Source of the DNA: a virus
Taxonomy: Duplodnaviria > Caudoviricetes
IMG/VR virus record: IMGVR_UViG_3300021400_000369
Coordinates: 1 to 64,000 of that record
DNA: 64,000 nt
Reading direction: 5' to 3' (one strand)
Of the stretch, positions 1 to 64,000 are shown in pieces. The stretch's first letter is position 1. The number at the start of each line of letters is the position of its first letter. Under the pieces are notes generated by a model. The model searched no databases. It had not been told where the DNA came from and was given only the letters and a program-made list of their open reading frames with translations. Position numbers and translations under genes: made by a program.

Positions 1-55
1 GGATCGATATCCTTCAATAATCTTCGGATTGCTCCTTCTCTAATGTAATCAGTCA

Positions 56-268
56 TTATTTCACCAGGTATTTAATAGCTAATTCGACATCTTTTTCATA
101 AATAGTGCGACGTTTCGCGAGTTTCGCAGCGTCGACTGACTTCTCTGTCAGCTCGTAAGTATAATCTTCGACCTGTTTCAGTATCCTGTCTCTCGCTTCC
201 TTGCTCAAATAGCTGTCGGGAGCGATCTCATCCAACAGGTTTCTTATGCTTGATTTTGGAAAATTCAT
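56..268 (-). CDS. Archaeal histone-fold protein (HMf-like)
   Basis: 70 aa from the ATG at 268 (RBS GAGGTGA; the ORF track starts at a GTG inside the RBS). FPKSSIRNLL...LSKEA...AKLAKRRTIYEKDVELAI matches the HMf pattern LP..PI.RI...VS..A...A..A.RKTI..EDI.LA. Confidence 0.8.
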   Translation of the reverse strand: MNFPKSSIRNLLDEIAPDSYLSKEARDRILKQVEDYTYELTEKSVDAAKLAKRRTIYEKDVELAIKYLVK

Positions 269-295
269 TCGATTCACCTCTTGATGTTAAGATTT

Positions 296-314
296 CGGGG
301 GCTTTTCGCCCCCG
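296..314 (-). promoter_or_regulatory. GC hairpin in the 5' leader of the histone gene
   Basis: CGGGGGC-GAAAA-GCCCCCG on the minus strand, between a TATA-like box and the histone RBS. Confidence 0.4.
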
Positions 315-398
315 TCTTATTCGTTAATTATTGTATATTCACATATTTCGGAGAAAATAATGGTCCTTAGTGGACAATATTTCTTATATTTCCTATGT

Positions 399-406
399 TA
401 TTTAAA
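399..406 (-). promoter_or_regulatory. Putative archaeal TATA box for the histone gene
   Basis: TTTAAATA on the minus strand preceded by purine-rich AAAAATGGGATAAG (BRE-like). Confidence 0.4.
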
Positions 407-496
407 CTTATCCCATTTTTACTTCGTTATACCATTGTATAACGAACTAAATTCGGGTTTCCGCGATGATTTTGGGGTCGAAACCCCCTGTCTGGC

Positions 497-610
497 TCGA
501 AATTAGTGGACCAAATCGATGTGAATAGCTATTGCATTTCGATAAATTAGTGGACCCCGTCGATATGAAAGACGGGTTCACTTCGATAAAATTAGCGGAT
601 CCCACTAATT
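497..610. repeat. Three spaced copies of TCGA(TA)AA(A)TTAGYGGAYC (about 43-bp period), iteron-like
   Basis: Copies at about 497, 539 and 583; the third folds as AATTAGCGG-ATC-CCACTAATT; lies in a CpG-rich non-coding stretch. Confidence 0.5.
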
Positions 611-877
611 CTCGAAACCCGAAAACAAGTTCTGGGCCTCGAAAAATTCCCCCAAAAAATCCCCAAACGAAACACGCGCCGGGCTCGCACCCATCGCCAC
701 GACACGCCACGACACGATTACCCTTCGACCCATCAAAAAAAATAGGGTGGCCCCGCCAATACGAAGATCACGATCGAAGTAAAAAATAATTATAACAGCT
801 TCGTTTTCCTCATAACATTATTATTAGCTGTTATTTACGTGTCGCAAAAAAAATATAATAAAAAAATTATAAGCATC

Positions 878-949
878 TTAGAATAGGATGCTGCAAATGA
901 AACCCAGGATCCAACACATGATGTTGAAGGCCACCAGGAATTGGATCAT
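878..949 (-). CDS. Putative small single-TM membrane peptide
   Basis: MIQFLVAFNIMCWILGFICSILF*; the frame extends to an ATA at 973 preceded by GGAGGTGG; not in the ORF track. Confidence 0.35.
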   Translation of the reverse strand: MIQFLVAFNIMCWILGFICSILF

Positions 950-969
950 ATCAATAAGTTCCTTGCCAG

Positions 970-1593
970 TTATAATACCACCTCCTCATCCTTTCTGCCA
1001 TTATTGTCATAGTAGAACACACCTCCAATGTCAACATCATCATTAATCAATCCCTTTTCAAAGGATACTCGGCTGCTTGGTCTGAAGACATCACCATCAC
1101 TCATCTCCCAATATGAAACACCTTCATATTGCTGGGAAATGAACTCGATCTTTCCAATTAAACCATAATACATCTCCTTCTCACTTTCATCAGGAGATTG
1201 GGAAGCAAGTCTCCTCAGGGTTTCTATTGAAAGCCTCATGCCTTTTTCTGCGAAGCCGATTCCATCTTCATCCACCACTACATGAATGATGTTGGAATCA
1301 TCTTCAACTCTTTCAAGAACAACAACCTTAAAGGTATAATTCTTCTTCCCATCTTCCAATTTACCTCCAACATTTGTGATTTCCAAAAAGTTTCCATGGA
1401 AATCATTATATATATGTTGAAGAGCATCATTGTGAGGAAGCCAGAACTCATCACCTTTTTCATCTCGTCCAATGACCTGACGATTAGGTTTCTCTGGACT
1501 TCTGACCATATACATTCTCATGCAACCCAGAACGCTCATTAAATCTCTAACTAATGGAATTCTACCTTTTTTCTCATTTTCATAACTAACCAT
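970..1593 (-). CDS. Hypothetical protein
   Basis: 207 aa, RBS GGTGATAAT, preceded by a family C element. Confidence 0.75.
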   Translation of the reverse strand: MVSYENEKKGRIPLVRDLMSVLGCMRMYMVRSPEKPNRQVIGRDEKGDEFWLPHNDALQHIYNDFHGNFLEITNVGGKLEDGKKNYTFKVVVLERVEDDSNIIHVVVDEDGIGFAEKGMRLSIETLRRLASQSPDESEKEMYYGLIGKIEFISQQYEGVSYWEMSDGDVFRPSSRVSFEKGLINDDVDIGGVFYYDNNGRKDEEVVL

Positions 1594-1639
1594 ATTATCA
1601 CCTTTTATTTTTGTTTTGGATTTTTAAGACTCACCATGT

Positions 1640-2902
1640 CTATCCGATAATCTCCCATACGATTTGTCCTCTGCATATTGAACAGTAATCACAACATTTG
1701 CAGTTGCAGTTGCATATATGAAGAGTTTCAATATCATATTCTTCAGGAAGATCTTCATATTCCTTTTCTATCATTTCAAATGATTCAATTGCTCTGAACC
1801 AATTAGCGTCCTCAACTTTTCTGTACAGCTTCTCATTGGAAGCATTGAGCACCAACCAGTAAGGCTTGTTGGACCAATCGAGATCATATCTTGCAGAGTA
1901 GATGTAGAATCTTCCATCAATGTCCTTATCAGACATTCCTTTATCCTTCATCTTTTTCACAATACCGTTCACAATCTCAAAGATTTCTTCAAGGGTTTCC
2001 TGATCAGGAACATCTCCTGTGTCACAGAATCTCATGCCGTTTCTATCATACATAATTTTCTTGTAGAAGAAATCAATCTTCTCCTGTGTTGTATGAGTAG
2101 CCCAGGCATTCATTCTCTTCATTACTCTGTCTCTTACATTCTTGTAAGTAGTTTCCATATGTTTGGCGTAACATACGTCAGGGCATTGACACAGTCCATA
2201 TCTTTGACCTGAGCACATCCAAGCCAGTTCAAATGCCAGGTAGAACCATTTCTTTCCAAGCTTGGAATTCTGATCGTCTCCAATCAATGGGAATTTTCCA
2301 TGTTCGTCAAAGTATCTTTTCTCATATGCGCTGACTCCGAACCAGTCATCACCGAGTTTGTAATCTTTTGGCACAAGAACCCATGTGACTTTCAAGTCAG
2401 CACTTGACTTCTTCTCACCTGCTGCATTATAGTAGATGATTGGATTGTTCTTGTCTCTGAACTCTCCATTCTCAACACATTCCATAAATGTCTTGTATTC
2501 TCTCTGGGTCAGCTTTGTCATCTTCCTGGTGGTTTCACTACTGATCCTGGTCGGACTTCCTCTGGTGAACAATCTCCTGTTGATGATGTTCTTATCAACA
2601 TTTGACAGGTATGATGTTGTTTCTGATGTGATCATTCTAATCACATCATTCACAATACTATCCTGATTATGGATAGTCTTTAACTCATCATAATTACATT
2701 CACCTTTGATTGCCTTTACAAACAAGGCTTGTCCGCTTATTTCATACAACTTGCTTTTGCTGCTGTTGTTCTTACCATTCTTGTAGACCGGAACCATTGT
2801 ATCTAAACATTCAATATCAATGTTGCACATCTCTTCAAGAGTGTATAATTTATCAGCAATTACATCTTCCATGATTAATTTTCTTGCAGTTCTTTTTACC
2901 AT
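1640..2902 (-). CDS. GP88-like (gene product 88, radical-SAM-like Cys-cluster) protein
   Basis: CQCPDVCYAK, RFCDTGD, FYIYSA and C-terminal CNCNCKCCDYC motifs resemble the phage GP88 family. Confidence 0.55.
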   Translation of the reverse strand: MVKRTARKLIMEDVIADKLYTLEEMCNIDIECLDTMVPVYKNGKNNSSKSKLYEISGQALFVKAIKGECNYDELKTIHNQDSIVNDVIRMITSETTSYLSNVDKNIINRRLFTRGSPTRISSETTRKMTKLTQREYKTFMECVENGEFRDKNNPIIYYNAAGEKKSSADLKVTWVLVPKDYKLGDDWFGVSAYEKRYFDEHGKFPLIGDDQNSKLGKKWFYLAFELAWMCSGQRYGLCQCPDVCYAKHMETTYKNVRDRVMKRMNAWATHTTQEKIDFFYKKIMYDRNGMRFCDTGDVPDQETLEEIFEIVNGIVKKMKDKGMSDKDIDGRFYIYSARYDLDWSNKPYWLVLNASNEKLYRKVEDANWFRAIESFEMIEKEYEDLPEEYDIETLHICNCNCKCCDYCSICRGQIVWEIIG

Positions 2903-2923
2903 AATATCATCTCCATTTTTTAT

Positions 2924-3595
2924 TTAGTATTCATTAAATTCGTAGTATAATCCTTCGTATATGTCTTCAGGGTAATCTTTCTCAGCCATTTTCATGAAAT
3001 ATTTACATATTTTCTTATTGTACTCCTCATCTTCCTGCATTCTCTTCAAATGCTTTTTAAACTTCTCTAAATCTTCTCCACCTTTGTAGAACAACACAGC
3101 ATCATTTAGATACATGAACACTCCTTGTTGTTTAAAGTAGATTTGCGGTTCTTTACTGAACTTGATTTTTCCATCTATTATCTTATAATCACACTCTATT
3201 CCAATAGTGTAATTACTTCCTAAAAATTCATTATGCAATTCGTTTATTAAATATCCTTGTTTCATTTTCATTGTATCATCCTCTATTAATTCAAATTCAA
3301 CTCTCCAGATTAATGTATCTAATGATACATCACCATTTAGGTTTTTAAAATATTTTAAATAATCTTCTTTATCATTAAAACCTTCCTTTCTTCCTTCCTC
3401 ATCAGTTAATTCTGATAAAGGTTCAAGGTGACAATCCTTGATCAGGATTTCGCCATATACTTCAGGAGTACGATCTATTTTAATCTTGTGACGTTTTCCA
3501 GGAATTGCTGGTCTGCGTCCGGTTCTATTCATTCTCCTGGTTACTGTCTTATTTCCATTGATTATCTGATTCTTAGTGTATTCATCGAACATCAT
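2924..3595 (-). CDS. ASCH domain protein with C-terminal extension
   Basis: GNKTVTRR...EGRKEGF...WRVEFEL is the ASCH signature. Confidence 0.75.
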   Translation of the reverse strand: MMFDEYTKNQIINGNKTVTRRMNRTGRRPAIPGKRHKIKIDRTPEVYGEILIKDCHLEPLSELTDEEGRKEGFNDKEDYLKYFKNLNGDVSLDTLIWRVEFELIEDDTMKMKQGYLINELHNEFLGSNYTIGIECDYKIIDGKIKFSKEPQIYFKQQGVFMYLNDAVLFYKGGEDLEKFKKHLKRMQEDEEYNKKICKYFMKMAEKDYPEDIYEGLYYEFNEY

Positions 3596-4263
3596 CTTAT
3601 TATACCTCCATATTTATTGTATTCCATATTTGCCTTTTCAATCTTATCCCATCCTGGGTAAAAGTCATCCATTAATTTTTTGAACTCACTTCCATGATTA
3701 TGAACATACAAGTGTGTTAGTTCATGAGTAATCACTTCCTTAATGATTTCCTCAGGCATCTGAACCAGCACAAGGTTAATCCAGATTCTTTCAGCCACTA
3801 CATTGCATGTTCCCCATTTGGTTTTCATTCTTTTGATTCGGAATTCCTTGGGAGCTCTTCCTGTAACTTGAACACATTCATCCATCATTCTCGGAAGTTC
3901 CTTTTTGAACAGACTCCTTCCTAATCTTGCAGCTGATTCCATCATATCACCATATAATATTATGGTGTTGTTATTAATTTCTCCAATCTTTGTCTTACCA
4001 TCCTTATGTTCAATATTATATTTCTTTCCAAAAAGATACATTGAAGAGAAATCAATCTCTTTTTTGCTTTGATCGATTTCCTTTTGCATCTCTCTTAATG
4101 TATCAACATTCTCTTTCAATAAGGCTTCGACATAATCCATCTCCACCCATGATGGAACAGATGCATACACCTGCATGCGTCTTTTATCTGTTCCGATTTG
4201 AAATCTTCTCATTCTCTTATTATTTCTCACTCTTATATCTACATCTATTCCTTCTATATTCAT
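3592..4263 (-). CDS. M48/YgjP (DUF45, SprT-like) zinc metallohydrolase
   Basis: MKTKWGTC...WINLVL...HELTHL..HNHGSEF. Confidence 0.85.
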   Translation of the reverse strand: MNIEGIDVDIRVRNNKRMRRFQIGTDKRRMQVYASVPSWVEMDYVEALLKENVDTLREMQKEIDQSKKEIDFSSMYLFGKKYNIEHKDGKTKIGEINNNTIILYGDMMESAARLGRSLFKKELPRMMDECVQVTGRAPKEFRIKRMKTKWGTCNVVAERIWINLVLVQMPEEIIKEVITHELTHLYVHNHGSEFKKLMDDFYPGWDKIEKANMEYNKYGGIIR

Positions 4264-4271
4264 ATTATCAC

Positions 4272-5525
4272 CTATTCTTCTTCAATGATTTTACTAATAT
4301 GTTTTCCTAATCTTTCAACAACACCTATGACCAATGCGTTACCCATCATGAAATATCTTCTTCTTTCAGTCATGGATTTCGCTTGCACATTTGTCCAATT
4401 ATCAGGAAACATTTGGATTCTTTCAGCTTCCATAGGAGTAAGGGTTCTTAACTTACCTGTTCTAATATCTTTCACTATATGAGTACTTCTGTTCATAGTG
4501 GATTCACTTGTTAATAATGTTCTAGCAGGTCTGTTAAGATAATCAGGGAAAGCCACATTACCTTCTGAGAAGAAATACTTCTCACCATTGGGTTTTGTTC
4601 TCTCTATCTTCTTGCTACCTTTTAGGTATTTCATTCTTTCAATCTTTTCATCTGTTAAGAAATACTTTTCATTAATTTCACCTTTCTCTATGATATCTCC
4701 CAATGTAGTTATTTCATCACAATTTGGTTTTGTCTTAAATGTATAGATATTACCTTTATGCATGAATCCTGAATTCAGGAATTGGAAGATGAAGCGATCG
4801 CTGAGATCAACCAAATCTTTAAACCCTTTTATGCTGTTAACATCTCTCTCAGGTTCAGACTCATCTACCTTTACTGGGAAGCAGGAAGCAAATACTCCAT
4901 CATAGTAGATTATCTCTTCAGCGTTTTTCCGACTTATTTCCTGATAGTATTTTGTTGACTCATGATAAGCAAAAATAAATACTCTTCGTCTTTTTTGAGG
5001 GAATCCATACTCAGCAGCATTGATAACTCTCCATTCCACACCATAACCATTATCCCATAATGTTTTAAGGATTATTCCAAAGTCTCTACCTCTTTGAAAT
5101 GATGGAGATTTAAGTAGCCTGTCCACATTTTCAAGTAATATAAATGGTGGTTGTTTCTTTTCTAAGATTTCAGCAATCTGCCACCAGAGAACTCCTTTCT
5201 TGCCTTCAATTCCTTTTTCATTTGATAATGAACGAGCAACTGAATAGTCCTGACATGGGAAGCCTCCAACTAAAAGAGTGTGATCTGGGATGCTTGTCTT
5301 ATCAATAAGACTAATATCCTCATTCACATGGTTTTCACTTTCTCCGAATCGTTCCACATAGCAATCATAAGCCGCTTGGGTTTTAGTGCTCGGTTCCCAT
5401 TGATTAATCCAAACAAAATCCCAAGTATCATCTTCAACGACTTCATTGTTTTTTAATTCAACCTTATTTAATCCACAACGGAATCCACCAACTCCTGCAA
5501 ATAATTCTACTACTGTCTTATCCAT
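4272..5525 (-). CDS. dcm: DNA (cytosine-5) methyltransferase, M.Sau3AI-like
   Basis: ELFAGVGG (I), GGFPCQDYS (IV), ENV (VI), QKRRRVF (VIII), MGNA (X); NQWEPS, LLKSPSFQRGRDF and PARTLLTSE..NRSTH recall M.Sau3AI; start corrected to the ATG at 5525 (RBS GGTGAT). Confidence 0.92.
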   Translation of the reverse strand: MDKTVVELFAGVGGFRCGLNKVELKNNEVVEDDTWDFVWINQWEPSTKTQAAYDCYVERFGESENHVNEDISLIDKTSIPDHTLLVGGFPCQDYSVARSLSNEKGIEGKKGVLWWQIAEILEKKQPPFILLENVDRLLKSPSFQRGRDFGIILKTLWDNGYGVEWRVINAAEYGFPQKRRRVFIFAYHESTKYYQEISRKNAEEIIYYDGVFASCFPVKVDESEPERDVNSIKGFKDLVDLSDRFIFQFLNSGFMHKGNIYTFKTKPNCDEITTLGDIIEKGEINEKYFLTDEKIERMKYLKGSKKIERTKPNGEKYFFSEGNVAFPDYLNRPARTLLTSESTMNRSTHIVKDIRTGKLRTLTPMEAERIQMFPDNWTNVQAKSMTERRRYFMMGNALVIGVVERLGKHISKIIEEE

Positions 5526-5529
5526 ATTA

Positions 5530-5838
5530 TCACCATTCATTTAATTTAAAACAAATTCTATTCTCGCAATATTCATCAATCTCATATGTGAATATCTTCA
5601 TTCCAAGTTTTTGATTTAATTCTTCAAAATATTTCTCAATTCTTGGTTTGACAATCTTAAATTCTTTCTCTAAATAAGCTTGATATTCATACTCATTATT
5701 AAAATCATCAATTCTTTTAAATTCTATATCATCATTTAATGGTTTATAATCTAATCGGAGGCTATTGTCTCCAACCCATTCAAAACCATATTTTTCATTC
5801 AATTCTTTAAACATTTTTTTTAATTCATCTTTTATCAT
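5530..5838 (-). CDS. Hypothetical protein
   Basis: Start corrected to MIKDEL (RBS GGTGATAAT). Confidence 0.7.
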   Translation of the reverse strand: MIKDELKKMFKELNEKYGFEWVGDNSLRLDYKPLNDDIEFKRIDDFNNEYEYQAYLEKEFKIVKPRIEKYFEELNQKLGMKIFTYEIDEYCENRICFKLNEW

Positions 5839-5842
5839 ATTA

Positions 5843-6154
5843 TCACCATTCGATTTTAACTGTATCCCCCATGAAACAACCCAATAAATCATAGATAGTG
5901 TTGATGACAAAATCATCAACAGTTATCTCTTTTTCATTATCATCTTTGGTTAGTTCGACAATTAATCTTATACGGTTTTCATCAATCACCTTCAACATTT
6001 GTCCTAATATTAAAGGGTCCATTTCTTCAAAGCCACCAATTGGTGCTCTAAAGTTTATGATATTTTCAGTTTCATCAATAGAGAAGAAAAGAAAAGTATC
6101 TTTTCCATCATGTTCTAGGTAATCCCTTCTCCTAATAATTCCACCTTTATCCAT
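5843..6154 (-). CDS. Hypothetical protein
   Basis: Start corrected to MDKGG (RBS GGTGATAA). Confidence 0.7.
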   Translation of the reverse strand: MDKGGIIRRRDYLEHDGKDTFLFFSIDETENIINFRAPIGGFEEMDPLILGQMLKVIDENRIRLIVELTKDDNEKEITVDDFVINTIYDLLGCFMGDTVKIEW

Positions 6155-6164
6155 TTTATCACCT

Positions 6165-6818
6165 TTAAATATCATAATGTGATGGGAAGAATAAATACAT
6201 ATCATCGTCTAATTTAACAAGTGGACATATACTACATTCATTCTCCATATTCTCAATCATTCTATCTATATTATTGTTGTATTTTGCAAGTTGATCTTTA
6301 AAATTCATAATTACAGATTCTTCATTAAATAAGATAATAGATGAAATAATCATTTTAAACGCATTAACCCAATCTTGTACGCATTGGTCGTATTGTTCCG
6401 CATCATCAAGATTATATATGCATTCATCTATTTCATAATTTACATGTTCACGTAACGCATCAAACATGACATTTGCGGTGTTTTCATTTGCTGAAAAGAT
6501 GCCAATATCATTAATTGCGGCGGCGATAATTCTACATTTATCTGTATGATATCCCTTTGCATCGAATGGAAACGGTCCCATATCATATAGGAAACGTTCC
6601 CAATCCAAAGGAGTTTCAAGTACATACCTATACTTATTTAGAATTTTCTGATTGTTCTCAGAAAAGTTACATAAGTAACGTCCATCGTCCACAGGTATCT
6701 CATCCATAAGGCTAAAGATGTTATCCGCGGATTCGTTATTGTTAATATTACGTTCATGTAACATTTCTGTAAGAATGCGTCCTATATCTATTTTTGAAAT
6801 ATATCTTGTTTTTTTCAT
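6165..6818 (-). CDS. Hypothetical protein
   Basis: 217 aa, RBS GGTGATAAT, preceded by a family B element. Confidence 0.75.
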   Translation of the reverse strand: MKKTRYISKIDIGRILTEMLHERNINNNESADNIFSLMDEIPVDDGRYLCNFSENNQKILNKYRYVLETPLDWERFLYDMGPFPFDAKGYHTDKCRIIAAAINDIGIFSANENTANVMFDALREHVNYEIDECIYNLDDAEQYDQCVQDWVNAFKMIISSIILFNEESVIMNFKDQLAKYNNNIDRMIENMENECSICPLVKLDDDMYLFFPSHYDI

Positions 6819-6890
6819 ATTATCACCTTTATTTTTTTTGTTTTATATTTTTGATGAGGGAGAATATTAACTCCCAATAGTTTATTTATG

Positions 6891-7679
6891 TTATTCAATT
6901 TCTTCATCGAAGAACTCTTTAATAAATTTCATATAAAGTTTTTCTAATTCACAATGCATATCGTGAGCCCACCATTCATTAGTTGGGTTTTCTTGACCTG
7001 TATGTTTTTCAAATGTAGCTTCAAGTATCTCCCAATCAATACAACACGGTAATGTGTTATCCGCAAAGAAATCACAACAATCGTTGTCATCGTAAAGAGA
7101 TAGTCTTTGTATTTCAAGAATTCCAAGTAATTCATCTATCGGCATTAGATTGATAAATTTTTTGTAATTGAAATTATATGTGCCATTTTCGTTAGCAATG
7201 ATACATAATGGCACAAGCTTTCTTATTGTTTCTTTTGAAACTGTATGTCTACGATAATATGAGTGTCCCATTTCTTCCATTCTATCAAGAATGGTGGTAT
7301 TTTCAAGTGTTTCTGGATAATACTCTAATTTTACTTCATCAAGAAGTCGCAGAGATCTTTCCACATATTCTTCTTCGGTCATCATTTCATGATTGTCTTT
7401 GTAAACTGTACCTCCTGGTGCGGCTAAGTTCATGTAAAGTGTGTCAATATATTCCTGATATGTTTGAGTGTATGGATCACTATCTCCATCATCTTGATGG
7501 ATTACTTTTTGATTGTCATCAATGATAAAAACAATGCATGCAGTTCCGAAAAAAGGATCACGATATATGCTAATTACTTCGTTTTCTAATTCTGTCAGTA
7601 ATTGCATATTGCCTTTTGTCATTTTCATGTTTTGTGTTTTTCTTTCAATTGCGTTTTTTACTTTGTCTGCTAATACCAT
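6891..7679 (-). CDS. Hypothetical protein
   Basis: 262 aa, RBS GGTGATAAT, preceded by a family B element. Confidence 0.75.
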   Translation of the reverse strand: MVLADKVKNAIERKTQNMKMTKGNMQLLTELENEVISIYRDPFFGTACIVFIIDDNQKVIHQDDGDSDPYTQTYQEYIDTLYMNLAAPGGTVYKDNHEMMTEEEYVERSLRLLDEVKLEYYPETLENTTILDRMEEMGHSYYRRHTVSKETIRKLVPLCIIANENGTYNFNYKKFINLMPIDELLGILEIQRLSLYDDNDCCDFFADNTLPCCIDWEILEATFEKHTGQENPTNEWWAHDMHCELEKLYMKFIKEFFDEEIE

Positions 7680-7764
7680 ATTATCACCATTTAATTTTGT
7701 TTTATATATTTTTGATGAAGGAGAATATTAACTCCCAATAGTTCGACAGTCTTTATTCTATTAT

Positions 7765-8142
7765 TTAATCATCTTCCTCGCAATATCCACAATTTATGCA
7801 ATCATAATCCTCAACACCTATTTCATCGAAGAGACATATTCCTTCCCCTATATCCTGCATGAACACTTTCAGTCTGCGTATTTCGTTAAATCTTCTGAGC
7901 ACTTGCCAGATTGTAAGCTCTCCATCAGCCTCATCCCTTACTACCTTGCCATTTCTGACCTGAATCCATGTATAGTTAAAGATGTGGTCTGGATCGTCAT
8001 CATGATGTTCCAGTTCAAAGTAGGCGTATGTGTTCTCTCTAAAAGGCACACTAAAGGACCAAGACTTGAGAGTACGCAATCCTTCTGGGTCATAGTCGCT
8101 AAAATATTCATCAAACAATTCTTTTAATTCTTCTTTTTTCAT
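7765..8142 (-). CDS. Hypothetical protein with C-terminal Cys cluster
   Basis: 125 aa, C...CINCGYC, RBS GGAG. Confidence 0.7.
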   Translation of the reverse strand: MKKEELKELFDEYFSDYDPEGLRTLKSWSFSVPFRENTYAYFELEHHDDDPDHIFNYTWIQVRNGKVVRDEADGELTIWQVLRRFNEIRRLKVFMQDIGEGICLFDEIGVEDYDCINCGYCEEDD

Positions 8143-8156
8143 AATTATTTCTCCAG

Positions 8157-8462
8157 TTAGTTTATTATTAAATAGTAGTTTTCTCTGTCAATTGTTCTTC
8201 TGCCATCATCTTTACAATCCCATATCCATTGCAGGAATTGAGAGTCTTCTGCCCAGTTTTGGATTAATTGATGGTATTGCATATGTTCCTCTTCTGCAAA
8301 GTCGAATGGGTTTCTTGGCAGGTTAGCTGTGGTAAAACCTTGATGATCATAGTAACCAATGTCGGGTTCATCATCATCGATTGTTGTAATGTCCACATAT
8401 CCTTTAAGGGTTATTTGACTGTTTTCGGTGCTTACAATTTCAAAATCTACATATTCTATCAT
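8157..8462 (-). CDS. Hypothetical protein
   Basis: Start corrected to MIEYVDF (RBS GGTGAT). Confidence 0.7.
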   Translation of the reverse strand: MIEYVDFEIVSTENSQITLKGYVDITTIDDDEPDIGYYDHQGFTTANLPRNPFDFAEEEHMQYHQLIQNWAEDSQFLQWIWDCKDDGRRTIDRENYYLIIN

Positions 8463-8482
8463 TTTATCACCTTTTTGTGTAG

Positions 8483-9010
8483 TTATTCTCCTGGGCAAAT
8501 TGCTTTTCTATCATCTCTCATTTCTGATTTTTCGATGTATGGTTTTAATTCGTCATCTTGTTTACATTTTTTAATTACTGCGGTAAAGATATCTTCAATT
8601 TCTTTATCATTAAGATCTTCATACTTGTTTTCAATCATATCATTTACATATACGTCAAATTGGTTTTCAGGATATACATCATCTTCAAACCATTCTTTTT
8701 TGGCTATTCGGTATATGAAATTCGCTTTATACTCTTTTTCTTTTTCTTTAAAAAATGGATCATCTTCGTATATGTCTTTGGATAACATATCTTGGATATC
8801 ACTGCCAGATATTTTATCTAATAATTCATCAAATTTTTTAATTTCTTTTTGTGTCATTTTTCCTCTACCTACAACATAATTATAAAGGTTACTAAGACCA
8901 CTAATATGTCCTGCTGTGTATGCAGATCTCAATGCTTTGACAGTAAAAAGTGCGTCTGTTTTCCATTCTTTTCTCATTTGGTATTCTTGTTTGATTTCTT
9001 TTTTCTCCAT
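8483..9010 (-). CDS. Hypothetical protein
   Basis: Start corrected to MEKKEIK; the ORF-track N-terminus (STWRKSLKASKK) is read-through of repeat A. Confidence 0.7.
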   Translation of the reverse strand: MEKKEIKQEYQMRKEWKTDALFTVKALRSAYTAGHISGLSNLYNYVVGRGKMTQKEIKKFDELLDKISGSDIQDMLSKDIYEDDPFFKEKEKEYKANFIYRIAKKEWFEDDVYPENQFDVYVNDMIENKYEDLNDKEIEDIFTAVIKKCKQDDELKPYIEKSEMRDDRKAICPGE

Positions 9011-9088
9011 AATATCACCATTTTTTGTTTTTTTTGAGGCTTTTAGCGACTTCCTCCAGGTCGAATAATTCAACAGTTATTTATTACA

Positions 9089-9604
9089 TTATAATTTTTC
9101 ATATAATTCTTTGAGTTTTTCTTTTGAAAAATTATCTCCTTGTCCTTTCTTTTCATAATAGGCCCAAGTGTCTAAGTCAATGATAGTGTCATCACCATCT
9201 GTTTCAGAATATAGGAAAACACCTCCTACGTGGTGTATGTTTCCGTTCATATAGTGCTGAATATCACCAACACATAAGAAGTGTTGGCGAATATGCTTAC
9301 TGTTCTCTACCAACCATTCACATACTTTCTCAACCGCATTACGAGTGAGATCTTCTTCACATGATTCTATGATTTTATCTATAATTTCTTCTCTTGTTTT
9401 TTCCTTAGGCAGGGATTCCATATATCTCTTAGTCGCTTCATTTAATACTTTATCCCATATATCATCTGTGACATCTAATAGGATATCGTTCAAGTGGGTT
9501 TTATTCTCTTCAAATGATTTGCCAACACCAATTATTCCTCTTTTTTCCCATAGGGGAATGGTATCACTATTCAATATTTTATTTATAAGATTTTCGCAAT
9601 CCAT
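9089..9604 (-). CDS. Hypothetical protein
   Basis: 171 aa, RBS GGTGAT, preceded by repeat A. Confidence 0.7.
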   Translation of the reverse strand: MDCENLINKILNSDTIPLWEKRGIIGVGKSFEENKTHLNDILLDVTDDIWDKVLNEATKRYMESLPKEKTREEIIDKIIESCEEDLTRNAVEKVCEWLVENSKHIRQHFLCVGDIQHYMNGNIHHVGGVFLYSETDGDDTIIDLDTWAYYEKKGQGDNFSKEKLKELYEKL

Positions 9605-9680
9605 AACATCACCTTTTTTTGTTTTTATATTTTGAGGCTTTTCGCGACTTCCTCCAGGTCGAATAGTTCGTCAGTTGTTA

Positions 9681-10112
9681 TTAAAATCCTGTCCATTCAA
9701 TGGAATACTCATCATCAATTTCTTCCAATCCCTCTAAAAAGAACCTGATAATTTCATGATCCTCACTATAATCTGGGTCATTAAGGAAATATTTTCCTCC
9801 GTTTTTCATATTTTCTTTATCAAATTGATCAAGAACATATTTTTTGCCATCATAAAAACTACAATCATTCTCTCCATATTCAGAAAATCTCATTTCAATG
9901 ATTTGTTCAAAAATACCTTCATCAAGAATTGATGGAGGGATAAAGTATATTGTATTTTCATCTCCAATTTCTGTGTAAAAATAGAAATCAAGAATAGTGG
10001 AGATTTTTTCTACCTCTATCCCTTTTTCTTTTAATTCTGATATTTTTTCATCTACATCGCTTTTTAAAGCGACCATTTTTTTTCCATTTTCTTCTATAAT
10101 ATACTTTTCCAT
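9681..10112 (-). CDS. Hypothetical protein
   Basis: Start corrected to MEKYII; shares S.iDE.fiE.iI.MR..E with its neighbour 10134-10430. Confidence 0.7.
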   Translation of the reverse strand: MEKYIIEENGKKMVALKSDVDEKISELKEKGIEVEKISTILDFYFYTEIGDENTIYFIPPSILDEGIFEQIIEMRFSEYGENDCSFYDGKKYVLDQFDKENMKNGGKYFLNDPDYSEDHEIIRFFLEGLEEIDDEYSIEWTGF

Positions 10113-10133
10113 ATTACCACCATTCACTCATAT

Positions 10134-10430
10134 TTATCTTCTTCTGTTCCATCTGACATAAAATTTCTCACCGGCTTCTTTAAAAGCGTATTCATATGAA
10201 TCTATGTAGGATTTTTTATTTGGAAAAGCCTTTTCTAAAGCTTCCAAATTATTGTTGAAGAATTGTTTATCATCTTCATTTAATTCATAATCTTTGTTCG
10301 GTTTCATAGGTTCATCATAACGCATTTGAATCAATGGTTCGATGAACGCTTCATCAATAACACTTGATCCTATTTTAATAATTGCTTTCTTATTTTCATC
10401 TTTAAAAGTTATGTTCTGATGTAAATACAT
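10134..10430 (-). CDS. Hypothetical protein
   Basis: Start corrected to MYLHQN downstream of repeat A. Confidence 0.65.
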   Translation of the reverse strand: MYLHQNITFKDENKKAIIKIGSSVIDEAFIEPLIQMRYDEPMKPNKDYELNEDDKQFFNNNLEALEKAFPNKKSYIDSYEYAFKEAGEKFYVRWNRRR

Positions 10431-10541
10431 ATTATCACTTAATATTTTTTTGAGGCTTTTAGCGACATCCTCCAGGTCGAAAAATTCGTACAAATATCAA
10501 CAAACGAACACATCAACAAATACGCATTCGTTTGGTTACAA

Positions 10542-10736
10542 TTATTCTAATCCATTCCAATCCATGTAATGGGCTCTACGGTATTCATAATCTCTAATGT
10601 TCCGTTCAGCGATTGCTCTTTTGTATTCAGAATCTCTCGGTCCGTTGTCACACACACCGCATGTTCCGTACTCGCATTTCTCACATAACTTTGGGTTATG
10701 GTGCTCATTGTTTCCCCAGGTTTCATATTCTGTCAT
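10542..10736 (-). CDS. Small putative zinc-finger protein
   Basis: CEKC...CGVC, preceded by a family B element. Confidence 0.65.
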   Translation of the reverse strand: MTEYETWGNNEHHNPKLCEKCEYGTCGVCDNGPRDSEYKRAIAERNIRDYEYRRAHYMDWNGLE

Positions 10737-10810
10737 GATATCACTATTTTTTGTTTTTTATTATTGCATTTTTGATATGGGAGAATGCTAACTCCCAATA
10801 GTTCGACAGT

Positions 10811-12004
10811 CTAAATCATACGTGCGAGACACATAAGTTCTTTGTGGGATCGTTTGTTTAATATTCCTTCAAGATTTTTTATTGTCTCCTCGGTGATTCC
10901 ATTCTGATCTCTTGAGATGACAAGCATGATTCCGCTTAAATTAGAACTCAACCATTCATGAATTTGTTCCATGGCATATTCTTGGTCTTCTTCAAGTACT
11001 TCCAAAACATGGTCAATCGCCCATTCTCTGAATGTTTTCAGAATCTTGTCATATATTTCAGGGAACACCTCATTCCATATAATATTACGTAATTGGTCTT
11101 CTGTTAATTTTTCGAGAGCTGTACCATATAAGTCGTACTCATCATTAATCATTTCTACAATCTTATCCATTTCTTTTGTCTCATCCATTTTATCACCTAA
11201 ATCTAGTTTTAAATCATCAAACATTTCTGATATCTCATCAGCATCTTTTTCTTCATAACCATGTCCTTCAATACCCCAACTTGAGCTTGCGTAGAAATGG
11301 TTAAGATATTCTTTGAAAGTCATTGATTGAGGTATTGTATCATCTATATAGTCAGGATTTTTCATTTTTCCATAGTCATAGATTTTATTGTTTGAAATTT
11401 TCGCAACTCGATCAAATCCTGATATCTCATTATCAAATTTCAATAATTTTTTAATATTTTCTTCTGTGAGAGGTATTTTTTCAACTGTGTCGTAAATTCT
11501 GACATGTAATTCATGTCTTTTTCTTGTTTCTTCTTCCTTTTCCTTTTCAAAGACTGATTGGATTGGGGTTAAATCGTATCCCATCCAATGCTCCCAGCCA
11601 TTGTCTCCATCATCTTCTAAGCCGTTATCATCAATATCAATGGTAAAATATTTCAACTGTGGCTTTAATTCTCTTAGGTTTTCCAGTAATACTTCTTCCA
11701 ATACACATGCCTTGCCCATTTCGTATTCTTTTGGGTATCTAACATAGTCGCCTTTACGGTTCATTCTTGAACATGTTGATATGCTCAACCCAAGAGTGAT
11801 TTTATCGGTCTCGAAATCTTCAAAAACATCCAACTCATGAGGATAGAGTGGACCATCAATTTCAAATTTCTTTCCGTTCTTTATTCCATCTGAGATTTTC
11901 CAAGAGTCATCAAGAGGAAATGGACATGTGTCTTTGATGCATTGAATGGTTGAGTTTACATTTTCGATTTCTTTAATACTGTTTTTTGTCATTTTCATTT
12001 TCAT
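10811..12004 (-). CDS. Hypothetical protein (acidic, possibly a fusion of modules)
   Basis: 397 aa, RBS GAGGTGA; an internal GGTGATAAAATG at MDETKE suggests a fused former gene. Confidence 0.75.
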   Translation of the reverse strand: MKMKMTKNSIKEIENVNSTIQCIKDTCPFPLDDSWKISDGIKNGKKFEIDGPLYPHELDVFEDFETDKITLGLSISTCSRMNRKGDYVRYPKEYEMGKACVLEEVLLENLRELKPQLKYFTIDIDDNGLEDDGDNGWEHWMGYDLTPIQSVFEKEKEEETRKRHELHVRIYDTVEKIPLTEENIKKLLKFDNEISGFDRVAKISNNKIYDYGKMKNPDYIDDTIPQSMTFKEYLNHFYASSSWGIEGHGYEEKDADEISEMFDDLKLDLGDKMDETKEMDKIVEMINDEYDLYGTALEKLTEDQLRNIIWNEVFPEIYDKILKTFREWAIDHVLEVLEEDQEYAMEQIHEWLSSNLSGIMLVISRDQNGITEETIKNLEGILNKRSHKELMCLARMI

Positions 12005-12017
12005 TTTTTCACCTCAT

Positions 12018-12278
12018 TTATGAGAAATAAACCATATAGGTTTTTCCTTCTTCAATTTCTTCTTCAAGACATTTTATTAAAAATTCTATTAAAGGATTTT
12101 CAGAATATTGTCTTAAAAATTCTATTAACTCTTTCATCACATCGGAAGAATAAAAGTATCTCTTACATTCTTCTATTTCACCAAACTGTGAGAAGAATTT
12201 ATAAAATTCTTCTCTTTGACTGTAATTTATAATTTCAACGGCGTATTCTCCTTTTTCAATAGTTATTCCATAACTCAT
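12018..12278 (-). CDS. Hypothetical protein
   Basis: Start corrected to MSYGITI (RBS GGTGATAAT). Confidence 0.7.
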   Translation of the reverse strand: MSYGITIEKGEYAVEIINYSQREEFYKFFSQFGEIEECKRYFYSSDVMKELIEFLRQYSENPLIEFLIKCLEEEIEEGKTYMVYFS

Positions 12279-12289
12279 ATTATCACCAT

Positions 12290-12703
12290 TTACCAAATTT
12301 CACCAAGCATTGTAAGAAAAACTTCTTCGGGATAGGAGTCAAACTCACTTCTTGAATGATAATGATTTATTTTTTTAATATTTTTTGTCAATGTTTTTAA
12401 AAGTTCTAAATCTTCTTCGGACATATTGTTAATGCTCAACTGCCAAGTTCGATAAGGATTGTATCCTCCAATATCATCTCTTATGAATAATATACCTTCT
12501 CTCGGATCATCAGCATTGATTATCAATCCCAACTCACTTTTATATTGGGGATTTTTTTCTATATGATCCCTAACTTTTATGAAGATTTCTTCAGCTCTTC
12601 TTATGTTTTTCTCCTGATATAATTCAATCTCTTCTTTTACAATTTTTAATTCTTTTTCTAACTGTCTTTCTTTGTCTTTTAAGATTTTAATTTTCATAGT
12701 CAT
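12290..12703 (-). CDS. Hypothetical protein with N-terminal coiled coil
   Basis: Start corrected to MTMKIK downstream of repeat A. Confidence 0.7.
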   Translation of the reverse strand: MTMKIKILKDKERQLEKELKIVKEEIELYQEKNIRRAEEIFIKVRDHIEKNPQYKSELGLIINADDPREGILFIRDDIGGYNPYRTWQLSINNMSEEDLELLKTLTKNIKKINHYHSRSEFDSYPEEVFLTMLGEIW

Positions 12704-12805
12704 TTTATCACCATTTTTTTGTTTTTTTGAGGCTTTTAGCGACATCCTCCAGGTCGAAATAAAATTCGTATAAAATCTAATAAACGAACACAAACACAAA
12801 TACGT

Positions 12806-13444
12806 TTATTCGTCTTCATGTTGCATTTCACGTAATTTATTGAACAATTCACTCAGGCTTTCCTGATTGTGAATGGCTGATTTTTCAATATCATTCAACA
12901 ATTTTATATCTGCTTCGGAAATGTATTTATTTCCTGATTTGTCGTTTATCCAAGCTGTTTTGATTCCATATGCTTGAAGTTCTATGCTTTTTATAGCAAA
13001 ATACAGGGATCTTACATCCCATTTCAGTTGGACTATGTTGTCCAATCCTTTCTCTTCTTTCTTCTTATCCTCTTTATATGTTATTTTAACTGACATACTA
13101 TCTTCCTCTTCACAGAATTTAACTTCTAAATTATTATCCATTTCTTCAATTAGTTTTCCTGCATCATGAACATCTTCTTTGAAGTTTTCACCTTTCTCCA
13201 GATAATCGTGCAACTCAAACTCAATCTCGGGAATATCATCATCTACGAGCATACTATACACTTCAATATCTTTGAAATCTTCAATGGTCTTCTTGATTTC
13301 ATCCTGAAACGCTTCTGCTTGAATGTCACCATAATCACATTTGTCTTTAACTTCTGTGTTATGGTATATGCAATTCATGCATAAGTATTTTCTTTCACAT
13401 TCAGTAAAATTTTCTTTTAGACAAAGTTTACTATAATTCTTCAT
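12806..13444 (-). CDS. Hypothetical protein with N-terminal Cys cluster
   Basis: 212 aa, RBS GGTGG. Confidence 0.7.
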   Translation of the reverse strand: MKNYSKLCLKENFTECERKYLCMNCIYHNTEVKDKCDYGDIQAEAFQDEIKKTIEDFKDIEVYSMLVDDDIPEIEFELHDYLEKGENFKEDVHDAGKLIEEMDNNLEVKFCEEEDSMSVKITYKEDKKKEEKGLDNIVQLKWDVRSLYFAIKSIELQAYGIKTAWINDKSGNKYISEADIKLLNDIEKSAIHNQESLSELFNKLREMQHEDE

Positions 13445-13456
13445 AATACCACCTTC

Positions 13457-13618
13457 TTATTTTTCAACAATTTCTCCATTATCATATACTCTGTAAATGG
13501 ATACATCTCCACCTTGTGTAGTGACGAATTGCACATAATCACAACAAGTGCTTATGTCAAGTATTCTTTCAGCTCCAGTTTCCGCAAATAATATTTTTTT
13601 CGCTTTCTCGATTTTCAT
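13457..13618 (-). CDS. Small hypothetical protein (53 aa)
   Basis: MKIEKAKKILFAETG...NGEIVEK*, RBS GGTGAT, preceded by a family B element; not in the ORF track. Confidence 0.65.
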   Translation of the reverse strand: MKIEKAKKILFAETGAERILDISTCCDYVQFVTTQGGDVSIYRVYDNGEIVEK

Positions 13619-13691
13619 AATATCACCATTTTATTTTTTGTTATTGTATTTTTGATAAGGGAGAATACTAACTCCCAATCGTTCGACGGTC

Positions 13692-14057
13692 TTATTCAAA
13701 TTCTTTTTTCAAAAGCATAACTGAATTTCTAATTGAATCCATATAAGGATCCTGATTACATATTTCATCAGTCACACTTTCATTAATCTGATAAGCGTAT
13801 TCCTTTAACGCTTTTACATAGATTTCTGGAACATCTTCAGGTTTTGGTCTAAGAGGGATATCTTCCTTTTTCGGAGGAATTTGATTTCCTTGAAGATATT
13901 CTGTGATTGTGTAACAATCGTCATATCTTCTATTCCAAACTTCAATATTCAGGTTTAGGAGGTTCATAAACAATACATTATAATCTCCTAATGTAAATCT
14001 ATTAATTAGAGTAGCTACTAATTGGATACTCTCTATATTACATATATACATACTCAT
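13692..14057 (-). CDS. Hypothetical protein
   Basis: Start at MSMYIC, RBS GAGGTGAT. Confidence 0.7.
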   Translation of the reverse strand: MSMYICNIESIQLVATLINRFTLGDYNVLFMNLLNLNIEVWNRRYDDCYTITEYLQGNQIPPKKEDIPLRPKPEDVPEIYVKALKEYAYQINESVTDEICNQDPYMDSIRNSVMLLKKEFE

Positions 14058-14067
14058 TTTTATCACC

Positions 14068-14331
14068 TCATTCGGTGTATCCTTCTTCTATCAGATATTC
14101 TTCAAATTCTTCAGGAATATCCACATGGATATCTCCTGAGCTGTCTTCGCTAATGTGGAGATTCGCATCCCACAACATTTGCTTAATTGGTTCTTTCTTT
14201 TCTCGGTTGTCGTAATCAAATTCGATGAGCACCACCGGGGTTGGGAAGGCGGATGTTTCAACATAACATCTTACATCATTCTCAGCACCGAAGTCTTCGC
14301 ATAATTGATTCAATCTTTCGTAGTCTTCCAT
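14068..14331 (-). CDS. Hypothetical protein (acidic)
   Basis: Start corrected to MEDYERL, preceded by repeat A. Confidence 0.7.
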   Translation of the reverse strand: MEDYERLNQLCEDFGAENDVRCYVETSAFPTPVVLIEFDYDNREKKEPIKQMLWDANLHISEDSSGDIHVDIPEEFEEYLIEEGYTE

Positions 14332-14397
14332 GTTTATCACCATATTTTTTTGTTTTTTATTGAGGCTTTTAACGACGTCCTCCAGGTCGAAACAATT

Positions 14398-14868
14398 TTA
14401 TTTAATAAAAAAGTGTAATATATCTATTCGACCTCTTTCTTCTGAGTGGAAGTCAAGCATAAGATTCATTTGATCTCCTTCACAGATTTTTTCTTCTCTC
14501 ATTTTTTGAACGACCTTGAAAATATTACCTGTTTTCGGATTTCCGGTTATTTCAATCTTCTTATCCTTTTTTGTTATTGCAATGTCAGGATAATCATATG
14601 ACAACTTTTGTATCTTTTGAATCATGTTTTCTCTTTCCTTTTCTTTTTCCAGATTTTTTATCTTTGCTCCTTGTTGTAATAAAGTAGTCAATTCCTCTAA
14701 CCCTATCCAATCAGCGATATCATAATAGAACCATTCTCCAACGGCATTGTCTTCTGTTTCTAATATCGCTTCATAGTTTTTTTCTATGATTTCCAATAGT
14801 TTTTCTGTTGCAATGTTCATTCTCTTTTGGATGCCTTCTTTAACTTCTTCTAATGTCTTCTTTTCCAT
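14398..14868 (-). CDS. Hypothetical protein
   Basis: 156 aa, RBS GGTGAT, preceded by repeat A. Confidence 0.7.
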   Translation of the reverse strand: MEKKTLEEVKEGIQKRMNIATEKLLEIIEKNYEAILETEDNAVGEWFYYDIADWIGLEELTTLLQQGAKIKNLEKEKERENMIQKIQKLSYDYPDIAITKKDKKIEITGNPKTGNIFKVVQKMREEKICEGDQMNLMLDFHSEERGRIDILHFFIK

Positions 14869-14927
14869 ATTATCACCTAATGTTTTTTTGAGGCTTTTAA
14901 TGACGTCCTCCAGGTCATATTCAACTG

Positions 14928-15290
14928 TTATAATTTGTCAATCGCTTTACTGATTAATTCAAATTCCATGTCAATCATGATAAGTTCTTGTTCTAGTTCA
15001 AAAATTTCCTCACTTTTCTTGTCTTCACCTGTTTCCTTGTTTGTGTATTTTTGATCTTCTTTTATGAGTGATTTTGTTTTGGCATCTGTCATTTTCGCAA
15101 TGCCAAATGTTTCCTCGGTTTCCTGAGAAGTCATTCTTGCAATCTCAATTCGCATTTCCGCCTCCCTATGTTCCTTAGCTCGTTTGAATTTCCTATAAGC
15201 TTTTCGAGCTTCTCCTAATTCCTTTACAATTTTTCTTCTTCTTTTAATTATTCCTAATGTATCTTCAAAGATACTTTCTCTTGATACCAT
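14928..15290 (-). CDS. Hypothetical coiled-coil protein
   Basis: Start at MVSRES, preceded by repeat A. Confidence 0.7.
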   Translation of the reverse strand: MVSRESIFEDTLGIIKRRRKIVKELGEARKAYRKFKRAKEHREAEMRIEIARMTSQETEETFGIAKMTDAKTKSLIKEDQKYTNKETGEDKKSEEIFELEQELIMIDMEFELISKAIDKL

Positions 15291-15357
15291 ATTTTTCACC
15301 ATTTTTATTTTTTTTTTGAGGCTTTTAATGACGTCCTCCAGGTCATATTCAACAACT

Positions 15358-15570
15358 TTAGTTACTTTTTGGCAATATGATTGTAATCATTTGCTCATTT
15401 GTACCTAATATATCATCAAATGAACCATCATTGATGATATTTTTTTCATCAATAGTTTTGTATTGTGCATCAGGATCATATGAATCCATTACTGTAATTT
15501 CTCCATTTTCATTATTCTCATACACTTCAATAGCATATATTTTTTCATTTGCTTTTATTTTTAATATCAT
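15358..15570 (-). CDS. Small hypothetical protein
   Basis: 70 aa, RBS AGTGAT. Confidence 0.6.
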   Translation of the reverse strand: MILKIKANEKIYAIEVYENNENGEITVMDSYDPDAQYKTIDEKNIINDGSFDDILGTNEQMITIILPKSN

Positions 15571-15605
15571 TTTATCACTTTAGATATAATTTTCAATATT
15601 ACTTT

Positions 15606-16073
15606 TTACTCCTGTTTGAAATCATTCCAACAGGAAACGCTGATATAATCTCTGATATCAGCTGAATTATTTAACATCTCATTTTCGTCATAATAATTCT
15701 GCATACGTTCGCGGCCTTTTTTATTGAGGCGTATTATCTGCAGAGTTTCTTTGCCGTCATGATGAGAACATTCCATCATCAGATGGTTGTGTTTTTCAAC
15801 ATAAAATCTGACAATGTCAGCAGCTCTCATTCCCCAATCCAGGATTTCTCTCATATTAGAGAAGAACTCTGTCATACGACCTCGGTTATCAGATCCAAGA
15901 CCATACAAATTCATACTTCCAACACACAAGCCCGCATACTTGTGTTCATTTTCCTCAAAGATGTTATTGAAATTCTCAAGGATGATGTCATACAGACTAT
16001 CAATATCCATCTTTTCAATTGTTTCCTCATCAAACATGTCATAGACATAATTTGACCATAATAATTTCTTCAT
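15606..16073 (-). CDS. Hypothetical protein
   Basis: RBS GGAGG; start at 16073 or 16082. Confidence 0.7.
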   Translation of the reverse strand: MKKLLWSNYVYDMFDEETIEKMDIDSLYDIILENFNNIFEENEHKYAGLCVGSMNLYGLGSDNRGRMTEFFSNMREILDWGMRAADIVRFYVEKHNHLMMECSHHDGKETLQIIRLNKKGRERMQNYYDENEMLNNSADIRDYISVSCWNDFKQE

Positions 16074-16090
16074 CTTATTCATCCTCCATA

Positions 16091-16627
16091 TTATTCTATT
16101 TCATTAAGAATGTTTGTTAGGTCTTCATGAAACTTGATTGTCTTGCAACAAGATTTCTTTTTCGCCCATTCCTTGGCTTTTTGTGTTCGGATGTCTATAT
16201 AATGAAGACGATCATGAACTACTTCAACCCCATTGATTTCCCTAATCATTCTTCTAACGTCAGATTCAACCTTTCCAATGTTAATATGAATATAAGAGTT
16301 AAGACCTTCTTGATATAAGGTTACTCTTTCTATATAACTTAAATTTGCCTCTCTTAAGTCTCTTTCAACGTCTTCATATGTTTGTTGGTTTAAGGCATCT
16401 TTGAGTCTTTCATTGTTTATAAATACCGCTTTGGTGGAGTAAACAAATCCATACCAATTTTCATTGTTTTGTAATATTTTGGTTATCAATTCTTCCTTTA
16501 CGTATTTTTCAAAATCGTTTTCCCCACAATCCCAATAAATGACAATATGGTCTTTTTCAATTTTTCCTCTGACGTATTTCTTTGCTCCTAATTTTCTTAT
16601 TACGGTTTTAAGTTGGTCAAACTTCAT
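16091..16627 (-). CDS. Hypothetical protein, paralog of 19591-20148
   Basis: Shared MKFDQ...T.KAKEW.KKK..CK.IKF.ED...IL.E.E. Confidence 0.75.
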   Translation of the reverse strand: MKFDQLKTVIRKLGAKKYVRGKIEKDHIVIYWDCGENDFEKYVKEELITKILQNNENWYGFVYSTKAVFINNERLKDALNQQTYEDVERDLREANLSYIERVTLYQEGLNSYIHINIGKVESDVRRMIREINGVEVVHDRLHYIDIRTQKAKEWAKKKSCCKTIKFHEDLTNILNEIE

Positions 16628-16694
16628 TTAATCTACCTCATTTTTATTTTTTTTTGAGGCTTTTAACGACATCCTCAGGTCGTATTCAACAATC

Positions 16695-17216
16695 TTATTC
16701 CCAGTCGAAACCAGCTGGTTTCCAATATACTGAGTCAACTTTCACATCTCTCACATTTGTGAGGATTGTTTTTGATGCGGCACGATTTGGATAATCATGT
16801 TGCATAAAGATGAATACATTTTTTGTAATCCTGCTGATTTTTCTGACATCAGGCATAAACACTCTGTCATCACAACCATCGTTTACAATGACATTGTTGT
16901 GTCTGCCTGCTCTCAAAAGAACAATATCGTTCTCCATCACATCCTGTGTGATGTTTAGATTTGTTTTTTCGTGAACTGTCTTTACCTTCATTTCCTCAAC
17001 ATTTGTTACATTGCGGATACTAATATGTCCTCCACATTTTTCATTAGAATCGTTCACGGGATGAATCTCCCCTGTGACTTTTCCTTGATATGTATCTAAA
17101 TTAATCGCATCCGCTTTTACACAGATGTTGTTAATTTTGATATATTTTGGCTCAAAGACAACGTCTTTGGCATTTAGTTCACCTTTTTTTATTTTTTTAA
17201 GATATTTTTTTATCAT
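16695..17216 (-). CDS. Hypothetical protein
   Basis: Start corrected to MIKKYL, preceded by repeat A. Confidence 0.7.
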   Translation of the reverse strand: MIKKYLKKIKKGELNAKDVVFEPKYIKINNICVKADAINLDTYQGKVTGEIHPVNDSNEKCGGHISIRNVTNVEEMKVKTVHEKTNLNITQDVMENDIVLLRAGRHNNVIVNDGCDDRVFMPDVRKISRITKNVFIFMQHDYPNRAASKTILTNVRDVKVDSVYWKPAGFDWE

Positions 17217-17337
17217 AGTATCTACCTCATATGTTTTGTTTTTTTTTGAGGCTTTTAGCGACTTCCTCCAGGTCGTTGAAAAATTTCGTATAAAAACGAC
17301 CAAACGAACACAACAAAGAATACGTACTTATTGGTTA

Positions 17338-17934
17338 TTATTTTCTAAAGAGTTCATCAAACTCCGCAATTTTTTTATCTGTTTGACATCTGTGCTTACA
17401 TCTTTCTTTTTCGTTAATGCTTTCTTTGCTGATTTCTACCCATCCCAACCAATTATAGTCTTCATAACTGAAGTCTTCAACAGTAACCTCTCCTTCTATG
17501 TTACATATTTTATCTATTACATAGTTTGCAACATCTAAATATCCATTATTGCCATTGAAGACAATTTTTAATTTTGTCTCAATTCCTTTTCTTTTTCTTT
17601 CTATTTCACCCCTTTTTATCCATGTATTGTCTTCTAAGATTTCTAAGATTTCTTCATATGTTTTTGCTTCAATAAGCACTTTTATGAGATTATCTAAATG
17701 GATTTTAGGGATCCATCTTTCATCTTTGACGTGATAAGCGTCTGTTAATACCAATTCATTATTGAATGTGTTTTTTATATATTTTTTGAAATCTTGATTC
17801 TGTTCTTTATCAAGCCATTTCTGTCCTTCAACCTGTGCAAAATGCCATCTAAAGAAATTTCGATCTTCAATTATCTCTATAGTACCTAATTCCTTTACCT
17901 TTTCTTTAAATTCTTCAATAGTCATTTTTATCAT
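17338..17934 (-). CDS. Hypothetical protein, paralog of 18786-19328
   Basis: Shared MIKMTIEEFKEKV, LTDAY, WIPK and RC.HRC.TDK.IA.FDE. Confidence 0.75.
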   Translation of the reverse strand: MIKMTIEEFKEKVKELGTIEIIEDRNFFRWHFAQVEGQKWLDKEQNQDFKKYIKNTFNNELVLTDAYHVKDERWIPKIHLDNLIKVLIEAKTYEEILEILEDNTWIKRGEIERKRKGIETKLKIVFNGNNGYLDVANYVIDKICNIEGEVTVEDFSYEDYNWLGWVEISKESINEKERCKHRCQTDKKIAEFDELFRK

Positions 17935-18007
17935 AATATCACCATTTTTTTATTTTCTTTTGAGGCTTTTAGCGACATCCTCCAGGTCGAAACAGTTCGT
18001 ATAAAAT

Positions 18008-18718
18008 TTATTCTTTTTCATTTCCTATGTTGTTGAATGCTTCAATGATAAATTCTGATTCTCCACATTCATCATAATAGTCTTTGATTCTTTGTTTCAA
18101 ATTTTTGCAGAATTCATCACTTGATTGGGCTTTGAAGTCGGTTAAGTCCATGTTGTGGATTATGACAATTTTACCAAACGCTTCAAATACTTGATGTTTG
18201 AATTCATCAGCTTTGTTTAGGGCGCAGAGTTTTTTGTATCCCACGCATAGTTCTTCGATCAGATCGGCATCATCCAAACAGTCATCGATTTTATTCAGGA
18301 CTTGTTTGACTTTGAAATCCTTCCATTTCTGATCATCTTCGGTTTTGAGATTCTTCAATGTAGGAATTCTCATGTTCCTGACATCTTCATTTTCAATCAG
18401 GAATACAACTTCTGGCTTGTATAAGTCAAAGCCGTATAGTTTATTCATAATCATCCAAATATCTGATAATACCGGATATTCTTCTCCAAAACTGTTTCTA
18501 CATTCTTCTCTGGCTTTTGAATACATTTCTTGGAACTCTTCCTGGGTGAAGAGTTTTTTATGTGTGAAGATCGCGTAATTGATTACACATTCTGAGATGT
18601 TTTCTTCCAAGTACACACCATAGGTGTGCATCTCTTCTTCACTATTCAGCAGTTTTTTCAAGCATTTTTTACCACATTCATCTAAATTGTTATAGATTTT
18701 GTATACATTGTTTTCCAT
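18008..18718 (-). CDS. Hypothetical protein
   Basis: Start corrected to MENNVY, preceded by repeat A. Confidence 0.7.
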   Translation of the reverse strand: MENNVYKIYNNLDECGKKCLKKLLNSEEEMHTYGVYLEENISECVINYAIFTHKKLFTQEEFQEMYSKAREECRNSFGEEYPVLSDIWMIMNKLYGFDLYKPEVVFLIENEDVRNMRIPTLKNLKTEDDQKWKDFKVKQVLNKIDDCLDDADLIEELCVGYKKLCALNKADEFKHQVFEAFGKIVIIHNMDLTDFKAQSSDEFCKNLKQRIKDYYDECGESEFIIEAFNNIGNEKE

Positions 18719-18785
18719 ATTATCACCTAATATTTGTTTGAGGCTTTTAGCGACATCCTCCAGGTCGAAACAGTTCGTATAAAAA

Positions 18786-19328
18786 CTATAAGTCAAATAT
18801 CTCATCGAATTTAGCTATCGCCTTATCTGTTTCACATCGGTGTCGACATCTGACTTTTTCATCAATATCTTTTTTACTGATTACGAGTTCGAGTCTGTAA
18901 ATTTCTACATCAATGTTTTCATTTTCTTCGAGTACACCTGCTACACATCTTTTTGCTGTTAATGCTATATCACTCCTTTCAAAATGAATTTTTGCTTGTT
19001 GAAAGATATCGTCTTTCTTTTTAATCTCAGTTTCTCTTATAAATGGTGACTGAGGGTTTATTTCTTCATAACTCTCAGCACGTATAATGTGCTGTACGAT
19101 TCTTTCGATTTCTGTTTTTGGAATCCATACATTACATTTATTAGGTTCGTCCACTAAATACGCATCTGTTAAAATTAGGTTGTAACTTAATTGTTCAACT
19201 ATGTAGTCCTTTAAATCTTTGTTCTGGCCTTTTGCTTGCCAGAAATAATATCCATTTCTTTTTATAAATGCCAGATTGTCTGTCTTTTCTACTTTTTCTT
19301 TGAACTCTTCTATTGTCATTTTTATCAT
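18786..19328 (-). CDS. Hypothetical protein, paralog of 17338-17934
   Basis: Motifs shared with the paralog; preceded by repeat A. Confidence 0.75.
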   Translation of the reverse strand: MIKMTIEEFKEKVEKTDNLAFIKRNGYYFWQAKGQNKDLKDYIVEQLSYNLILTDAYLVDEPNKCNVWIPKTEIERIVQHIIRAESYEEINPQSPFIRETEIKKKDDIFQQAKIHFERSDIALTAKRCVAGVLEENENIDVEIYRLELVISKKDIDEKVRCRHRCETDKAIAKFDEIFDL

Positions 19329-19394
19329 ACTATCACTATTCTTTTTGTTTTTTGTTGAGGCTTTTACCGACTTCCTCCAGGTCGTGTTCGACGG

Positions 19395-19589
19395 TTATTT
19401 GAAGGTCACTTCAAGGCGGCCTTCGTTGTACTCATGAGAAAAGAAAATCCCATTAAGATCTAAGTCATTAAGGAGAAGTTCCTTTTCCTCGTCATCTATA
19501 TGGCAGACCAGGGATCCGCCATTAATCGCATAAGCACCTGTGTAGTGCTTAACAATTTCATCAATTTTCACAAAGGTTTCAAAATCCAT
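19395..19589 (-). CDS. Small hypothetical protein
   Basis: Start MDFETF, RBS GGTGA. Confidence 0.6.
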   Translation of the reverse strand: MDFETFVKIDEIVKHYTGAYAINGGSLVCHIDDEEKELLLNDLDLNGIFFSHEYNEGRLEVTFK

Positions 19590-19590
19590 C

Positions 19591-20148
19591 TTATTCACCT
19601 TCTTCTACTTCTTTAAGGATTTCATTGAAATCTTCAATGAATTTTATTTCTTTGCAACTCTCTTTTTTCTTCTCCCATTCTTTTGCTTTTTCAGTTGAGA
19701 GGAAGAGGGTATTGGTCAAACGGTCTTTACGGTTTAGTTCTATTCCATCCATCCCTTCTATAGCGTCTTTTACCATATTATATACATAATGGTCCCTAAA
19801 ATACATACCAATACATTTATCACTAACATCAGTGATTGAATCTGTTACATAATCGACTTCTCCCTTGTCAAATGCTGCTGTCATCTCTCCATATGTTGGA
19901 AGTTCCAACACCTGTTTCAGTTTTGTTACATTACAACAGATTAAAACGACTCCATCATTTTGTCTAACACATTCTTCTTCAATGTTTCTCATCACATCAT
20001 ATATTTTTGTACGAATTACACTTCTAAGGGAATCCCCCTTAGCTTTTGGGTTAATGTACATATAATCTTTGTCAATTCTTGAGTTCTCGGATACATATCC
20101 TTGTTCTTGTAATTTCTTCATTATTTTTGTTGCTTGGTCAAACTTCAT
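19591..20148 (-). CDS. Hypothetical protein, paralog of 16091-16627
   Basis: Start corrected to MKFDQATK, preceded by repeat A. Confidence 0.75.
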   Translation of the reverse strand: MKFDQATKIMKKLQEQGYVSENSRIDKDYMYINPKAKGDSLRSVIRTKIYDVMRNIEEECVRQNDGVVLICCNVTKLKQVLELPTYGEMTAAFDKGEVDYVTDSITDVSDKCIGMYFRDHYVYNMVKDAIEGMDGIELNRKDRLTNTLFLSTEKAKEWEKKKESCKEIKFIEDFNEILKEVEEGE

Positions 20149-20211
20149 TTTATCACCATTTTTTTTATTTTTTGAGGCTTTTAACGACTTCCTCCAGGTC
20201 GCGTTCACATT

Positions 20212-20499
20212 TTACCAGCAGATATCCTCAGTGTGTTGGTACACTCCACCAACGTAACCGGTATCTCTAAATTTATATCCTTTTTGAATGAGGATATCTC
20301 TTAACTCTGGGACATCCTCATATTTTCCTTTATAAAGGAAAAAGAAACCACCATACTGTGGTTTGCTGGCAAAACAAACTCTGGTTCTACCTTTAGATGC
20401 CGCTTCTCTAATCTCTTCTTCTACACGTTTCAAAGCAGCTTGAATAATTTCTTCTCTACCGTTTTCGTTACTGATTCTTCTTGCTTCACTTGCATCCAT
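20212..20499 (-). CDS. Hypothetical protein
   Basis: 95 aa, RBS GAGGT, preceded by repeat A. Confidence 0.7.
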   Translation of the reverse strand: MDASEARRISNENGREEIIQAALKRVEEEIREAASKGRTRVCFASKPQYGGFFFLYKGKYEDVPELRDILIQKGYKFRDTGYVGGVYQHTEDICW

Positions 20500-20568
20500 T
20501 CTATCTACCTCTTTTTTATTTTTTTTGAGGCTTTTAACGACATCCTCCAGGTCGCATTCAACTGTTAT

Positions 20569-20745
20569 TTAAAATCTATTACTATCTCCCTCAGGTACTG
20601 TGATTAAACAGAATCCAAGCACCATCATCAGGGTGCTTATGAATAATCCGGTGTAAAGGAGTGGGTTATCCCCAATGAGGAAGATTAATCCCCCGAAGAT
20701 GAGTCCAATCAGACTCATTGTCTCCGGTCTTGGGAGGAATATCAT
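20569..20745 (-). CDS. Small two-TM membrane protein (58 aa)
   Basis: MIFLPRPETMSLIGLIFGGLIFLIG...LMMVLGFCLITV...*, ATGA overlap with the upstream gene; not in the ORF track. Confidence 0.6.
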   Translation of the reverse strand: MIFLPRPETMSLIGLIFGGLIFLIGDNPLLYTGLFISTLMMVLGFCLITVPEGDSNRF

Positions 20746-20972
20746 AAGTATTCCCCCATTTCTCTGATTAATGAGTTGATCCAGCCGGTCAGTCCGGCTT
20801 TCTCAAATTCATCAATCTCAACTTCAAATCCCATGCCGGTGTAGTACGGCATGTTTCCTCTGACTTTTGCAAGCACTTTGCGTGCTTTCTCAGCTGCTTT
20901 GCTTGCGGCTCTCTGTTCAACTGCTTCTTCGATTCCATTAAATTTAATAACTGCAACTTTTCTGCTTGTCAT
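20742..20972 (-). CDS. Hypothetical protein
   Basis: Start corrected to MTSRKV, preceded by repeat A. Confidence 0.65.
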   Translation of the reverse strand: MTSRKVAVIKFNGIEEAVEQRAASKAAEKARKVLAKVRGNMPYYTGMGFEVEIDEFEKAGLTGWINSLIREMGEYL

Positions 20973-21041
20973 TATCTCTACCTTTTTTTGTTTTTTTGTT
21001 GAGGCTTTTAACGACATCCTCCAGGTCGAATAGTTCATCAG

Positions 21042-21254
21042 TCAATATTCAATTTTAAGTCTTATGAAGTTTTCAAAACGGGTGAAGTATATTTTCTTTA
21101 TTTCTTCAACTTTACTCACTTCTTCCATCAACTTACATATTGCTTTAGATTCTCCTCGGATTTCAATTCCGTGGGAGAATCCATCATAATAATAACCTTT
21201 AATACAAAGGTCATTATCTGAACATATTTTTTTAATTTTTTCTTCGGTATTCAA
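21042..21254 (-). CDS. Small hypothetical protein
   Basis: TTG start after GGTGAT. Confidence 0.6.
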   Translation of the reverse strand: MNTEEKIKKICSDNDLCIKGYYYDGFSHGIEIRGESKAICKLMEEVSKVEEIKKIYFTRFENFIRLKIEY

Positions 21255-21262
21255 AGTATCAC

Positions 21263-21499
21263 CTATCCAAGAGACTCATATATCAATTCTTTGATTAGAT
21301 CGTCAAGAGTCATTTCTGATTCAAATGATTCCTTGAATCCTTTAAGGATTCTTTCCGGGGTACAGGCTTCTATCAAGCCATCACATTTAACCCCGGTGAT
21401 TTTGGAGTTCGCAATGATGCTGTCTCTAGCATCATCACATTTCTTCTTTAACTCTAGATATTCATCAGTAGTTAAAATTATTTCAATCTTCACTTTCAT
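21263..21499 (-). CDS. Small hypothetical protein
   Basis: 78 aa, RBS GGAGG. Confidence 0.6.
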   Translation of the reverse strand: MKVKIEIILTTDEYLELKKKCDDARDSIIANSKITGVKCDGLIEACTPERILKGFKESFESEMTLDDLIKELIYESLG

Positions 21500-21695
21500 T
21501 TTTTATTTCCTCCATTTCTTTGAGGAACTCTGGGGAGAGTTCTAAGTAACTCTCCATTTGGTTCAAAAATTCATCGAATAAATCCCATGCTTTGGCTTTG
21601 TCATTTTCTATTTCGTCAAGTTTATCTTGACAAGCGAAAATTTCATCCATACTGACACATACATGTTGTTTGTCATCTATCCATTTTTGTTCCAT
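21483..21695 (-). CDS. Small acidic hypothetical protein
   Basis: 70 aa, RBS GGTG, preceded by a family D element. Confidence 0.6.
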   Translation of the reverse strand: MEQKWIDDKQHVCVSMDEIFACQDKLDEIENDKAKAWDLFDEFLNQMESYLELSPEFLKEMEEIKNESED

Positions 21696-21883
21696 ATTTT
21701 ACACCTTTTTATAATCATGCTTCATCAGGCACGTTTCATGCCGAATCATCAGCGGAAAAAATTCAACAATCTTTTTACATACGAATGATCATGGTTCATC
21801 ATTCAAATTCACCATAACCATTCATTCGCCCAAACCCACACCACACACCATTTTTTCGCGTCCTCCATTCAACCACTCACCCC

Positions 21884-21909
21884 TGATGTCACAATTTTTT
21901 GTGACATCA
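21884..21909. promoter_or_regulatory. Perfect 11-bp inverted repeat
   Basis: TGATGTCACAA-TTTT-TTGTGACATCA. Confidence 0.4.
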
Positions 21910-21934
21910 AGGGAACATTTTGATAATCAATCTA

Positions 21935-22109
21935 CTACATATTATCACCATTTAATTTTGTTTTATATTTTTGATAAGGGAGAATATCAACTCCCAAGTT
22001 CGACAGTCTCATTCTTCCACAACCATTGTTTATCCTACATATTATCACCATTTAATTTTGTTTTATATTTTTGATAAGGGAGAATATCAACTCCCAAGTT
22101 CGACAGTCT
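21935..22109 (-). repeat. 75-bp identical direct repeat at 100-bp period (family B element + RBS + ATG-TAG)
   Basis: 21935-22009 equals 22035-22109. Confidence 0.9.
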
Positions 22110-23386
22110 TACTCTTTCGCAACTATTGTTTCAGCTAACATCTCTACTTCCCATCTTTTCCAAATGGTTGCAGCAAGTGTATCACCTATACGTTTGTAGA
22201 CAGGATTGCCACTTCGTGACATCCTGTTAAATTCTACAAAGATAGTGATGTATTCACATTCACCACCATCTTGAGTTGATGATTTTATTACCCCATTTTT
22301 GAGGATGACAATTTCATCCTCTTGTGGGTCATAATGATCCGCTTTCAATGTTTTTATGGAGGAGAAATATTCTCTTTCCATATTCTTCCATTTTTTCAAG
22401 GTGTTATAAACAACACCAAGATACTCACTATCGTACCATGCTCCGTATCTGTAATCCCAGACATTGAAGCAGCCTTGACCATTTCCGCCGTGGCAGATTG
22501 AGGTAATTAAATGTTGATTGTATGATTGCTCTCCATATATATCGACATAGTCGATTTCCAAGTATCTACTTTCATGTGACCCATATGATGATGGGTCATG
22601 GTATCCCCCGATATATATTCTTTTCACATTCATTTTATTCAGAAATATTGGATGGAATGAATCCTCCAATATTTCTATTTCATATGCGATCATTGATCGC
22701 ACATTTTCTATTAGGGATGTATCAATGCCTAATTTTTTATTTTCAGTCACCCATTCTTTCATATCTGAATGGATTTGTGAAACCCATTCATATACTTTGT
22801 TGATTTCTTCACTGGATATCTCTCCAACGAAGAAACCTAAGTATTCTTCGTTTACCGCGAAGCATCCTGCTCCATACCCACCATGTGTATGGTAGGTATG
22901 GAAGCCGTCTGCTTCCAATTTTGCTACATCATGTGAATACTCTGAAGAGGTTTCCTCTTCATTTAACACAATGCTTGGGTATTCTCCAAAGTATCCACTA
23001 TTTTCGATTTCTTTTGTCATCTCTTTTATTTCTTGCCATTTTACATTAGCAAGATTCATAATTTCATCATCGAAAGCGTCGAATTTGAATTCAATTCGAT
23101 TGTTCCAATTGTTCCAGCTAAGATGGAACAGAACGTTCTTTAATTTCATGTTATCACAAGGTTTGTTGTATTCACGAGGGTCTTCTTCATATCCGTGGGT
23201 ACGGTTTAATTGTGCCCACATATGGTTCCATGTAAAATCCAACTCTTCTTGTACTTCCGCAGGAATATATTTCACTATTAAACTTCTTGGGTCTACACCC
23301 AGAACGTATTTTTCACCTTTTATTTCAATAGGTACTTCCATAACGTTGTTATCATAAACAACACCAAATTTTCCTTTAAATATCAT
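22109..23386 (-). CDS. Hypothetical protein
   Basis: 425 aa; start corrected to MIFKGKF downstream of a family C element. Confidence 0.75.
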   Translation of the reverse strand: MIFKGKFGVVYDNNVMEVPIEIKGEKYVLGVDPRSLIVKYIPAEVQEELDFTWNHMWAQLNRTHGYEEDPREYNKPCDNMKLKNVLFHLSWNNWNNRIEFKFDAFDDEIMNLANVKWQEIKEMTKEIENSGYFGEYPSIVLNEEETSSEYSHDVAKLEADGFHTYHTHGGYGAGCFAVNEEYLGFFVGEISSEEINKVYEWVSQIHSDMKEWVTENKKLGIDTSLIENVRSMIAYEIEILEDSFHPIFLNKMNVKRIYIGGYHDPSSYGSHESRYLEIDYVDIYGEQSYNQHLITSICHGGNGQGCFNVWDYRYGAWYDSEYLGVVYNTLKKWKNMEREYFSSIKTLKADHYDPQEDEIVILKNGVIKSSTQDGGECEYITIFVEFNRMSRSGNPVYKRIGDTLAATIWKRWEVEMLAETIVAKE

Positions 23387-23466
23387 TTTTATCACCATTG
23401 TTATCATTGGATTTTTAAGACTCACCATGTCAAATCCTTGTTTTAATGGACATTATATGCAATAAA

Positions 23467-23511
23467 ACCCATCTGATGGAATCGAACCACCATTATTAAC
23501 CATTGACGGGT
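23467..23511 (-). ncRNA. tRNA-like module without anticodon arm (variant 1)
   Basis: ACCCGUC-AAUGGUUAAUAA-UGGUGG-UUCGAUU-CCAUCA-GAUGGGU. Confidence 0.6.
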
Positions 23512-23580
23512 AATTGGAGAGGGAGTCTTTCGACTCCCCTTAGATTGATGTGCTAGGGGGGTTTGCTGAGACCCCCTAAA

Positions 23581-23681
23581 GCCTGTATCATGGAATCGAA
23601 CCATGACGGATCACCAGAACAGGCAGCTACAGTCTCAAGGTTTCTATTTTCGCTTGGGGAGAAACCAGGTCAAAGAACCCA
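23581..23681 (-). ncRNA. Structured RNA: GGUUUCU/AGAAACC hairpin + 44-nt tRNA-like module
   Basis: Module 23581-23624 GCCUGU-UCUGGUGAUCC-GUCAUGG-UUCGAUU-CCAUGAU-ACAGGC, identical in 3 copies. Confidence 0.65.
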
Positions 23682-23688
23682 TTATCCA

Positions 23689-23928
23689 TTAATATTCGTA
23701 CGCTTCTATCATCTCCCAGGTTCGGTTTTCACCGATAATTTTGAGGTCTCTAATCACTTTCTTGACACTCTCTACACTTCCTGTATTGAGCGCTTCCTTC
23801 ATCTCCTCTATAAGGAGACTGATTAATTCAATCTCCTCCAGGAAGAATTCTTCTTCTAAAGATAGAATGAAGTTTGCAGCTTCATTGCAAACCTCCTCTA
23901 CCTCTTTTATCTTTTTTGCATCTTTCAT
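23689..23928 (-). CDS. Small acidic hypothetical protein
   Basis: Start corrected to MKDAKK, preceded by a family D element. Confidence 0.65.
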   Translation of the reverse strand: MKDAKKIKEVEEVCNEAANFILSLEEEFFLEEIELISLLIEEMKEALNTGSVESVKKVIRDLKIIGENRTWEMIEAYEY

Positions 23929-23992
23929 GTTCTCACCTTTTTTAACATGCTTCATCAGGCACACCTCATGCCGAATCATAAGCACAATATAT

Positions 23993-24313
23993 TTATATTA
24001 TTTTTGTGTAGGTTGTGAAACCATATATCTCATATTCCGCCATATGATAGCGGATCCTGTCTATATTATCATTAGCCTCTTTTGACCAATAGACTCCACG
24101 AATTAAATCATGGTTTAATAACTTCAGCATTTGTCTTGCTGTTATATTCAGCAAGACAGCTAATACTGCTATATCTGCGGTATTGCAGACATTTTCTCCA
24201 ATTTTAATTGGAGACTGAGCAAGTACAACTTCTGTAACTTCTGTAACTTCTTCTTCAACTTCTTCTTCAACTTCTTCTACAATTTCTTCTAAAAGTTCAA
24301 ATTCTTTTGTCAT
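23993..24313 (-). CDS. Hypothetical protein with acidic N-terminal EEEV repeats
   Basis: 106 aa, RBS GGAGGG. Confidence 0.65.
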   Translation of the reverse strand: MTKEFELLEEIVEEVEEEVEEEVTEVTEVVLAQSPIKIGENVCNTADIAVLAVLLNITARQMLKLLNHDLIRGVYWSKEANDNIDRIRYHMAEYEIYGFTTYTKII

Positions 24314-24420
24314 TCATAATCCCTCCTTTTATTATTGCAATGCTGGACAGGGATTGTCCTTGTTTATTGGCATGCATGATTCACCAGCCTATGATAATGA
24401 CAAAACTCATAGGACTTGAT

Positions 24421-24468
24421 AACTCATTAATGGAATCGAACCATCACTAAGCCCACCAGGTATGAGTT
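24421..24468 (-). ncRNA. tRNA-like module without anticodon arm (variant 2)
   Basis: AACUCAU-ACCUGGUGGGCUUAG-UGAUGG-UUCGAUU-CCAUUA-AUGAGUU. Confidence 0.6.
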
Positions 24469-24508
24469 ACACATGAACGAACTAGTTTGGGGTTGGAGAG
24501 ACCCCAAA

Positions 24509-24610
24509 GCCTGTATCATGGAATCGAACCATGACGGATCACCAGAACAGGCGGTTAACAACTCAAGGTTTCTATTCTCGCTTGGGGAGAAACCAGGGCA
24601 AACAACCCAC
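24509..24610 (-). ncRNA. Structured RNA: hairpin + 44-nt tRNA-like module (copy 2)
   Basis: Module 24509-24552 is identical to 23581-23624. Confidence 0.65.
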
Positions 24611-24617
24611 TATTACT

Positions 24618-24758
24618 TTAAAAACCTCTACAGAAGCGTCTGCGGGCTTCCAGAGTAATTCTTAAAGATTTTTGACTTTCTTCACTCTCTTTTCTGAGAG
24701 CAAGAATTTCTTGGTTTTTTTCCCAAGTCCTTTGTTCTTTTGCGGTTCTTTTTTCCAT
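24618..24758 (-). CDS. Small hypothetical protein (46 aa)
   Basis: MEKRTAKEQRTWEKNQE...RFCRGF*, RBS GGTGAT; not in the ORF track. Confidence 0.55.
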   Translation of the reverse strand: MEKRTAKEQRTWEKNQEILALRKESEESQKSLRITLEARRRFCRGF

Positions 24759-24776
24759 TTTATCACCTTTAAATCG

Positions 24777-25223
24777 TTAATATCCGAGCATCTCAAATGT
24801 TTTGTTTTCTAGTTTTGAAAAATCATCAAAATTATCTTTTTCTGAAAATTTGATATTATCAAATATCCAGTTGATAATTTTTTCCAGGAAGTCTTGAACT
24901 TCCTTATTAAAGCTCACTACTCTGCTTACATCCATACTGTATTCTGCCCAACAAGAGCCACAAAGGCTTCCTGATGTTGCTTCTACAGCGACTACCTCAG
25001 GGTAATTATATACGTTTAGATCACATCTGACTTCTAAACTCAGTCTGTATTGAGTTCTTCTGTCATGATCAACATTATGTACCAATAATGTCTCTGGGAA
25101 TTCGTTTCTGTCGATTGCTTTTTTCACTTCATTTTCAATTTCTGGTAAGCTGAAAATATAATGAATAAAGTCATTTTCAGTTTTTATGATACTCTCTACT
25201 TGTTCTTTTGTTAGTGTTTGCAT
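24777..25223 (-). CDS. Hypothetical protein
   Basis: 148 aa, RBS GGTGAT, preceded by a family C element. Confidence 0.7.
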   Translation of the reverse strand: MQTLTKEQVESIIKTENDFIHYIFSLPEIENEVKKAIDRNEFPETLLVHNVDHDRRTQYRLSLEVRCDLNVYNYPEVVAVEATSGSLCGSCWAEYSMDVSRVVSFNKEVQDFLEKIINWIFDNIKFSEKDNFDDFSKLENKTFEMLGY

Positions 25224-25276
25224 CTTTTATCACCATTTTTTTGTTTTTTCGGATTTTTAAGACTCACTATGTCAAA

Positions 25277-25380
25277 GCCTGTATCATGGAATCGAACCAT
25301 GACGGATCACCAGAACAGGCATCTACAATCTCAAGGTTTCTTGTTCTTGCTTATAGGTGGAAACCAGGACAAAGACACCT
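25277..25380 (-). ncRNA. Structured RNA: hairpin + 44-nt tRNA-like module (copy 3)
   Basis: Module 25277-25320 is identical to the other copies; the upstream GGUUUC/GAAACC stem is kept with a different loop. Confidence 0.65.
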
Positions 25381-25392
25381 ATTTATAGGGAG

Positions 25393-25635
25393 TTAAAATT
25401 TAACTTTTCCGCAATATAATGCGGATTTATTAACTCCCTTTTTCATGCTAACATTCTGATATCTTTGAGATACCAGTTTGTTAGAGGATTTCTGATTCAT
25501 TTTTGGCTCATTCTTTCTGAACTTTTTCTCGTTCTGATATTTAAATGAACGATAGAGAAGTTCAGAAATGAGTTCTATATCTTCCATATTTGTGATGGAG
25601 GATGATATGAATCTAACCCTCTCTTTACTGATCAT
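25393..25635 (-). CDS. Small basic hypothetical protein
   Basis: Start corrected to MISKERV, preceded by a family D element. Confidence 0.6.
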   Translation of the reverse strand: MISKERVRFISSSITNMEDIELISELLYRSFKYQNEKKFRKNEPKMNQKSSNKLVSQRYQNVSMKKGVNKSALYCGKVKF

Positions 25636-25722
25636 TCTTTCACCTCTTTTATGATCATGCTTCATCAGGCACATCTCATGCCGAATCATCAGCCATTTAA
25701 CATTAGCCGACTTCTACCTGAA

Positions 25723-25806
25723 TTAGGTATTTATGAAGTCAGCTTCTTCATATCTATCTTGTTCATTCATCATTGCGATGAATTGTCTCATGAAGTCACT
25801 ATACAT
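25723..25806 (-). CDS. Putative 27-aa peptide
   Basis: MYSDFMRQFIAMMNEQDRYEEADFINT*, strong RBS GGTGATAAT after a family C element. Confidence 0.45.
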   Translation of the reverse strand: MYSDFMRQFIAMMNEQDRYEEADFINT

Positions 25807-25862
25807 ATTATCACCATAACATTATAATTGGATTTTTAAGACTCACCATGTCATTTCAACAT

Positions 25863-26192
25863 CTATTTCCATCCCTGATCTGGATAATAGAACATCATAT
25901 GAACAATCGCATCCTTTGGTATGGATGTGTCATTGACGAACAAGTGATCGCCTGCGTTGTTTATGATAACCCCATCATCATAACCGATAAATATATCTAT
26001 ACTAATACAATTATCCAGTCTAATTGAGCACATACTAGGGGTTTGTTTCCCCTTGGTGGTATAGATATGAGGGTGGGGATACCAATCCCCATCGATGTCA
26101 ACGTCAGCGTGTTTAAATCCATAGTCGTCATTGAGTGTCTGATCGATGCGTTTTGTTGCATCCATTATCTGCTGTATATAATCTGCGTCCAT
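25863..26192 (-). CDS. Hypothetical protein (first gene of the leftward array)
   Basis: 109 aa, RBS GGTGAT, preceded by a family C element. Confidence 0.7.
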   Translation of the reverse strand: MDADYIQQIMDATKRIDQTLNDDYGFKHADVDIDGDWYPHPHIYTTKGKQTPSMCSIRLDNCISIDIFIGYDDGVIINNAGDHLFVNDTSIPKDAIVHMMFYYPDQGWK

Positions 26193-26538
26193 ACTATCAC
26201 CATTAATAATATTATAATTGGATTTTTAAGACTCACCATGTCATTTCAATAATTCAAAATTTCCTTAACATTATTCCCATACGAAACAAGAATAACATCA
26301 AGGAAACACTTCCGAACCCTTCCAATCCAACCCAACCAACCACCACACCCTAAAATTACACGAGCCAGAAAAGTATCATACATTCAACAAAATTTCCCCA
26401 AAAAATCAATAAACGAAAACAAAAAAAGAACCGCAACCCAACCATAAGGGGGGTGAAAATAAGGACATCGACTTTCTCTTTCTTTCAATGAATGTGGTGT
26501 TCTCACAATTTCATCCCGTTTTTCTCATACGAAAAAAC

Positions 26539-26552
26539 GAAACATTTAAATA
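26539..26552 (+). promoter_or_regulatory. BRE-TATA promoter for the DUF2828 unit
   Basis: GAAACA-TTTAAATA about 30 nt upstream of the structured leader. Confidence 0.55.
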
Positions 26553-26579
26553 CCATAAAAAACAGAGTATGTGTGTCAA

Positions 26580-26717
26580 AAGATTCATACAGCAAAAAAA
26601 CACACTAAAATAACTGAAAGATTTTGATTGAATGAATCTTGACGACATAGCACAGAACCAAAGATGGCTACAGCAAACATTAATGAAAAAGCAGGAAACT
26701 TTTCAGAGCCATCTTGG
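26580..26717 (+). ncRNA. Two tandem stem-loops sharing an AAGAU..-UACAGCAAA motif in the leader of the Ro60-like gene
   Basis: AAGATTCA-TACAGCAAA...TGAATCTT (26580-26640) and AAGATGGC-TACAGCAAA...GCCATCTT (26661-26715); the closing stems covary. Confidence 0.6.
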
Positions 26718-26730
26718 AGGTTTCATTATT

Positions 26731-28203
26731 ATGTTAGATGAATTAAAAAAAGAATTGAATACATCAGTAACCGAGAACGGGGCACGAGGCCACGCGTCTT
26801 CCGGGTCTTTGATAGTGGATTTCAACTTCATGGCTTCTTCGATGAGGGCCTGGGGCGCTGATGAGATCAGGGATTATTTCCTTGAGGTGTATCATGATGA
26901 TCCATTGTTGGCGCTCCGGTGGCTTTTTTATGCCCGTGACATCAGGATGGGCATGGGGGAACGCAGGCTTTTCCGCGAATGCTACAGGGCTTTGCCGGTC
27001 CCGGCGGCCGTGGCGAACTTGGCGAATATTCCTTTTTATGGCAGGTGGGATGACCTGGTTTCCTTGTTTGGCGTGATGGGTTCTGCCGTTGATGAGGCTG
27101 TGGTGCGGATTGTTTCCGCTCAGCTTGACTTGGACCTGCTCAGCATGGAACGCGGCGGTCCTGTTTCCTTGCTGGCGAAGTGGATGCCGAGCGAGAACGC
27201 TTCCTCCATTGAATCAAGACGCCTGGCCAGGAAACTGGCTAAGGCTCTGGACCTGTCATTCAAGGAGTACCGCAGGACCCTGTCATCCTTGAGGGGTTAT
27301 ATTGATGTTGTGGAATCAAGGATGTGCAATGGCGACTGGTCCGGGATCGATTATGAGAAAGTGCCTTCAATGGCCAATCTCAGGTATGGCGATGCCTTCA
27401 TGCGCCACGATCCTGCCCGAAGAGCCCAGTACCTTAGCGAGGTTTCCAATGGAAAGGCGGACTTCAACATGTCCGTGGCTTCCCCGGTGGATGTGGTTCA
27501 CAGGTATGTCGGCCGTCACAGAAGTCCTGATGAGCGGGATGATGTTCTTGAACTGGCTTGGAAGAACCTGTCCGATGTGTTCGTGGATGATGTCCTGGTT
27601 GTCGCGGACGGCAGCGGAAGCATGACATGGGCTCTCTCCGGGGTCTTGCCTTTGACTGTCGCGAACAGTCTCGCCTTATACACGGCGGAGCATAATAGTG
27701 GTGAGTTCAGGAATCATTTCATCACATTCAGCTCCCACCCCCGACTCATTAAAATCCCCGAAGACGCCACCCTCTATGAGAAATTGAGGATCATGTCCAG
27801 GTACATGGAATGTTCATCCACCAACATCGAGGCCGTGTTCAACCTCATCCTTGATGCCGCCGTCAATAATGAGATGACTCAGGATGACATGCCCGGATCC
27901 GTTTTGGTCATCTCCGACATGGAGTTCAACCAGGCGGTCTCAGGCGGCCCTGACAAGACACTCTTCGATGAGATTAAAGCCAAGTATGAGCATCATGGGT
28001 TTGTGATGCCCCGCCTGGTCTTCTGGAATGTCAGCAGCCGAACCGGGACAATCCCCGTCCGAACCAACAGCATGGGTGTCGCATTGGTCAGCGGATACTC
28101 CCAGAACACTCTCAAGATGGTCATGAGCGACAAGCTCGACCCGTATGATGTTCTTGTTGAGACATTGATGAGTCCTCGTTATGACCGGGTTGTTCCCGGA
28201 TAA
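26731..28203 (+). CDS. DUF2828-family Ro60/TROVE-like protein with C-terminal VWA domain
   Basis: TENGA, RDIRMGMGER, YGRWDDL, LAKWMPSE, VVADGSGSM (MIDAS), ISDMEF, VFWNV; start corrected to the ATG at 26731 after GGAGG; GC-rich relative to its flanks. Confidence 0.85.
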   Translation: MLDELKKELNTSVTENGARGHASSGSLIVDFNFMASSMRAWGADEIRDYFLEVYHDDPLLALRWLFYARDIRMGMGERRLFRECYRALPVPAAVANLANIPFYGRWDDLVSLFGVMGSAVDEAVVRIVSAQLDLDLLSMERGGPVSLLAKWMPSENASSIESRRLARKLAKALDLSFKEYRRTLSSLRGYIDVVESRMCNGDWSGIDYEKVPSMANLRYGDAFMRHDPARRAQYLSEVSNGKADFNMSVASPVDVVHRYVGRHRSPDERDDVLELAWKNLSDVFVDDVLVVADGSGSMTWALSGVLPLTVANSLALYTAEHNSGEFRNHFITFSSHPRLIKIPEDATLYEKLRIMSRYMECSSTNIEAVFNLILDAAVNNEMTQDDMPGSVLVISDMEFNQAVSGGPDKTLFDEIKAKYEHHGFVMPRLVFWNVSSRTGTIPVRTNSMGVALVSGYSQNTLKMVMSDKLDPYDVLVETLMSPRYDRVVPG

Positions 28204-28244
28204 TCATTTTTATCATATTACTACCTTTTTTTGTTTTTTTGTGG

Positions 28245-28280
28245 AAAAAAAAAGGCGGAAGCCACAAGTGGCCTCCGCCT
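28245..28280 (-). terminator. Hairpin + U-tract terminator between convergent genes
   Basis: Minus strand AGGCGGAGGCCAC-TT-GTGGCTTCCGCCT followed by a T run; T-tracts for the plus strand at 28226-28240. Confidence 0.65.
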
Positions 28281-28318
28281 AGGATTTCCATCTCTTCTTT
28301 TTTTTACTGTTTTTACTA

Positions 28319-29311
28319 TTAATCACCTAATGGTGGCTTGCCGATCACGTATCGAAGTCCATTCATTGAATGATAATCAAAGCTCCTGTGACCCCCTGTT
28401 AATGGGTTCTTGGTGAGTCTTTGACCGTCAAGATTATATTTATATAGTTTTATATTGCTTCTTTGAACATTATACGCCTTGGGGAAAGTGTTCCTGCTGT
28501 TGCCCAGGTACCATGAGGACCCGCAGAGCCTGAACCAGTTATAATTCTTCGGGGTCTGGCTGACCTCGAAACAGAACACGTCCGCCCTGCCGATCATCAA
28601 GACAGCCTCCCTCATCTGCTTGAAGTTCCAGCACACATAATATGTTCCTGATTCCCTCTTCGCCCTGCCGAGGAACTTCTTCCTTAAGCTGAAAGGCTCG
28701 TCAACAAGCCAGAAGTCATTGATTCTCACGCAATCCACAACCTCACCATTGATTGTAATAAAGTCTCCATCACCGAAGGCGTCGACATCAATCCTCTCCA
28801 CCATGGGTTCGCCCAGGGCTTCTGTCACCACCAATGGAAAGCTAAGGCTTCTGCACATGAGGCTGGTCTTCGGAGCTGGGATCACAACTTCCCTGTCCGG
28901 GACGATCTTGCAGAACCTGCCCGTCTTGTTCCTCCTGAACTGTTTCTGAATGCATTGCCTGAGAATGGCTTCAAGGTCATGCTGATACTCGTAGACCTTG
29001 ATGAAATCCATCGGGTTGAACATGAAGAACTTGTTCAGCTCCAGCACCTTGTCCACGAAATCCTGTCCCTGAACAACCTTTGACTCCTTGAATGGGATAT
29101 CCTTGCACGGGGTCTCATCCCATCTCACAAAGAGATAATTGCAGAACCACAGCTTCCAGCCATCCACGTCAAGGCTCGGCGCCAGAGTGTTTCTTTTTCC
29201 ATATGTCCTTTCCCAGAACCTGTGAACGGATTCCTCTTCCTGCATGAACTTGTTCTCTTTCTTTAGTCCGTAATTTCGTTTACTTACCATCTCATTATCC
29301 GCGTCCACCAT
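28319..29311 (-). CDS. Hypothetical protein, possibly a degenerate ATP-dependent DNA ligase-like fold
   Basis: VVDCVRINDFWLVDEPFSLRKKFL and KNYNWFRL resemble ligase motifs IIIa and V; no KxDG motif. Confidence 0.5.
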   Translation of the reverse strand: MVDADNEMVSKRNYGLKKENKFMQEEESVHRFWERTYGKRNTLAPSLDVDGWKLWFCNYLFVRWDETPCKDIPFKESKVVQGQDFVDKVLELNKFFMFNPMDFIKVYEYQHDLEAILRQCIQKQFRRNKTGRFCKIVPDREVVIPAPKTSLMCRSLSFPLVVTEALGEPMVERIDVDAFGDGDFITINGEVVDCVRINDFWLVDEPFSLRKKFLGRAKRESGTYYVCWNFKQMREAVLMIGRADVFCFEVSQTPKNYNWFRLCGSSWYLGNSRNTFPKAYNVQRSNIKLYKYNLDGQRLTKNPLTGGHRSFDYHSMNGLRYVIGKPPLGD

Positions 29312-29454
29312 TATAACAGCATCTCCATCATTGTTATCGCGACCTTTAAGTCGTCATCTGTCTTGTCGCACCGGGTCAGAGCCTTCGCTATGTTCTTCAC
29401 GGCTTTTTCCCTGTTTCCTACTTTTTTCATCTTCAATACATACTTGAGATTCAT
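29311..29454 (-). CDS. Small hypothetical protein (47 aa)
   Basis: ATGA overlap with the GIY-YIG gene and TAATG overlap with the next gene. Confidence 0.5.
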   Translation of the reverse strand: MNLKYVLKMKKVGNREKAVKNIAKALTRCDKTDDDLKVAITMMEMLL

Positions 29455-29891
29455 TTCAAGCTTATCCTTTTCATCCATTTGTTCACCTCGTCATCAGGTA
29501 TGTCATCGGTTATAACCTGTTCGTTTTCAGAATAATCATAATCAGGAGCCTCTTCTCTTTTTTTCAAGTAATCGGAATTATCATTATGTCCCGGACTGAC
29601 ATTATATCCTATTTCACTATTATTACTCCCATACATGTCAATATAATGTTCTTCAACAAGATCCAAAGCTTCGTCTGGAACATCATCCGCGATCGTAGCC
29701 ACTTTGAACGCGTCCTTCCCGTATTTTCTGATTCCTCTTGACAGGCAGTTGTTGTAAGCTCTCTTATTTTCATTATAAGCATCAAGCAAATGTTGTTTGA
29801 ATCTTGTATCCACATCCTGAACTGTTTGTCCGATGTATATTTTACCATTGATGATGTTCATCATCATGTATATTTTTCCACGGTTTTTCAT
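29451..29891 (-). CDS. GIY-YIG endonuclease (free-standing homing-endonuclease type)
   Basis: GKIYMMMNIINGKIYIGQT...RFKQH...E...GYN. Confidence 0.85.
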   Translation of the reverse strand: MKNRGKIYMMMNIINGKIYIGQTVQDVDTRFKQHLLDAYNENKRAYNNCLSRGIRKYGKDAFKVATIADDVPDEALDLVEEHYIDMYGSNNSEIGYNVSPGHNDNSDYLKKREEAPDYDYSENEQVITDDIPDDEVNKWMKRISLK

Positions 29892-29998
29892 AATTAATAT
29901 TTATATTGTTTAAATATTTATAATTAATGATTAATAGGAAGTTTTATATAACAAAAGAAACGATTATTAATTGTTTAAAACTTGCGAAAAGGATAATT

Positions 29999-31549
29999 AT
30001 GAGAAATCAACCAGAATCAGGTAAAATTAAGCAGATACTTAAGAAATCAAAGGAGTATCCTAGTTTTTTTGCTAAAAGTTTTCTGATAGGCAAAGATGGA
30101 AGACCACTTAATCTTGAGCCACAACAGAGATATTTCGTAGATGATAAGACACCATTCAGAGTGTTTTTTGCATCAAGAAGAAGCGGGAAGAGTGTGGCAT
30201 TAAGTGTTGATATTCTGCATAAATTATTTTTCAATACAGACTTCAATATCATCGTATTAGCACCATCTCTTAAACAGTCAAAAGAGTTTGCAAATGTATT
30301 CGGAGATTTGATAGACAGGTCTCCAATGATAAGATCATCAGTAACAGTTGACAACAAGATGGAGAAGAAACTCGCGAACAGATCAAGAGTCAGCTTCTTC
30401 ACCGCTGGCGGCTCATCAGGAAAAAAAGAAGACTCATCAGTAGTAGGATCTTCACCTGATGTCCTTTATGCGGACGAATTACAATCCATTGGAGATGAAA
30501 CTCTTGGAACAATTCTGCCGGCAGCTGTTGGACAAAGAAAACAGATGCAGATAATATATGCGGGAACTCCAAGACAAAGATCAGGAACATTCTATGAAGC
30601 TGTGTCAAATGCCAAATATATTACAGAATGGTATAATGATAAATTTATGCAGGTTCAAAATCCATCAGGCAGATTCTCTCTTCATCAGTTCAAAATCACC
30701 GAAACAGATGAAGACGGCAATGTATTATTATCAAGAAGCCCCAGGGTATCCATTGAAGACTTGGAAACAATTAAGGAATCAATAGGTCTTCAGAAATTCC
30801 AAAGGGAATTCGAGCTTGAATTCCTTGATGCAAGCACAATAGTATATTATCAGGGCCTTATTGAGAAACAGGGCATACTCGACCCTCCAAAAACATTCTT
30901 CAGCCGACAAATAGCTGTTGGAGGCATAGATATAGGAAAACAGAGAAACAATACGGTCTTGACAATAGCTCTTATGGAAAAACCCGACCTATGGAATATC
31001 CAACACTACAAAAGCTGGGAATTAGGAACAAGATACAAGGATATACTTCATTATTTGAAAAATGTTCTACCTACAAAATTTCCAAACTTTAAATATCTCA
31101 GCATTGACAAGACAGGGGTAGGAAATGCGATTTATGAGGATATGGAGGGTTTCAAGAAATACGTGGTCGATGGAGTCATATTCTCACAGCCGTCAAAAAT
31201 CACATTAGCCGAGGGTGCCGTGGCTAACTTGGAAAGCGGGCTGCTGCGTTTCTACCCACATAAGGTTCTTTTAAGAGAAATGGATGGATACAACAGAACC
31301 GAGACAGAACAAGGAAGAATTGTTTATGAAAAAGGAATATCTGATGATTTCATAGATAGTTTTAATCTTTGCAACTATTCAATAAACCAAGTGCTTAATC
31401 AAAGAATGCTGTTCGGAACAAATAAGAATGTTGTATCATCACTCGGCAGAAAAACATTTGGAAGCAACCGGACCCAGACAAGGGATACCCCATACACAAT
31501 GAAAAACTCAAGACAGAATAGAGGCCGATATTCATGGCAAAGAAAGTAG
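29999..31549 (+). CDS. terL: Terminase large subunit
   Basis: Walker A ASRRSGKS, Walker B LYADE, coupling motif AGTP, RNase H-like GGIDIG, DKTGVG and SDDFIDS; start at 29999 (or 29927). Confidence 0.92.
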   Translation: MRNQPESGKIKQILKKSKEYPSFFAKSFLIGKDGRPLNLEPQQRYFVDDKTPFRVFFASRRSGKSVALSVDILHKLFFNTDFNIIVLAPSLKQSKEFANVFGDLIDRSPMIRSSVTVDNKMEKKLANRSRVSFFTAGGSSGKKEDSSVVGSSPDVLYADELQSIGDETLGTILPAAVGQRKQMQIIYAGTPRQRSGTFYEAVSNAKYITEWYNDKFMQVQNPSGRFSLHQFKITETDEDGNVLLSRSPRVSIEDLETIKESIGLQKFQREFELEFLDASTIVYYQGLIEKQGILDPPKTFFSRQIAVGGIDIGKQRNNTVLTIALMEKPDLWNIQHYKSWELGTRYKDILHYLKNVLPTKFPNFKYLSIDKTGVGNAIYEDMEGFKKYVVDGVIFSQPSKITLAEGAVANLESGLLRFYPHKVLLREMDGYNRTETEQGRIVYEKGISDDFIDSFNLCNYSINQVLNQRMLFGTNKNVVSSLGRKTFGSNRTQTRDTPYTMKNSRQNRGRYSWQRK

Positions 31550-32799
31550 AAAATATAAAAAAAGTATACACGAGAGGATTCAGGGTATACGACAAATACG
31601 CTCATTATAGTGATTTAACTTATCAAATCCTTGATGGATTATACGAAAGAACAATAATGAATAAGATTATCAGAAAATATGTATCATCTATTGTGCCACC
31701 ATTTTATAATATAAGAGTCGAAGATGAAGATGGAGATCGAATAATTGAAATCGAGAAGGTTTTGAAGAATCTCGACAGGCTTATAGATAGAACATTGCTG
31801 ACTGAAATAATGAAATATTATTTTCTTTATGGTACAACCATAGTTTACAAAGGCAACATTGAAGAGGAAATCTTCCTGATAGATATGAGACTGCTGAGTC
31901 CGAAGATAAGCACAGACCATGAGCATCTTGGGGAGCTTCTTGGATTTGATTACACATATAAGGGAGAAATTGTGTTTCTGCCATTGGAAGATTTGGCGAT
32001 CTTGGCGAATGATCCCCCAATGGGTGAGATATTTGGAAATTCAATAATGAACCACACCCTTGACACCATACATCAGTACTTGAATGATAACCTGGCTCTT
32101 GCTCAAATTCTTGATCAATATTCAGACCCAATCCTTTTATGGCTGGTTGATGTGTCAGAGCTTCAGATGACAGATGAGGACGCGTTCATTGAGAAGATCA
32201 AGAACGAATTATGGAAACAATTGGATGTCGGAGACGATATCGTAACTGACGCAAGAGTTACTCCAACACTTGTCGAGTTTTCCGAAACAGCAGCTCATCT
32301 TGTTGACATACTCAAGGAGGCAAGAACCGATCTCGGAATGCTTACAATTCCACAAGCTCTTCTTGGTGGTCCGGCTGATAACCTAAGCGCGATCAAGGTT
32401 CAGGTTGGAATCTATTATGAAGAGATAAACGGATATAAGGCCATACTCAACGATTTCATAGTTAGAGAAATATACATACCATATCTTGAAAGAAACGGAT
32501 ACATTCAGGGAGAAGATTTTCATAATATTTACCTTAATTTCGGAGTAGCCTCAGCGGAGCTTCAATCAGATTCAATCTTATGGTTGAAAACCGCATTTGA
32601 ACTTGGAGCTATAACATTAAGCGAAGTCAGAGCGACACTCGGATTCAGAGGACAAGCCCCGGGAGTCACAGAGGAGCTGGAAAATTATTACATAGCCCAG
32701 ACATTGAAAATAGACACAGGAGACAACTCAAATGACCCATACAACAAAACAACCCCAAAAAACAAAGACGGACGAGATCCGGACGGAACAAAAGGATGA
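31534..32799 (+). CDS. Portal protein
   Basis: 421 aa directly after terL; YFLYGT, IFGNSI and C-terminal GAITLSEVRATLGF are typical of portals. Confidence 0.8.
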   Translation: MAKKVENIKKVYTRGFRVYDKYAHYSDLTYQILDGLYERTIMNKIIRKYVSSIVPPFYNIRVEDEDGDRIIEIEKVLKNLDRLIDRTLLTEIMKYYFLYGTTIVYKGNIEEEIFLIDMRLLSPKISTDHEHLGELLGFDYTYKGEIVFLPLEDLAILANDPPMGEIFGNSIMNHTLDTIHQYLNDNLALAQILDQYSDPILLWLVDVSELQMTDEDAFIEKIKNELWKQLDVGDDIVTDARVTPTLVEFSETAAHLVDILKEARTDLGMLTIPQALLGGPADNLSAIKVQVGIYYEEINGYKAILNDFIVREIYIPYLERNGYIQGEDFHNIYLNFGVASAELQSDSILWLKTAFELGAITLSEVRATLGFRGQAPGVTEELENYYIAQTLKIDTGDNSNDPYNKTTPKNKDGRDPDGTKG

Positions 32800-32878
32800 A
32801 TGCGATTGCAAATGCAAGGAATGTAAAATAAGAAAAATGAAAATGGGATTCAAAAAGAGATTTTCAGGAATAATTTAA

Positions 32879-33547
32879 ATGTATACATTATATTCAATCA
32901 CAAATAAGGATGGCAGAATATATTATGGCAGAACGCGAGATTTTCATAACCAGCTCTCGCTCCATGATGAATTTTTAAAAAAAAATATACATTTCAACAA
33001 GCTTCTTCAATGTGTTTATAATGATTATAAATATGATCCTGTTTTTGAAATCATAACCGAATCTGATGATCCAAAGGAAATCACTCTGGAATGCATTAAT
33101 CTCATCAATGAAGATAAGACATACATGGCCGCTAATGGGTATAATCTTTTTACGGATGGATCCGGATTGAAGTCAAGGTTTTTCAATCCGCTTCTTTATA
33201 ATGAAGACATATTCTTTCACTATTTAAAAAATGGAAAAACCTCCACTTTAAAAGAGTTTGATATATCTAATAATGTTTTAAATTATAAATTAAAAACATA
33301 TGGTTTATTAAATCAAAAGAAGCCTCTATTATCTTCATACGAAGAGGTTTACTCTTATGCACAATACGTCTTATTTTTAAATAAAGGATGGCTGAGTTCG
33401 GCGCAGATATTTGACCGATTGAATAATCATTATCAGATATCAAAACGTTTGAGGATCACTCCACACAAAATCGCGAAATCATTTACGGGGTATAAGAATA
33501 TAATAAAGCAAAAACACTCCGGTTTTATGAAATACAAGATGATATAA
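32879..33547 (+). CDS. GIY-YIG-like protein with C-terminal HTH-like region
   Basis: YTLYSITN..GRIYYGRT...H...N.HFNKLLQ...GYN; the catalytic Arg appears altered. Confidence 0.55.
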   Translation: MYTLYSITNKDGRIYYGRTRDFHNQLSLHDEFLKKNIHFNKLLQCVYNDYKYDPVFEIITESDDPKEITLECINLINEDKTYMAANGYNLFTDGSGLKSRFFNPLLYNEDIFFHYLKNGKTSTLKEFDISNNVLNYKLKTYGLLNQKKPLLSSYEEVYSYAQYVLFLNKGWLSSAQIFDRLNNHYQISKRLRITPHKIAKSFTGYKNIIKQKHSGFMKYKMI

Positions 33548-33618
33548 CTAATATTTATATAAAAGCCAAAATTAAAGAATAATTATAATAAAAATTTTAT
33601 TTTTATGAGGTTGACTGT

Positions 33619-34710
33619 ATGACAGAAAAAATAACCTTGAATGAAAACAATTTATCCTATTCTGTCAATGATAAAGGAGACAGGATGATTCGTGGTTTCG
33701 CTATTCATCCGGGACAATATCATGAATATATTAGGATTAATGATGATGAAATAACTAATGCAACAAACTCACTTAAAGGAGCTATTCTTTTAAAAGATCA
33801 TAATAATTCTGTCGATTCAGCAGTTGGCAGGGTTCATTACACAGAAACCAAGATGGATCCGGAGATCAACAAGTACGGCACTTATTATGAAGCAAGCATT
33901 GATGCAGAGGAAACCGATCTCATCAGGAAAATTGACAAAGGAATCGTGAACTCCACATCAATTGGTTTCAGTTACGAACCTATATGTGGAATTTGTGGTG
34001 AAAGCGTCAAAGAATGTTCCCATTGGGTATGGGATGACGGTTTCTTTATAGACGCTCAGAATGTTAAAGTGCATGAGTTATCTATTGTATCTATTCCTGC
34101 TGATTCAAACGCCACAGTAACTGGTTTTTCAGAGGAATTATTTAGTGATGATTTAGTTAAATCAATCGAATTTAAGAAGGAGAATAAAAATATGACTAAT
34201 TTGGAAGAAAAATACGCTGCGTTATCCGAAAAATTAGCGGATGCTACCGAAGCTCACAAAGCAGAACTTCAATCTGTCAAAGATTCATATGAGACTCAAT
34301 TAAGTGAGTTAAAAGAAGAGCATGATGCTAAGTTTTCTGATAAAGTAGAAGAAATGCTTAAAGTTAAAAACGACTTGAAAGAACTTCAAGAGAAGTATGA
34401 TGAATTATCCTCTTCTTATGATGAATTACAATCTAAAATGAGCGAAATTAAGGAAGCTGAATTATCCGAGCTCAGAGACAAGGTAACCGAATTATCCGAA
34501 CAGGTCGGTGCCGGATTATCCGAAGAGGAAATTAAAGAATTTAGCGAAGCTACTTTAAACAGATATTTAGAAATCTTTGGTAATATCGCAAAACAAAACC
34601 AACCAGCAAATATCAAGAATGTTAAAGAAGCTCACGCACATTATGAAGATAATAAAGAGTTTGAAGAAGCTAGTCCTCTTGAAAAACTCTCTATGAGACT
34701 TAACAAATAA
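33619..34710 (+). CDS. HK97-type prohead protease fused to a coiled-coil scaffold
   Basis: LLKDHN, STSIGF, CGICG..CSH, ELSIVSIPAD; acidic coiled-coil C-terminal half. Confidence 0.85.
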   Translation: MTEKITLNENNLSYSVNDKGDRMIRGFAIHPGQYHEYIRINDDEITNATNSLKGAILLKDHNNSVDSAVGRVHYTETKMDPEINKYGTYYEASIDAEETDLIRKIDKGIVNSTSIGFSYEPICGICGESVKECSHWVWDDGFFIDAQNVKVHELSIVSIPADSNATVTGFSEELFSDDLVKSIEFKKENKNMTNLEEKYAALSEKLADATEAHKAELQSVKDSYETQLSELKEEHDAKFSDKVEEMLKVKNDLKELQEKYDELSSSYDELQSKMSEIKEAELSELRDKVTELSEQVGAGLSEEEIKEFSEATLNRYLEIFGNIAKQNQPANIKNVKEAHAHYEDNKEFEEASPLEKLSMRLNK

Positions 34711-34722
34711 GGAGAGAAGAAT

Positions 34723-35217
34723 ATGATAGAAAGTTCAGGACAAATTCTTACCGCAAGAGCAGCAACTGACCTTGCGGCAGTAATCGAAGTAAACGCGGGA
34801 GCAGACGGCTTCCACAGAACAAAATATAAGGGATTAATGTTAGCTGATACTTTTCCTGAAGAAGACTCAAGAACCAAAGGTACTTGGGCAGTTATCAGCC
34901 AAACCGGTAATGAAGCTAAATTCCTTGGAGTAGTTGGAGACGACACCTCACCACACGCAAACATTAAACTGGACTCAGGCAGTCCTGTTCTCGAATGGTA
35001 TCAATCCCACAACTTCAAACAAGGAGATGTTATGACCGTGGAAAGAAACGGAATCATTCCTGTAATCGCAGAAGGCGCTATCAAAGAGGGAGATCTCATC
35101 TGCCTCGGAGATGACGGAACTTTCAAGAAAACCACGAACATCGCCAATGCTGTAGGACGTTCTTACGAAAACGCCCAAGATGGAGAAGTCTTTAGAGCAT
35201 TCATTAAAGCATTATAA
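34723..35217 (+). CDS. Head decoration/cement protein (putative)
   Basis: Lies between protease and MCP; AEGAIKEGD...AVGR..E.A.DGE pattern. Confidence 0.6.
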   Translation: MIESSGQILTARAATDLAAVIEVNAGADGFHRTKYKGLMLADTFPEEDSRTKGTWAVISQTGNEAKFLGVVGDDTSPHANIKLDSGSPVLEWYQSHNFKQGDVMTVERNGIIPVIAEGAIKEGDLICLGDDGTFKKTTNIANAVGRSYENAQDGEVFRAFIKAL

Positions 35218-35231
35218 GGAGAGAGTTAAAG

Positions 35232-36122
35232 ATGAAAGATTTAGAACACTTCACTCACAGTCCGCAAACATCAGGCGGAAGATACAGAAACAACACCACA
35301 GTTGCTCCGGAAATCATCAAATACTTAGAAGATGAATCCGATTTAAGACAATTCTTCGTCTCTAAACCAATGAGAGGAGTATTATCCAAATCCTATAGAA
35401 TCCAAAAAGATGAAGGTGTAGCTGTACAAATCGCAGGTAATGCAGAGGTTCCTCGTGCAGAGGACGTAGAAAAAATGTTCACCGTATTCCTGCACAGAAA
35501 CGCAACCGGTTACAAGATCGATGATGACGATAGGAAAATCAACGCTGACGACCCAGGCTACGAATCCAGAAAAATGACCAGAGCAATGGAAAGGATGCTC
35601 AAAAAAGAAAGACTCGACATGGTTCAAGTCTTCAAAGCAGCTCCTCAGAACTCCATGAGCTACACTGGTTCCTTAACCGTAGACACCATCAGAGCAGCAA
35701 CCAAGACAATGATACTCACCACCACCGGATACGGTACTGATGACATTCAACCAAGCATGATTTTCATGTCCTATTCCTCATTCGTTGACTTGCAAAACGA
35801 CCCTAACTTCAAATATGTTCCAGAAATATTTGAAAGAATCCTGTTAGAAGGCAAAATTAGTCCTTCCTCAACCAGAAGCCCACTCAACGGCCCAACAGGA
35901 CAAACCATCAACGGATTACCAATCTTCCTCGTTAACGAGTTAGAAGATGACATTATTTTAATGGACACCACTAAGGAAGCTCTCTGGTTAAATGAAGACC
36001 AAGAACCTACTATTACCGCTTACAGGGATTACGAACACATTTCTGACATCGTAGATATCAGACACGATGAACAGCCTGTATGTGTACGTCCAGAATGTCT
36101 TTACAAGATTACTAAAAACTAA
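35232..36122 (+). CDS. Major capsid protein (HK97 fold)
   Basis: 296 aa, position, QTINGLPIF and VCVRPECLYKI termini, highly expressed codon style. Confidence 0.75.
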   Translation: MKDLEHFTHSPQTSGGRYRNNTTVAPEIIKYLEDESDLRQFFVSKPMRGVLSKSYRIQKDEGVAVQIAGNAEVPRAEDVEKMFTVFLHRNATGYKIDDDDRKINADDPGYESRKMTRAMERMLKKERLDMVQVFKAAPQNSMSYTGSLTVDTIRAATKTMILTTTGYGTDDIQPSMIFMSYSSFVDLQNDPNFKYVPEIFERILLEGKISPSSTRSPLNGPTGQTINGLPIFLVNELEDDIILMDTTKEALWLNEDQEPTITAYRDYEHISDIVDIRHDEQPVCVRPECLYKITKN

Positions 36123-36173
36123 TCCCTAAGGATATATAATTTTTTACTTTCTAAGATGATGAGGTGAGAAAAA

Positions 36174-36620
36174 ATGGCACGTAAAGCAACAAGTAAAAAA
36201 ACAACAACCACTAAAAAGACAACATCCAAAAAGAAATCAGAAAACATAAAATTAACCTTCAGACCATTATGGTCTGCAAGCAGAACCTATACGGCTTTCT
36301 TGACAAAGAAGACCGTCAAGGTTGAACATGGAACAGAGGTTGTTGTTAATGTACCAATGATTGAAGGATTACCGACATTGTTGACGGTTCATGCGGGGGA
36401 GATACTGGAAGTGACTCCTGAACAATTCAACGAGCTTGACGCCCTTGGTTTCATAGAATCACAGGAACAGGTTCAGAGGAGACAGGAACTTGAAAGGAAT
36501 CTTCCGAAACAACATCCTGAACGCATGACATATGACATGTTAGATAACAATATTGATAATAATATAAGACCGAGACAGGTCTCATCATTATATAATGATA
36601 AATTAATAGTAGTTGATTAA
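36174..36620 (+). CDS. Hypothetical virion-module protein with basic N-terminal tail
   Basis: MARKATSKKTTTTKK..., RBS GAGGTGA. Confidence 0.7.
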   Translation: MARKATSKKTTTTKKTTSKKKSENIKLTFRPLWSASRTYTAFLTKKTVKVEHGTEVVVNVPMIEGLPTLLTVHAGEILEVTPEQFNELDALGFIESQEQVQRRQELERNLPKQHPERMTYDMLDNNIDNNIRPRQVSSLYNDKLIVVD

Positions 36621-36621
36621 G

Positions 36622-37050
36622 ATGTTTACAGTAGATGACATTCGAGGATTGTTGAGGCTGTCTGTGGAGGAATGCTCAGATGATGAGCTTGAAAGATACA
36701 TAAACCTGTTCACTCTTCAGATCGCCGCGAAAATAGGGAAAGACCCGAACGATGAGGAACTGCTTAATTCACCATTGTTCGATGAAGCCTTGTTAAGCAA
36801 GATTGCGTGTCATCTCATTCAACTTGACCCCAAGATTTTCTCAGGGCTTACCGCTTATAAAGTCGGTGATACAAGCGAGGAATTTGATGATATTAACGAT
36901 ATTGAAAAAAGAGGAGTCCCAAGTTGGTGCAGTAGATACGATAATGCTTTAGAGAATTTAACAAATAGTTTTGCTGATGTTAATAATGTCCTTGTATTTA
37001 GAAGACGTGGTTTATCAGCACATCCAGGTTGGAAGCATCATGTCTTTTAA
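36622..37050 (+). CDS. Head-tail adaptor (putative)
   Basis: MFTVDDIRGLL...AYKVGDTSEEF; position after the capsid genes. Confidence 0.6.
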   Translation: MFTVDDIRGLLRLSVEECSDDELERYINLFTLQIAAKIGKDPNDEELLNSPLFDEALLSKIACHLIQLDPKIFSGLTAYKVGDTSEEFDDINDIEKRGVPSWCSRYDNALENLTNSFADVNNVLVFRRRGLSAHPGWKHHVF

Positions 37051-37420
37051 ACATATAATGACTTATGTGAATCGCCCAGATGAGCGTATAACTCTTATGG
37101 GGCAAACTTATGGGGAGAAGGATGAATTTGGTTTCTCAAAGAAGATTTTTGGAGAAATCCAAGAACTTCAAGGGGTAATTCAAAGAGACCAAGATACTGA
37201 AATCGCCGAGAAAGGAACAGAATCCGAACCCTTATACACAGGTTATTTCATACCTGATTTCATAATCAACACGGCGAATGTGAATGATTACAGAATAAAA
37301 TATGAAAGACCACACGAGACTCTGATTCTGAAAATCAGAGAATATAATCCAAACCTGTTTCTTGAACACTCAAGAGACCATATTCAATTAAGATTAATAC
37401 TGGAAAAGAAAAATGTTTGA
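37040..37420 (+). CDS. Head closure protein (putative)
   Basis: Start corrected to MSFKHI; KDEFG motif and position. Confidence 0.55.
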   Translation: MSFKHIMTYVNRPDERITLMGQTYGEKDEFGFSKKIFGEIQELQGVIQRDQDTEIAEKGTESEPLYTGYFIPDFIINTANVNDYRIKYERPHETLILKIREYNPNLFLEHSRDHIQLRLILEKKNV

Positions 37421-37913
37421 ATTAGTTATAGATGATTCTGAATTGAAAGATGTCATGAGAAGAATCCAATTAATGGAGGAGCAGGAAGTTTCCGCCGCAA
37501 CCCTTAATGACATAGGTCAGACAGGGGTTCAGAAGGCTCAGAACCATCTTCGTCAGAATGGAAGCGTGAAGACTCAGCAATTATTGAAGGGCATTTCATT
37601 TAAGACATATTCATCCCGCAATAATGAAAGAGTCACATGGAACGCGATGGCTCATAATTCAAAAGGAGATAACTATGCTCCATATGTCGAATATGGAACA
37701 ATCAAATCAACAGCCAAGCCGTTCATGCGTCCAATGCTGTCTGAAATGGGACCAATAGCCGCCCAGAAAGCCATGGAAGAAAAGCTTAACGCTTTCACGA
37801 AAGGCAGGACGACATTGAAGAACAACATTTCAACGCCATCAAAAAGTAACTTATCAACAAGAACAAAAACAAGAAACTACCAAGGTCACGTGAAATACCA
37901 TAAAAGGGGATAA
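37413..37913 (+). CDS. HK97 gp10-like neck protein
   Basis: VKTQQLLKGI...YAPYVEYGT...AKPFMRP. Confidence 0.8.
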   Translation: MFELVIDDSELKDVMRRIQLMEEQEVSAATLNDIGQTGVQKAQNHLRQNGSVKTQQLLKGISFKTYSSRNNERVTWNAMAHNSKGDNYAPYVEYGTIKSTAKPFMRPMLSEMGPIAAQKAMEEKLNAFTKGRTTLKNNISTPSKSNLSTRTKTRNYQGHVKYHKRG

Positions 37914-37916
37914 TGA

Positions 37917-38678
37917 ATGAATATCGCCATAAAAACAATATTGGAGGTTCTCGGGGATGAAACAGAGCAAGGATACGCATTGCCTTTTTCACCAACCCTG
38001 TCAATTCCAATTTTTCTAAACAAGGATGATACAACAGTTTATCCCGAGATTCGCGTTTCACCATTCATCCAACAGGATGAATACCATGTGAATAGATGGA
38101 CCAATCATTGTTTAAGGGAATACGTGGATTATCGTGTTGGGAAATTCCAGATCGATATATATGCCAGGGAACTGAGCCTTGTCAATAAGATATATGAAGT
38201 ATTGAGAATCAGAATGTACGAGTTCTTCAATCTCGAAATATACACGTTTGATTATAATGAATACTTTGAAGTAGAAGATGACCATTACAAGAACATAAGC
38301 TATGGGATCGGAGATCTCTTTAATGACATATACTACATAACTGTTGATGAGAAACAGCTCACAAGAACCCAGTCTTTAGATGATTTGACAGATGACAGCT
38401 TTTTTGTCAATGATGAAGCCTTATATGTGAAAACCGATTTGGATTTAACAAAGATCAAGATAGCGGTGATAACCCAAGGCAGATTGTTAAGCAATCATGA
38501 TTCATTATTAAACAGGGGAATAGTTTATTATGAAATATCCTCAGCCAAGAATCTCAGCGAATTGCAAAACAATGAAGTTGAAAGGTTGTCATTTGATATA
38601 GAAGTCTTGTTTGGATTGAAAAATCAAAGAAGCAAGATTCCAAAACTAAACAAAGTGATGCTCAATGGCGAGAACTAG
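37917..38678 (+). CDS. Tail terminator (putative)
   Basis: FQIDIYA motif; position before the sheath gene. Confidence 0.55.
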   Translation: MNIAIKTILEVLGDETEQGYALPFSPTLSIPIFLNKDDTTVYPEIRVSPFIQQDEYHVNRWTNHCLREYVDYRVGKFQIDIYARELSLVNKIYEVLRIRMYEFFNLEIYTFDYNEYFEVEDDHYKNISYGIGDLFNDIYYITVDEKQLTRTQSLDDLTDDSFFVNDEALYVKTDLDLTKIKIAVITQGRLLSNHDSLLNRGIVYYEISSAKNLSELQNNEVERLSFDIEVLFGLKNQRSKIPKLNKVMLNGEN

Positions 38679-38850
38679 AAAAACAAAAACAAAAGCAAAA
38701 GCAAAAAAGATTGAGCCAAAAAGATACACTTTTGGTGATATCAAGGAAATGTATGGATATACATTTGCGGAATTAAAATTAAAATATATAATAAATAATA
38801 TTGATATTAATGACAAGCTCTCTAAAGAAGAGTTCGAAAAACTAAAATAA
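38665..38850 (+). CDS. Small basic protein
   Basis: 61 aa, between the terminator and sheath genes. Confidence 0.6.
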   Translation: MARTRKTKTKAKAKKIEPKRYTFGDIKEMYGYTFAELKLKYIINNIDINDKLSKEEFEKLK

Positions 38851-38862
38851 GGAGAAAAAATA

Positions 38863-40752
38863 ATGGTTGTTAAAATACCTACATTTAGATTATTAGACGT
38901 AACTGCTGGAAATTTAGATGTTGTTAGAAACTCCGAGTATCTTTTCGCATATGTCATTGAAGCGACCAAGGGACCTATTCTCACCCCTACTTTCGTTCGT
39001 TCCAATGGTGAAGCAAAAGATATCTTCGGAGTAGATTTTGGACCTCATTTCGACCAAAATCCAAAAGGACTGCTTATTGTCAGAGTACAATATGATGGTA
39101 TGGAGTACAACTCTATCCAATACACATTTGAAGAAGCAGGAAGTTACACCATAAGAAGAACCAGTAAAGGAAAACCAATAGAAGACACCAAAGTATTAAT
39201 CAAGAAAGATCCAGATTATGATGGATACAGATTAATCCTCAAAGTCCCTGAATTAGGAGAAAAAACCTATAAAGGTATCAGTTCATTAGGAAACGTATTC
39301 GACCGTATCCAAACCATGGCTGGAGATTACCTTGAAATCGTTGACGATGGTTTAACCGCCGAAAAGAATGATGGTCAGGATTATTTAGTAACCGCTACCG
39401 ACAACAAGCTCAAAGGTTACTTTGAAGTCACCTCAGAAGCAGGAGACGGTGTGTTAACTGGAGGTTCTAATGGTAAAGTGCAAACTTCCGAAGCAGGAGA
39501 ACCTACTGTCACCTACACTTATGAATCATACACTCCTAAAAAATATGTGCTCACAACCAGCATCCTTGAAGACAATTCCGGTTCAAACTCATTCTTTGTC
39601 GATGCAAACGGAACAACCAAAACTTCCAACAGCGATGCAGTAACCACCTTTGAAGATGGAAAAACCGAAGACGATTACACCGAAGTATTTGAACAAAAAT
39701 CCCATACCGAAACCGCTGAGGCAACCTACATGGATGTAGGAGCTGACGGAACTCTCGTTCCATCCCAAGCAACCGACATCGATGACGACGCTAAAGCAGC
39801 AGCCGCAGCAGGTCAGAAGAAAGTATTTGAAAAAGCATTCAGAGAATTAGAGGGAGAAGATGTTCTCGGAGTATCAGTATTATCCAGATCTCCAATACCA
39901 CACGATGTAATGGTAACCCACGTCAACAGTATGAACGAAGAAGATGTCGCAAGAATCAGATTCGGTATCACCGGATTCATCCCAGAAAGTTCTGGAAAAG
40001 ACTTCAACACGGGCGTTAAAAACAAACAAACCCCATACGGCTCTGCCGGAGCATACATCCAGGCAATGAGCGAAGCAGAAGCATACAACGACCCATACAT
40101 CATCTACATCGGTCAAGGTGTAGTATTCAAAGAAGACGAATACTCCCAAGCAACCTACCTCGAACCATGGCAATGTGTACAATTATACACCGGTATCCGT
40201 TCTCACCTCGCATACCAGTACGCAATCTTTGGTGGAGAAGACAAGAAAGTTCTCAATGGTGTAAAAGACATCATTCCATTCGATTACAATATGGATATGA
40301 ATGCTCTCAGAAACACCATGATTGAAATGAACCAAGCTGGATGTATCATCTTCAAGAAAGAATATGGTAAAGTAACCTTTGTAGAAGGAGTAACCACTTC
40401 CAGTTCCGATGTCTTATCACACGAGTCCATCATGTCAATCGTGGCTCATGTAGAGAAAAGACTCATTACAATCTGCAAGCCTTACCAAGGTCAGAACTTA
40501 ACTGAGGACTTAAAAGCTACCCTCAGAACCGCATTATCAAATGAATTAAGAAACATCACCGAAACCGATAAATCATTAATCTCTATCGAAGAATACGGCC
40601 TCACCCCATGGGATGTAGATGTATCCTCAGCAGCAATGGTAAGATTCGATGACAAAGGTACTCTTATCAGAGAATCCAAGATTGTTATCAGAACCAAGAT
40701 TGTGCCTGTTGGAGCTTTAAGAGATATTGATTTAGGTGTAATTGTAATATAA
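38863..40752 (+). CDS. Tail sheath protein
   Basis: 629 aa; ATKGPILTPT N-terminus, LTGGSNG, C-terminal IVPVGALRDI. Confidence 0.85.
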   Translation: MVVKIPTFRLLDVTAGNLDVVRNSEYLFAYVIEATKGPILTPTFVRSNGEAKDIFGVDFGPHFDQNPKGLLIVRVQYDGMEYNSIQYTFEEAGSYTIRRTSKGKPIEDTKVLIKKDPDYDGYRLILKVPELGEKTYKGISSLGNVFDRIQTMAGDYLEIVDDGLTAEKNDGQDYLVTATDNKLKGYFEVTSEAGDGVLTGGSNGKVQTSEAGEPTVTYTYESYTPKKYVLTTSILEDNSGSNSFFVDANGTTKTSNSDAVTTFEDGKTEDDYTEVFEQKSHTETAEATYMDVGADGTLVPSQATDIDDDAKAAAAAGQKKVFEKAFRELEGEDVLGVSVLSRSPIPHDVMVTHVNSMNEEDVARIRFGITGFIPESSGKDFNTGVKNKQTPYGSAGAYIQAMSEAEAYNDPYIIYIGQGVVFKEDEYSQATYLEPWQCVQLYTGIRSHLAYQYAIFGGEDKKVLNGVKDIIPFDYNMDMNALRNTMIEMNQAGCIIFKKEYGKVTFVEGVTTSSSDVLSHESIMSIVAHVEKRLITICKPYQGQNLTEDLKATLRTALSNELRNITETDKSLISIEEYGLTPWDVDVSSAAMVRFDDKGTLIRESKIVIRTKIVPVGALRDIDLGVIVI

Positions 40753-40765
40753 GGAGGAATAATTA

Positions 40766-41221
40766 ATGGCAGACGAAAACTCAACTCAAATCTGGACTAA
40801 TGGTTATATTGTTCTCGGAGCTTCAACCAGAATCCCAGTAGAAGAAGTATCTATCGATTTAAGTCGTGATTTAAAAGAATATTACAATTCAGGAAGCCCA
40901 AAAGCAGCAGCTCTTATACCAGGAAATGAAAAGATTGATTTTAAAATCAAAAGAATCTTTTCCAACATCACCTTGATGAACATTTACCTGAAAAGATGTC
41001 AGTTCAACATGGTTCTTTTCAACAACACCGCTGACCCGGGAAACAACGCTACCGGACAACAGGTTTGTGCTTTAACCGGTTGCTTATTAGAAAAGAACAG
41101 TTTAGGAACTTTAGGTAAAGGGGATCCGGTTGAAGAAGATGTAAGTGGTAAAGCTTTAGATATCACCTTTAACATCACCGAAATCGCATCCTTTGTAAAC
41201 CCTACCTGTAACAACTTATAA
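40766..41221 (+). CDS. Tail tube protein
   Basis: 151 aa immediately after the sheath gene. Confidence 0.75.
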   Translation: MADENSTQIWTNGYIVLGASTRIPVEEVSIDLSRDLKEYYNSGSPKAAALIPGNEKIDFKIKRIFSNITLMNIYLKRCQFNMVLFNNTADPGNNATGQQVCALTGCLLEKNSLGTLGKGDPVEEDVSGKALDITFNITEIASFVNPTCNNL

Positions 41222-41231
41222 GAGCGTTTTT

Positions 41232-41264
41232 AATGATGATCCTATCATAGGATTGTCATTTTTT
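41232..41264 (+). terminator. Hairpin + T-tract after the tube gene
   Basis: AATGATGATCCTA-TCA-TAGGATTGTCATT followed by a T run. Confidence 0.55.
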
Positions 41265-41294
41265 CTATTTTTCATATTTAATATACATTATAAT

Positions 41295-41391
41295 AAGTGT
41301 AAGATTTCAAAGATAAAAGCATCCCCATTTAGTCTTGTCGTGACGAGCGGCGAATTAGGTGCTCTATGGGTTCTTTGATTTTACACTTTTT
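41295..41391 (+). ncRNA. Candidate small structured RNA
   Basis: Terminal stem AAGTGTAA..TCAAAGA / TCTTTGA..TTACACTT with inner helices, an upstream TATA-like box and a downstream T tract. Confidence 0.45.
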
Positions 41392-41482
41392 CAATCAAAT
41401 TAACAACACACTACTTTTTTTAATTAATCTTTAAATATTCATATATCTCATATTTAAATTATAAATAATATGAGGTAATGAA

Positions 41483-42160
41483 ATGAATAACGATTATATC
41501 ATACCAAATGAAGACTGGGACAGTCAAGAAAAAAAAGAAACCGTCAGAATGAAAAACGCAGATCTTCCAGAAGGATTAGAAATCATAGAAGACAAAACCT
41601 ACACCGAAAAGGCTTTAGAAGACATTCAAGAAGCCGCAAAAGAAGAAGGTCTCGAAGGAACTGAGAACCTTGGAGGAGAAGGCGCGTCACCAGAGGAAGT
41701 TATCGCTGCAATGAGAGCGGAATCTATGCCAGAAGGAGCTGTCAAAGCTAAAGTAGAGTATGAAGATAAAAAAATCAAAGAATTCAAGGAAATCACCGCT
41801 ACAAGAGACATGCTTTTCAACAGATTAAAAAAGCCTGTAAAAGTATACATTGATGTTGGAGAAGATCCGGCAACACATGAACCGGTGAAAATGTCATTCA
41901 TGGTTAGGAAATTATCCGAGACAGAAAACAATCACCTGTTGAATCACAGATTAATCGGAAAGAAACTCAATGAATTAACCATGGCAGAATATGAGGAATC
42001 CATGGCATTCAGAAGAAGAACTCTGGCTTCAACTGTCATTCAACCAAGATTAACTGAACAGGAATGGGCGGATAATGTTGAAAATGGTATTATTGTAGCA
42101 CTCTTTGATGAGGTTCAAAAGGTATTAACGGATATTTCCGATGTAGACTCATTTCAATAA
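41483..42160 (+). CDS. Tail assembly chaperone
   Basis: Acidic 225 aa between the tube and tape measure genes. Confidence 0.7.
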   Translation: MNNDYIIPNEDWDSQEKKETVRMKNADLPEGLEIIEDKTYTEKALEDIQEAAKEEGLEGTENLGGEGASPEEVIAAMRAESMPEGAVKAKVEYEDKKIKEFKEITATRDMLFNRLKKPVKVYIDVGEDPATHEPVKMSFMVRKLSETENNHLLNHRLIGKKLNELTMAEYEESMAFRRRTLASTVIQPRLTEQEWADNVENGIIVALFDEVQKVLTDISDVDSFQ

Positions 42161-42356
42161 ATATTATGAGCAGATCAAGGATTCAAGACAATTGCAGCTT
42201 GATGGTGAATTATGCCTAATGTTAAGGAAGACACCATCGGAAATAGGTGAACTTGAAAGAAAAGGATTTCTTTCATATGAGGAGAAAATGTTTTTATACG
42301 CTTTCCTGCAATGGAGGCAGGAATTTCAATTAGAATATCATGTTAGTTTATTTTAG
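42153..42356 (+). CDS. Tail chaperone C-terminal extension via probable +1 frameshift
   Basis: 67 open codons in the +1 frame starting at TTT-CAA-TAA; KTPSEIGEL...EKMFLY resembles gpT-like extensions. Confidence 0.55.
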   Translation, partial: FNKYYEQIKDSRQLQLDGELCLMLRKTPSEIGELERKGFLSYEEKMFLYAFLQWRQEFQLEYHVSLF

Positions 42357-42388
42357 CATAACCGTTTAATGGTTATGCTTTTTTTTTA
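42355..42388 (+). terminator. Hairpin + T-tract upstream of the tape measure gene
   Basis: AGCATAACCG-TTTAA-TGGTTATGCT followed by a T run. Confidence 0.55.
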
Positions 42389-42418
42389 GAAAAATTTCAA
42401 TAAAAAGGTCGTAAAATA

Positions 42419-45400
42419 ATGGTTCAAGAAGATATGAATATTAACATGTCCTTTGTGGCAAAGGACATGAGCGGTATTGTAGCGGCTCAGACAAACCTCA
42501 ACCAACTGGTTGGAGTATTCTCCAATGTTGGTGAAGGAATCGCTAGAAATGTCGGAGCTATAGACGCCGCAGTAGCAACCGCAGGGGTTAGCCTCGGAAT
42601 TTTATCAACACAAGCCGCAAGGGCATATGGAGAATTTGAAAGAGGACAGGCTATTGTACAAACCGTTTCAGGTTCAACTAATGCGGAAATGCAGATACTC
42701 GGTCATACAGCTCAACAATTCTCATCAGAATTCAGGATGGGAATAGATGATGTGAACGAAGGTCTGACAACATTAGGCAGAGCCGGTTTGACAGATGTGA
42801 ACAATCAGATAGAAACATTAAGACAAGGATTTTCTTTGGCTAAGATTGAGGGTATGAATTTAGCTACGGCTTTGGAAGAGATTGTTCAAACCACTTCATT
42901 ATTAGGTGGTGACATTCAAAGTAGCGATTTTGGTATGGATACTGAAAAAGTCACCAATATGCTTGTAGGAACATCCTTAAGTGGCCCTTTGAACGTTAAT
43001 GATGTTGTTCAGACCCTGAAATATGTTGGAGGTACCGCGGCAGCCGCAGGAGCGAACTTAAGCAATGAAGACCTATTATACGACCTTATGGGTACTACAT
43101 CAGCTTTCGCTCAAAAAGGTGTAGTTGGTTCAATGGCCGGTACCGCATTAAGAGCCTTCCTGTCCAAACCAGCTACACAGGATAGTTCAGTATGGGAAGC
43201 GTTGAAGGAAATAGGCTTAGAACCGTATAGTCTCTGGGAAGATGGTCAACAGGAAATGAAACCAATCTCAGAACAGATTCGTATCATTCGTCAGGCAATG
43301 AAAGATAATAACAAATCCACAATGGACCAGCTTGAAATATGGGGGAAACTTGTTGGTACAAAGATGGGCCAGCAGATGATGAAGCTTGATGAAAATACGA
43401 TTCAAGAAAGCACCGCGAAAATCCGTGAGAAGGCAAGCGCGGAGACTTTGGCTAATAGGAGCATGCAGAACTTCGCTTCACAACAAGAAGAGATAATGAA
43501 ATCATTGGAAACCATTTGGAGAAATTATGGTAAGACCATAGCTGATGTCTTATCTCCAATACTTGAGATAATGAAGCCAATTGTTGATTTCCTTGCGAAC
43601 GATTCATATGGTAGTAAGTTTGCTATCTGGGGTATTGTCGCTATAGTTAATACTCTTTTAGGCAAGGCACTTGGTTCTATCCGAGAAGTATTGAAGTTTG
43701 TTACAGAATTGGTTTCCAAGGCTCGAGAACAGGTGAGTTTAACAACTCAAGAGTCAGCAACAACAGAAGAATTATTAGCTCAAAATAAAGCATTGACTGG
43801 TGAATTAGAAAAACAGGCTCAGGCGAAACAAAAGATAGCCACATACTCCAATGTTGATGAAACACATATGAGATACCAAACCGGAGGAAACGGTTTTGGA
43901 AAAACCTTATATATGCATCCAGATGCGGTTAACGCATTAACTCCCGCCCAAAGAACTCAAAATGGATTATTATTAAATGAATTACAAGCCCTTAAAGAAG
44001 TTGGGAACACAAATGCCGCCATCAAAGATGAGTTTAAGAATGTTGTTCAGAGTTATTATCAGCAAGAAGTCGCTCCGTTCTTAGCGATGGGAGGAGATAA
44101 AAGTGATTTCTCAGGTTATATTGATGCAAGTGTAATAGATGAGAATCTCCCTAATACAATGAAAATGTTTGGTGGCGATTACAGCCCAGAACTTCAATAT
44201 CACATCCGAAATGAATTAGGTCGACAAATACGCAATGCCGCATTATATGGGAAAACCGATGCGAACGGCAACATTAAAGTTAGATATATCGGCAATATGA
44301 TAGCGGATGCTTTTGGAGGAGCTATATATAAAAGCGGAGACTTTTCCGGAAACATCTTTTCATATGATAAAGGGCTTGGTCAATATGGTGTTTTGAATGC
44401 GAAAACAGGAACATTAGATACTCGTAAGGATTCAACAACAGGATATTTCGGTGTATCAAATTATGGACAATATGAAGACAAACCGGGAAATCCGGGAAAA
44501 GCCGTCGCCCTTATGGATCCAAATAAATTCATATCATCCGATGATGGCATGAATTATAGAAGAACTGTTTTAGATAGGATAAGTCGTGATTTAAGTAACA
44601 CTACTCAGGGTTTAAATGATATTAACAATTCTATCGTTTCCGCAACTAATGTATTTTCTCAGAGCATGCCTCAAAATAATACAGCGCTTCAGACGGATGC
44701 CGCTACGGGAAATTCAAACTCATCATCTGATTATAAGCGTAATTGGGGAGATAAGGTTTCAACGAATTGGGCTAACAATCTGAACCGTGCGGCTGATAAA
44801 TTATACGAAGCGGCAAGAAGATTAAGTAGTGATGATTTATATTATAATCGATTAGATAGAAATCGACGAGAATTCATAGGAAATTCATATGATGCAAATG
44901 GACAAAGAGTGAGCGGTAATGTTAAAATTAATCCAGCGACAAATCAGGTTTATATTAAAGCCGATGATGGAAAGTGGATTAATAAAGGAGCGCAATTCAG
45001 AGGCAAGAAAGATGAAGAGTACGAAGTTTTAGAATACTCTAATTATTCAAAAGATTCTTCATTTGAACAGAGAAAACCTGTTATTGTTAGGGATAGATAT
45101 AATAAAGTATTGCGATATGATTACAATAAGGATGATTATTATCCTGTAACTTTAAATGATACTCGTTCAGAACAAGCCAGATATGCAGCGGAAGCTAATA
45201 GAAGATTATATAACACAAGCAGAAGTGTTAAATATAATAAATTAGATTACGCTGGAAATGAATTTGTTCATTTCCAGGAAAATGATATAGATGAAGACAA
45301 GATCAAGAACCTCGGCTCCGACACTCGTCTGCAATCTCAGGCAACAGGACAAAAAGGACATTATGTCGCCAAGATCAATCCGGAAACAAACGCATTGGGA

Positions 45401-48400
45401 TTAGCTCATGCAATGGAAGATGACAGAGGTTTCCAATGGGTTACATGGAAATGGTACGCTGATAGAGGAAAAGGGTTAAGCAATGAAGAATTATCACCAT
45501 TTGGCTTGTCACATCCTGTGATTAATGGAAAAGAAGATAGAACAGTATTGCAGCATATGGTTGATGGGGTTGCAAAAGATATTGTTACAAATATGGAAAG
45601 AAACCCTGTTGCCGTGAGACAAGCGATAATCAATCAAAGAGATACTTTTGCGGGAGCTCAACGTCCATCAAAACAATATAGAGATTCCATATCAACAGGA
45701 GTGAACGGAATTGATATTGACAAATATTATCCTTATGGATATAGCGACAAATATGACACATATTTAGCTAAGAACAAAGAACAAACACCAAGGGATAATA
45801 CGGTCAATGGATTATTGAATACAATCGTAGATAGCTTAGGCACTATTAAAGGTCATACAAAACTCCTTAATAATATCAAGGGATATCAGGATAATATCAG
45901 TAGTAAAGTCAGCAGTATCTATTATGACTTGAATAATTTTATTAACAGAAACACATACACATCCTTGAATGGAGATCAGAAAAACAATATTGGATTAGAA
46001 TCAGGTAAGGCAGCGTTAGCTAGGGATTTAGGTGTTTATGATGACAACATGTCAGCAATGCGTCTTAATATTGATGAAAGATTAAGAAATATTGAAAATA
46101 CATATCCGTCCACCGGTAGCGGAAGATTCAAAACATATAATGATTCAGACATTCAAAGAGAATACAGTCAATTAATCGGGATCAAAAAAGAATTGGATAA
46201 CGCCGAATATGCTCTAAACGGAAGACCTTTTGGAAATCAGTTTAGGGATAAATTCCTAGCGATTGATACGGAAAACACGGGTCTCGATCCAAGCAAACAT
46301 AGGATGATTCAGGTTGGCGTTCAGAAATTTGAAAACGGAATAGCAACAACAGGTTTTGAGAAGAACATAAATCAGCCTGATGAAATCGCCCGACTTATGG
46401 AGCAAGAACCTGATTCTCCCGCTCTTAGAATGTTGCATAATATTGATGGGCTGAGATCAAATAACACTTTCGCAAATGGAGTTTCAGAACTCGATGCCTT
46501 AGTTGATTTGTTTAATATGTTCAAAGAGGAAGATGTTCTCTCAGGAGCAACTCCTTTAGTCGGTCAAAATATCACTTATGATATGAGTATGTTAAGGGAA
46601 GCCGTGCTTAGGAATGAAGAATTCTTGAAAGCCGCAGGATATGGCATTAATGACTTTAACAATATCAGATTCATAGACACTCAGACAATAGCATCAAGAG
46701 GATTTAATTTCTCAGATAACAAATTAGGCACAATCGCGAGAAACCTTGGCATTGATTTTAATGGAACACAACACACGGCACTTGCTGATGCGGATGTCAC
46801 CGGAAAGTCATTAATTGAAATGTCAAACATTATTGATGCCGACATACCTCGTGATACATTGCAACATATTATTAATATAGAGAATCTTTTAAGGAGACAA
46901 TTTGGAGGAACAAGACAAAGATTAAACTCTAACTCACAACAGTCATCAATAGGAGGCGAATCTTCCACAATAAATAATCCAGCTTCAGGCTTTGAAGACG
47001 AAACACTTATCCCCAATGAAAATAACGATTCTCAAAAAACTCGTAGAGGATTTCTTCGTTTTTCATTTAGAGATGGTTGGAGAAGGATTGCTGATGGTTC
47101 TACAGAATATTTACGTTCCCCAACGGGTGATAAATATCATCGTGCATTTGGAGAATCTGATTGGTTTGATGAAAATAATGAACGCGTTTCTACTATTTTA
47201 CCTCATAAGGAATTTATGCAATTAGAGGGACAGGCTCTTGAGGATGCTATTGCATATCAGAATACGGTCATCCCTAAACATGAGGAATATAATAAATTAA
47301 TGAGTCAACGTGAGCAATTGTGGAAACAATTTGAAGAAGCGAGAGACATTCATTATGCGGCTGGATTACATGGAGATGTTGAAACTTATGAAGCTTATGG
47401 TCAAACCGCAACCGTACTTCGAAATAAAGTAGAAGAAATTGATGATCAATTATATGAAATAATGCCGTTTTTAGATATTGATGAGGCAGAAGAACGCAGA
47501 TTAGAGTATGTTGGACAAAGAAAAGAGCTATTAGATCAGATTTCTGACTTGGAAAGTGATTTAGCGGTTAATGAAGGTAGACCTATTCCAAAAACGGAAC
47601 GTAGACCAAAGCCTGGAAGTAAATGGCGTTATGAAGACGCTAATCAAATCGCTAAAAACACACTTGACGAAGCTATTGAATCAGCGAAAAAAGAAGCGAT
47701 TACTTTTATGGGAACGAAGGAGTTTCAGGAACGTTTCCCAACAGAAGTTATTCCAGATAATTATATGAACGAACCCGGTAGGAATAATTTCAGAAAACCT
47801 AGGGCAGGCAGTAAGAATTATGAAAAACGTCTTGAAAAATATGAAACAAGAGTAAGAAATTATGAAAATAAGAGAGATGTTCTTGCGGAACAATTTGGAT
47901 ATTTAACAGACCTTCGTAATAGTCCTGCTTATAATGTCTTTGATGAGAAAGGGGAACTTGATGATTATTTATTAACAAATTCAACAAGCAAGAGTTTTGG
48001 TCCCGGATCAAGAAGCGGTAAAAAACTTTTAAATGATATTTGGAGAATAAACACAAGAAACAAAGAGAAGATTGAAGTCTCCAATGGGTATATAGAGATT
48101 GAAAGAGACGCCGCCGAAATCGAACAGGAAACAAGAGAAATCAGAGAAAAGAGTGAAAGGATAAAGGCAAAATTAGCAGCTAAAAAAGAACAACTGGCTC
48201 TCATTGAAGCGAAAATTGATAAAGCAGATCAAATGTCAATATACCATGAGAATGCCGCTTTCGATCCAAGAACTGATATCTTTAATCTTGATGATATCAG
48301 CAGGAGAACTGATGATACCCTTAATGTCATCGCTAAATATCTGCAAGGACTTGGATATGATATGACACTTGGAATGGTTGGAGATGATATTGTCAAAGCC

Positions 48401-51400
48401 ACAGTTCTCGGAAGTCTTGAAGACATGCCTTTGGTTTTACCCGAAGAGGTACAGAAAATCAGACAAGGTGCGTTGCCTGAACAAGTTCTCAGCAAGGATA
48501 TAATCGATGCAAGAATGTTGGATTTCACACCAAACGCTGGACCTATTACGGGTGTAGAGGCTGCTCAATTAGCAATGAACCAGATTACTCAATTAATTAT
48601 TGATAGTGGTAAGCACGAACATCTCGGTCAAGCTATGAACCCAATACAAATCATTGATAATATTTTTAGAGGAACAACTCCTAATCCATATACATTGATT
48701 TCAATGAAGGGAGGGTTTAACAATGAGGAACAGGCTAGGGCTTTTGCTCAGATGATTAATCCAGTTTTCTTGAAAGATGTCATGAGTGGCATGATTGATC
48801 GTGATAATTGGACATTGGACCTTGATCCTGACAGACTTCAATACTTTGGATTAACCCCTGATATGGTATTTGAGGAATTGCAGCATAGTTTCGGCAACAT
48901 TTCAATGTCACTCTCAGATAACCAGATAAAATTCAACCCTACCAATGATACAGATAAGCATCAAATAAGAAATTGGATAAGCGAAGCTCAAATTAATGGA
49001 ATTTCCGGAATCAAACCTATTGATTTTGATGGTCATATATATAAACATGATGTTGAAGGACAGCCTGAAGAGTGGCGTATTCTCACTCGGGGTAGTAATG
49101 TTGGTTTCTTAGATAGCATCCTAGGAACAGATGAATATAAAGACGCATTTGACTTCATTACAACTGATTTCAGAGATGTGGAAGCTACTCGAGGAGTCGA
49201 AGCTGCCAGAGGGGTGATAACATCTCAGTTAAAAGCAACATTACAACGTCTGGGGCTTAATATTTCAGATGATATTATTAAAGCTATTACTTATATGATG
49301 ACGCAATCAGGCAAAGTTATTTCTGTTGGTGATATTGTTCATCAAAGAAACAATCCTTTGGAGAGAGCGGCTTATGAAAATAGTATGAGAGTAATGTATG
49401 ATGCTGCCCTGCATGGGGAAACAGCTCATACCACCCCTACTGTCAATACCATTATCGGACAAGGTAGCGAACCTTTATTAGAAACATTGGATGCGGATAC
49501 AGCGGAGAGGATTATTCATGAAGAACACAGTTCTGATTACATCAAGACATTAGTTGATGAAAACTATGTTGGAGATCCTGGAGATATTGAGAAAATTTTG
49601 AAAAGTCAACGGGATGAGTATAATACAATGTTGGCTAAGGATACCCGTGAGAATCCACAACGGGCCAGGGTTGTTGCGGAGCAATCAAATCCTATTCCTC
49701 CTGCCGCTTTTAAGGATGCAAGAAGTCTTCAGTTATTACAGATGCTGGCTGCTGAGTCACTTAATAAGCAATATGAGATAATGAATGGTACACAGGGAGC
49801 ATTAGCTGATCTGGATAAACGCAGACAATTATTAATGGAAAAGAAAAATGCTTTGGCGGCGAAAATTGAAAGCGATGCTCAAATTGATGAAAATGATAGG
49901 ATCCAGTTGGAAGAACTGGAATCTCGGATCAAAGGTATTGACGCTGCAACCGCAGATATCAGACAAGGAAAAGCCGCTTTTAGTTATGCCGAATTGAACA
50001 GGTCTGCTAGTGAAACATTGAACCCTAACCCTCTTTACGAAGAAGATCTAGCTGTGATCAGGCAAAGTCTTCAGGAACGTGTTGATAATGGCAAAATGGC
50101 TCAATCAACAATGGATTATATTTTATCAGGAGAAGGAGAACAAAGGGGTCCGTCAGCATGGGATAGTGCTGGAATCCTTAAAGAAGAAAGTATTGAAACA
50201 ATGGCGTCAAAGGTTCGAGAATTACCTCCTAATGAGGTTTTCGAGGGAGTTGAGGATCTTTTTGAAGAGTTAAGAAGAAACTCAATCAATGATTATGACG
50301 CTTATCAATTTATTAATTGGATTGGCAAACAATTCGGAATGGAGTTAGATGGAAATGGTGTTGCTGATCCGACAAAAATTGTTGGTGGATTACGCAGCAA
50401 TGTTGGAGCGAAGGGTTTTCATGGAATGGGAGCTGTGCCAATTAGAATGGCAGGCATAATGCAGGTTATGGAAGCTCTTAGGGATTCTGACGCCAGCTTG
50501 CCTGAGGGAGCTATTCCAATGCCTCGTCTTGAAAAGACACAAGGCAACCTCAGCAACCCTATTTATAATATGACCGAGGGTTTGACTAATGAGGTTATGG
50601 CTGCGAAAGTTGTGGCCGACACATACCGTGTCACTCATGCCCGTATGGAAGATTTATTGTATAGTACAAGCATTATAGCTCGAACTGATGGAAGAACGGA
50701 TTTAAGATATCAAACAGAAGAACTTCAAAAATTGAATGACGAATTTGACGAGTTATTTAAAATCGATATAGACGGCAGAAAACGAAGTTTCTTTGGTTTG
50801 GATAATGAAGACTGGGCTGATCCGGCAATTGTTGAAGAATTCAACAAGCGAGTTAAGGAAAGAGAAGAATTCATTCAAAAATATTATGAACGAATGATCG
50901 CATTCCGAGAACAAATCAAGGAAGAAGATGCCGGAATCATCAGAGAACAAGAGAAAGCTATTCATGCGAATAGCGAACTCGGGTACTATCACACTTATGA
51001 TGAAGAAGGAAATTATCTTGGCCTTACTCCTACAATCAATAGGGATGGCGAATTCAGAGATATTGACAGAGAAAGAAAGACAATTCGTGCGTTAAAGGAA
51101 AGATATCCTAATATGCCTGAACTTGATGAACCAAAAATAACAACAATAGGGGATGTCACTCCTTCATTTAGTCAGGGATCGCTCCTTAATGATGAAGTTG
51201 AGAAAGGAGTATTCACCATTCCAGAACCAAATCAAGTCGAAAACATGGCTAAAACAATAGAGGGATTAAGTGATCGCAATAAGGCTCAACAAGAGAAATC
51301 CCAGGCTTATTATCTAGACAGAATTGTCAATGGTACATTAAGAGAACAACAAGAAGCCTACTCTCGTTTCTATGCAAAGAATTATGATGAGCTAATCAAC

Positions 51401-54400
51401 TGGTTCAGAGCATTCCATGTTGAAGATGATGTCATAAACAAATTCATATCAGAAAAAGGAATTCTTCATGACAATCTAAATATCGCCAGATTATTAAGTC
51501 AATTCGATGATGCTATAGACCAGGGTATCGCTCCGGTTCACACCGTCAAAGCACTCATTGATGAATTGGACGAGACGAGAAATCCTTATCGTAGAATGAA
51601 AATTCATGAAGGGCGTGGAGACACCCCTGAAAGCGTAAGAAGCTACCCATTCAAAATGCTGGCGGAAAATGAACTGTTAAGCGCACAAAAAGGATTCTTT
51701 GATCATGACAAGTTTATAGAATGGTGGAAAGAAGCTAGTGTAGAAGAACAGGAATTGTTTGGACGCAATATCAAACAAGGTGTTTATGCTCGTCAGGCCG
51801 ATACTCCAAATTTACCAGGTTTTGATGATTTCCTAACCGAAGAAGGTCAGAAGCAATTCGGAACAATAACTAATATGTTGAATTTTGAGGAGAAATTGGA
51901 GGAAATTAGGCAAATAGAATCTCAACAATTATCTGCTTTAGAAAGAATATTGAGCGAGGGAAGATTCATAAATCCTGATGATATGAATGAGATTAATGAT
52001 CAGTACTTCAATAGTGAAGAGTATAAGGCTTCTGAACGTGGTAAAAAATTACGAGAAGCAAGTGGATCATATAATTATGAAGGTGGAATGTTCTTTGGAA
52101 CAGGCAGCGAAATCATGGACGATTTAGCCGATGAATTTGCTTACAATATTAAGGAAGCCGATATGACACCATTTTGGTGGTCAGATTTGCCTGATAAAGA
52201 AGTGCCTAAAAATAAATCAGCTCCATCTTATAAAGGTATGATTACTGCCGGTGGTCAAATATATCCTGTGACAGTTTCTCCTGAACAAATTGAAAAAATT
52301 ACAAACAAAGTTACAGAAACAAGTCGTCGCAACCAGGCTAAAGCAGATGTTGACCGAGGATTTAATGCATCAAATGGCATGTTCTTTGGTACCGGAGTTG
52401 TTGATGAAAAAACATTGAAAGAAAGACTAAAAACTTCAGATTCAAAGCCAACAGAAGGTATACTTAGCCGTATTAAAAATTGGATGACAACACCAGGGGA
52501 ACTCAATCTCAAGGGACTTTCAACAGGATTTAAAGGATTAGGTTCAGCCGCTTTATCTGTTGCAAACATGATGGGTGGACCAATGATGGCCGCAATGACT
52601 ATCTTCCAAGGTGTTATGCAAGCTTATTCCGCAGTAGTTGAAAAGGAATCCGAAAGAATTACAAAAATCCAAACAGAGACATCCGAGGCTCAGGAGAGAT
52701 ATTCACAAGCTGAATCAAATTTCCTAACCAGCAAAGAACGAGCTGATGAAAACTTCTCCAATGTTAGTGAAGATGACAAGGAAACAGCAATCGAAGAAGC
52801 TTTGAAAGAAGGTCGGGATAAAGATGTTACAATGCAGGATCTCAGACTCTTAACGGATGAGAATCTCGAGTTAACTGAATCAGAACAGCTCAATAAAGAT
52901 TTAACCGCTCTTGAAGCAAATACTCGATTATTATATACATCACAATTGCAAATGACCGCGGCATTAAGAAATGAAGCTAATGTTGAAGATGATACCGGAC
53001 AATTAGGACATTACGGAACACAAGCTGATTTCACGGAATGGTATGAAGGTAGCGGTATTAAGAATTCTAAAGATGAATATGGTTTGGGAGATATACTTGA
53101 CATTAATGCTTGGAAAACAAAATTTGGACTCACAGATAAAGGAGAGGAATATCTTGAAGATATTGCTCAATCATCTGAAAATGGATTGCAGTTTACTACT
53201 CGTATTAAAAACGCTGAGGATTTGGAAACAGATTTTGAAAAGTTAGCGGCGTCATTTGATAAAAGGAATGTTGGCGGAAATGATATATCAACAATCTTTG
53301 GAGGAAATAAGGGATTATATCCTCAATATAATAGTTATTGGAATGATATTGGTACTCACAATGGAGGATACTCAGCAACTCAATTAGCGAAACTTGGAAA
53401 ACAATATGATAAACAATTAAACCGCTTTGAACGTAAGAACTTTAGATTTGAATTCAAAAATGGTCGATTAGTTCTAAAAAATATTCAAAACATTGATAAG
53501 AAATTCGCTAATCTTGGTCAGCGTTTAGGTATTAGTAAAATCGCGGCCCAACAATTAGTAATGTTACATACTTTAAACGATTTATATCAAGTTGCTGAAA
53601 CACAAGTTAAACCTGAATTAATTAATCAAACACAAGGATTATACTCTCAATTAGCTACCAGCAGCGGTATTCACTCTAATACTGGATCAAGTGTTAGTGT
53701 TGAGCAGGCAATGAACCAAGGTTTAGCTGTTATTAGTCAACAATTAAGTCAAGTTATTGTCAGTACAGCGAATGAAGCAGCTGTTGATTCCTATAACGCC
53801 GTATCTGATACTCCGGTAGAGAGTGTTGGAGAATTAAATAAAATAATTAAAGATGGAAATAAAAGCAGCGATGAGTATAAGAATGCGGTAGAAGCAATGG
53901 ATACCAAATATAAAACTCAAGCATATCAGGCGAAATATTATGAAAGATTGAACGCCGGAGATACTCCAGCCGAAGCTATGAAGAAAGCTCAAAAAAGTTC
54001 TGAAGAATATTTGAAAAAATATGGAGTAGAAAATGGTTCATATTGGAAAACCCATCAAAAGTATACTGATATAGCTAAGGAATATGAGAGTCCAACTATT
54101 GGAAATTTCATGAAAAGACTTGCATCAAATATTCCTGGTTTTCCATCAAGTGGTTATTCAGATTATAACGCAACAGATATCATGAAACTTAATGACGAGG
54201 TTGTTAAGAATAATCCAGAAGTTATTAAATACTTGATGAACTTAACAAACACAATCAATGAAAGCAATATGGATGCTGAAGATGCTGCTGATGATGAGAC
54301 AGGTGGTTCCGGAAGAGGCGGTGGCAAAGATTATGACAACAACAACAGGCAGCGTTATGTTCAATTAGCCATCTGTAACAAGAAAGCCATACCAAAACTC

Positions 54401-54649
54401 AATGTGAACCTGTTCAAAAAAGCTCCGAGCTTCACGGTCATGAATAAGAACTTCAAGCTCCGTGACATCAAAATCAACACAGCTGACAAGGCAAAGAATA
54501 TTGAGAGCGCGGTTAAGAACGCCATCATTGATGTTCAGGAAAGATCCGATCCTAAGATCATACAGGATGAGGAAGCGGAGTACGACCCAGTCGGAGCTAC
54601 CGATGGGGACAACCTCCCTACCGGAACAACCCAGACAAACAACAACTAA
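42419..54649 (+). CDS. Giant tape measure protein (4076 aa) with embedded DEDDh exonuclease, Rpo1C(A'')-like and possible TFB-like domains
   Basis: N-terminal TP901-type TMP motifs (LGRAG, LKYVGGTA, GSMAGTALR); exonuclease at 46253-46822; Rpo1C-like region at 48539-49462. Confidence 0.9.
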   Translation: MVQEDMNINMSFVAKDMSGIVAAQTNLNQLVGVFSNVGEGIARNVGAIDAAVATAGVSLGILSTQAARAYGEFERGQAIVQTVSGSTNAEMQILGHTAQQFSSEFRMGIDDVNEGLTTLGRAGLTDVNNQIETLRQGFSLAKIEGMNLATALEEIVQTTSLLGGDIQSSDFGMDTEKVTNMLVGTSLSGPLNVNDVVQTLKYVGGTAAAAGANLSNEDLLYDLMGTTSAFAQKGVVGSMAGTALRAFLSKPATQDSSVWEALKEIGLEPYSLWEDGQQEMKPISEQIRIIRQAMKDNNKSTMDQLEIWGKLVGTKMGQQMMKLDENTIQESTAKIREKASAETLANRSMQNFASQQEEIMKSLETIWRNYGKTIADVLSPILEIMKPIVDFLANDSYGSKFAIWGIVAIVNTLLGKALGSIREVLKFVTELVSKAREQVSLTTQESATTEELLAQNKALTGELEKQAQAKQKIATYSNVDETHMRYQTGGNGFGKTLYMHPDAVNALTPAQRTQNGLLLNELQALKEVGNTNAAIKDEFKNVVQSYYQQEVAPFLAMGGDKSDFSGYIDASVIDENLPNTMKMFGGDYSPELQYHIRNELGRQIRNAALYGKTDANGNIKVRYIGNMIADAFGGAIYKSGDFSGNIFSYDKGLGQYGVLNAKTGTLDTRKDSTTGYFGVSNYGQYEDKPGNPGKAVALMDPNKFISSDDGMNYRRTVLDRISRDLSNTTQGLNDINNSIVSATNVFSQSMPQNNTALQTDAATGNSNSSSDYKRNWGDKVSTNWANNLNRAADKLYEAARRLSSDDLYYNRLDRNRREFIGNSYDANGQRVSGNVKINPATNQVYIKADDGKWINKGAQFRGKKDEEYEVLEYSNYSKDSSFEQRKPVIVRDRYNKVLRYDYNKDDYYPVTLNDTRSEQARYAAEANRRLYNTSRSVKYNKLDYAGNEFVHFQENDIDEDKIKNLGSDTRLQSQATGQKGHYVAKINPETNALGLAHAMEDDRGFQWVTWKWYADRGKGLSNEELSPFGLSHPVINGKEDRTVLQHMVDGVAKDIVTNMERNPVAVRQAIINQRDTFAGAQRPSKQYRDSISTGVNGIDIDKYYPYGYSDKYDTYLAKNKEQTPRDNTVNGLLNTIVDSLGTIKGHTKLLNNIKGYQDNISSKVSSIYYDLNNFINRNTYTSLNGDQKNNIGLESGKAALARDLGVYDDNMSAMRLNIDERLRNIENTYPSTGSGRFKTYNDSDIQREYSQLIGIKKELDNAEYALNGRPFGNQFRDKFLAIDTENTGLDPSKHRMIQVGVQKFENGIATTGFEKNINQPDEIARLMEQEPDSPALRMLHNIDGLRSNNTFANGVSELDALVDLFNMFKEEDVLSGATPLVGQNITYDMSMLREAVLRNEEFLKAAGYGINDFNNIRFIDTQTIASRGFNFSDNKLGTIARNLGIDFNGTQHTALADADVTGKSLIEMSNIIDADIPRDTLQHIINIENLLRRQFGGTRQRLNSNSQQSSIGGESSTINNPASGFEDETLIPNENNDSQKTRRGFLRFSFRDGWRRIADGSTEYLRSPTGDKYHRAFGESDWFDENNERVSTILPHKEFMQLEGQALEDAIAYQNTVIPKHEEYNKLMSQREQLWKQFEEARDIHYAAGLHGDVETYEAYGQTATVLRNKVEEIDDQLYEIMPFLDIDEAEERRLEYVGQRKELLDQISDLESDLAVNEGRPIPKTERRPKPGSKWRYEDANQIAKNTLDEAIESAKKEAITFMGTKEFQERFPTEVIPDNYMNEPGRNNFRKPRAGSKNYEKRLEKYETRVRNYENKRDVLAEQFGYLTDLRNSPAYNVFDEKGELDDYLLTNSTSKSFGPGSRSGKKLLNDIWRINTRNKEKIEVSNGYIEIERDAAEIEQETREIREKSERIKAKLAAKKEQLALIEAKIDKADQMSIYHENAAFDPRTDIFNLDDISRRTDDTLNVIAKYLQGLGYDMTLGMVGDDIVKATVLGSLEDMPLVLPEEVQKIRQGALPEQVLSKDIIDARMLDFTPNAGPITGVEAAQLAMNQITQLIIDSGKHEHLGQAMNPIQIIDNIFRGTTPNPYTLISMKGGFNNEEQARAFAQMINPVFLKDVMSGMIDRDNWTLDLDPDRLQYFGLTPDMVFEELQHSFGNISMSLSDNQIKFNPTNDTDKHQIRNWISEAQINGISGIKPIDFDGHIYKHDVEGQPEEWRILTRGSNVGFLDSILGTDEYKDAFDFITTDFRDVEATRGVEAARGVITSQLKATLQRLGLNISDDIIKAITYMMTQSGKVISVGDIVHQRNNPLERAAYENSMRVMYDAALHGETAHTTPTVNTIIGQGSEPLLETLDADTAERIIHEEHSSDYIKTLVDENYVGDPGDIEKILKSQRDEYNTMLAKDTRENPQRARVVAEQSNPIPPAAFKDARSLQLLQMLAAESLNKQYEIMNGTQGALADLDKRRQLLMEKKNALAAKIESDAQIDENDRIQLEELESRIKGIDAATADIRQGKAAFSYAELNRSASETLNPNPLYEEDLAVIRQSLQERVDNGKMAQSTMDYILSGEGEQRGPSAWDSAGILKEESIETMASKVRELPPNEVFEGVEDLFEELRRNSINDYDAYQFINWIGKQFGMELDGNGVADPTKIVGGLRSNVGAKGFHGMGAVPIRMAGIMQVMEALRDSDASLPEGAIPMPRLEKTQGNLSNPIYNMTEGLTNEVMAAKVVADTYRVTHARMEDLLYSTSIIARTDGRTDLRYQTEELQKLNDEFDELFKIDIDGRKRSFFGLDNEDWADPAIVEEFNKRVKEREEFIQKYYERMIAFREQIKEEDAGIIREQEKAIHANSELGYYHTYDEEGNYLGLTPTINRDGEFRDIDRERKTIRALKERYPNMPELDEPKITTIGDVTPSFSQGSLLNDEVEKGVFTIPEPNQVENMAKTIEGLSDRNKAQQEKSQAYYLDRIVNGTLREQQEAYSRFYAKNYDELINWFRAFHVEDDVINKFISEKGILHDNLNIARLLSQFDDAIDQGIAPVHTVKALIDELDETRNPYRRMKIHEGRGDTPESVRSYPFKMLAENELLSAQKGFFDHDKFIEWWKEASVEEQELFGRNIKQGVYARQADTPNLPGFDDFLTEEGQKQFGTITNMLNFEEKLEEIRQIESQQLSALERILSEGRFINPDDMNEINDQYFNSEEYKASERGKKLREASGSYNYEGGMFFGTGSEIMDDLADEFAYNIKEADMTPFWWSDLPDKEVPKNKSAPSYKGMITAGGQIYPVTVSPEQIEKITNKVTETSRRNQAKADVDRGFNASNGMFFGTGVVDEKTLKERLKTSDSKPTEGILSRIKNWMTTPGELNLKGLSTGFKGLGSAALSVANMMGGPMMAAMTIFQGVMQAYSAVVEKESERITKIQTETSEAQERYSQAESNFLTSKERADENFSNVSEDDKETAIEEALKEGRDKDVTMQDLRLLTDENLELTESEQLNKDLTALEANTRLLYTSQLQMTAALRNEANVEDDTGQLGHYGTQADFTEWYEGSGIKNSKDEYGLGDILDINAWKTKFGLTDKGEEYLEDIAQSSENGLQFTTRIKNAEDLETDFEKLAASFDKRNVGGNDISTIFGGNKGLYPQYNSYWNDIGTHNGGYSATQLAKLGKQYDKQLNRFERKNFRFEFKNGRLVLKNIQNIDKKFANLGQRLGISKIAAQQLVMLHTLNDLYQVAETQVKPELINQTQGLYSQLATSSGIHSNTGSSVSVEQAMNQGLAVISQQLSQVIVSTANEAAVDSYNAVSDTPVESVGELNKIIKDGNKSSDEYKNAVEAMDTKYKTQAYQAKYYERLNAGDTPAEAMKKAQKSSEEYLKKYGVENGSYWKTHQKYTDIAKEYESPTIGNFMKRLASNIPGFPSSGYSDYNATDIMKLNDEVVKNNPEVIKYLMNLTNTINESNMDAEDAADDETGGSGRGGGKDYDNNNRQRYVQLAICNKKAIPKLNVNLFKKAPSFTVMNKNFKLRDIKINTADKAKNIESAVKNAIIDVQERSDPKIIQDEEAEYDPVGATDGDNLPTGTTQTNNN
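46253..46822 (+). other. DEDDh (DnaQ-like) 3'-5' exonuclease domain within the TMP
   Basis: AIDTENTGL, VGQNITYD, FIDT, HTALADA; all catalytic residues present. Confidence 0.85.
48539..49462 (+). other. RNA polymerase subunit Rpo1C (A'')-like domain within the TMP
   Basis: Collinear motifs GVEAAQ..TQ, INGISGI, EWRILTRGSN, GVEAAR..I, MTQSG, LERAAYE, NTIIGQ. Confidence 0.8.
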
Positions 54650-54665
54650 TGAGGTATAAGATATT

Positions 54666-55358
54666 ATGACAGAGTTTTCATTAACAAAAGGTTCTGTCTT
54701 GATAATCCCCGGATATACTGACGCGGAGAACCTGCAGAACTATTACAATCAGAAGAACAACAACAAGAAGACCTCATCCTCAGAAGATCTGGGGTCTTCA
54801 TACACCGACAAGACCACAGGAAGTACAACGAACAGCATAGTGTCAAAGGATGATGTGACCAAGGACAAGTACAAGAAGGTAGAACCACCTCATGCGATGT
54901 ATTTCAATGTCCGGAATGTTGAATTCACACCACATGGGAAGGATTATGAGGAATTCGATTCCGCCCAGGGAATGATACTTGTTGAAAAGGCTTGCGACAG
55001 GTTCGCCGAGGTTCAACTCGAAGTGCTTGTCCATCAAAGGCTCAGCTCTGTAACGGGAAAATTATCATATGAGAACAACAATCAGGATGTCGACATACAC
55101 GTCGAGGACTTCCATTACAATACTGATGAGGAGTTCTCATTCCTATGGGTTTATCCAGAGGATTATGATGACAAGTTTGTGGAATTGAGAAAATCATTCT
55201 TCGACAACCTGCAGGGCAGGCCGCTGACCGTCATTTCTCCATTATTCCCTACAATCGTTGTGGGATACATGACCGAATGCGATTACAGCATAGGGGAGGG
55301 AGAAGAGGAATCCGCATGGAGCATCACCATCAGGGAAGTAAACAACTGGGGATTCTAA
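54666..55358 (+). CDS. Tail/baseplate protein (tube-initiator position)
   Basis: Directly after the TMP; C-terminal WSITIREV. Confidence 0.55.
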   Translation: MTEFSLTKGSVLIIPGYTDAENLQNYYNQKNNNKKTSSSEDLGSSYTDKTTGSTTNSIVSKDDVTKDKYKKVEPPHAMYFNVRNVEFTPHGKDYEEFDSAQGMILVEKACDRFAEVQLEVLVHQRLSSVTGKLSYENNNQDVDIHVEDFHYNTDEEFSFLWVYPEDYDDKFVELRKSFFDNLQGRPLTVISPLFPTIVVGYMTECDYSIGEGEEESAWSITIREVNNWGF

Positions 55359-55359
55359 A

Positions 55360-56514
55360 ATGTCAACTAAAAGATATGATTACAACGGACTTTCAGAAGT
55401 GTTGAGAGTAGAAACATACCCTGATGGCAAGATCCATGATTACATCACAGCCTTCGACCTTGACTGCGACAAGAACGACATCGTGACAACAGTAGTTCTG
55501 CACATGCCTTATGATCCAGACTTGATGGCTTATTGGGAGCCAGGTCGGATGTCATGCGCCATTTATGGCGGAACATATGACCGGGAGAAGCTGTTCTCCG
55601 GGAGAGTCAGGGAGATCATGCACACGGGGTATGAGATACAGGTCACATGTGAGAATATCGGATGGAAGCTCAAGCAGTTGTGTCCGGCTTCCGTCCTGGA
55701 TTATCTTGATGGCAAACCAGTCAAGGATGTTGTATACACATTATTAGGAATGGCCAATGTCAAATACCATGTGAATCTGGATGGAATAACCGACCTGAAC
55801 AAGTATGTATATGAAAGCGGAGGCTCGGTCGCCATAGGAGGCACAACGGTCGAGTCAATTCCCGATCTTAATCAGGTAATCAAGAACATGAAAGGAAGCG
55901 ATATAGACCAGGCTGTGGCCGATGCGAAATATACAAAGGAAAACACGGAAGTCAGCAGGGAATTCAATAACAGAGAACTCTACAAACTGACTCAGGTTGT
56001 AGGGTCAAGCAATTATTATTACCCTTCATCAATCCGCAACTCATGGACGATCAATAACAATGTTAATTTGAAAACGGCTTCAAGGATAACATCAAAGAAT
56101 GATCTGGAGAATCTGTCGGAATATTATGTGACCGGGATAGACAAGAAATCAAGCGCCTACAAGAGCCTTCAGAAGAAGATGAAATCCGAAGCCAAGGCGA
56201 AGGCGAAAGCCGCCGCGAAGGCTTCACAGGAATCAGAATCATCAGGAGATTCATCATCTGATGTGCCGTCATCCGATTCAACATCCTCTGAAACAACACC
56301 GGCTCCAAAGCCAAAGGCGTACAGCAAAGCCTACTACAAACAGATATGGGAAGCCTGGTACGGCAATGCGACATCCCATAGCGGTACGGGCAAGCAGGCA
56401 TGGATAGACAGGGCTTATAAGAAACAAACATATTACGGCACTCCCGCCCAGAACAGGAGAAGAATTCAAAGAACAATTGAAAGTCAAAGATACGTAAGCG
56501 GGGTTCACCTATGA
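55360..56514 (+). CDS. Baseplate hub N-half-like protein (paralog of 57954-59204)
   Basis: Shared P.D.DLM.YWEP, LF.GR.RE...GYE, N.GWK, IPDL. Confidence 0.6.
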   Translation: MSTKRYDYNGLSEVLRVETYPDGKIHDYITAFDLDCDKNDIVTTVVLHMPYDPDLMAYWEPGRMSCAIYGGTYDREKLFSGRVREIMHTGYEIQVTCENIGWKLKQLCPASVLDYLDGKPVKDVVYTLLGMANVKYHVNLDGITDLNKYVYESGGSVAIGGTTVESIPDLNQVIKNMKGSDIDQAVADAKYTKENTEVSREFNNRELYKLTQVVGSSNYYYPSSIRNSWTINNNVNLKTASRITSKNDLENLSEYYVTGIDKKSSAYKSLQKKMKSEAKAKAKAAAKASQESESSGDSSSDVPSSDSTSSETTPAPKPKAYSKAYYKQIWEAWYGNATSHSGTGKQAWIDRAYKKQTYYGTPAQNRRRIQRTIESQRYVSGVHL

Positions 56515-57941
56515 CACAGGTTTTCGATTCAATATATACCCATTTGAGATGGGCTTATCCAACATACAGCAAGAAACAATTATACAGCTTCTCAAAAAGA
56601 CTGGCCGGAGCCCGGTGCGCATGGAGAAACATAGCCCTCATAACTAATGAGATGGGCGGTCCTTTCTCCCATTATAAGAACCAGAATGCTCTGATAAGGG
56701 ATATCATGAGGATAAAAGGATGTGAAACGTCCTCCTCCGATGACCTTGAAGAACCTGACGCTACTGATGAGGAGTCATTGTTAAGCGGTGATTCAGAATC
56801 ATCAGGAGGTGGTTCTTCCGGAAGCGGCTCATCCGATTCCGATGATTCCTCAGCGGACAAGGCTGATAATGAAGATTTAACCTTTGATGATGTTCTTCAC
56901 AGCATAGCATCAGCGATTGACGCTCATTATTACATAGTTAATGATACAGTATATTTTGTATCCTTTAACACATTATTCGCCGGAGGGTACAAGGAAACCG
57001 GCTTTCCTGACAAGCCGATAGTGATTGATTATTGGATGCAGGAAGATGGAAGTCTTGATGTTGATGTCAATCAGGCGGGGATGATAAATACTGTCATCCT
57101 GCATTACAGGAATGGAACTGTCAAAGTATGCAATGAAGACCTTGTTAATATATATGGCGAGGTTTCTGCAACCTATTCCGACAAGACCCTTTCATATACT
57201 CAAGCGAGGGTGAAGGCAGAAGCATACTTGAGTGCGAACATTAGAGATTTTAACATGACCGTTCAAGTATCTGCACTCTATAGTGGTAAGCTTGCGGTCG
57301 GACAATACATAAAATTAAGAAACCCCCTCACAATGACGGAAAACCTTTACTACATATACGGCTTGTCAGTAAACTGGAACGCTGGTGAAAAAACATTCGT
57401 GGCGGACCTCGACCTGAGGTACGGCCCCGAAAACCCCGACAATCCGGAAGTCCCGGAAACCGGTGGCGGATATTATACTAATAACAGCAGCGGAAGCAGC
57501 GGCGGTGGTGGCCAGATGGCTGGAAACCCATCAGGCACCGTGGCTGATTTCGCCAAAAAGATAGTAGGCAACGCCACCACTAATGATGAAAAAGTCCAGA
57601 AAATATGGGCCTGGTGGAAATCAAATATGCATTATGGACATTATGAATGTAGTAGACAAAGTACAGAACAAGTTCTTAGCAGCAAATCCGCTAATTGTAC
57701 AGATACAGCCAAGGCATTATGTGATTTATTCACAGCGGTTGGCGTTCCAAACAAACTCCATCATTGCTTCTCGGTTACATTCACAACAGGACATACCGCG
57801 GGACACTATTACCCAGAAGCCAAATATGGAAACGGATGGGTAATTGTAGATGGCGTAAGCCGTTATGCCGGATGGGGCGGAAAGAACATGGTTTCAAAAT
57901 CAAATTGCAAAGAACTTTCAAGTGTTTCGGAAGTTTGCTAG
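56511..57941 (+). CDS. Baseplate hub C-half-like protein with transglutaminase-like (PeiW-type) C-terminal domain
   Basis: NTV...Y.NG.VK...DLV.IYGE core; ANCTD...GHYY...WVIVD Cys-His-Asp triad. Confidence 0.7.
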   Translation: MTQVFDSIYTHLRWAYPTYSKKQLYSFSKRLAGARCAWRNIALITNEMGGPFSHYKNQNALIRDIMRIKGCETSSSDDLEEPDATDEESLLSGDSESSGGGSSGSGSSDSDDSSADKADNEDLTFDDVLHSIASAIDAHYYIVNDTVYFVSFNTLFAGGYKETGFPDKPIVIDYWMQEDGSLDVDVNQAGMINTVILHYRNGTVKVCNEDLVNIYGEVSATYSDKTLSYTQARVKAEAYLSANIRDFNMTVQVSALYSGKLAVGQYIKLRNPLTMTENLYYIYGLSVNWNAGEKTFVADLDLRYGPENPDNPEVPETGGGYYTNNSSGSSGGGGQMAGNPSGTVADFAKKIVGNATTNDEKVQKIWAWWKSNMHYGHYECSRQSTEQVLSSKSANCTDTAKALCDLFTAVGVPNKLHHCFSVTFTTGHTAGHYYPEAKYGNGWVIVDGVSRYAGWGGKNMVSKSNCKELSSVSEVC

Positions 57942-57953
57942 AGGTGATAAGAG

Positions 57954-59204
57954 ATGTCAGAAAAAGATAAGAATACAGCTGAAGCTTACATTAAATTAAA
58001 AAAAGCGGGTTTCTTAAAGCCCAACAACAACAGAAAGCTTGGGATTGATGATAATACATCATATAAGAGTCCGAACTTCAAAACCCAGGTCAATGTATGG
58101 ACGAATACTGATAAACAGACACATACCTACTTTCATTCATTAAGCATTGATGTTCAAGTGTCTGAATTCATGGGGACGGCGGAGCTGAGATGTCCTTTCG
58201 ACTCCGACCTGATGGAATACTGGGAACCTTTAAGAGCCACATGTGTAATATACGGGGCCAACAAGGGAGCTCCTAAAATATTATTTGTAGGAAGATGCCG
58301 TGAAGTCAGACAAGATGGATACGAGCTTGTTGTTTCATTGCAGAATTATGGATGGAAATTCGAGCAGAACGCATCATCAGCTTTTGTCAATGACAATGTG
58401 GTGAACAAGGATGGGTATACTGTCATGAAGTTGATATTTGAAGCCTTGAAGATTGACAAGTACGTCATATCCCCTAATGCGAAAAAAAGATTAAAAGAGA
58501 TTGGTTTTGATGAGAACGGCAATGTGACAATGAATGGGGAAGAAATTACTGAAATCCCTGACCTCATTGACAGGATCAAAAAGACGAACCCAAGCGACAC
58601 TATAAACAAGTATACCTTGCAGAACAAACTGGATGAAGATAAATTAAATAACCTTTATCATATAAATTACACCTTGAAATACAGCAAAGTCACTCCAACA
58701 ATGAGCAAGATCGCGAAAGGAAACACTTACAGCGGAAGCGGAGCATCAGTCTACGGCACAACATACGGAGGAGCCGCCCAGTCAGGAGCTCAGGAATCAA
58801 CAACACAGAACACGGGCACTTATTCTCCAACAACAAATGGCCAGCCAACGGGTGGAAACGCCGGTCAGGAGAATGTGAAGAAATGGTTGAAGAGCGCCTA
58901 TAATGCAAGGTACTGGGCTAAAAACCCTACAGCATTGAATTCTGTCGCCACAATCTACAGAATATGGTATGCCGGGGTTGGAACATCAAACGCGACAGGA
59001 AACAGATCCCCTACATGGTATCTGAACAGGATATATAAGGGCAGAACCGATAAGAACCTGCTTTTAAAAGATCTTCATACTTTCAGACAAGGGGCGAAGA
59101 CCAACAGGAATTGGTGGCCGAGCTCCCTGGGAACAGAACCAACCGGCTCATCATCAAGCGGCGGAAACGGCTTGTTGAATGCAATATCAAATCTCTTCGG
59201 GTGA
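57954..59204 (+). CDS. Baseplate hub N-half-like protein (paralog of 55360-56514)
   Basis: Motifs shared with the paralog. Confidence 0.6.
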   Translation: MSEKDKNTAEAYIKLKKAGFLKPNNNRKLGIDDNTSYKSPNFKTQVNVWTNTDKQTHTYFHSLSIDVQVSEFMGTAELRCPFDSDLMEYWEPLRATCVIYGANKGAPKILFVGRCREVRQDGYELVVSLQNYGWKFEQNASSAFVNDNVVNKDGYTVMKLIFEALKIDKYVISPNAKKRLKEIGFDENGNVTMNGEEITEIPDLIDRIKKTNPSDTINKYTLQNKLDEDKLNNLYHINYTLKYSKVTPTMSKIAKGNTYSGSGASVYGTTYGGAAQSGAQESTTQNTGTYSPTTNGQPTGGNAGQENVKKWLKSAYNARYWAKNPTALNSVATIYRIWYAGVGTSNATGNRSPTWYLNRIYKGRTDKNLLLKDLHTFRQGAKTNRNWWPSSLGTEPTGSSSSGGNGLLNAISNLFG

Positions 59205-59208
59205 TATC

Positions 59209-60525
59209 ATGGCATTGGACGGAGTTAAAGCCGAATACTCACAGGATAAGAAAATCATCCACACATGGTCATACCCGGGTAGGAGCGGATATTCATATGA
59301 ATTGACGGAACATTACTGGAAAAACAAATGCCCATTATGTGGAAAGGAAGGAACATTATTATTCAATCCCAAGAAAACCGCCGAGGGAGAATTGACATGC
59401 AGCGCTTGTGATGCTGATTATGATTGCGTGAACGGGGAGGATAAGTGGACCCCGTCAAGAGGGACACTGACCCCCGCATCCAATGAGAACCCGGTAAGCG
59501 CCGATGGTTCTTCATCCTCATCATCTTCATCATCAGAAGCCGCTTACAATCCTGTTTTAAGTGGTGAGAAAACATTCAAGGATCTTATTGGTGAAATCTG
59601 CAACGGGATTGATGTGCAATTTCTATGCAAGAGAAACATGATTGTCGTGACTGATGTGGAAACATTATATGCGGAAGCCGCATACTTGAGGGAGAAACAA
59701 AAAAACAGCGCCGAAGACATAGCATTATGGCAGCTTCAGGACGGAACTTACGACCTTGATGTCAATGAATACGGATTCTTCAACACGGTTTATGTTCAAT
59801 ACAGGAACGGGGTTGTCAAGGAATCCTTCCCCGATCTTGTCAGAGTGTATGGTGAGGTCCCGAAGACATACAAGGAAAAGAAGCTGAGCAAAACCCAGGC
59901 TCAGAAAAAAGCCAAGATGTACCTCGCCGCCCATATGAGAGATTTTGGAATGGGGATAAAAGCAAGTATCCTCCATGACGGAGGCATAGACATAGGGGAT
60001 ATTGTCACATTGGAGAACCCATTGACATTGAAGAATGAGATAAAAAAACAGGAAGGCGAGCTTCCCGAGTTTTATTTTGTAAAAGGATTGAACATCGAAT
60101 GGGATGAAGGCCCGATCACATGTGATTTGGAATTATCCTACAGCCCAGAGGCCCCTGAGCGGGATGAATCAGGAACATCATCAAACACTACTTCTTCATC
60201 ATCAGGGGGTAGTGGAGGCGGTAATGGGTCTTCAGGCTCTTCAGATGATTCCGGAACAACCGGTGAGACAGAAGATGTTCCAACAACAGAGGGAACTGAG
60301 GACACAGGCAACAGCAAGGTCTGGACCGAGATAGCAAAGGTCATTCAAAACGCTTACCCGAGAAACAGGACAACAGAAAAAGCCAGGATCGTCGGGACCC
60401 TGATGAAAACCCCATGCGCATACAGAAACATTGCACTGGTTGTCAACACCCTCGGTCCGATAACACATTACAAAAACCAGAACGCGGTTATAAATGCGAT
60501 AAGAAAAGCCAAGGGGTGCTTATAG
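59209..60525 (+). CDS. Baseplate hub C-half-like protein with N-terminal Zn ribbon
   Basis: Start corrected to MALDGVK (RBS GGTGAT); CPLC...CSAC..YDC; core shared with 56511 and 60526. Confidence 0.65.
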   Translation: MALDGVKAEYSQDKKIIHTWSYPGRSGYSYELTEHYWKNKCPLCGKEGTLLFNPKKTAEGELTCSACDADYDCVNGEDKWTPSRGTLTPASNENPVSADGSSSSSSSSSEAAYNPVLSGEKTFKDLIGEICNGIDVQFLCKRNMIVVTDVETLYAEAAYLREKQKNSAEDIALWQLQDGTYDLDVNEYGFFNTVYVQYRNGVVKESFPDLVRVYGEVPKTYKEKKLSKTQAQKKAKMYLAAHMRDFGMGIKASILHDGGIDIGDIVTLENPLTLKNEIKKQEGELPEFYFVKGLNIEWDEGPITCDLELSYSPEAPERDESGTSSNTTSSSSGGSGGGNGSSGSSDDSGTTGETEDVPTTEGTEDTGNSKVWTEIAKVIQNAYPRNRTTEKARIVGTLMKTPCAYRNIALVVNTLGPITHYKNQNAVINAIRKAKGCL

Positions 60526-62160
60526 ATGGATATCATAATGGGGTGCGACAGCAATAACATATCCGAAGACAGGGTTACATTGCAGAAAATGGCCAAGGTT
60601 TTAAGAGACGCCGGACACACGGTTAAAACAGTACCGGTTGGCCCGAGTCCCTTGCAGAATACCTGCCTGTCATCAAGCACTTCAGGAAAAGTAGCTGTGA
60701 TGTTAGTGAATGGTGCTGACTTGCAAACATATAAGGATTTTCATGATGGAATCAGCAAAGGATACTACCATGTCTCACATTGCTACTTCGCCCTCCAGGG
60801 ATGGATAGAAACAAACACATGCACATGCAGCGGAGCGACTACGGCGAAGCTCAACTGGGTTGCGGATGGTGTGGCTCCTCGTTCATACGTAGCCGAACTC
60901 ATCGGAATGACAACAGCTGAGGTTATGCAGAAATACCCCGAATGCGACTATGCCTGCGGATCATCATTTGATGAATTAGCTCAGAACCTTCTCTCTGTAC
61001 TGGGTGGACAAACTAATGGTTCATCATCCGATTACGGAACCCAGCAAGGCGATTCCGCCCTGATGAATCCAATGCTGAGTGGTGAAAGAACCTTTCAGGA
61101 TATCATAGGAGATATCTGCAATGGATTGGATATTCTCTTCTTATGCAAGAGAAACATGGTTGTGGTTACTGATTTTGAATCAATCTATAATGAAGCCCAG
61201 GAGATAAGAGACAAGAAAAAGGTCTCATCGAGCGAAGACATTAAATTATGGCAGATAGAAGATGGTTCATACGAGGTTGATGTGAACCAGTTTGGATTCT
61301 ATAACACAGTATATGTCAAATACTCAAACGGGGTTGTCAAGGAACAATACAATGACCTTGTCGCCGTATATGGAGAACACGCCATCACATATAAAGAGCC
61401 GAAGCTCAGCAAGACACAGGCCATAAGGAAAGCCAAGACATACCTCGCCGCCCATGTCAGAGAATTTTCAATGACAATGGGAGTGTCTCTTCTTCATGAT
61501 GGAGACATAGATGTGGGAGACATAGTAACCTTGGACAATCCTCACATGCTTCATAACACCGGAAAGAACCAGGAATTCTATTTTGTCAAAGGAGTTGGGG
61601 TTGAATGGGATGAGGGCCCCATACAGGTTGACCTGGAGCTTGAGTTCTCCCCTGAAAGCCCTGACCATCCGGAGGTTCCGGAGACGGGAACAGGCGGATA
61701 CTCCCCCGAAAGCAGCTCAGGGAATGTCGGCAGCGATTGCTGGAACAAATACTGGGATATAGCGAAAAACTCAGTATGGTCCCACAACTACTCAATGAGC
61801 AACCCCCATGATCCAGCCGAAGCTTATAAGGTTTTCGGAGAAAACACATCCAGGAAACAATGGGATTGCTACTCATCCACAGCATGGCTGTATTATGTTC
61901 TTAACTTCAAATGCAATGTCCCGGCAAGGGATGTTGTCGGAGCCGGAAGCGGTGTGAGCGGAACTCACCATGTCATACAGGTGAAACAGGGTGGAGAATG
62001 GATATTCCCACCCGAACAGAGCGAAATGCCTAGCGGCCTGACCCCGACATCAGCAATGAAAGCGGGACACTACCATGTATCAAGAGCTCCTCCGTCAGAC
62101 ATGAACAACCCTAGTTCATACCCTGGCTATCAGAACCCTTGGTATGGAAATCATTCATAA
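60526..62160 (+). CDS. Baseplate hub C-half-like protein with putative C-terminal Cys-His peptidase domain
   Basis: Core nearly collinear with 59209-60525; WDCYSSTAWL...THHVIQV...EWIF. Confidence 0.65.
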   Translation: MDIIMGCDSNNISEDRVTLQKMAKVLRDAGHTVKTVPVGPSPLQNTCLSSSTSGKVAVMLVNGADLQTYKDFHDGISKGYYHVSHCYFALQGWIETNTCTCSGATTAKLNWVADGVAPRSYVAELIGMTTAEVMQKYPECDYACGSSFDELAQNLLSVLGGQTNGSSSDYGTQQGDSALMNPMLSGERTFQDIIGDICNGLDILFLCKRNMVVVTDFESIYNEAQEIRDKKKVSSSEDIKLWQIEDGSYEVDVNQFGFYNTVYVKYSNGVVKEQYNDLVAVYGEHAITYKEPKLSKTQAIRKAKTYLAAHVREFSMTMGVSLLHDGDIDVGDIVTLDNPHMLHNTGKNQEFYFVKGVGVEWDEGPIQVDLELEFSPESPDHPEVPETGTGGYSPESSSGNVGSDCWNKYWDIAKNSVWSHNYSMSNPHDPAEAYKVFGENTSRKQWDCYSSTAWLYYVLNFKCNVPARDVVGAGSGVSGTHHVIQVKQGGEWIFPPEQSEMPSGLTPTSAMKAGHYHVSRAPPSDMNNPSSYPGYQNPWYGNHS

Positions 62161-62214
62161 TTAATATTTAAATAAAAAATTTAGGGAAAAATTAAAACAT
62201 AAGAGGTTGTTTAA

Positions 62215-62811
62215 ATGGTAAGAAGTTCATATCGTCCTACAAATAAGAGATTCCGAGACAGGTTTCAGGAATTCGCTGGAACAAAAACCAAGAAAGGACA
62301 TTTCGATCAGGATGAAGATACAAAAGAAAAAACAGGAACATTGAAGAAGATAGACAAGAGCAAGCTGTTTGGAAAAGGATGGTATGTCGAAATCAATGGA
62401 CAGGTTCATCCATGCACATACAGCGGATACGATGGAGTCCTGCCTGAGGGAAAGGAGACGGATAAGTTTCTATATCCGAAACAAAAACTTACATGCGATG
62501 TCGCGGTAAACAAGAAGGAGAAAAAATACGACATCCAAAGGATCGAGAACCTGAAACAAAGCCCGACATCAGTAAAAGAAGGGACCATCACAATCCAGAA
62601 CAATCTATCATCAAATGATTACAAAAACATCATCCTAAAAAACGAAAGCACAAATGTATCATTAACAGAGGAAAGCATCAACCTGAACTCTGCCAATGTC
62701 AACATCAACGGAAACAACATCAACGAAACAATCGACGGACTTCAAACTCAAATCAATGATCTACAGGATGAAAACATGAAACTCAAAGCCAAAATAGAGG
62801 GTGAAGAATGA
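62215..62811 (+). CDS. Baseplate spike/assembly protein (putative)
   Basis: OB-like N-half, beta-repeat NLNSANVNING, coiled-coil end. Confidence 0.5.
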   Translation: MVRSSYRPTNKRFRDRFQEFAGTKTKKGHFDQDEDTKEKTGTLKKIDKSKLFGKGWYVEINGQVHPCTYSGYDGVLPEGKETDKFLYPKQKLTCDVAVNKKEKKYDIQRIENLKQSPTSVKEGTITIQNNLSSNDYKNIILKNESTNVSLTEESINLNSANVNINGNNINETIDGLQTQINDLQDENMKLKAKIEGEE

Positions 62812-64000
62812 GCAATGAAGAAATAAACATCATGAACAATGATAATCAGAAATATTACATAGGCGAAGCCTTGTCAAGGGAGAACCTGACAAAACAGTAC
62901 CAGTACGTCCTCGACCTCATCATAGCATATGGTGGGGAAGGTTCAAAGATAGATGCCGACATGCTGGACGGGCATCATGCCAGCGATTTCATCACAAAAG
63001 ATGATTACTATCTTGATGTGCTGCAGTCAGGAATGTATATCGGAAGCACTCAGATTAATAATTACAAGACAATCAACAGTCAGTTCCTTAGGGATGTGGA
63101 TGTTAAATTGTCTGATATGGAATGCTCCATATTCGATGTGTATAAGGATGATTCCATATCAAACGACAGCGTCCTGACAAACATCAATGATGTTCATTAC
63201 GCATTGGAGCTTCTTGGAAGACACGCTGAAGAAAGCGAACATAGTTTTGGAGAATTCATGAACGAGTATGAGGCGTTTGTGAACAAGGAAGAATCAAGAT
63301 GGGCCAATACATTGGATCCAGAGGACGCCCTCGAGCTTCAAAGAATCCTGAACAATCATTCCGTGGAAGCCGTTGACGTCAACAACAACCTTGTACATTA
63401 TTATAACAAGATTCCTGTCACATATAACCCCGACATCACAGATGAAGAGGGAGAAGTTGTGGAATTGTATCAGGATTATAATGGAACATGCTTGTTTGTT
63501 TCAAAGGTTCCCGACATCGCATGCGAACTGGTGGACGAAGAAGCCGGTGAAACATCAGAATATTGCATATTCACTCTCAACTCACGCTATATCGATGAAG
63601 ATTATCTCCTGGACGCCCAACCTGTCAATGACGACGGTACTCTAAACGAAGACTATATAGAAGTATACAAAAAGAACGAGGCAGATGGGGAGACAACTTA
63701 TCAGAGAAAATACATCTTGGAATCAAGAATCTCAGAATCACAATACAATACCAATACATTCTTCTCCGCCGATATGGTGAACGGACTTCAATTCATACTT
63801 ATAACACAAGAAGAATACGACAACCTGGATTCTGAATTGAAAGACAACTGGCATTATGTTTACATAATAAGAGATGATATAAACACGTTTGATGATTACG
63901 CCGACCCAACAAAGATATATACAACATCAGGGTTGAAATTCAAATTCAGAGTCGACCCGGAAACACAGGAAAGCGACAATCCAAAATTACAATTCGCCGT
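62808..64000 (+). CDS. Tail fibre-like protein (partial, runs off the window)
   Basis: ATGA overlap; GEGSKIDADMLDGHHASDF motif typical of tail fibres; absent from the ORF track, consistent with no stop codon before the window edge. Confidence 0.65.
   Translation, partial: MSNEEINIMNNDNQKYYIGEALSRENLTKQYQYVLDLIIAYGGEGSKIDADMLDGHHASDFITKDDYYLDVLQSGMYIGSTQINNYKTINSQFLRDVDVKLSDMECSIFDVYKDDSISNDSVLTNINDVHYALELLGRHAEESEHSFGEFMNEYEAFVNKEESRWANTLDPEDALELQRILNNHSVEAVDVNNNLVHYYNKIPVTYNPDITDEEGEVVELYQDYNGTCLFVSKVPDIACELVDEEAGETSEYCIFTLNSRYIDEDYLLDAQPVNDDGTLNEDYIEVYKKNEADGETTYQRKYILESRISESQYNTNTFFSADMVNGLQFILITQEEYDNLDSELKDNWHYVYIIRDDINTFDDYADPTKIYTTSGLKFKFRVDPETQESDNPKLQFA

Follow-up and report, generated by a model that had tools for sequence, protein, structure and literature searches.

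Predicted RNA pseudoknots punctuate the early gene array of an archaeal tailed virus and include a member of a widespread viral motif

The early gene array of a tailed virus, about 25 kb long, is punctuated by 29 short structured elements in 27 intergenic gaps, and two of the element families, A and B, are predicted from compensatory changes in their stems to be H-type pseudoknots. The source record is 97,018 bp (~97 kb), and its first 64,000 nucleotides, the stretch analysed here, are called the window. The junction repeats are read here, tentatively and at somewhat less than even confidence, as cis-acting RNA modules on the sense transcript of the array, which would be cut into messages, each with a 5' pseudoknot that stalls exonucleases.

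The virus encodes pseudomurein-binding repeats and its top TerL match is a Methanobacterium virus, which upholds the archaeal assignment made in an initial annotation; judged by these sequence features, the host is a pseudomurein-walled methanogen and the virus is archaeal. Gut methanogens are the host group given for the virus. The Rpo1C-like module claimed in the same annotation was found as a Rpo1C-like region within a tape-measure fusion, and the catalytic DxDGD word is absent from this fusion protein.

970..26250, minus strand, early gene array with 49 co-oriented ORFs, GC 0.30-0.39

A greedy ORF call gave 49 co-oriented ORFs on the minus strand from 970 to 26192, close to the roughly 50 small genes first described, and motif scans of the whole 97,018-bp record returned the 29 elements that had been estimated, on the minus strand only, between 1618 and 26241 (A, 6; B, 15; C, 5; D, 3). 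The ORF call and the scans confirm the element-punctuated array as an observation. D and C occur together in two gaps, so that 29 elements fill 27 gaps, and the element-free junctions, about 20 in number, are tight or overlapping. Structured units total 34 when five tRNA-like ones are included. All array elements and minihelices lie on the sense strand, and across the whole genome the strict B pattern has 15 minus-strand and no plus-strand matches. An ASCH-domain protein is also encoded in the array (2924-3595).

The A and B units follow the junction layout that had been reported: stop codon, YGAAY word, structure, A-rich spacer, GGTGA-type RBS and ATG. A YGAAH word ends 15 nt or less upstream of the element in 19 of 21 A/B cases, against 15% of random array positions (binomial P 5e-14), and is missing at the elements at 14388 and 6877. 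The upstream stop lies 9-26 nt from the element start in 17 of the 21 units and 50-63 nt away in three, while one unit has no called upstream ORF. The spacer between element and RBS has a median of 18 nt and is on average 78% A in the 20 of 21 units measured (copy 21997 left out; GGTGA, GGTAG or AGTGA accepted as RBS). Sequences A and B are unrelated, and have one topology and one slot, in agreement with the earlier remark that different families take the same junction position.

Both folds are compact, with two stems of 4-5 bp each and an A-rich third loop, which together with their covariation on the sense strand substantiates the compact RNA structures first noticed. GGAG is common to the two families. 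Family A, with stems S1 GGGAG/CUCCC and S2 RYAUU/AAURY, is paired in 60 of 60 alignment cells, and two S2 pairs carry compensatory changes and S1 one G-U, on a covariation basis of six distinct rows only. The pattern points to an H-type pseudoknot.

22065..22095, minus strand, A pseudoknot, copy in a 100-bp tandem duplication (pairing)
21965..21995, minus strand, A pseudoknot, second copy of the 100-bp tandem duplication (pairing)
13646..13676, minus strand, A pseudoknot, S2 G-C replacing A-U, compensatory (covariation)
10766..10796, minus strand, A pseudoknot, two compensatory pairs in S2 (covariation)
7706..7736, minus strand, A pseudoknot, G-U pair in S1 (covariation)
6845..6875, minus strand, A pseudoknot (covariation alignment)

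Family B is likewise assigned to the H-type pseudoknots from compensatory changes. In the window its S2 is GAGG/CCUC, and the GGAGG word is paired in stem 2. The loops are near-invariant in all 15 window copies and in 13 copies of a relative.

21001..21027, minus strand, B pseudoknot (motif scan, stem alignment)
20527..20553, minus strand, B pseudoknot (motif scan, stem alignment)
20174..20200, minus strand, B pseudoknot (motif scan, stem alignment)
19357..19383, minus strand, B pseudoknot (motif scan, stem alignment)
18740..18766, minus strand, B pseudoknot (motif scan, stem alignment)
17962..17988, minus strand, B pseudoknot (motif scan, stem alignment)
17248..17274, minus strand, B pseudoknot (motif scan, stem alignment)
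16656..16681, minus strand, B pseudoknot, 1-nt deletion in loop 1, S2 kept
15318..15344, minus strand, B pseudoknot, fourth S1 pair U-A, not C-G
14890..14916, minus strand, B pseudoknot, fourth S1 pair U-A
14362..14388, minus strand, B pseudoknot, no YGAAY word upstream
12729..12755, minus strand, B pseudoknot (motif scan)
10452..10478, minus strand, B pseudoknot (motif scan)
9634..9660, minus strand, B pseudoknot (motif scan)
9036..9062, minus strand, B pseudoknot (motif scan)

Family B is a member of a widespread viral motif, GAC-CUG-N4-AN-GUC-N3-AAAAG-N4', which has no match in Rfam 15 and is found in viruses of bacteria, archaea and eukaryotes. In 64 rows the fourth pair of stem 1 is CG 47, AU 5, GC 4, UA 3, UG 2 and other 3 times, and the second pair AU 61, UA 2 and CG 1. 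A scan in which S2 was left unspecified found at least 116 loci; among the matches listed, S2 is paired at 4/4 positions in 53 of 90 distinct sequences (chance ~2%), which use 18 different stem sequences. Over all 81 distinct rows 78% of S2 cells are paired, and the covariation score is 0.384, against 0.126 when shuffled (0 of 500 shuffles reach 0.384) and at most 0.104 when the partners are slid.

Its sites include cyanobacteria and picorna-like RNA viruses as well as, in phages, positions upstream of scaffold and capsid genes and next to tRNAs. The motif stands 50-75 nt upstream of a scaffold gene, with the capsid gene next, in five of five phage or prophage loci and also in L057, and at some phage loci a terminator-like hairpin and U-run precede it. 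In four tRNA arrays a tRNA-Leu follows 2-3 nt downstream, and at L254 the motif begins 2 nt after a tRNA. Among the matches listed, all three scored records of ~10 kb have it downstream of the RdRP_1 domain on the same strand, and in the picorna-like records it occupies the intergenic region after the RdRp ORF, ahead of a second ORF. Because it is present in RNA-virus genomes, the B-type motif is judged to act as RNA, and its contexts fit a role at segment boundaries.

The covariation support covers A and B, not C or D. Family C has the skeleton GAC..GUC..UUAAAA in common with B, and D is a hairpin. Five tRNA-like modules had also been claimed, and these are real in that the exact word GGTTCGATTCC is present in all five, but they are acceptor/T-arm minihelices, in three gaps, rather than tRNA genes: ARAGORN called none and Rfam gave no tRNA match at E<=10 in 23400-23720.

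26220..26241, minus strand, C element before the first gene (motif scan)
25830..25851, minus strand, C element (motif scan)
25251..25272, minus strand, C element with one substitution, in the same gap as a D element and minihelix 1 (motif scan)
23409..23430, minus strand, C element (motif scan)
1618..1639, minus strand, C element, last of the array (motif scan)
25330..25368, minus strand, D hairpin, GGUUUC/GAAACC with variable loop
24562..24597, minus strand, D hairpin
23634..23669, minus strand, D hairpin
25277..25320, minus strand, minihelix 1, acceptor-like stem, 12-nt bulge and T arm
24509..24552, minus strand, minihelix 2, identical in sequence to minihelix 1
23581..23624, minus strand, minihelix 3, identical in sequence to minihelix 1
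24420..24470, minus strand, minihelix 4, acceptor and T stems differ yet pair (MFE -14.7, z -1.9)
23467..23511, minus strand, minihelix 5, different stems with G-U pairs (MFE -14.4, z -1.84)

In the proposed mechanism, the array would be read as long transcripts, each spanning one to several genes. Cuts would fall shortly after each stop codon, where the YGAAY word is the candidate site, or alternatively at minihelices, made by RNase P or RNase Z. None of the listed RNA runs contains the virus. Cutting would leave a pseudoknot at the 5' end of the downstream message, where it could stall 5'-3' exonucleases (archaeal RNase J, aCPSF2), with the A-rich spacer and GGTGA RBS left open to ribosomes. 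In vitro, RNase J1 is stopped by a flaviviral xrRNA. As DNA, these 60-90-bp units, repeated in direct orientation, would provide portable homology through which a gene and its own expression module could be deleted, acquired or exchanged together. A related metagenome contig carries cassette indels and replacements flanked by elements: the gene at 6891-7679 is missing and its two flanking A copies have become one (68-nt overlap), and the stretches replaced, 14389-14861 and 17275-19342, are each enclosed by a pair of B copies. The relative's breakpoints fall 45 nt or less from an element in 14 of 30 cases, at element-free junctions in 8 and inside genes in 8. The suggestion of cassette shuffling holds for these flanked changes, but element-bearing junctions are no more frequent as breakpoints than gene junctions generally.

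It is also conceivable, and to us unlikely, that the units are mobile regulatory cassettes, each with a BRE/TATA-type or virus-specific promoter that host RNA polymerase would use, the polymerase perhaps being redirected by the injected Rpo1C-like module, and with the structure as leader or operator, as outlined for the PeSLs of T4-type phages (PMC2839356, PMC4122927). The first reading had seen no convincing BRE-TATA, and there is indeed no consistent promoter box, but a TATA-like octamer (7/8 matches) precedes 8 of 15 B elements by 18-26 nt and 2 of 6 A elements by 45 nt or less, where random positions give 14%. The A loop itself, UUAAUAUU, resembles a TATA box, with a C-A step 23-25 nt downstream in four of six copies on visual reading, and it covaries with the downstream strand, which argues for an RNA constraint instead. 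The octamer is missing at 7 of 15 B and 4 of 6 A junctions, and its excess is smaller against a stop-codon control, being partly explained by TAA stops (10/24 vs 4/21). Where a TATA does lie 18-26 nt upstream of B, the start would fall inside the pseudoknot; B lacks an AT-rich box suitably spaced from the RBS, and its motif appears to work in RNA viruses. The conserved YGAAY word, to which no role is assigned, also counts for a promoter, and PeSL per-gene promoter cassettes are described as driving the same kind of shuffling (PMC2839356, PMC4122927). The Rpo1C-like region likewise favours retargeting, although its fusion protein lacks the DxDGD word.

The fixed order of pseudoknot, A-rich spacer, RBS and ATG would also suit translation modules, in which pseudoknot and A-rich tract form a ribosome standby site or enhancer, or hold terminating ribosomes for re-initiation; we regard this as decidedly unlikely. 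Loop words resembling SD sequences (GGAGG in B, GGUGA in C and minihelices 1-3) agree with it, as do the motif's positions elsewhere, ahead of highly expressed structural genes (20-75 nt from the start codon) and ahead of the second ORF in picorna-like records. However, the B GGAGG is paired, in other viruses stem 2 is free to vary, GGTGA serves as a separate functional RBS, and the same motif abuts tRNA genes, which are untranslated.

Some phage regulators do read such RNAs: T4 RegB cuts GGAG, and gp32 nucleates at a leader pseudoknot. That the elements are operators, folded sites read by a viral or host RNA-binding regulator or nuclease that shuts off or times early genes, is improbable. The near-invariant B loops, the GGAG of A and B and the ASCH-domain protein would suit it, yet A, B, C and the minihelices occupy one slot with no common sequence, and viruses of three domains, which cannot have one specific protein in common, carry the same conserved B loops.

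On the sense strand, T runs of at least 7 number 0 in the array and 7 in the late region, and T6 runs 4 against 6.8 expected, a weak deficit. Most improbable is that the elements help RNA polymerase to go on elongating (by processive antitermination or by shielding it from aCPSF1/FttA-type termination) or are selfish recombining repeats: 25 kb of co-oriented genes without a strong oligo-T terminator and direct repeats mediating indels are compatible with these, but one or two antitermination sites would be enough where 29 are present, and selfish repeats would not be expected to hold a constant position relative to stop codon and RBS or to retain pseudoknot covariation.

The preferred reading, processing of the array into pseudoknot-headed messages, has partial counterparts among known systems. 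tRNA punctuation and tRNA-like processing signals are known from mitochondrial transcripts, plant-mitochondrial t-elements and mascRNA. The minihelices similarly lie between genes of a putative long transcript, where RNase P or RNase Z could cut; in contrast, tRNA-like units make up only 5 of the 34 structured ones and have no D or anticodon arms.

In published outline, PeSLs (PMC2839356, PMC4122927) are short conserved direct repeats that separate many early genes, small and for the most part of unknown function; close relatives differ by indels and replacements bounded by them, and a gene moves together with its own expression signal, as in the array. A PeSL, however, is described as a sigma-70 promoter with a terminator stem-loop, acting on DNA and transcription (PMC2839356, PMC4122927), whereas the array, whose host is an archaeon, has pseudoknots and minihelices with covariation at the RNA level, and neither an oligo-U terminator nor a consistent promoter box.

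HDV-like theta ribozymes are likewise small pseudoknotted RNAs adjoining tRNA genes in phage tRNA arrays, where a role in RNA end formation has been proposed (PMC10879173). Compared with the features described there, the B-type motif is without the P1 5' strand, P2 and the J4/2 cytosine in register, and an upstream complement to the spacer was not found in the window.

By analogy, the B-type motif may shield messages from front-end degradation, and the exonuclease-block idea gains a published analogue of similar build in the coremin-type Xrn1-resistant RNAs (xrRNA-C) of plant and picorna-like RNA viruses, described as a 3-4-bp hairpin and an A-rich spacer with loop-spacer interaction (PMC10520033, PMC10321173). 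Ordinary frameshift pseudoknots of similar size are reported not to stall Xrn1 (PMC10321173). The coremin loop is YGAD or YGNNAD and its spacer ends in CUAC, whereas the B-type loop is 9 nt (CUG-N4-A-N) and its spacer N3-AAAAG with a 4-nt Watson-Crick strand; in stem 1 the middle pair usually has the opposite orientation. Coremin requires a second hairpin (hp2), which stands directly downstream of 0 of 15 window B copies; an hp2-like hairpin directly follows 25 of the 53 external motifs, compared with 22 of the 116 control windows. Bacteria and archaea are among the B-type hosts; there RNase J would take the place of Xrn1, and resistance is proposed by analogy. The claim of an undescribed system stands for the array, while the B motif, without an Rfam family, is set apart from coremin variants by text descriptions. 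Like coremin, B is very small, with a first hairpin of G-N-C type and 3-4 bp, and a loop contacting the spacer, which is A-rich and placed by prediction in the minor groove of the stem. Both occur in intergenic regions and UTRs, and the strings GUC..GAC-GUUAAA of the published 20-nt coremin recur in the B-type copies of L036 and L100. The GAGG/CCUC of B S2 is matched by the GAG/CUC of the Watson-Crick variant xrRNA-WCC, for which A-minor contacts are predicted (PMC10520033, PMC10321173).

The early array consists of 49 co-oriented open reading frames on the minus strand (970-26192), with a GC content of 0.30-0.39 and a strong strand skew. Motif scans of the whole record placed four repeat families on the minus strand only, and only within 1618-26241, where 29 elements occupy 27 intergenic gaps (six of family A, 15 of family B, five of family C and three of family D); junctions that carry no element are tight or overlapping. 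The A and B units follow a fixed order of parts. Seventeen of the 21 A/B elements begin 9-26 nt past the upstream stop codon, a YGAAH word ends at most 15 nt upstream of 19 of the 21 (against 15% of random positions), and the spacer leading to a GGTGA, GGTAG or AGTGA word and then to ATG has a median length of 18 nt and is 78% A (20 of 21 units examined). The junction layout proposed in the initial annotation, that is stop codon, short word, structure, A-rich spacer, ribosome-binding site and ATG, is thus borne out. Other features in or beside the array are:

2924-3595, minus strand: gene for an ASCH-domain protein
~25655-25689, 23945-23979 and 21716-21749, minus strand: three copies of a further repeat, E, before genes
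21962-22161, minus strand: 100-bp tandem duplication holding an A pseudoknot, a ribosome-binding site and an ATG followed by an immediate stop
23429-23464, minus strand: an 18-nt core, shortly before a C element, identical to the Rfam CRISPR-DR7 consensus
26250-26630: 380-nt gap between the divergent arms, with minus-strand T7 and T6 runs shortly before the first C element, plus a further GTTGAAT word

Family B is a 27-nt H-type pseudoknot with a 4-bp stem 1, whose loop pairs with CCUC on the far side of an A-rich spacer. Covariation in stem 1 is seen across 64 copies, taken from the window, from its relatives and from unrelated contigs; stem 2 was fixed by the search pattern in that set, and IMG/VR was therefore rescanned with stem 2 left open, yielding at least 116 loci. 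Among the matches listed there are 90 distinct sequences, with 18 different stem 2 sequences; 53 pair at all four positions of stem 2 and 17 at three of four. The covariation score, taken over all 81 distinct rows among the matches listed and unselected for pairing, is 0.384 against 0.126 for shuffled pairings (none of 500 shuffles attains the observed score), and sliding the partners yields no more than 0.104 among the same matches. Because stem 2 covaries in a scan that left it open, B is one member of a wider motif, GAC-CUG-N4-A-N-GUC-N3-AAAAG-N4', with a conserved stem 1, conserved loops and a freely varying stem 2. Neither the window copies nor 20 external motif loci matched any family in Rfam 15, an adjoining tRNA apart. 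Several known folds were rejected for B. The preQ1-I riboswitch scored 14.2 bits against a gathering score of 39, in a different register. The HDV-like (theta) ribozyme is a nested double pseudoknot whose P1 joins the 5' end to the strand that follows P3, and no upstream complement to the spacer was found in the window or in those external loci that were inspected by eye. Class 3 plant-virus xrRNAs span 44-54 nt, with a P1-P2 stack, an apical loop that contains the L2B hairpin and a pseudoknot reaching to the 3' end, whereas B has 27 nt and one 4-bp hairpin, with no P2 or L2B.

The same motif was found in phages, in cyanobacterial genomes and in RNA viruses. The order in all five phage or prophage loci retrieved is minor-head-protein gene, motif, scaffold-like gene and capsid-like gene, with the motif 50-75 nt upstream of the start codon; external locus L057 has the same scaffold layout, with the scaffold backed by PHROG, and in several phage-type loci the motif comes directly after a hairpin and a U-run. 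In BLAST against named phages, one motif region matches Enterococcus phage 4995_2 (92% coverage, 85% identity), and two other prophage motif regions gave no match. Four tRNA arrays carry the motif 2-3 nt upstream of tRNA-Leu, and at locus L254 it stands 2 nt past a tRNA; this locus holds a full copy and then a degenerate second copy between two tRNAs, and locus L238 carries two tandem copies, 32 nt apart. In one set of freshwater phage contigs, many of whose loci are orthologous and were not counted as independent, the motif lies ~22 nt before a 288-aa gene beside a Gam-like gene. It is also present in three cyanobacterial genomes and in a CRISPR spacer of a Rivularia genome. Across prokaryote genomes the broad B pattern returned 68 loci, most of them chance matches in coding sequence of the LEE..KSL type, and only four were convincing (L061, L100, L121 and the spacer L103). 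On the Rivularia contig of L103 the B-type sequence sits between two direct-repeat copies ending in ATTGAAA, and is therefore read as a CRISPR spacer against a motif-carrying phage. In records of ~10 kb the motif is placed 3' of an RdRP_1 domain encoded on the same strand in all three that could be scored (a fourth could not, and the surroundings of the motif were seen within 143-nt loci), mostly ahead of another hairpin. These records are picorna-like RNA viruses, and the motif therefore functions at the RNA level.

Family A is also an H-type pseudoknot, in which a 5-bp stem (GGGAG/CUCCC) encloses a loop whose 3' half forms the second stem with a strand 8 nt downstream. Across six distinct copies from the window and the relative, a small sample, 60 of 60 cells are paired, with compensatory changes at two pairs of stem 2 and a G-U at one pair of stem 1. 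A scan of IMG/VR for the A pattern gave six loci, all unrelated or coding-like. That two unrelated sequences share one topology and one slot argues for a function of the fold, and not for a sequence-specific protein site or a promoter. A purely translational role is in turn argued against by the association of the B-type motif with both mRNAs and tRNAs.

Family C has the skeleton GAC..GUC..UUAAAA in common with B and exists in only two sequence variants; a search with its pattern returned 19 loci, none forming a family with pairing, and no external relatives. Family D forms a hairpin of 6 bp whose loop varies. Five tRNA-like modules had been noted in the initial annotation, and these are real as minihelices and are not tRNA genes. 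The exact T-loop word occurs five times, each time inside an acceptor-plus-T-arm minihelix, and minihelices 4 and 5 retain the architecture of the first three with different stems that still pair, G-U pairs included. ARAGORN, run in default, intron and low-threshold modes, reported 0 tRNA genes (an 'intron' call of 401 nt is an artefact), and the Rfam tRNA model gave no hit at E<=10 in 23400-23720. Repeat E forms a 6-bp hairpin with a G-U to G-C change and flanking CUGAUGA-like words, and can alternatively be read as a short ORF, MIRHExCLMKH. A hammerhead at these words was rejected on architecture, and no hammerhead or other Rfam hit was obtained. The CRISPR-DR7 match reached 21.1 bits, where the gathering score is 37 (E 0.088 in a search of 321 nt); it may represent either a lone repeat-like unit or a chance match. 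An Rfam scan of the 64 kb found nothing at gathering score, with one chance match (E 0.75) in 28 kb.

The strict B pattern turned up a metagenome contig of 24.4 kb that has at least 13 B, two A and one C element, and a 9-kb contig with at least two B elements. Blocks of these related contigs are 66-94% identical to the window and form a mosaic. It had been proposed that gene gain and loss among relatives would be bounded by the elements, and clear cases were found at A and B pairs. The gene at 6891-7679 is absent in the relative (indel 6883-7675), where the two flanking A copies are fused into one with a 68-nt overlap, and segments 14389-14861 and 17275-19342 are other DNA there between conserved B pairs. 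Cassette 10428-10772 lies on the opposite side of the gene at 10811-12004, and the 100-bp duplication is a single copy. Of 30 internal block ends, 14 fall within 45 nt of an element, in zones that make up ~14.5% of the region; eight fall at element-free junctions and eight inside genes. The elements thus mark cassette boundaries in the relative, though no oftener than other gene junctions do, and are not preferred over gene junctions as such.

The virus record is a single sequence of 97,018 bp, of which the window forms the first 64 kb. The late genes are typical of a tailed virus and include a terminase, a prohead protease, capsid, tail tube and baseplate proteins and a 4076-aa tape-measure fusion. 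Among named phages the terminase is best matched by Methanobacterium virus PhiF1 (30% identity, 88% of the query covered). Pseudomurein-binding repeats (PF09373), a marker for viruses of Methanobacteriales, are present in a protein encoded outside the window (genome 69888-70958; 5888-6958 of locus L126), and the best DNA source for the virus among public runs is an animal gut metagenome. From these three observations, the host is most likely a gut member of Methanobacteriales; the terminase match and the repeats also show that the virus had rightly been framed as archaeal. Searches of IMG/VR proteins with a 439-aa early protein and with the terminase found no close relatives. The minus strand at the record's far end (L127) carries genes for an anaerobic ribonucleotide reductase and a dCTP deaminase-like protein. 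The tape-measure fusion (42419-54649, plus strand) contains PhageMin_Tail, an RNase_T-type exonuclease domain and an archaeal Rpo1C/A''-like stretch at ~48644-49462, which matches solved archaeal RNAP chains with an E of 4e-15. The DxDGD catalytic word is missing, so the fusion is no complete polymerase; it may be injected and imitate or replace a subunit of the host RNAP.

The likeliest single reading of the array, to which we give slightly less than an even chance, is that the early transcripts would be long and would be cut after each stop codon or at the minihelices, and that the pseudoknot at each newly made 5' end would stall RNase J-type exonucleases. It is favored by the logic of the fold, by analogy with the coremin RNAs and by the halting of RNase J1 by a flaviviral xrRNA. 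According to the accessible text of PMC5760640, the flaviviral xrRNA halts this bacterial enzyme, which it never meets in nature, so a general mechanical block against RNase J is plausible. Counting against the reading are the missing second hairpin in all 15 window B copies and the reported failure of known frameshift pseudoknots to stall Xrn1. The main rival is a separate promoter at each junction. TATA-like octamers lie 18-26 nt upstream of eight of the 15 B elements and at most 45 nt upstream of two of the six A elements, against 14% at random positions; however, many of them are made by TAA stop codons or belong to one homologous sub-repeat, the comparison with element-free stops is 10/24 against 4/21, and a box upstream of B would put the start inside the pseudoknot. 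Terminator stem-loops were not found in the array, where structures run into A-runs on the sense strand and T runs of at least seven number 0 against 2.0 expected (seven in the late region). The absence of these runs, with T5 and T6 runs not significantly depleted, is suggestive of one long transcript. As for RNA coverage of the virus, no RNA run was among those listed and none of note was seen in four runs compared; read 'joints' in those four fall at repeats with short sides and were left out of the evidence.

To our knowledge, almost nothing is known of how archaeal viruses organize early gene expression, and this virus offers 27 junctions with folded RNA modules whose ends can be mapped directly. 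The B motif is a small, sequence-defined and strongly covarying fold in viruses of bacteria, archaea and eukaryotes, and Rfam 15 has no family for it. Should it prove to block 5'-3' exonucleases, the xrRNA principle would reach from eukaryotic RNA viruses to RNase J hosts, the higher output of phage scaffold and capsid from a polycistronic message would be explained, and a 27-nt stabilizer would be usable in bacteria and archaea. A more ambitious proposal, which we consider rather unlikely, is that B-type RNAs would be the first natural exonuclease-resistant class of prokaryotic viruses, common to three domains, in which one 27-nt fold would stop Xrn1 in picorna-like RNA viruses and would stop RNase J both in a methanogen virus and in phages of Firmicutes and cyanobacteria. 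Here it would have been multiplied, and joined by the unrelated A, the variant C and the tRNA-like minihelices, so as to turn a 25-kb early transcript into ~27 separately stabilized messages with genes swappable as cassettes. Neither an array of this kind, nor a prokaryotic-virus xrRNA, nor the B-type motif was found described in the accessible portions of the literature; some picorna-like intergenic instances may already be in figures or supplements of the coremin papers (PMC10520033, PMC10321173).

The closest published objects to the B motif are the coremin-type Xrn1-resistant RNAs. As the accessible parts of these papers describe them, they consist of a 3-4-bp hairpin, an A-rich spacer contacting its loop and an obligatory second hairpin, and Xrn1 halts one base before hairpin 1 (PMC10520033, PMC10321173). 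The available text of PMC10321173 also reports an Xrn1-resistant Watson-Crick variant with stem 2 GAG/CUC from a picorna-like virus, and known frameshift pseudoknots at which the same authors saw no Xrn1 stalling. The B motif resembles them in its G-N-C hairpin, UUAAA(A) spacer and loop-spacer helix, and the string GAC-GUUAAA also occurs in the B-type copies L036 and L100. The first hairpin is similarly short, stem 1 having four pairs around a G-N-C core, with covariation at pairs 2 and 4; its middle pair is mostly A-U, and is the coremin-like U-A in 2 of 64 copies. The loops differ: the coremin loop is YGAD or YGNNAD, with larger loops tolerated (accessible parts of PMC10321173 and PMC10520033), whereas B has a 9-nt CUG-N4-A-N with Y at position 1 and G at position 3, the last base being C in 3 of 15 window copies. 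The coremin spacer is a conserved 8-10 nt that interacts with loop 1. The spacer of B is N3-AAAAG, with an invariant A-run and a sequence unlike the published one; the 4 nt after it pair with the loop, with Watson-Crick covariation. A second hairpin directly downstream, needed for coremin resistance, is present in 0 of 15 window B elements, 25 of 53 external motifs and 22 of 116 control windows, and the window copies therefore fall outside the coremin class on a defining feature.

At the level of gene cassettes, the array resembles the PeSL system of T4-type phages, where, in the accessible parts of PMC2839356 and PMC4122927, indels and replacements between relatives are likewise bounded by repeated units. 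The PeSL signal comprises a promoter and a terminator, whereas the signal here is at the RNA level and has no terminator stem-loop. Each PeSL unit has a strong early promoter; here TATA-like boxes precede eight of 15 B and two of six A elements, against 14% at random positions, an excess confounded by stop codons. Cassettes moving together with their RNA modules in the relative would constitute an RNA-based counterpart of the PeSL system.

Follow-up and report, generated by a model that had tools for sequence, protein, structure and literature searches.

A repeated RNA pseudoknot between the early genes of a methanogen virus and in other tailed viruses

Family B is a previously uncatalogued RNA motif in tailed viruses of both Bacteria and Archaea, a 33-base H-type pseudoknot, of which one methanogen virus has six copies in the gaps between its early genes. 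All six lie inside the 64,000-nucleotide stretch analysed here (the window) and none elsewhere in the 97-kb virus record. Our tentative view is that Family B is a portable boundary element, acting in cis to insulate or protect the RNA that follows it, and that its DNA repeats double as cassette-shuffling sites.

Copies in the window and their fold

On the minus strand the Family B consensus reads U-GGGAG-UUR-NNAUU-CUCCY-NNAUCAAA-AAUNN. A first-pass annotation of the window had placed six minus-strand copies and described their helices and loops; all six were found, pattern search and shuffles agree, and its statements on S1, L1, S2 and L3 hold on re-reading the copies. S1 is GGGAG/CUCCC in five copies and GGGAG/CUCCU in one, L1 is UUA in four and UUG in two, S2 is AUAUU/AAUAU in four with one copy each of GCAUU/AAUGC and GUAUU/AAUAC, and L3 is 8 nt long and ends in CAAA in six of six. 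The single S1 outlier forms a G.U pair on the minus strand and would give A.C on the plus strand, as had been noted for this copy, at 7706. Allowing at most one mismatch, GGGAG-N8-CTCCC has nine matches in the window against 0.69 expected, a count that none of 100 shuffles reaches; six of the nine are Family B, and the other three (23521, 55583, 61634) are unrelated to it. Over the whole 97,018-bp record there are six matches, all on the minus strand and all in the window, versus one for a backwards control pattern. Copies 5 and 6 are the two halves of one tandem duplication (100 bp, 95% identity), which reduces the number of independent copies in the window from six to five. Copy 5, with its ATG-TAG, is an empty adapter.

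Table 1. Family B and Family A elements in the window, with the leader and flank of two copies
Feature	Coordinates	Strand	Letters	Neighbouring genes	CM R1 (bits)
Leader of copy 1	6816..6843	-	A-rich spacer, GGUGAU Shine-Dalgarno, ATG	ATG of ORF 6165-6818	
Family B copy 1	6844..6876	-	U GGGAG UUA AUAUU CUCCC UCAUCAAA AAUAU A	begins 15 nt past stop of ORF 6891-7679; ends 26 nt 5' of ATG at 6818	54.9
Family B copy 2	7705..7737	-	S1 GGGAG/CUCCU	3' end 26 nt before ATG at 7679	51.2
Shared 5' flank	7738..7754	-	(AG)ACUGUCGAACUAUU		
Family A	9035..9064	-	CGAC CUG GAGG AA GUCG CUAAAAG CCUC		
Family A	9633..9662	-			
Family A	10451..10480	-			
Family B copy 3	10765..10797	-	S2 GCAUU/AAUGC	begins 14 nt past stop of ORF 10811-12004; ends 29 nt before ATG at 10736	53.4
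Family A	12728..12757	-			
Family B copy 4	13645..13677	-	S2 GUAUU/AAUAC	begins 15 nt past stop; ends 27 nt before ATG at 13618	57.0
Family A	14361..14390	-			
Family A	14889..14918	-	S1 UGAC/GUCA, compensated		
Family A	15317..15346	-	S1 UGAC/GUCA, compensated		
Family A	16655..16683	-	loop 1 with 1-nt deletion		
Family A	17247..17276	-			
Family A	17961..17990	-			
Family A	18739..18768	-			
Family A	19356..19385	-			
Family A	20173..20202	-			
Family A	20526..20555	-			
Family A	21000..21029	-			
Family B copy 5	21964..21996	-	L1 UUG	then GGUGAU and ATG-TAG start-stop	55.7
Family B copy 6	22064..22096	-	L1 UUG	begins 13 nt past stop of ORF 22109-23386; then GGUGAU and ATG-TAG	55.7

Is the element folded as RNA or as DNA? 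Twenty Family B sequences from ten lineages share a layout of 32-33 nt, with a 5-bp S1, L1 UUN, a 5-bp S2 that stacks directly on S1 with no unpaired nucleotide between S2 and S1', and an A-rich L3 of 8 nt. In these sequences 98.9% of paired cells pair, the exceptions including an A.C mismatch in one member (L087) and a U-U at the outer S1 pair in another (L228). Both sides change in six of the ten pairs, two in S1 (compensatory AGGAG/CUCCU and CCGAG/CUCGG) and four in S2, for which ten of the twelve sequences seen across the family are fully complementary. Covariation is 0.615 against 0.123 when shuffled, with 0 of 500 shuffles as high and slid controls at 0.181 or below. All copies are in sense orientation relative to the genes or tRNAs beside them, and four cells hold wobbles readable as G.U on the sense strand only, versus one A.C cell (again L087). 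Nested folding yields weak z-scores (-0.5 to -2.0), as the program used has no means of scoring pseudoknots. At the level of sequence, the covariation establishes Family B as a sense-strand RNA H-type pseudoknot. The proposal that it is an RNA structure and not a DNA operator thus gains support from double changes in both helices and constant co-directionality; the three compensated base pairs in six copies from which that proposal had started were thin alone.

Distribution and genomic setting

Searches with the paired positions left free placed Family B in nine further virus lineages, three of them with copies in tRNA clusters. A metagenome scan that put no constraint on any of the 8 loop positions or on the S2 3' strand gave 13 unique matches with L1 starting UU and S1' CUCCC, and in these S2 pairs at 5/5 positions in ten, 4/5 in one and 2/5 in two; among the other 36 matches, S2 pairs at 5/5 in one. 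Likewise, an IMG/VR scan with the outer S1 pairs freed yielded four new matches, three with fully paired S2, two of which also have a compensated S1. By CM, 18 members score 48-57 bits versus 26 bits or less for everything else. Part of the letter conservation in L1 and L3 was imposed by the search patterns used; conservation of the L1 UU and of L3 positions 1 and 2 is seen although the metagenome pattern left them free. No family of Rfam 15, the comparison proposed in the first-pass annotation, matches Family B even at E<=10 on 81 nt, which excludes membership of the preQ1-I, ToxI and frameshift families. None of 185,579 species genomes matches the pattern; hence no array of B-like repeats was found, and on this search Family B is not cellular. 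Its strand, positions and distribution can be read directly from the sequences.

A pseudomurein-binding repeat protein and an archaeal histone are among the products of the virus, whose terminase comes closest to the one in Methanobacterium virus PhiF1. These features support the earlier guess of a methanogen host and point to a pseudomurein methanogen and a Methanobacteriales virus. In this virus the elements are confined to the early array; the plus-strand structural genes, which run from ~29.9 kb to the end of the record at 97 kb, have none.

In 13 of 13 mRNA settings without an intervening hairpin, the 3' end of the knot lies 22-29 nt before the ATG (the six window copies, two of them by eye, L089 twice, and L078, L105, L106, L226 and L227), and in well-called cases the upstream stop is 7-28 nt from the knot. 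The leader of spacer, GGUGAU and ATG seen at copy 1 has the same layout downstream of every Family B copy. In tRNA clusters the knot ends 6 nt (L113) or 7 nt (L076) before a tRNA, and in L113 it fills the gap between tRNA-Glu and tRNA-Phe, starting 1-2 nt past the last base of the upstream tRNA. The genes downstream of Family B are unrelated ORFans or tRNAs.

The same slot is occupied in the window by 15 copies of a sister module, Family A, so that A and B together have 21 copies in the early region. All 15 window copies of Family A lie 21-31 nt 5' of the ATG; the distance is 22-25 nt in five GC-rich phage loci that have no Shine-Dalgarno, and in L067 the element ends 3 nt before tRNA-Leu. The downstream spacer, GGUGAU and ATG are common to both families, and the 5' flank to many copies: the tabulated flank or a close variant precedes five of six Family B copies, the one at 6875 retaining only its last ~7 nt, and a ACUGUUGAAU-type variant lies 5' of many, not all, Family A copies. 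Families A and B appear to be interchangeable modules.

The repeated DNA unit spans the ATG to the 5' flank; in a relative (L084), positions 1967-2034 align to window 6815-6882 and also to 7676-7743. At the place where the window carries two B copies with ORF 6891-7679 between them, this relative carries a single B copy, evidently the outcome of one cassette gain or loss between two copies.

A boundary module and its alternatives

How might such an element act? The probable role of Family B is to mark where each expression unit begins and to shield that start. It would form the 5' edge of a standard expression adapter, pseudoknot, A-rich unstructured spacer, GGUGAU and AUG, that heads the gene cassettes of the early minus-strand ORFan array. 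Placed just outside the footprints of both the upstream terminating and the downstream initiating ribosome, the knot would stay folded, and could keep the ribosome-loading zone, or the pre-tRNA leader, from pairing with upstream sequence; it may also block entry of 5'-to-3' decay into the downstream RNA. It would work in cis and need no host-specific factor, and the ~68-bp repeated DNA units may also serve as recombination substrates by which cassettes are added, removed or swapped. The first-pass annotation had rightly labelled function as inference, and we likewise infer the insulation, the protection and the independence from any factor. Several points weigh against the boundary reading. 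The RNA runs covered, all of them contigs, showed no transcript ends. Some Family A copies have a TATA-like octamer 12-20 nt upstream, so host transcription could start inside the element and omit the knot from primary transcripts. Insulation alone does not obviously need the conserved L1 and L3 letters, a role centred on translation leaves the tRNA-adjacent copies unexplained, and a protective role leaves unexplained why most spacers in tRNA clusters are without Family B.

The conserved loop letters would also fit a small RNA acting in trans, an abundant early decoy or aptamer able to bind and titrate either a small molecule or some conserved factor of the host or the virus; we consider this unlikely, if worth keeping in mind. 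In tRNA clusters RNase Z and RNase P would release such an RNA, and in mRNAs cleavage within the A-rich spacers would do so; normal tRNA processing at L113 would free an RNA of ~37 nt, and the Family A copy before tRNA-Leu and the 21 early copies of the two families fit this as well. A phrog_850 'RNA-binding protein' (DUF2828/DUF7788) is common to the two long B-bearing records (36% identity over 506 aa). However, 50 other virus records encoding DUF2828 have no true B element (the top score, 25.7 bits, belongs to a degenerate variant), 80 loci have none within 10 kb of the DUF2828 gene, no partner was identified, and the fixed gap to start codons, 22-29 nt, favours a cis role in mRNAs.

That same constant distance, the position of the knot at the 5' edge of an unstructured A-rich leader reaching the ribosome-binding site, and the confinement to the early array would accord with a translational operator of the T4 gene-32/RegA kind. 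There the knot would nucleate cooperative binding of a viral SSB or repressor along the A-rich spacer, the bound protein covering the Shine-Dalgarno and silencing every tagged early gene at once; Family A of the GC-rich phages does sit within the module encoding an SSB-like protein. We hold this improbable: no candidate repressor common to Family B carriers was found, the tRNA-adjacent copies offer nothing to repress, and the spacer in the GC-rich phages is CA-rich, not A/U-rich.

It is more doubtful that the pairing takes place in DNA, as a virus-specific promoter or operator, or as a recombination site folded as single-stranded DNA like integron attC. The elements bound cassettes, one of which was gained or lost between two copies, contig joints of relatives fall in the adjacent spacers (a weak sign, as these are contigs placed at 80% likeness), and structure-specific DNA sites can also covary. 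In the window, the S2 3' strand of Family B with the A/T-rich letters after it resembles a TATA box ~25 nt before the ATG. This strand is GC-rich in other lineages and therefore cannot be a TATA box, a transcript starting 25 nt past the element would omit the Shine-Dalgarno, and the carriers infect different domains with different transcription machinery. Moreover, both interleaved helices covary, for which a simple hairpin site has no need, and the 97-kb record, 66% complete, yielded neither an integrase nor an HUH enzyme.

Least probable, and only slightly credible, is that Family B senses a ligand as a riboswitch akin to the preQ1-I fold, or cuts at its own edge as a very small self-cleaving ribozyme: the layout resembles preQ1-I, and the L113 element sits where 3'-processing ribozymes are known, directly after tRNAs in phage tRNA clusters, but the Rfam search was negative, S2 and S1' abut with no unpaired nucleotide, the knot overlaps no expression platform, the genes that follow it are unrelated, and to our knowledge every known self-cleaving class has extra helices, which the 33-nt Family B lacks.

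Comparison with known systems

Family B had been likened to luteoviral, preQ1-I and ToxI pseudoknots, a likeness that stands for size and topology and fails for membership in every test. PreQ1-I is the smallest known natural H-type pseudoknot aptamer. In its ~33 nt, a first helix of 5 bp is followed by a U-rich loop of 3 nt, the 3' tail closes a short second helix, and the third loop is A-rich. Family B is alike in size and in the layout of helices and loops; it differs in having no Rfam match, an invariant U-A pair instead of an unpaired loop between S2 and S1', a ribosome-binding site outside the knot, no link to queuosine genes, and many copies before unrelated ORFans and tRNAs. ToxI-type antitoxin repeats and RNA anti-CRISPRs (solitary repeat units, Racr; PMC10651486) are likewise short structured virus-encoded RNAs and possible decoys. 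Unlike ToxI, Family B has neither a tandem 34-36-nt array nor a ToxN gene, and no CRISPR-repeat model matches it.

Luteoviral frameshift pseudoknots and exoribonuclease-resistant RNAs have a compact fold that resists unwinding from the 5' side, and Family B shares the compact knot with an A-rich loop able to occupy the minor groove of a G-C-rich helix. In contrast to the frameshift knots it follows stop codons and has no slippery site, and in contrast to flaviviral xrRNA it lacks the ring topology, its nuclease resistance being putative. The T4 gene 32 leader pseudoknot, a translational operator, and the tisB standby-site pseudoknot each stand, as Family B does, at the 5' border of an unstructured leader to the ribosome-binding site. 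Each of those serves a single gene and has a known protein partner (gp32 or ribosomal protein S1), whereas Families A and B head 21 cassettes in one virus, with carriers in two domains and some copies before tRNAs.

In the hyperplastic regions of T4-type phages, PeSL (promoter-early plus stem-loop) units are repeated between genes and bound ORFan cassettes, and recombination adds or removes genes. The Family A and B units resemble them as intergenic repeats bounding small ORFan cassettes, with gene gain and loss by recombination. PeSL is a DNA promoter with a terminator hairpin in one phage group; in Family B a promoter is only putative, and the core is a covarying RNA pseudoknot present in unrelated viruses.

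Fold and strand of the Family B element

We find that Family B, a 33-nt element of this tailed virus, is a real and new RNA motif as judged by sequence comparison, which strongly supports its fold and shows an unusual distribution. A pattern search of the window recovers the six copies listed in the first-pass annotation, all on the minus strand, and no further copy in the whole 97,018-bp record, whose first 64 kb make up the window. The pattern GGGAG-N8-CTCCC, with at most one mismatch, occurs nine times in the window, against 0.69 expected; six of the nine are Family B, and none of 100 shuffled sequences reaches that count. On the minus strand each copy reads U-GGGAG-UUR-NNAUU-CUCCY-NNAUCAAA-AAUNN, in the order S1, L1, S2, S1' and L3, followed by the 3' strand of S2. 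The second helix is AUAUU/AAUAU in four copies, GCAUU/AAUGC in one and GUAUU/AAUAC in one, exactly as first noted, and the G.U pair ascribed to the copy at 7705-7737 does exist on the minus strand only. Two of the copies are the halves of a 100-bp tandem duplication, so that the independent copies in the window number five, with three compensated pairs; taken alone, the window copies are suggestive of the fold, not conclusive. Both duplicated units continue into GGUGAU, ATG and an immediate TAG, and are expression adapters that lack a gene.

A scan of metagenome contigs that fixed only UGGGAG, CUCCY and AUCAAAA, leaving eight loop positions and the 3' strand of S2 free, returned 49 loci. Thirteen unique matches also have an L1 that starts with UU and CUCCC as S1', and their S2 pairs at all five positions in ten, at four of five in one (L087) and at two of five in two (L083, L096); among the remaining 36 matches one has all five S2 pairs. 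The paired members bring in new second helices: ACGCU/AGCGU, AACAU/AUGUU, CCAGU/ACUGG, GGCGU/ACGUC (with one G.U) and (A)GGCU/AGCC(C). A stricter pattern found a single contig in IMG/VR, locus L122 of a complete 142-kb phage (G001; S2 GCGGU/ACCGC), and had no match in the genomes of 185,579 species of Bacteria and Archaea. Since these patterns had fixed S1, the last IMG/VR scan freed its two outer pairs and gave four new matches: L226 (S1 AGGAG/CUCCU, S2 CCCAU/AUGGG), L227 (CCGAG/CUCGG, CCUGU/ACAGG), L228 (UGGAG/CUCCU with an outer U-U, AUUCU/AGAGU) and L229, which was discarded as a probable chance match, with two of five S2 pairs and the outer S1 pair unpaired. With a covariance model trained on 16 sequences, 18 members score 48-57 bits and nothing else exceeds 26 bits. 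The alignments exclude L083 and L096 (23.2 and 22.3 bits, two of five S2 pairs each) and L079 (L1 AGG, 21.2 bits). A degenerate variant scoring 25.7 bits lies at 1500-1545 of locus L222, in a 402-kb phage; its S2 is identical to that of L122, its S1' is weakened and its L3 is extended to about 16 nt. Two patterns gave no members: TTGGGAGTT-N5-TCTCCC, the first used on IMG/VR, matched 52 loci, none with the L3 or S2 features, which were judged chance, and a pattern requiring five A's after AUC, which was too strict, matched two loci, both without S2 pairing. Searches of IMG/VR with ORF 6891-7679 or the terminase found no relatives of the window virus.

In the covariation alignment (20 sequences, 19 distinct) 98.9% of 190 cells pair, and six of the ten pairs change on both sides, two in S1 and four of the five in S2. 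Covariation scores 0.615; shuffled alignments give 0.123, none of 500 being as high, and controls in which the partner was slid by one to three columns stay at or below 0.181. Within S1, pair 7-24 is GC in 15 sequences and AU, CG, GU and unpaired in one each, and pair 8-23 is GC in 18 and CG in one. Given that both interleaved helices carry compensatory changes, both are supported, and hence the H-type RNA pseudoknot that had been proposed from the window. The invariance of the S1 core, the L3 letters and L1 is partly ascertainment, because the search patterns demanded them: every pattern that yielded outside members required the S1 core GAG/CUC and the L3 letters UAUCAAAA, the two IMG/VR patterns required UU in L1, and the metagenome pattern fixed more of S1 and S1' but put no constraint on L1 or on the first two L3 positions.

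The loops are compatible with the fold. L1 (3 nt over 5 bp) and L3 (8 nt over 5 bp) are long enough, by the usual steric rule, to span S2 and S1 respectively; there is no nucleotide between S2 and S1', and a U-A pair stands invariably at the junction. All copies run in the direction of their neighbours, the six in the window with the minus-strand genes, three elsewhere (L076, L113, L122) with adjacent tRNAs and six (L078, L105, L106, L089, L097, L087) with flanking ORFs. Among the wobble cells four read G.U on the sense strand and one (L087) reads A.C. The sense-strand transcript is the simplest place for the fold. An alternative pairing of L3 with the Shine-Dalgarno sequence, computed as nested folds of the window copies, gains little energy, is impossible in lineages with other Shine-Dalgarno sequences, and was rejected.

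Neither Family B nor its sister element, Family A, matches any Rfam family, which bears out the expectation that no known family would be found, and we found no description of the Family B motif in the literature. It may be listed in a catalogue that holds over ten thousand candidate RNAs of viruses (PMC10690425); the motif strings are absent from the searchable part of its supplementary files, which does not cover the probable alignments.

Genomic setting, sister families and cassette turnover

In the window the repeated unit runs from a 5' flank through the knot and an A-rich spacer to GGUGAU and AUG, and the flank, (AG)ACUGUCGAACUAUU, begins at or just past the upstream stop codon. The distance from the 3' end of the knot to the start codon is 22-29 nt in all 13 mRNA settings without an intervening hairpin, and these span four lineages with different Shine-Dalgarno sequences; at L097 it is 66 nt, about 40 nt of which is a hairpin. 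In well-called cases the knot follows the upstream stop codon by 7-28 nt. Such regular distances suggest that ribosomes terminating upstream or initiating downstream just fail to reach the knot, as can be gauged from the established extents of the ribosome footprint. Before tRNAs, the knot at L113 fills the spacer between tRNA-Glu and tRNA-Phe, 1-2 nt after the first and 6 nt before the next, that at L076 ends 7 nt before a tRNA, and that of the 142-kb phage ends about 47 nt before tRNA-Lys. Outside tRNA clusters, Family B occurs only in early or replication regions, and the genes downstream of it are Pfam-less ORFans or tRNAs. One RNA contig ends at 10786, inside the copy at 10765-10797 (these are assembled contigs, whose ends are not readable as transcript ends).

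From position 1 to about 26,200 nearly all genes lie on the minus strand, most of them after GGTGAT and ATG. Five of the 46 minus-strand proteins scanned have an above-threshold Pfam match, and the array has the look of an early ORFan region that changes fast. Encoded in the record are a pseudomurein-binding repeat protein, baseplate and tail proteins, an anaerobic ribonucleotide reductase, an archaeal histone-fold protein, a C5 methylase and an ASCH protein; the best named relative of its terminase is that of Methanobacterium virus PhiF1 (30% identity), and runs recorded as gut and bovine-gut metagenomes contain near-identical DNA. The host, as predicted from sequence, is a pseudomurein-walled methanogen. 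Two GIY-YIG endonuclease genes lie on either side of the terminase and portal region. The idea that a viral RNA polymerase initiates at hairpin promoters was considered and rejected: a stretch of the 4,076-aa tail protein resembles RNA polymerase Rpb1 domain 5 below threshold (26.7 bits, cut-off 28.5), and there is no convincing catalytic aspartate motif anywhere in the record.

Coordinates of repeat families and other features in the window
Feature	Position	Strand	Remarks
Family A, GACCUGGAGGANGUCNNUAAAAGCCUC	9035-21029	minus	15 copies; Family B slot
Family C, GACAUGGUGAGUCUUAAAAAUCCAA	26218-26242, 25828-25852, 25249-25273, 23407-23431, 1616-1640	minus	five copies
Family D, GAUUCGGCAUGA...GUGCCUGAUGAAGCAUG, roughly 40 nt	about 25640-25690, 23960-23980, 21700-21750	minus	three copies before small genes
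Tandem duplication, 100 bp	21935-22131		95% identical; spans entire Family B adapter
CRISPR-repeat-like stretch	23429-23464	minus	Rfam CRISPR-DR7, 21.1 bits, E 0.072, below threshold
tRNA-3'-half-like repeats	about 23440-23600, 25275-25330	minus	T-arm GGUUCGAUUCC and acceptor-like end
Archaeal histone-fold protein gene	56-268	minus	
GIY-YIG endonuclease gene	29451-29891	minus	
GIY-YIG endonuclease gene	32879-33547	plus	
Tail (tape-measure-like) protein, 4,076 aa	42419-54649	plus	RNase_T exonuclease domain
DUF2828/DUF7788 protein	26632-28203	plus	vWA-type DxSGSM motif; phrog_850, E 5e-127

Family A reads CGAC-CUG-GAGG-AN-GUCG-YUAAAAG-CCUC, shares the spacer of Family B and, in many copies, has a variant of its 5' flank. 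It can be drawn in the Family B topology, with CG, UA, GC and AU at one S1 pair and an invariant S2. ATG follows 21-31 nt after all 15 window copies, and 22-25 nt after the element in five GC-rich phage loci without a Shine-Dalgarno sequence; the upstream stop codon lies as close as 5-6 nt before it. The exact pattern occurs in 12 IMG/VR loci and also in two cyanobacterial genomes. In GC-rich phages a SWIM-finger gene begins about 22 nt after it, and in two contigs that carry a giant-virus bin label tRNA-Leu follows it at 3 nt. Cultured phages gave no match, and the one plasmid candidate, a 29-nt match in a Shinella replicon (E 0.08), is without the 3' strand of S2 and was rejected. Family C copies lie 15-30 nt upstream of GGUGAU and ATG, and the five in the window give no convincing pairing or covariation. 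The CRISPR-repeat-like stretch occurs once in the window, where it overlaps the start of one Family C copy, and could be a solitary repeat unit; UUGAAAU precedes two other Family C copies. Neither ARAGORN nor Rfam calls a tRNA in the tRNA-3'-half-like repeats, which could be attachment-site remnants.

The repeats clearly take part in the gain, loss and exchange of cassettes. A relative about 90% identical in shared genes (L084) has a single Family B unit in place of the two that enclose ORF 6891-7679 in the window, together with that ORF, and is also without ORF 5530-5838; its gaps relative to the window are 5543-5829 and 6883-7675, the second exactly between two Family B units. In a 2.5-kb relative (L089) a Family B unit follows the homologue of ORF 15606-16073, a gene that has no element after it in the window. 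In four other gut runs contigs break or join at element-adjoining spacers, for example 7698 to 23408 and 9018 to 17945 (80% likeness), a weak hint of cassette exchange, because contigs can break at repeats. Such turnover may be a consequence of their being repeats rather than their purpose.

Possible functions

Any account of what Family B does has to explain a compact, well-conserved fold on the sense strand, always at the same position between cistrons or ahead of tRNAs, carried by viruses of both domains, interchangeable with a second knot and confined to certain regions. We infer, with slightly less than even confidence, that Family B is a boundary module acting in cis, without need of a host-specific factor. 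The knot would stay folded between ribosomes and keep upstream RNA from pairing with the ribosome-loading zone of the following cistron or with the leader of a following tRNA, and it might also block 5'-to-3' decay. A bolder proposal, which we think doubtful though worth stating, is that Families A and B are the first host-independent RNA 'punctuation mark' common to bacteriophages and archaeal viruses, in the form of a minimal triple-helix pseudoknot. The knot would either stop 5'-to-3' exoribonucleases (RNase J, for example), as a prokaryotic counterpart of viral xrRNA, or be released by tRNA-processing enzymes as an abundant early decoy RNA. If true, each shuffled gene cassette or tRNA would be self-sufficient whatever lies upstream.

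That Family B acts as a released decoy or aptamer RNA is the foremost of the rivals, and an unlikely one. RNA anti-CRISPRs are like host CRISPR repeats, whereas Family B has no match in the species genomes by exact pattern, a search that misses diverged repeats, and no CRISPR-DR model matches it in an Rfam search around the copy at 13645-13677. This comparison draws on the Racr paper (PMC10651486), those with other known systems on general background. A decoy or sensor would point to a factor common to both domains that viruses target early in infection.

Less likely still is an operator bound by a viral repressor, as in T4 gene 32. As in that operator, the Family B knot marks the 5' edge of an unstructured leader that extends to the ribosome-binding site, but no candidate for the cognate protein is common to the carriers apart from DUF2828, which does not track with the element. 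Two long records carrying Family B (G000 and G001) have in common only ribonucleotide reductase and this DUF2828/DUF7788 protein, labelled 'RNA-binding protein' in PHROGs and 36% identical between them over 506 aa. As a partner of Family B the protein was rejected, since no true copy occurs in 50 other viruses that encode it, nor in 80 flanking loci. In the window virus its gene lies in a segment with a GC content of 0.47, within a virus of 0.33, and the protein has at least 499 relatives in IMG/VR.

A promoter or recombination site acting at the DNA level is improbable. The 3' strand of S2 is A/T-rich in the window and might pass for a TATA box, but it is GC-rich in five outside members (L097, L113, L122, L226, L227), and the hosts of the carriers come from two domains. 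Integron attC sites go with a cognate integrase encoded nearby, and no recombinase family is represented among the 86 proteins scanned in this record, which is only 66% complete. A single-stranded-DNA site is a minor rival. Least probable of all is a riboswitch or small ribozyme. The window has no preQ1-I match at the gathering score.

To our knowledge, very few structured RNA motifs from archaeal viruses have been described, and hardly any of them also occur in bacteriophages. Family B is small, its fold is well supported, and one virus holds six copies, or 21 counting the sister family. If it insulates or protects without a host factor, it would explain how rapidly shuffled early-gene cassettes work in any neighbourhood, and would be a natural counterpart of synthetic-biology insulators and a compact part for use in Bacteria and Archaea, methanogens included.

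Likeness to known systems

The element had been likened to luteoviral pseudoknots, preQ1-I aptamers and ToxI repeats. In shape it is indeed closest to preQ1-I and the luteoviral frameshift knots; the likeness ends there, for it lacks the tested defining features of preQ1-I, ToxI and frameshift knots, as it does those of RNA anti-CRISPRs and attC sites. In preQ1-I an unpaired cytosine between the helices pairs with the ligand, whereas in Family B that nucleotide is missing and S2 abuts S1'. The aptamer lies upstream of queuosine genes, with the ribosome-binding site or terminator inside the switch; Family B stands before ORFans or tRNAs, and its knot ends ahead of the Shine-Dalgarno sequence, itself within the 22-29-nt leader. 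The 81 nt around the copy at 13645-13677 gave only two spurious Rfam matches at E<=10. Luteoviral -1 frameshifting uses a slippery heptamer 5-8 nt upstream of the knot in overlapping frames, whereas Family B follows a stop codon by 7-28 nt and no slippery site is seen in the letters upstream of it. ToxI repeats, 34-36 nt long, stand head to tail directly before a ToxN-family gene, whereas Family B copies are spaced 100 to 8,319 nt apart (start coordinates), no ToxN family member is among the 46 array proteins, and no Rfam family matches.

The placement of Family B is closest to that of the T4 gene 32 leader knot and the tisB standby knot. Its behaviour in the genome is closest to that of the PeSL cassettes of T4-type phages. 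PeSL units carry the promoter of the gene that follows. In the window few TATA-like octamers were found, some of them 12-20 nt upstream of Family A copies. As with PeSL, a repeated intergenic unit bounds ORFan cassettes, one of which, ORF 6891-7679, is absent from the relative L084 together with one Family B copy.

Follow-up and report, generated by a model that had tools for sequence, protein, structure and literature searches.

A compact, covarying H-type pseudoknot motif repeated between genes of a Caudoviricetes virus and recurring in unrelated phages, RNA viruses and tmRNA genes

Fifteen near-identical copies of a short element, here called family A, lie between genes in a 64,000-nt stretch (hereafter the window) of the genome of a Caudoviricetes virus of a rumen methanogen, and covariation indicates that the element is a compact H-type RNA pseudoknot, formed on the sense strand by two interleaved stems, S1 and S2. 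The same motif occurs in unrelated phages, in phage tRNA arrays, in picorna-like RNA viruses and in two tmRNA genes, and its presence in unrelated viruses as well as in tmRNA makes it look like a general, uncatalogued building block of viral mRNAs. We tentatively predict that the knot serves as a self-contained boundary module of the mRNA.

A consensus search allowing at most three mismatches returned 14 minus-strand matches and no others, where 100 shuffles gave an expectation of 0.00, and a regular expression tolerating a one-nucleotide deletion added the copy at 16656-16682, so that the family comprises 15 copies, 14 of 28 nt and one of 27 nt (Table 1). A covariance model scored all 15 at 35.8-48.3 bits, while the next-best match in the window reached only 13.9 bits (E 0.13), and it found no family A match in the remainder of the 97-kb genome outside 9036-21028; nor did the regular expression find a plus-strand copy across the whole 97,018-nt genome. 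The copies are scattered, with a start-to-start spacing of 353-2277 nt and no tandem array, and the minus strand is the sense strand of the genes around them. S1 is CGAC/GUCG in 13 of the 15 copies and UGAC/GUCA in copies 14890 and 15318, S2 is GAGG/CCUC throughout, and the remaining variation is limited to motif positions 13, 18 and 19 and to one G that copy 16656 lacks. A preliminary description of this DNA had listed 15 near-identical elements between 9036 and 21028, with a compensated S1 in the same two copies, an invariant S2, and other variation restricted to L2, the start of L3 and a single deletion, and all of this was borne out. It had also attributed spurious ORF N-termini to the element, correctly: TTG- and GTG-started ORFs in the ORF list run across the copies, as at 8981-9073 (minus strand), where LNYSTWRKSLKASKKTKNGDI is followed by the true start MEKKE.

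Table 1. Family A copies and conserved upstream boxes in the window (distances in nt from the preceding stop codon and to the following ATG).
Feature	Position	Strand	Stop before	ATG after	Bits	Basis
Family A copy	21001..21028	-	13	28	48.3	pattern search + covariance model
Family A copy	20527..20554	-	14	27		pattern search + covariance model
Family A copy	20174..20201	-	10	25		pattern search + covariance model
Family A copy	19357..19384	-	10	28		pattern search + covariance model
Family A copy	18740..18767	-	18	21		pattern search + covariance model
Family A copy	17962..17989	-	18	27		pattern search + covariance model
Family A copy behind long upstream box	17248..17275	-	62	31		pattern search + covariance model
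Family A copy, 1-nt deletion (27 nt)	16656..16682	-	12	28	35.8	regular expression + covariance model
Family A copy, compensated S1 UGAC/GUCA	15318..15345	-	12	27		pattern search + covariance model
Family A copy, compensated S1 UGAC/GUCA	14890..14917	-	10	21		pattern search + covariance model
Family A copy	14362..14389	-	8	30		pattern search + covariance model
Family A copy behind long upstream box	12729..12756	-	49	25		pattern search + covariance model
Family A copy behind long upstream box	10452..10479	-	62	21		pattern search + covariance model
Family A copy, L3 = CGAAAAG	9634..9661	-	19	29		pattern search + covariance model
Family A copy	9036..9063	-	25	25		pattern search + covariance model
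Conserved 45-nt box (D15) abutting copy 10452	10480..10524	-				repeat comparison
Same conserved box (D15) before copy 12729	12760..12804	-				repeat comparison
Same conserved box (D15) before copy 17248	17280..17324	-				repeat comparison

The layout of the element is S1 (CGAC/GUCG), L1 (CUG), S2 (GAGG/CCUC), L2 (A-N) and L3 (N-UAAAAG), and comparison across genomes argues that this fold is real and acts as RNA. Among 36 distinct cores drawn from many unrelated sequences 96.9% of the cells pair and 7 of the 8 pairs change on both sides, values that none of 500 shuffles reached, which upholds the pseudoknot proposed at the outset. A pattern that left S2 free gave 82 matches in metagenomes, 63 of which pair at all four positions, where our own arithmetic, (6/16)^4, puts the chance expectation at about 2%; at least 11 different complementary S2 versions were seen, including the G·U-containing AGAU/GUUU, AGAC/GUUU and GGGA/UCUC, and a pattern that left S1 free yielded GGAC/GUCC, AGAC/GUCU and CGUC/GACG. 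Both stems thus covary, G·U pairs included. The letters of L1 (CUG), A12 and UAAAAG were constant in every instance (for the L3 of copy 9634 see Table 1), most scans having fixed them by construction; with L1 free, CUG was recovered in nine of nine matches, and with L3 free, N-UAAAAG was recovered in 9 of 12, the other three being GC-rich and probably chance matches. The calculated nested folding of the two 4-bp helices is weak (-3.7 to -4.6 kcal/mol, z-scores near 0), and hence the stability of the knot would have to come from tertiary contacts. No Rfam 15 family, preQ1 riboswitches included, overlaps a copy in the window at E up to 10; in 41 loci of other genomes, scanned at E up to 10 or 1, the sole matches were tmRNA at L064 and L129; and a string search of the literature found no paper describing the 28-nt motif.

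Within the window the knot is part of an intergenic module of fixed order: the upstream stop codon, the knot, some 15 nt consisting almost wholly of A, a Shine-Dalgarno (SD) site and the ATG. The stop codon lies 8-25 nt before the knot in 12 copies and 49-62 nt before it in three, the SD-preceded ATG follows 21-31 nt downstream, and the 15 nt after the knots are 84% A versus 44% further downstream. The conserved upstream box D15 is, by its position, a candidate promoter region of an operon start. The genes behind the knots encode ORFs of 76-236 aa, and 21 of 22 cassette proteins are orphans without a PHROG family. When the gaps among 30 genes were compared between 6.1 and 21.1 kb, all 19 gaps of at least 59 nt were found to carry the module (15 family A, 4 family B), and none of the 11 gaps of at most 35 nt contained one. 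Family B had been described as sharing fold and slot with family A despite an unrelated sequence, and it does so: all six of its copies pair in 100% of cells, with two pairs changing on both sides, and one fold in one intergenic slot is therefore served by two unrelated sequences.

Outside this virus, exact-pattern scans of public collections found the motif as a single copy in most genomes. In three dicistronic picorna-like lineages it lies 7-12 nt after the ORF1 stop, the motif-bearing RNA genomes encoding 3C protease, RdRP_1 and Rhv capsid; the stop codon of an upstream ORF precedes the knot by 4-18 nt in most phage and RNA-virus lineages, and what follows is either a start codon or an IRES-type, AUG-less ORF2, whose first Met in the RNA viruses is at about codon 149 or codons 17-22. 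In phage tRNA arrays the knot stands directly behind tRNA genes, in some with only a terminator following, and at least four phage lineages carry it behind tRNA-Gln(CUG), away from any ORF. The exact motif also constitutes PK1 of two metagenomic tmRNA genes, where it aligns to the PK1 columns of Rfam RF00023 (49.9 bits, E 9.9e-18 for one match). Only some tmRNA lineages carry this exact version, and the covariance model matched no further genome among 151 cyanobacterial genomes, tmRNAs included, at E <=0.001. The strong A-rich leader is confined to the virus of the window, the 34 other lineages being mildly G-poor after the knot (G share of the following 15 nt, 19% vs 25%). No protein family common to the motif-bearing viruses was found, and the DUF2828 RNA-binding-type protein of the window was present in 0 of 10 motif-bearing virus records.

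As a boundary module, the knot would fold alone directly behind the preceding cistron or, alternatively, would form the very 5' end of transcripts starting at the conserved upstream box, a location at the end of primary transcripts that the position of the box suggests. It would keep the leader and the ribosome-binding site single-stranded, independent of the upstream sequence and of ribosomes terminating upstream, and may give the cassette RNA, whether primary or processed, a structured 5' end and thereby slower 5'-end-dependent decay. A structural role fits the use of the knot independently of context, in tRNA arrays and as tmRNA PK1, and the proposed action parallels that of PK1, whose accepted role is structural and which a stable hairpin can replace. 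Part of a study in E. coli reports that disrupting a 5'-leader pseudoknot lowered mRNA accumulation (PMC9458429). As a by-product, the near-identical modules could act as sites of recombination through which related viruses reshuffle their gene cassettes: in relatives the sequence flanking a copy is conserved on one side and replaced on the other, which amounts to cassette mosaicism (locus L109 against window copies 19357 and 16656, L108 against 14362), and contigs from other runs join one copy to another, a weak hint only. What counts against a boundary role is that a plain insulator or end-cap would not need invariant loops and that the strong A-rich leader is confined to this virus; the weak computed nested folding energy would likewise speak against it.

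The main rival, possible though rather unlikely, is direct docking: the knot would bind some conserved face of the small subunit, or of the complete ribosome, and increase local ribosome loading on the single strand beside it, serving Bacteria, Archaea and Eukarya alike as a mini-IRES domain or standby site. S2 together with G7 is, in this virus, GGAGG paired to CCUC, a masked Shine-Dalgarno/anti-Shine-Dalgarno look-alike, which a ribosome terminating upstream could open and where it could stay for the next cistron. The knot does precede a translation start region in most lineages (SD and ATG in phages, the dicistronic intergenic region, the tmRNA resume region), and its invariant loops fit a universal partner that recognises them; taken together with the G before it, S2 is often purine-rich in prokaryotic-virus mRNAs (GGAGG, GAAGG, GGAGA, GGGGA) and not so in RNA-virus, tRNA and tmRNA contexts, a contrast drawn from a small sample. 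In the RNA viruses, moreover, the distance from the ORF1 stop is that of PKIII in compact IGR IRESs, and parts of two accounts describe this PKIII as a small, strongly conserved H-type knot near the ORF1 stop which, in type 6e, matters for ribosome binding and 80S formation, as seen from mutations with compensatory rescue (PMC10516663; bioRxiv 10.1101/2024.04.17.590008). The published type 6f PKIII consensus, however, as given in part of the latter source, is unlike the motif (bioRxiv 10.1101/2024.04.17.590008), and an IGR IRES is stated in part of another to recruit ribosomes in E. coli without tertiary structure (PMC9458429). Docking also fits poorly with the phage knots behind tRNA-Gln(CUG), with start codons that lie 21-66 nt downstream and have an SD of their own, and with the replaceability of PK1: according to portions of two papers, tagging requires PK1, yet a small stable hairpin can substitute for it, and PK1 is therefore credited with keeping the tRNA-like and mRNA-like parts from misfolding with each other (PMC3968760; PMC4236655).

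Decidedly unlikely is the broader proposition of a universal ribosome-handling module, recognised by the conserved ribosome core of all three domains and recruited independently, by which tmRNA PK1, phage and archaeal-virus mRNAs and picorna-like IRESs would all place or hold the ribosome at the start region. If true, trans-translation, prokaryotic internal initiation and factor-less IRES initiation would be connected through one structural element.

We consider it very unlikely that the knot binds a virus or host protein or a small ligand which co-regulates the 15 cassettes, the knot acting as a translational operator, or that it is a decoy titrating a host RNA-binding enzyme. A set of 15 near-identical copies would lend itself to coordinated control or titration, the invariant loops are aptamer-like, families A, B and C might each stand for a separate regulatory class, and the order S1, L1, S2, L2, S1', A-rich L3, S2' is one that we take to resemble the preQ1-I riboswitch type. 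Against this, the motif is mostly single-copy in other genomes, a replicase polyprotein and a capsid are all that the small RNA viruses encode, neither DUF2828 nor any other protein family is shared, nearly all cassette proteins are orphans, no riboswitch or other Rfam family matches at E up to 10, and an expression platform is lacking because the SD lies outside the knot. The earlier suggestion that the copies titrate a host factor as pseudo-antitoxins is not supported, for the copies are dispersed, PADLOC detected no ToxN/AbiQ-like or other defence protein among 38 virus proteins (the sole match was a DNA methyltransferase), and the motif also occurs in picorna-like RNA viruses and tmRNA, settings in which a decoy for a bacterial RNase makes no sense; the fixed place between stop codon and start site points to a role in cis. 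Finally, a DNA-level element, that is, a class-specific promoter, operator or recombination site whose inverted repeats are protein half-sites and whose RNA folding is incidental, is extremely improbable, for although the repeats lie upstream of genes as phage promoter classes do, the change from CGAC/GTCG to TGAC/GTCA is one whose symmetry a palindromic site would preserve as well, and related viruses recombine at the copies, the interleaved repeats covary with G·U pairs and in one orientation only, the 12 copies only 8-25 nt after a stop codon leave no room for a leader and an archaeal BRE/TATA, whose TATA box lies about 26 nt upstream of the transcription start, and the same motif is found in RNA genomes, tmRNA and hosts with unrelated transcription machineries.

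Small pseudoknots have so far been known family by family, as tmRNA PK1, IRES domains or the T4 gene 32 leader, whereas here a single 28-nt knot, whose loops are invariant and whose stems covary freely, is seen in four settings: before 15 archaeal-virus genes and unrelated phage genes, behind phage tRNAs, at the picorna-like ORF1/ORF2 junction and, in some bacteria, as tmRNA PK1. If confirmed, the knot would add a new RNA part, very compact, portable and independent of the host in its function, a possible insulator or leader element for synthetic operons, and a first handle on the signals for gene expression in methanogen viruses, almost unstudied so far. It also provides a specific example on which to ask whether transfer or convergence accounts for the occurrence of such motifs.

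Among known systems, ToxI-type RNAs share with family A that they are repeated, small and pseudoknot-forming. ToxI-type repeats, about 34-45 nt long, stand in tandem directly before the toxin gene, whereas family A copies are 353-2277 nt apart, each before a different gene; with neither head-to-tail repeats nor, among the 38 virus proteins searched with PADLOC, a ToxN/AbiQ-type endoribonuclease gene, assignment to the type III antitoxins is not supported. PeSLs of T4-like phages combine a promoter and a stem-loop at the DNA and transcription level, as mobile regulatory cassettes. They and the family A modules are alike repeated short regulatory units beside small orphan genes in a plastic early region where recombination shuffles genes, but the conserved core of family A is an RNA pseudoknot shared with RNA viruses. 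The leader of phage T4 gene 32 stabilises the mRNA and nucleates regulator binding. Its mRNA 5'-leader pseudoknot, mentioned in part of one source (PMC10690425), resembles family A in being a leader knot followed by an unstructured tract and the start site; it is, however, a single-gene autoregulatory site of unrelated sequence, bound by its own product, whereas the 15 family A copies precede unrelated orphan genes and have no known binder.

The PKIII of type 6e/6f IRESs is a conserved H-type knot of 25-28 nt just 3' of the ORF1 stop, before an AUG-less ORF2, and the motif occupies a PKIII-like place in the three picorna-like lineages, a likeness of place and fold that holds for the RNA-virus instances only. 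PKIII lies within PKII, with PKI and an AUG-less start coming after it, whereas the window, which belongs to a DNA virus, has no PKI or PKII and uses SD and ATG. With regard to tmRNA, PK1 sits inside the tmRNA gene, between the tRNA-like domain/helix 2 and the tag reading frame, and a short single strand connects it to the resume codon of a tag ORF that has no start codon, whereas the window knots lie outside any such gene, before the SD and ATG of ordinary ORFs; ARAGORN detected neither tRNA nor tmRNA in the window, and cmscan of 8500-27000 gave no tmRNA match at E up to 10. The virus has an archaeal host, unlike tmRNA-bearing bacteria, and to our knowledge archaea have neither tmRNA nor SmpB. 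The defining form of PK1, an H-type knot with interleaved stems and an A-rich third loop, is nevertheless seen in family A, both by covariation and in the RF00023 alignment, and the two further share an S1 3' strand with a terminal CG, a UAAAA(A/G) L3 and a single-stranded, A-rich stretch before the coding region.

Family A, a 28-nt H-type RNA pseudoknot (hereafter the knot) arranged as S1, L1, S2, L2, S1', L3 and S2', is present in 15 copies, all on the minus strand between 9036 and 21028, and nowhere else in the 97,018-nt genome. A sequence search with the consensus, at no more than 3 mismatches, returned 14 of them and nothing in 100 shuffles, and the extra copy (16656–16682) appears once a 1-base deletion is allowed, one G having been lost there. 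A covariance model of the family gave the 15 copies 35.8–48.3 bits and everything else in the window at most 13.9 bits, with no match in the 33 kb of genome outside the window. The consensus search and the covariance model bear out the 15 near-identical pseudoknot elements proposed in the preliminary description. Its further details, namely an S1 of CGAC/GUCG compensated to UGAC/GUCA at 14890 and 15318, an S2 of GAGG/CCUC constant in all copies, and the deletion at 16656, were likewise found, and the other differences are confined to motif positions 13, 18 and 19. Nested structures predicted for four copies had weak energies (z-scores between -0.33 and 1.43), which is uninformative for a pseudoknot.

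All copies are sense-oriented relative to the genes. Twelve start 8–25 nt past the stop codon of the preceding ORF, while those at 10452, 12729 and 17248 start 49–62 nt past it, each behind a conserved 45-nt box that may be a promoter. A start codon with a Shine–Dalgarno (SD) site lies 21–31 nt downstream of every copy, and the first 15 nt past the knot are 84% A. Spurious N-termini had been attributed to the element, and the TTG- or GTG-started ORFs that read STWRKSLKASKK through it are indeed artefacts, the real start coming after it. A readthrough or frameshift signal was discarded, since the knot-to-ATG distances do not keep to one frame. Among the 30 genes in 6.1–21.1 kb, a 59–121-nt gap separates 19 from the gene before, and every such gap contains a single module (family A in 15 gaps; family B, another repeated intergenic element of this virus, in 4), and the remaining 11 lie within 35 nt of their neighbour and have none; the intergenic space is therefore essentially the module itself, and the modules head cassettes of 1–3 genes. 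A short box common to both knot families (ACUGUCGAAC; ACAGUUGAAU is one of its variants) lies 0–12 nt ahead of their copies, often directly past the upstream stop codon. In related contigs, one flank of a family A copy is conserved and the other replaced, and in contigs from other runs one copy is joined to another, a weaker observation. Judged from these sequences, the modules also act as recombination joints between cassettes, a secondary evolutionary effect.

The genome is that of a tailed virus; from 30 kb onward its plus strand encodes a terminase, a portal and a head protein or protease, and small, mostly orphan genes form a minus-strand block running from about 29 kb down to 1; 21 of 22 proteins of the family A region have no PHROG family. 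The plus-strand ORF at 42419–54649 encodes an unusually long tape measure protein of 4076 aa, which disposes of an N4-like reading in which the elements would be phage-RNA-polymerase promoters beside a giant virion polymerase. Three further large ORFs (1153, 1325 and 2145 aa) lie at genome positions 78076–92505 (fetched as L001/L002) and gave no PHROG or Pfam match, the first as scanned over its N-terminal 641 aa. The most likely host is a member of the Methanobacteriales living in the rumen, because Methanobacterium virus PhiF1 is the best or only named relative of the large terminase (30%) and the head protein (36% identity), a 356-aa protein (genome 69,888–70,958) carries pseudomurein-binding repeats (PF09373, E 3.5e-14), viral DNA is present in gut and bovine-gut metagenome runs, and the ribosome-binding sites read GGTGAT. 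No family A copy was found in the first 40 kb of PhiF1. A DUF2828/DUF7788 protein, assigned to PHROG family 850 (named RNA-binding protein; E 4.7e-127), is encoded at 26632–28203 of the window on the plus strand, opposite to the modules, in a GC-rich island (0.47 vs. about 0.33).

The slot of family A is shared by other sequences (see the table). Family B has the layout GGGAG, UUA, AUAUU/GUAUU/GCAUU, CUCCC, an 8-nt A-rich loop and AAUAU/AAUAC/AAUGC; all cells pair, with two-sided changes in two pairs and one change from G-C to G·U. Its pairing and placement uphold the earlier proposal that it has the topology and slot of family A with an unrelated sequence. A seventh GGGAG...CUCCC hairpin, at 23521–23538, has flanks that differ from those of family B, and in a 100-nt tandem duplication at 21935–22131 each unit holds a family B module, followed by an SD site and an ATG directly followed by TAG, a start-stop mini-ORF. 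Family C, a third repeated element, has the GAC/GUC stem and UAAAA loop in common with family A, carries an SD-like GGUGA in its loop and is located ahead of an SD site and ATG; the family A covariance model does not detect it in the window. The minihelix of the 118-nt repeat consists of an acceptor-like stem (GCCUGU/ACAGGC) and a T-arm (CAUGG-UUCGAUU-CCAUG), and in one copy a family C knot follows directly; no tRNA was called in it by ARAGORN or Rfam, and the repeat may be a processing signal. A further hairpin is flanked on both sides by CUGAUGA, resembling C/D-box or k-turn signals.

Repeated elements of the window outside family A
Feature	Positions	Strand	Description
Family B, hairpin part	6858-6875, 7719-7736, 10779-10796	-	H-type pseudoknot in the slot of family A
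Family B, hairpin part	13659-13676, 21978-21995, 22078-22095	-	H-type pseudoknot in the slot of family A
Family C	1618-1635, 23409-23426, 25251-25267, 25830-25847, 26220-26237	-	GAC, AUGGUGA, GUC, UUAAAAA, UCC
118-nt repeat	23568-23685, 24496-24613, 25264-25381	-	Ends in a tRNA-like minihelix
Hairpin GGCAUG-3 nt-YGUGCC	21707-21753, 23937-23983, 25647-25693	-	Three copies, each ahead of SD and ATG

Viral and metagenome collections were scanned by exact-pattern matching, with S1, S2, L1 or L3 freed in turn. Twelve viral contigs contain the GAGG/CCUC version, but only 2 of 185,579 species genomes do, both times in small contigs of cyanobacterial assemblies. Freeing S1 gave 17 viral loci, in which the stem switches to GGAC/GUCC, AGAC/GUCU or CGUC/GACG, with three 3-of-4 cases. 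Freeing S2 gave 30 viral loci and 77 metagenome loci with 82 matches; S2 pairs at all four positions in 63 of the 82, at three in 5, at two in 7 and at one in 7, where full pairing is expected in about 2% of random sequence by our own arithmetic. Half of the distinct S2 combinations (11/22) are fully paired, with CUGA/UCAG as a further one from the viral set; the poorly pairing matches come from a small number of families that have other evident structures or GC-rich surroundings, and are taken as chance. From 88 distinct instances (core plus 6-nt flanks), 9 with fewer than three of the four positions paired in one or other stem were removed, and the 79 kept comprise 36 distinct cores. In these, 96.9% of cells pair, a percentage raised by the filter, and two-sided changes, which the filter leaves unaffected, occur in 7 of 8 pairs, G·U and U·G being present as well; the covariation values were approached by none of 500 shuffles and by no slid register. 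The invariance of the loops is partly by construction, since they were fixed in most patterns. With L1 free, CUG was retained in 9 of 9 matches; with L3 free, N-UAAAAG was retained in 9 of 12, the other three being GC-rich and probably due to chance. These nine stem largely from a single phage family, which makes the test a weak one. A loop-free scan with both stems fixed gave at least 118 rows, mostly GC-rich chance matches, with four true motifs among the matches listed. Second, divergent knots of like design adjoin the motif (L148, about 1536–1560; L052 and L090, just past it), one with a shorter L1 (CGAG, UCG, UUA, CUCG, UUAAAAA, CGA) and another with a long L2 insertion, and the exact-pattern scans therefore undercount the family. 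A literature string search with 11-nt motif pieces returned nothing on this RNA motif, by titles among the matches listed; a large survey of viral structured RNAs has been published (PMC10690425).

Outside the window, 155 instances with at least 3 of 4 pairs per stem fall into 46 flank-based groups. In a freshwater-type phage family, the knot lies 5–12 nt past a small ORF and 22–23 nt ahead of a conserved 290-aa orphan gene, and in other phages it is followed, after 18–66 nt, by an AGGAG-type site and ATG. In two contigs, a TGnTATACT box, read by eye 9–11 nt upstream, would have the transcript begin with the knot. In phage tRNA arrays, it lies 0–11 nt past tRNA-Gln(CUG) in at least four contexts (L041/L102, L048/L149, L052 and L085), ahead of tRNA-Leu in L025/L027, and within an array of 10–12 tRNAs in L147. 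In L149 and L085, nothing follows but a conserved linker of 17 nt and a hairpin that resembles a terminator and has a U run, which suggests a small stable RNA. Two of the 41 other-genome loci scanned with Rfam are tmRNAs (RF00023), namely L064 (49.9 bits, E 9.9e-18) and the truncated L129 (37.1 bits, E 3.3e-12), and in both the motif aligns to PK1, the first pseudoknot of tmRNA, just ahead of the A-rich linker and tag frame. Of 151 cyanobacterial genomes, the motif model matched only the one it started from; cells therefore seldom carry the exact version, and it does not represent the general form of tmRNA.

The knot also occurs in three RNA-virus lineages, in contigs of about 8–10 kb whose ORF1 encodes 3C protease and RdRP_1 and whose ORF2 encodes an Rhv capsid. 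It begins 7–12 nt past the ORF1 stop (in G008/L044, a fourth contig with an RdRp, 15 nt past it), and ORF2 opens about 90–100 nt later without an AUG for about 149 codons, or 181–218 nt later. In L274 an open frame begins at the knot with an Ala codon; its relatives L279, L280 and L282 are open in a different frame over roughly the first 30 codons, so the real start of ORF2 lies about 90–100 nt downstream of the knot, and a codon-anticodon mimic directly ahead of the AUG-less ORF2 was rejected.

Across these contexts, the knot is an autonomous RNA fold that comes directly after a completed unit (a stop codon or a tRNA) and directly before a region needing accessibility, be it a leader with an SD site, an IRES or the reading frame of tmRNA. 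Its hosts have no known specific RNA-binding factor in common apart from universal machines; the DUF2828/phrog_850 protein was found in none of 10 other motif-bearing virus records. In experiments covered by a review, PK1 proved necessary for tagging yet replaceable by a small stable hairpin, and it is regarded as stabilising the junction of the tRNA-like and mRNA-like regions and preventing misfolding (PMC3968760; PMC4236655). From the autonomous fold, its placement, the breadth of hosts and this hairpin-replaceable role of PK1, we tentatively propose that family A functions as a boundary module of the mRNA. The minimal knot would fold by itself, would shield the A-rich leader and SD site from upstream pairing and from terminating ribosomes, and would supply every cassette RNA with a structured 5' end; where a tRNA precedes it, cleavage at the tRNA 3' end would create an RNA whose 5' end starts with the knot. 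Such a module fits the direct succession of a tRNA or tRNA-like element and a knot, in phages and at family C here. The fold would matter over the sequence, because two or three unrelated sequences (A, B and perhaps C) occupy one slot.

The main rival, that the knot docks the ribosome directly, is possible but doubtful. The RNA-virus instances lie where compact IGR IRESs carry PKIII, a small conserved H-type pseudoknot relevant to ribosome binding, and docking would be in keeping with the constant loops and with the GGAGG of S2, which is SD-like; the tRNA-only contexts, the replaceability of PK1, and an IGR IRES activity in E. coli that is independent of structure argue against it. It is improbable that the knot serves a specific regulator or ligand or acts as a decoy; the pseudo-antitoxin suggested in the preliminary description is not supported, as family A lacks the defining features of a type III antitoxin and no protein of its region matches a defence model. 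A DNA-level role is very improbable, and the motif must act as RNA because the genomes of the RNA viruses are RNA.

With respect to known systems, family A matches no Rfam 15 family, and tmRNA (L064, L129) is the only one to match any instance scanned; L148, from a GP20-type context, had no match. Family A looks like tmRNA PK1 and, by analogy, may work like it, but it is not a member, since the virus sequence contains no tmRNA, the copies precede ordinary genes and the probable host is an archaeon. Type 6e/6f IRESs have, in their compact PKIII, a knot of similar size, place and conservation. Family A is a small pseudoknot of leaders or intercistronic regions, and it is spread more widely across virus types than would be expected.
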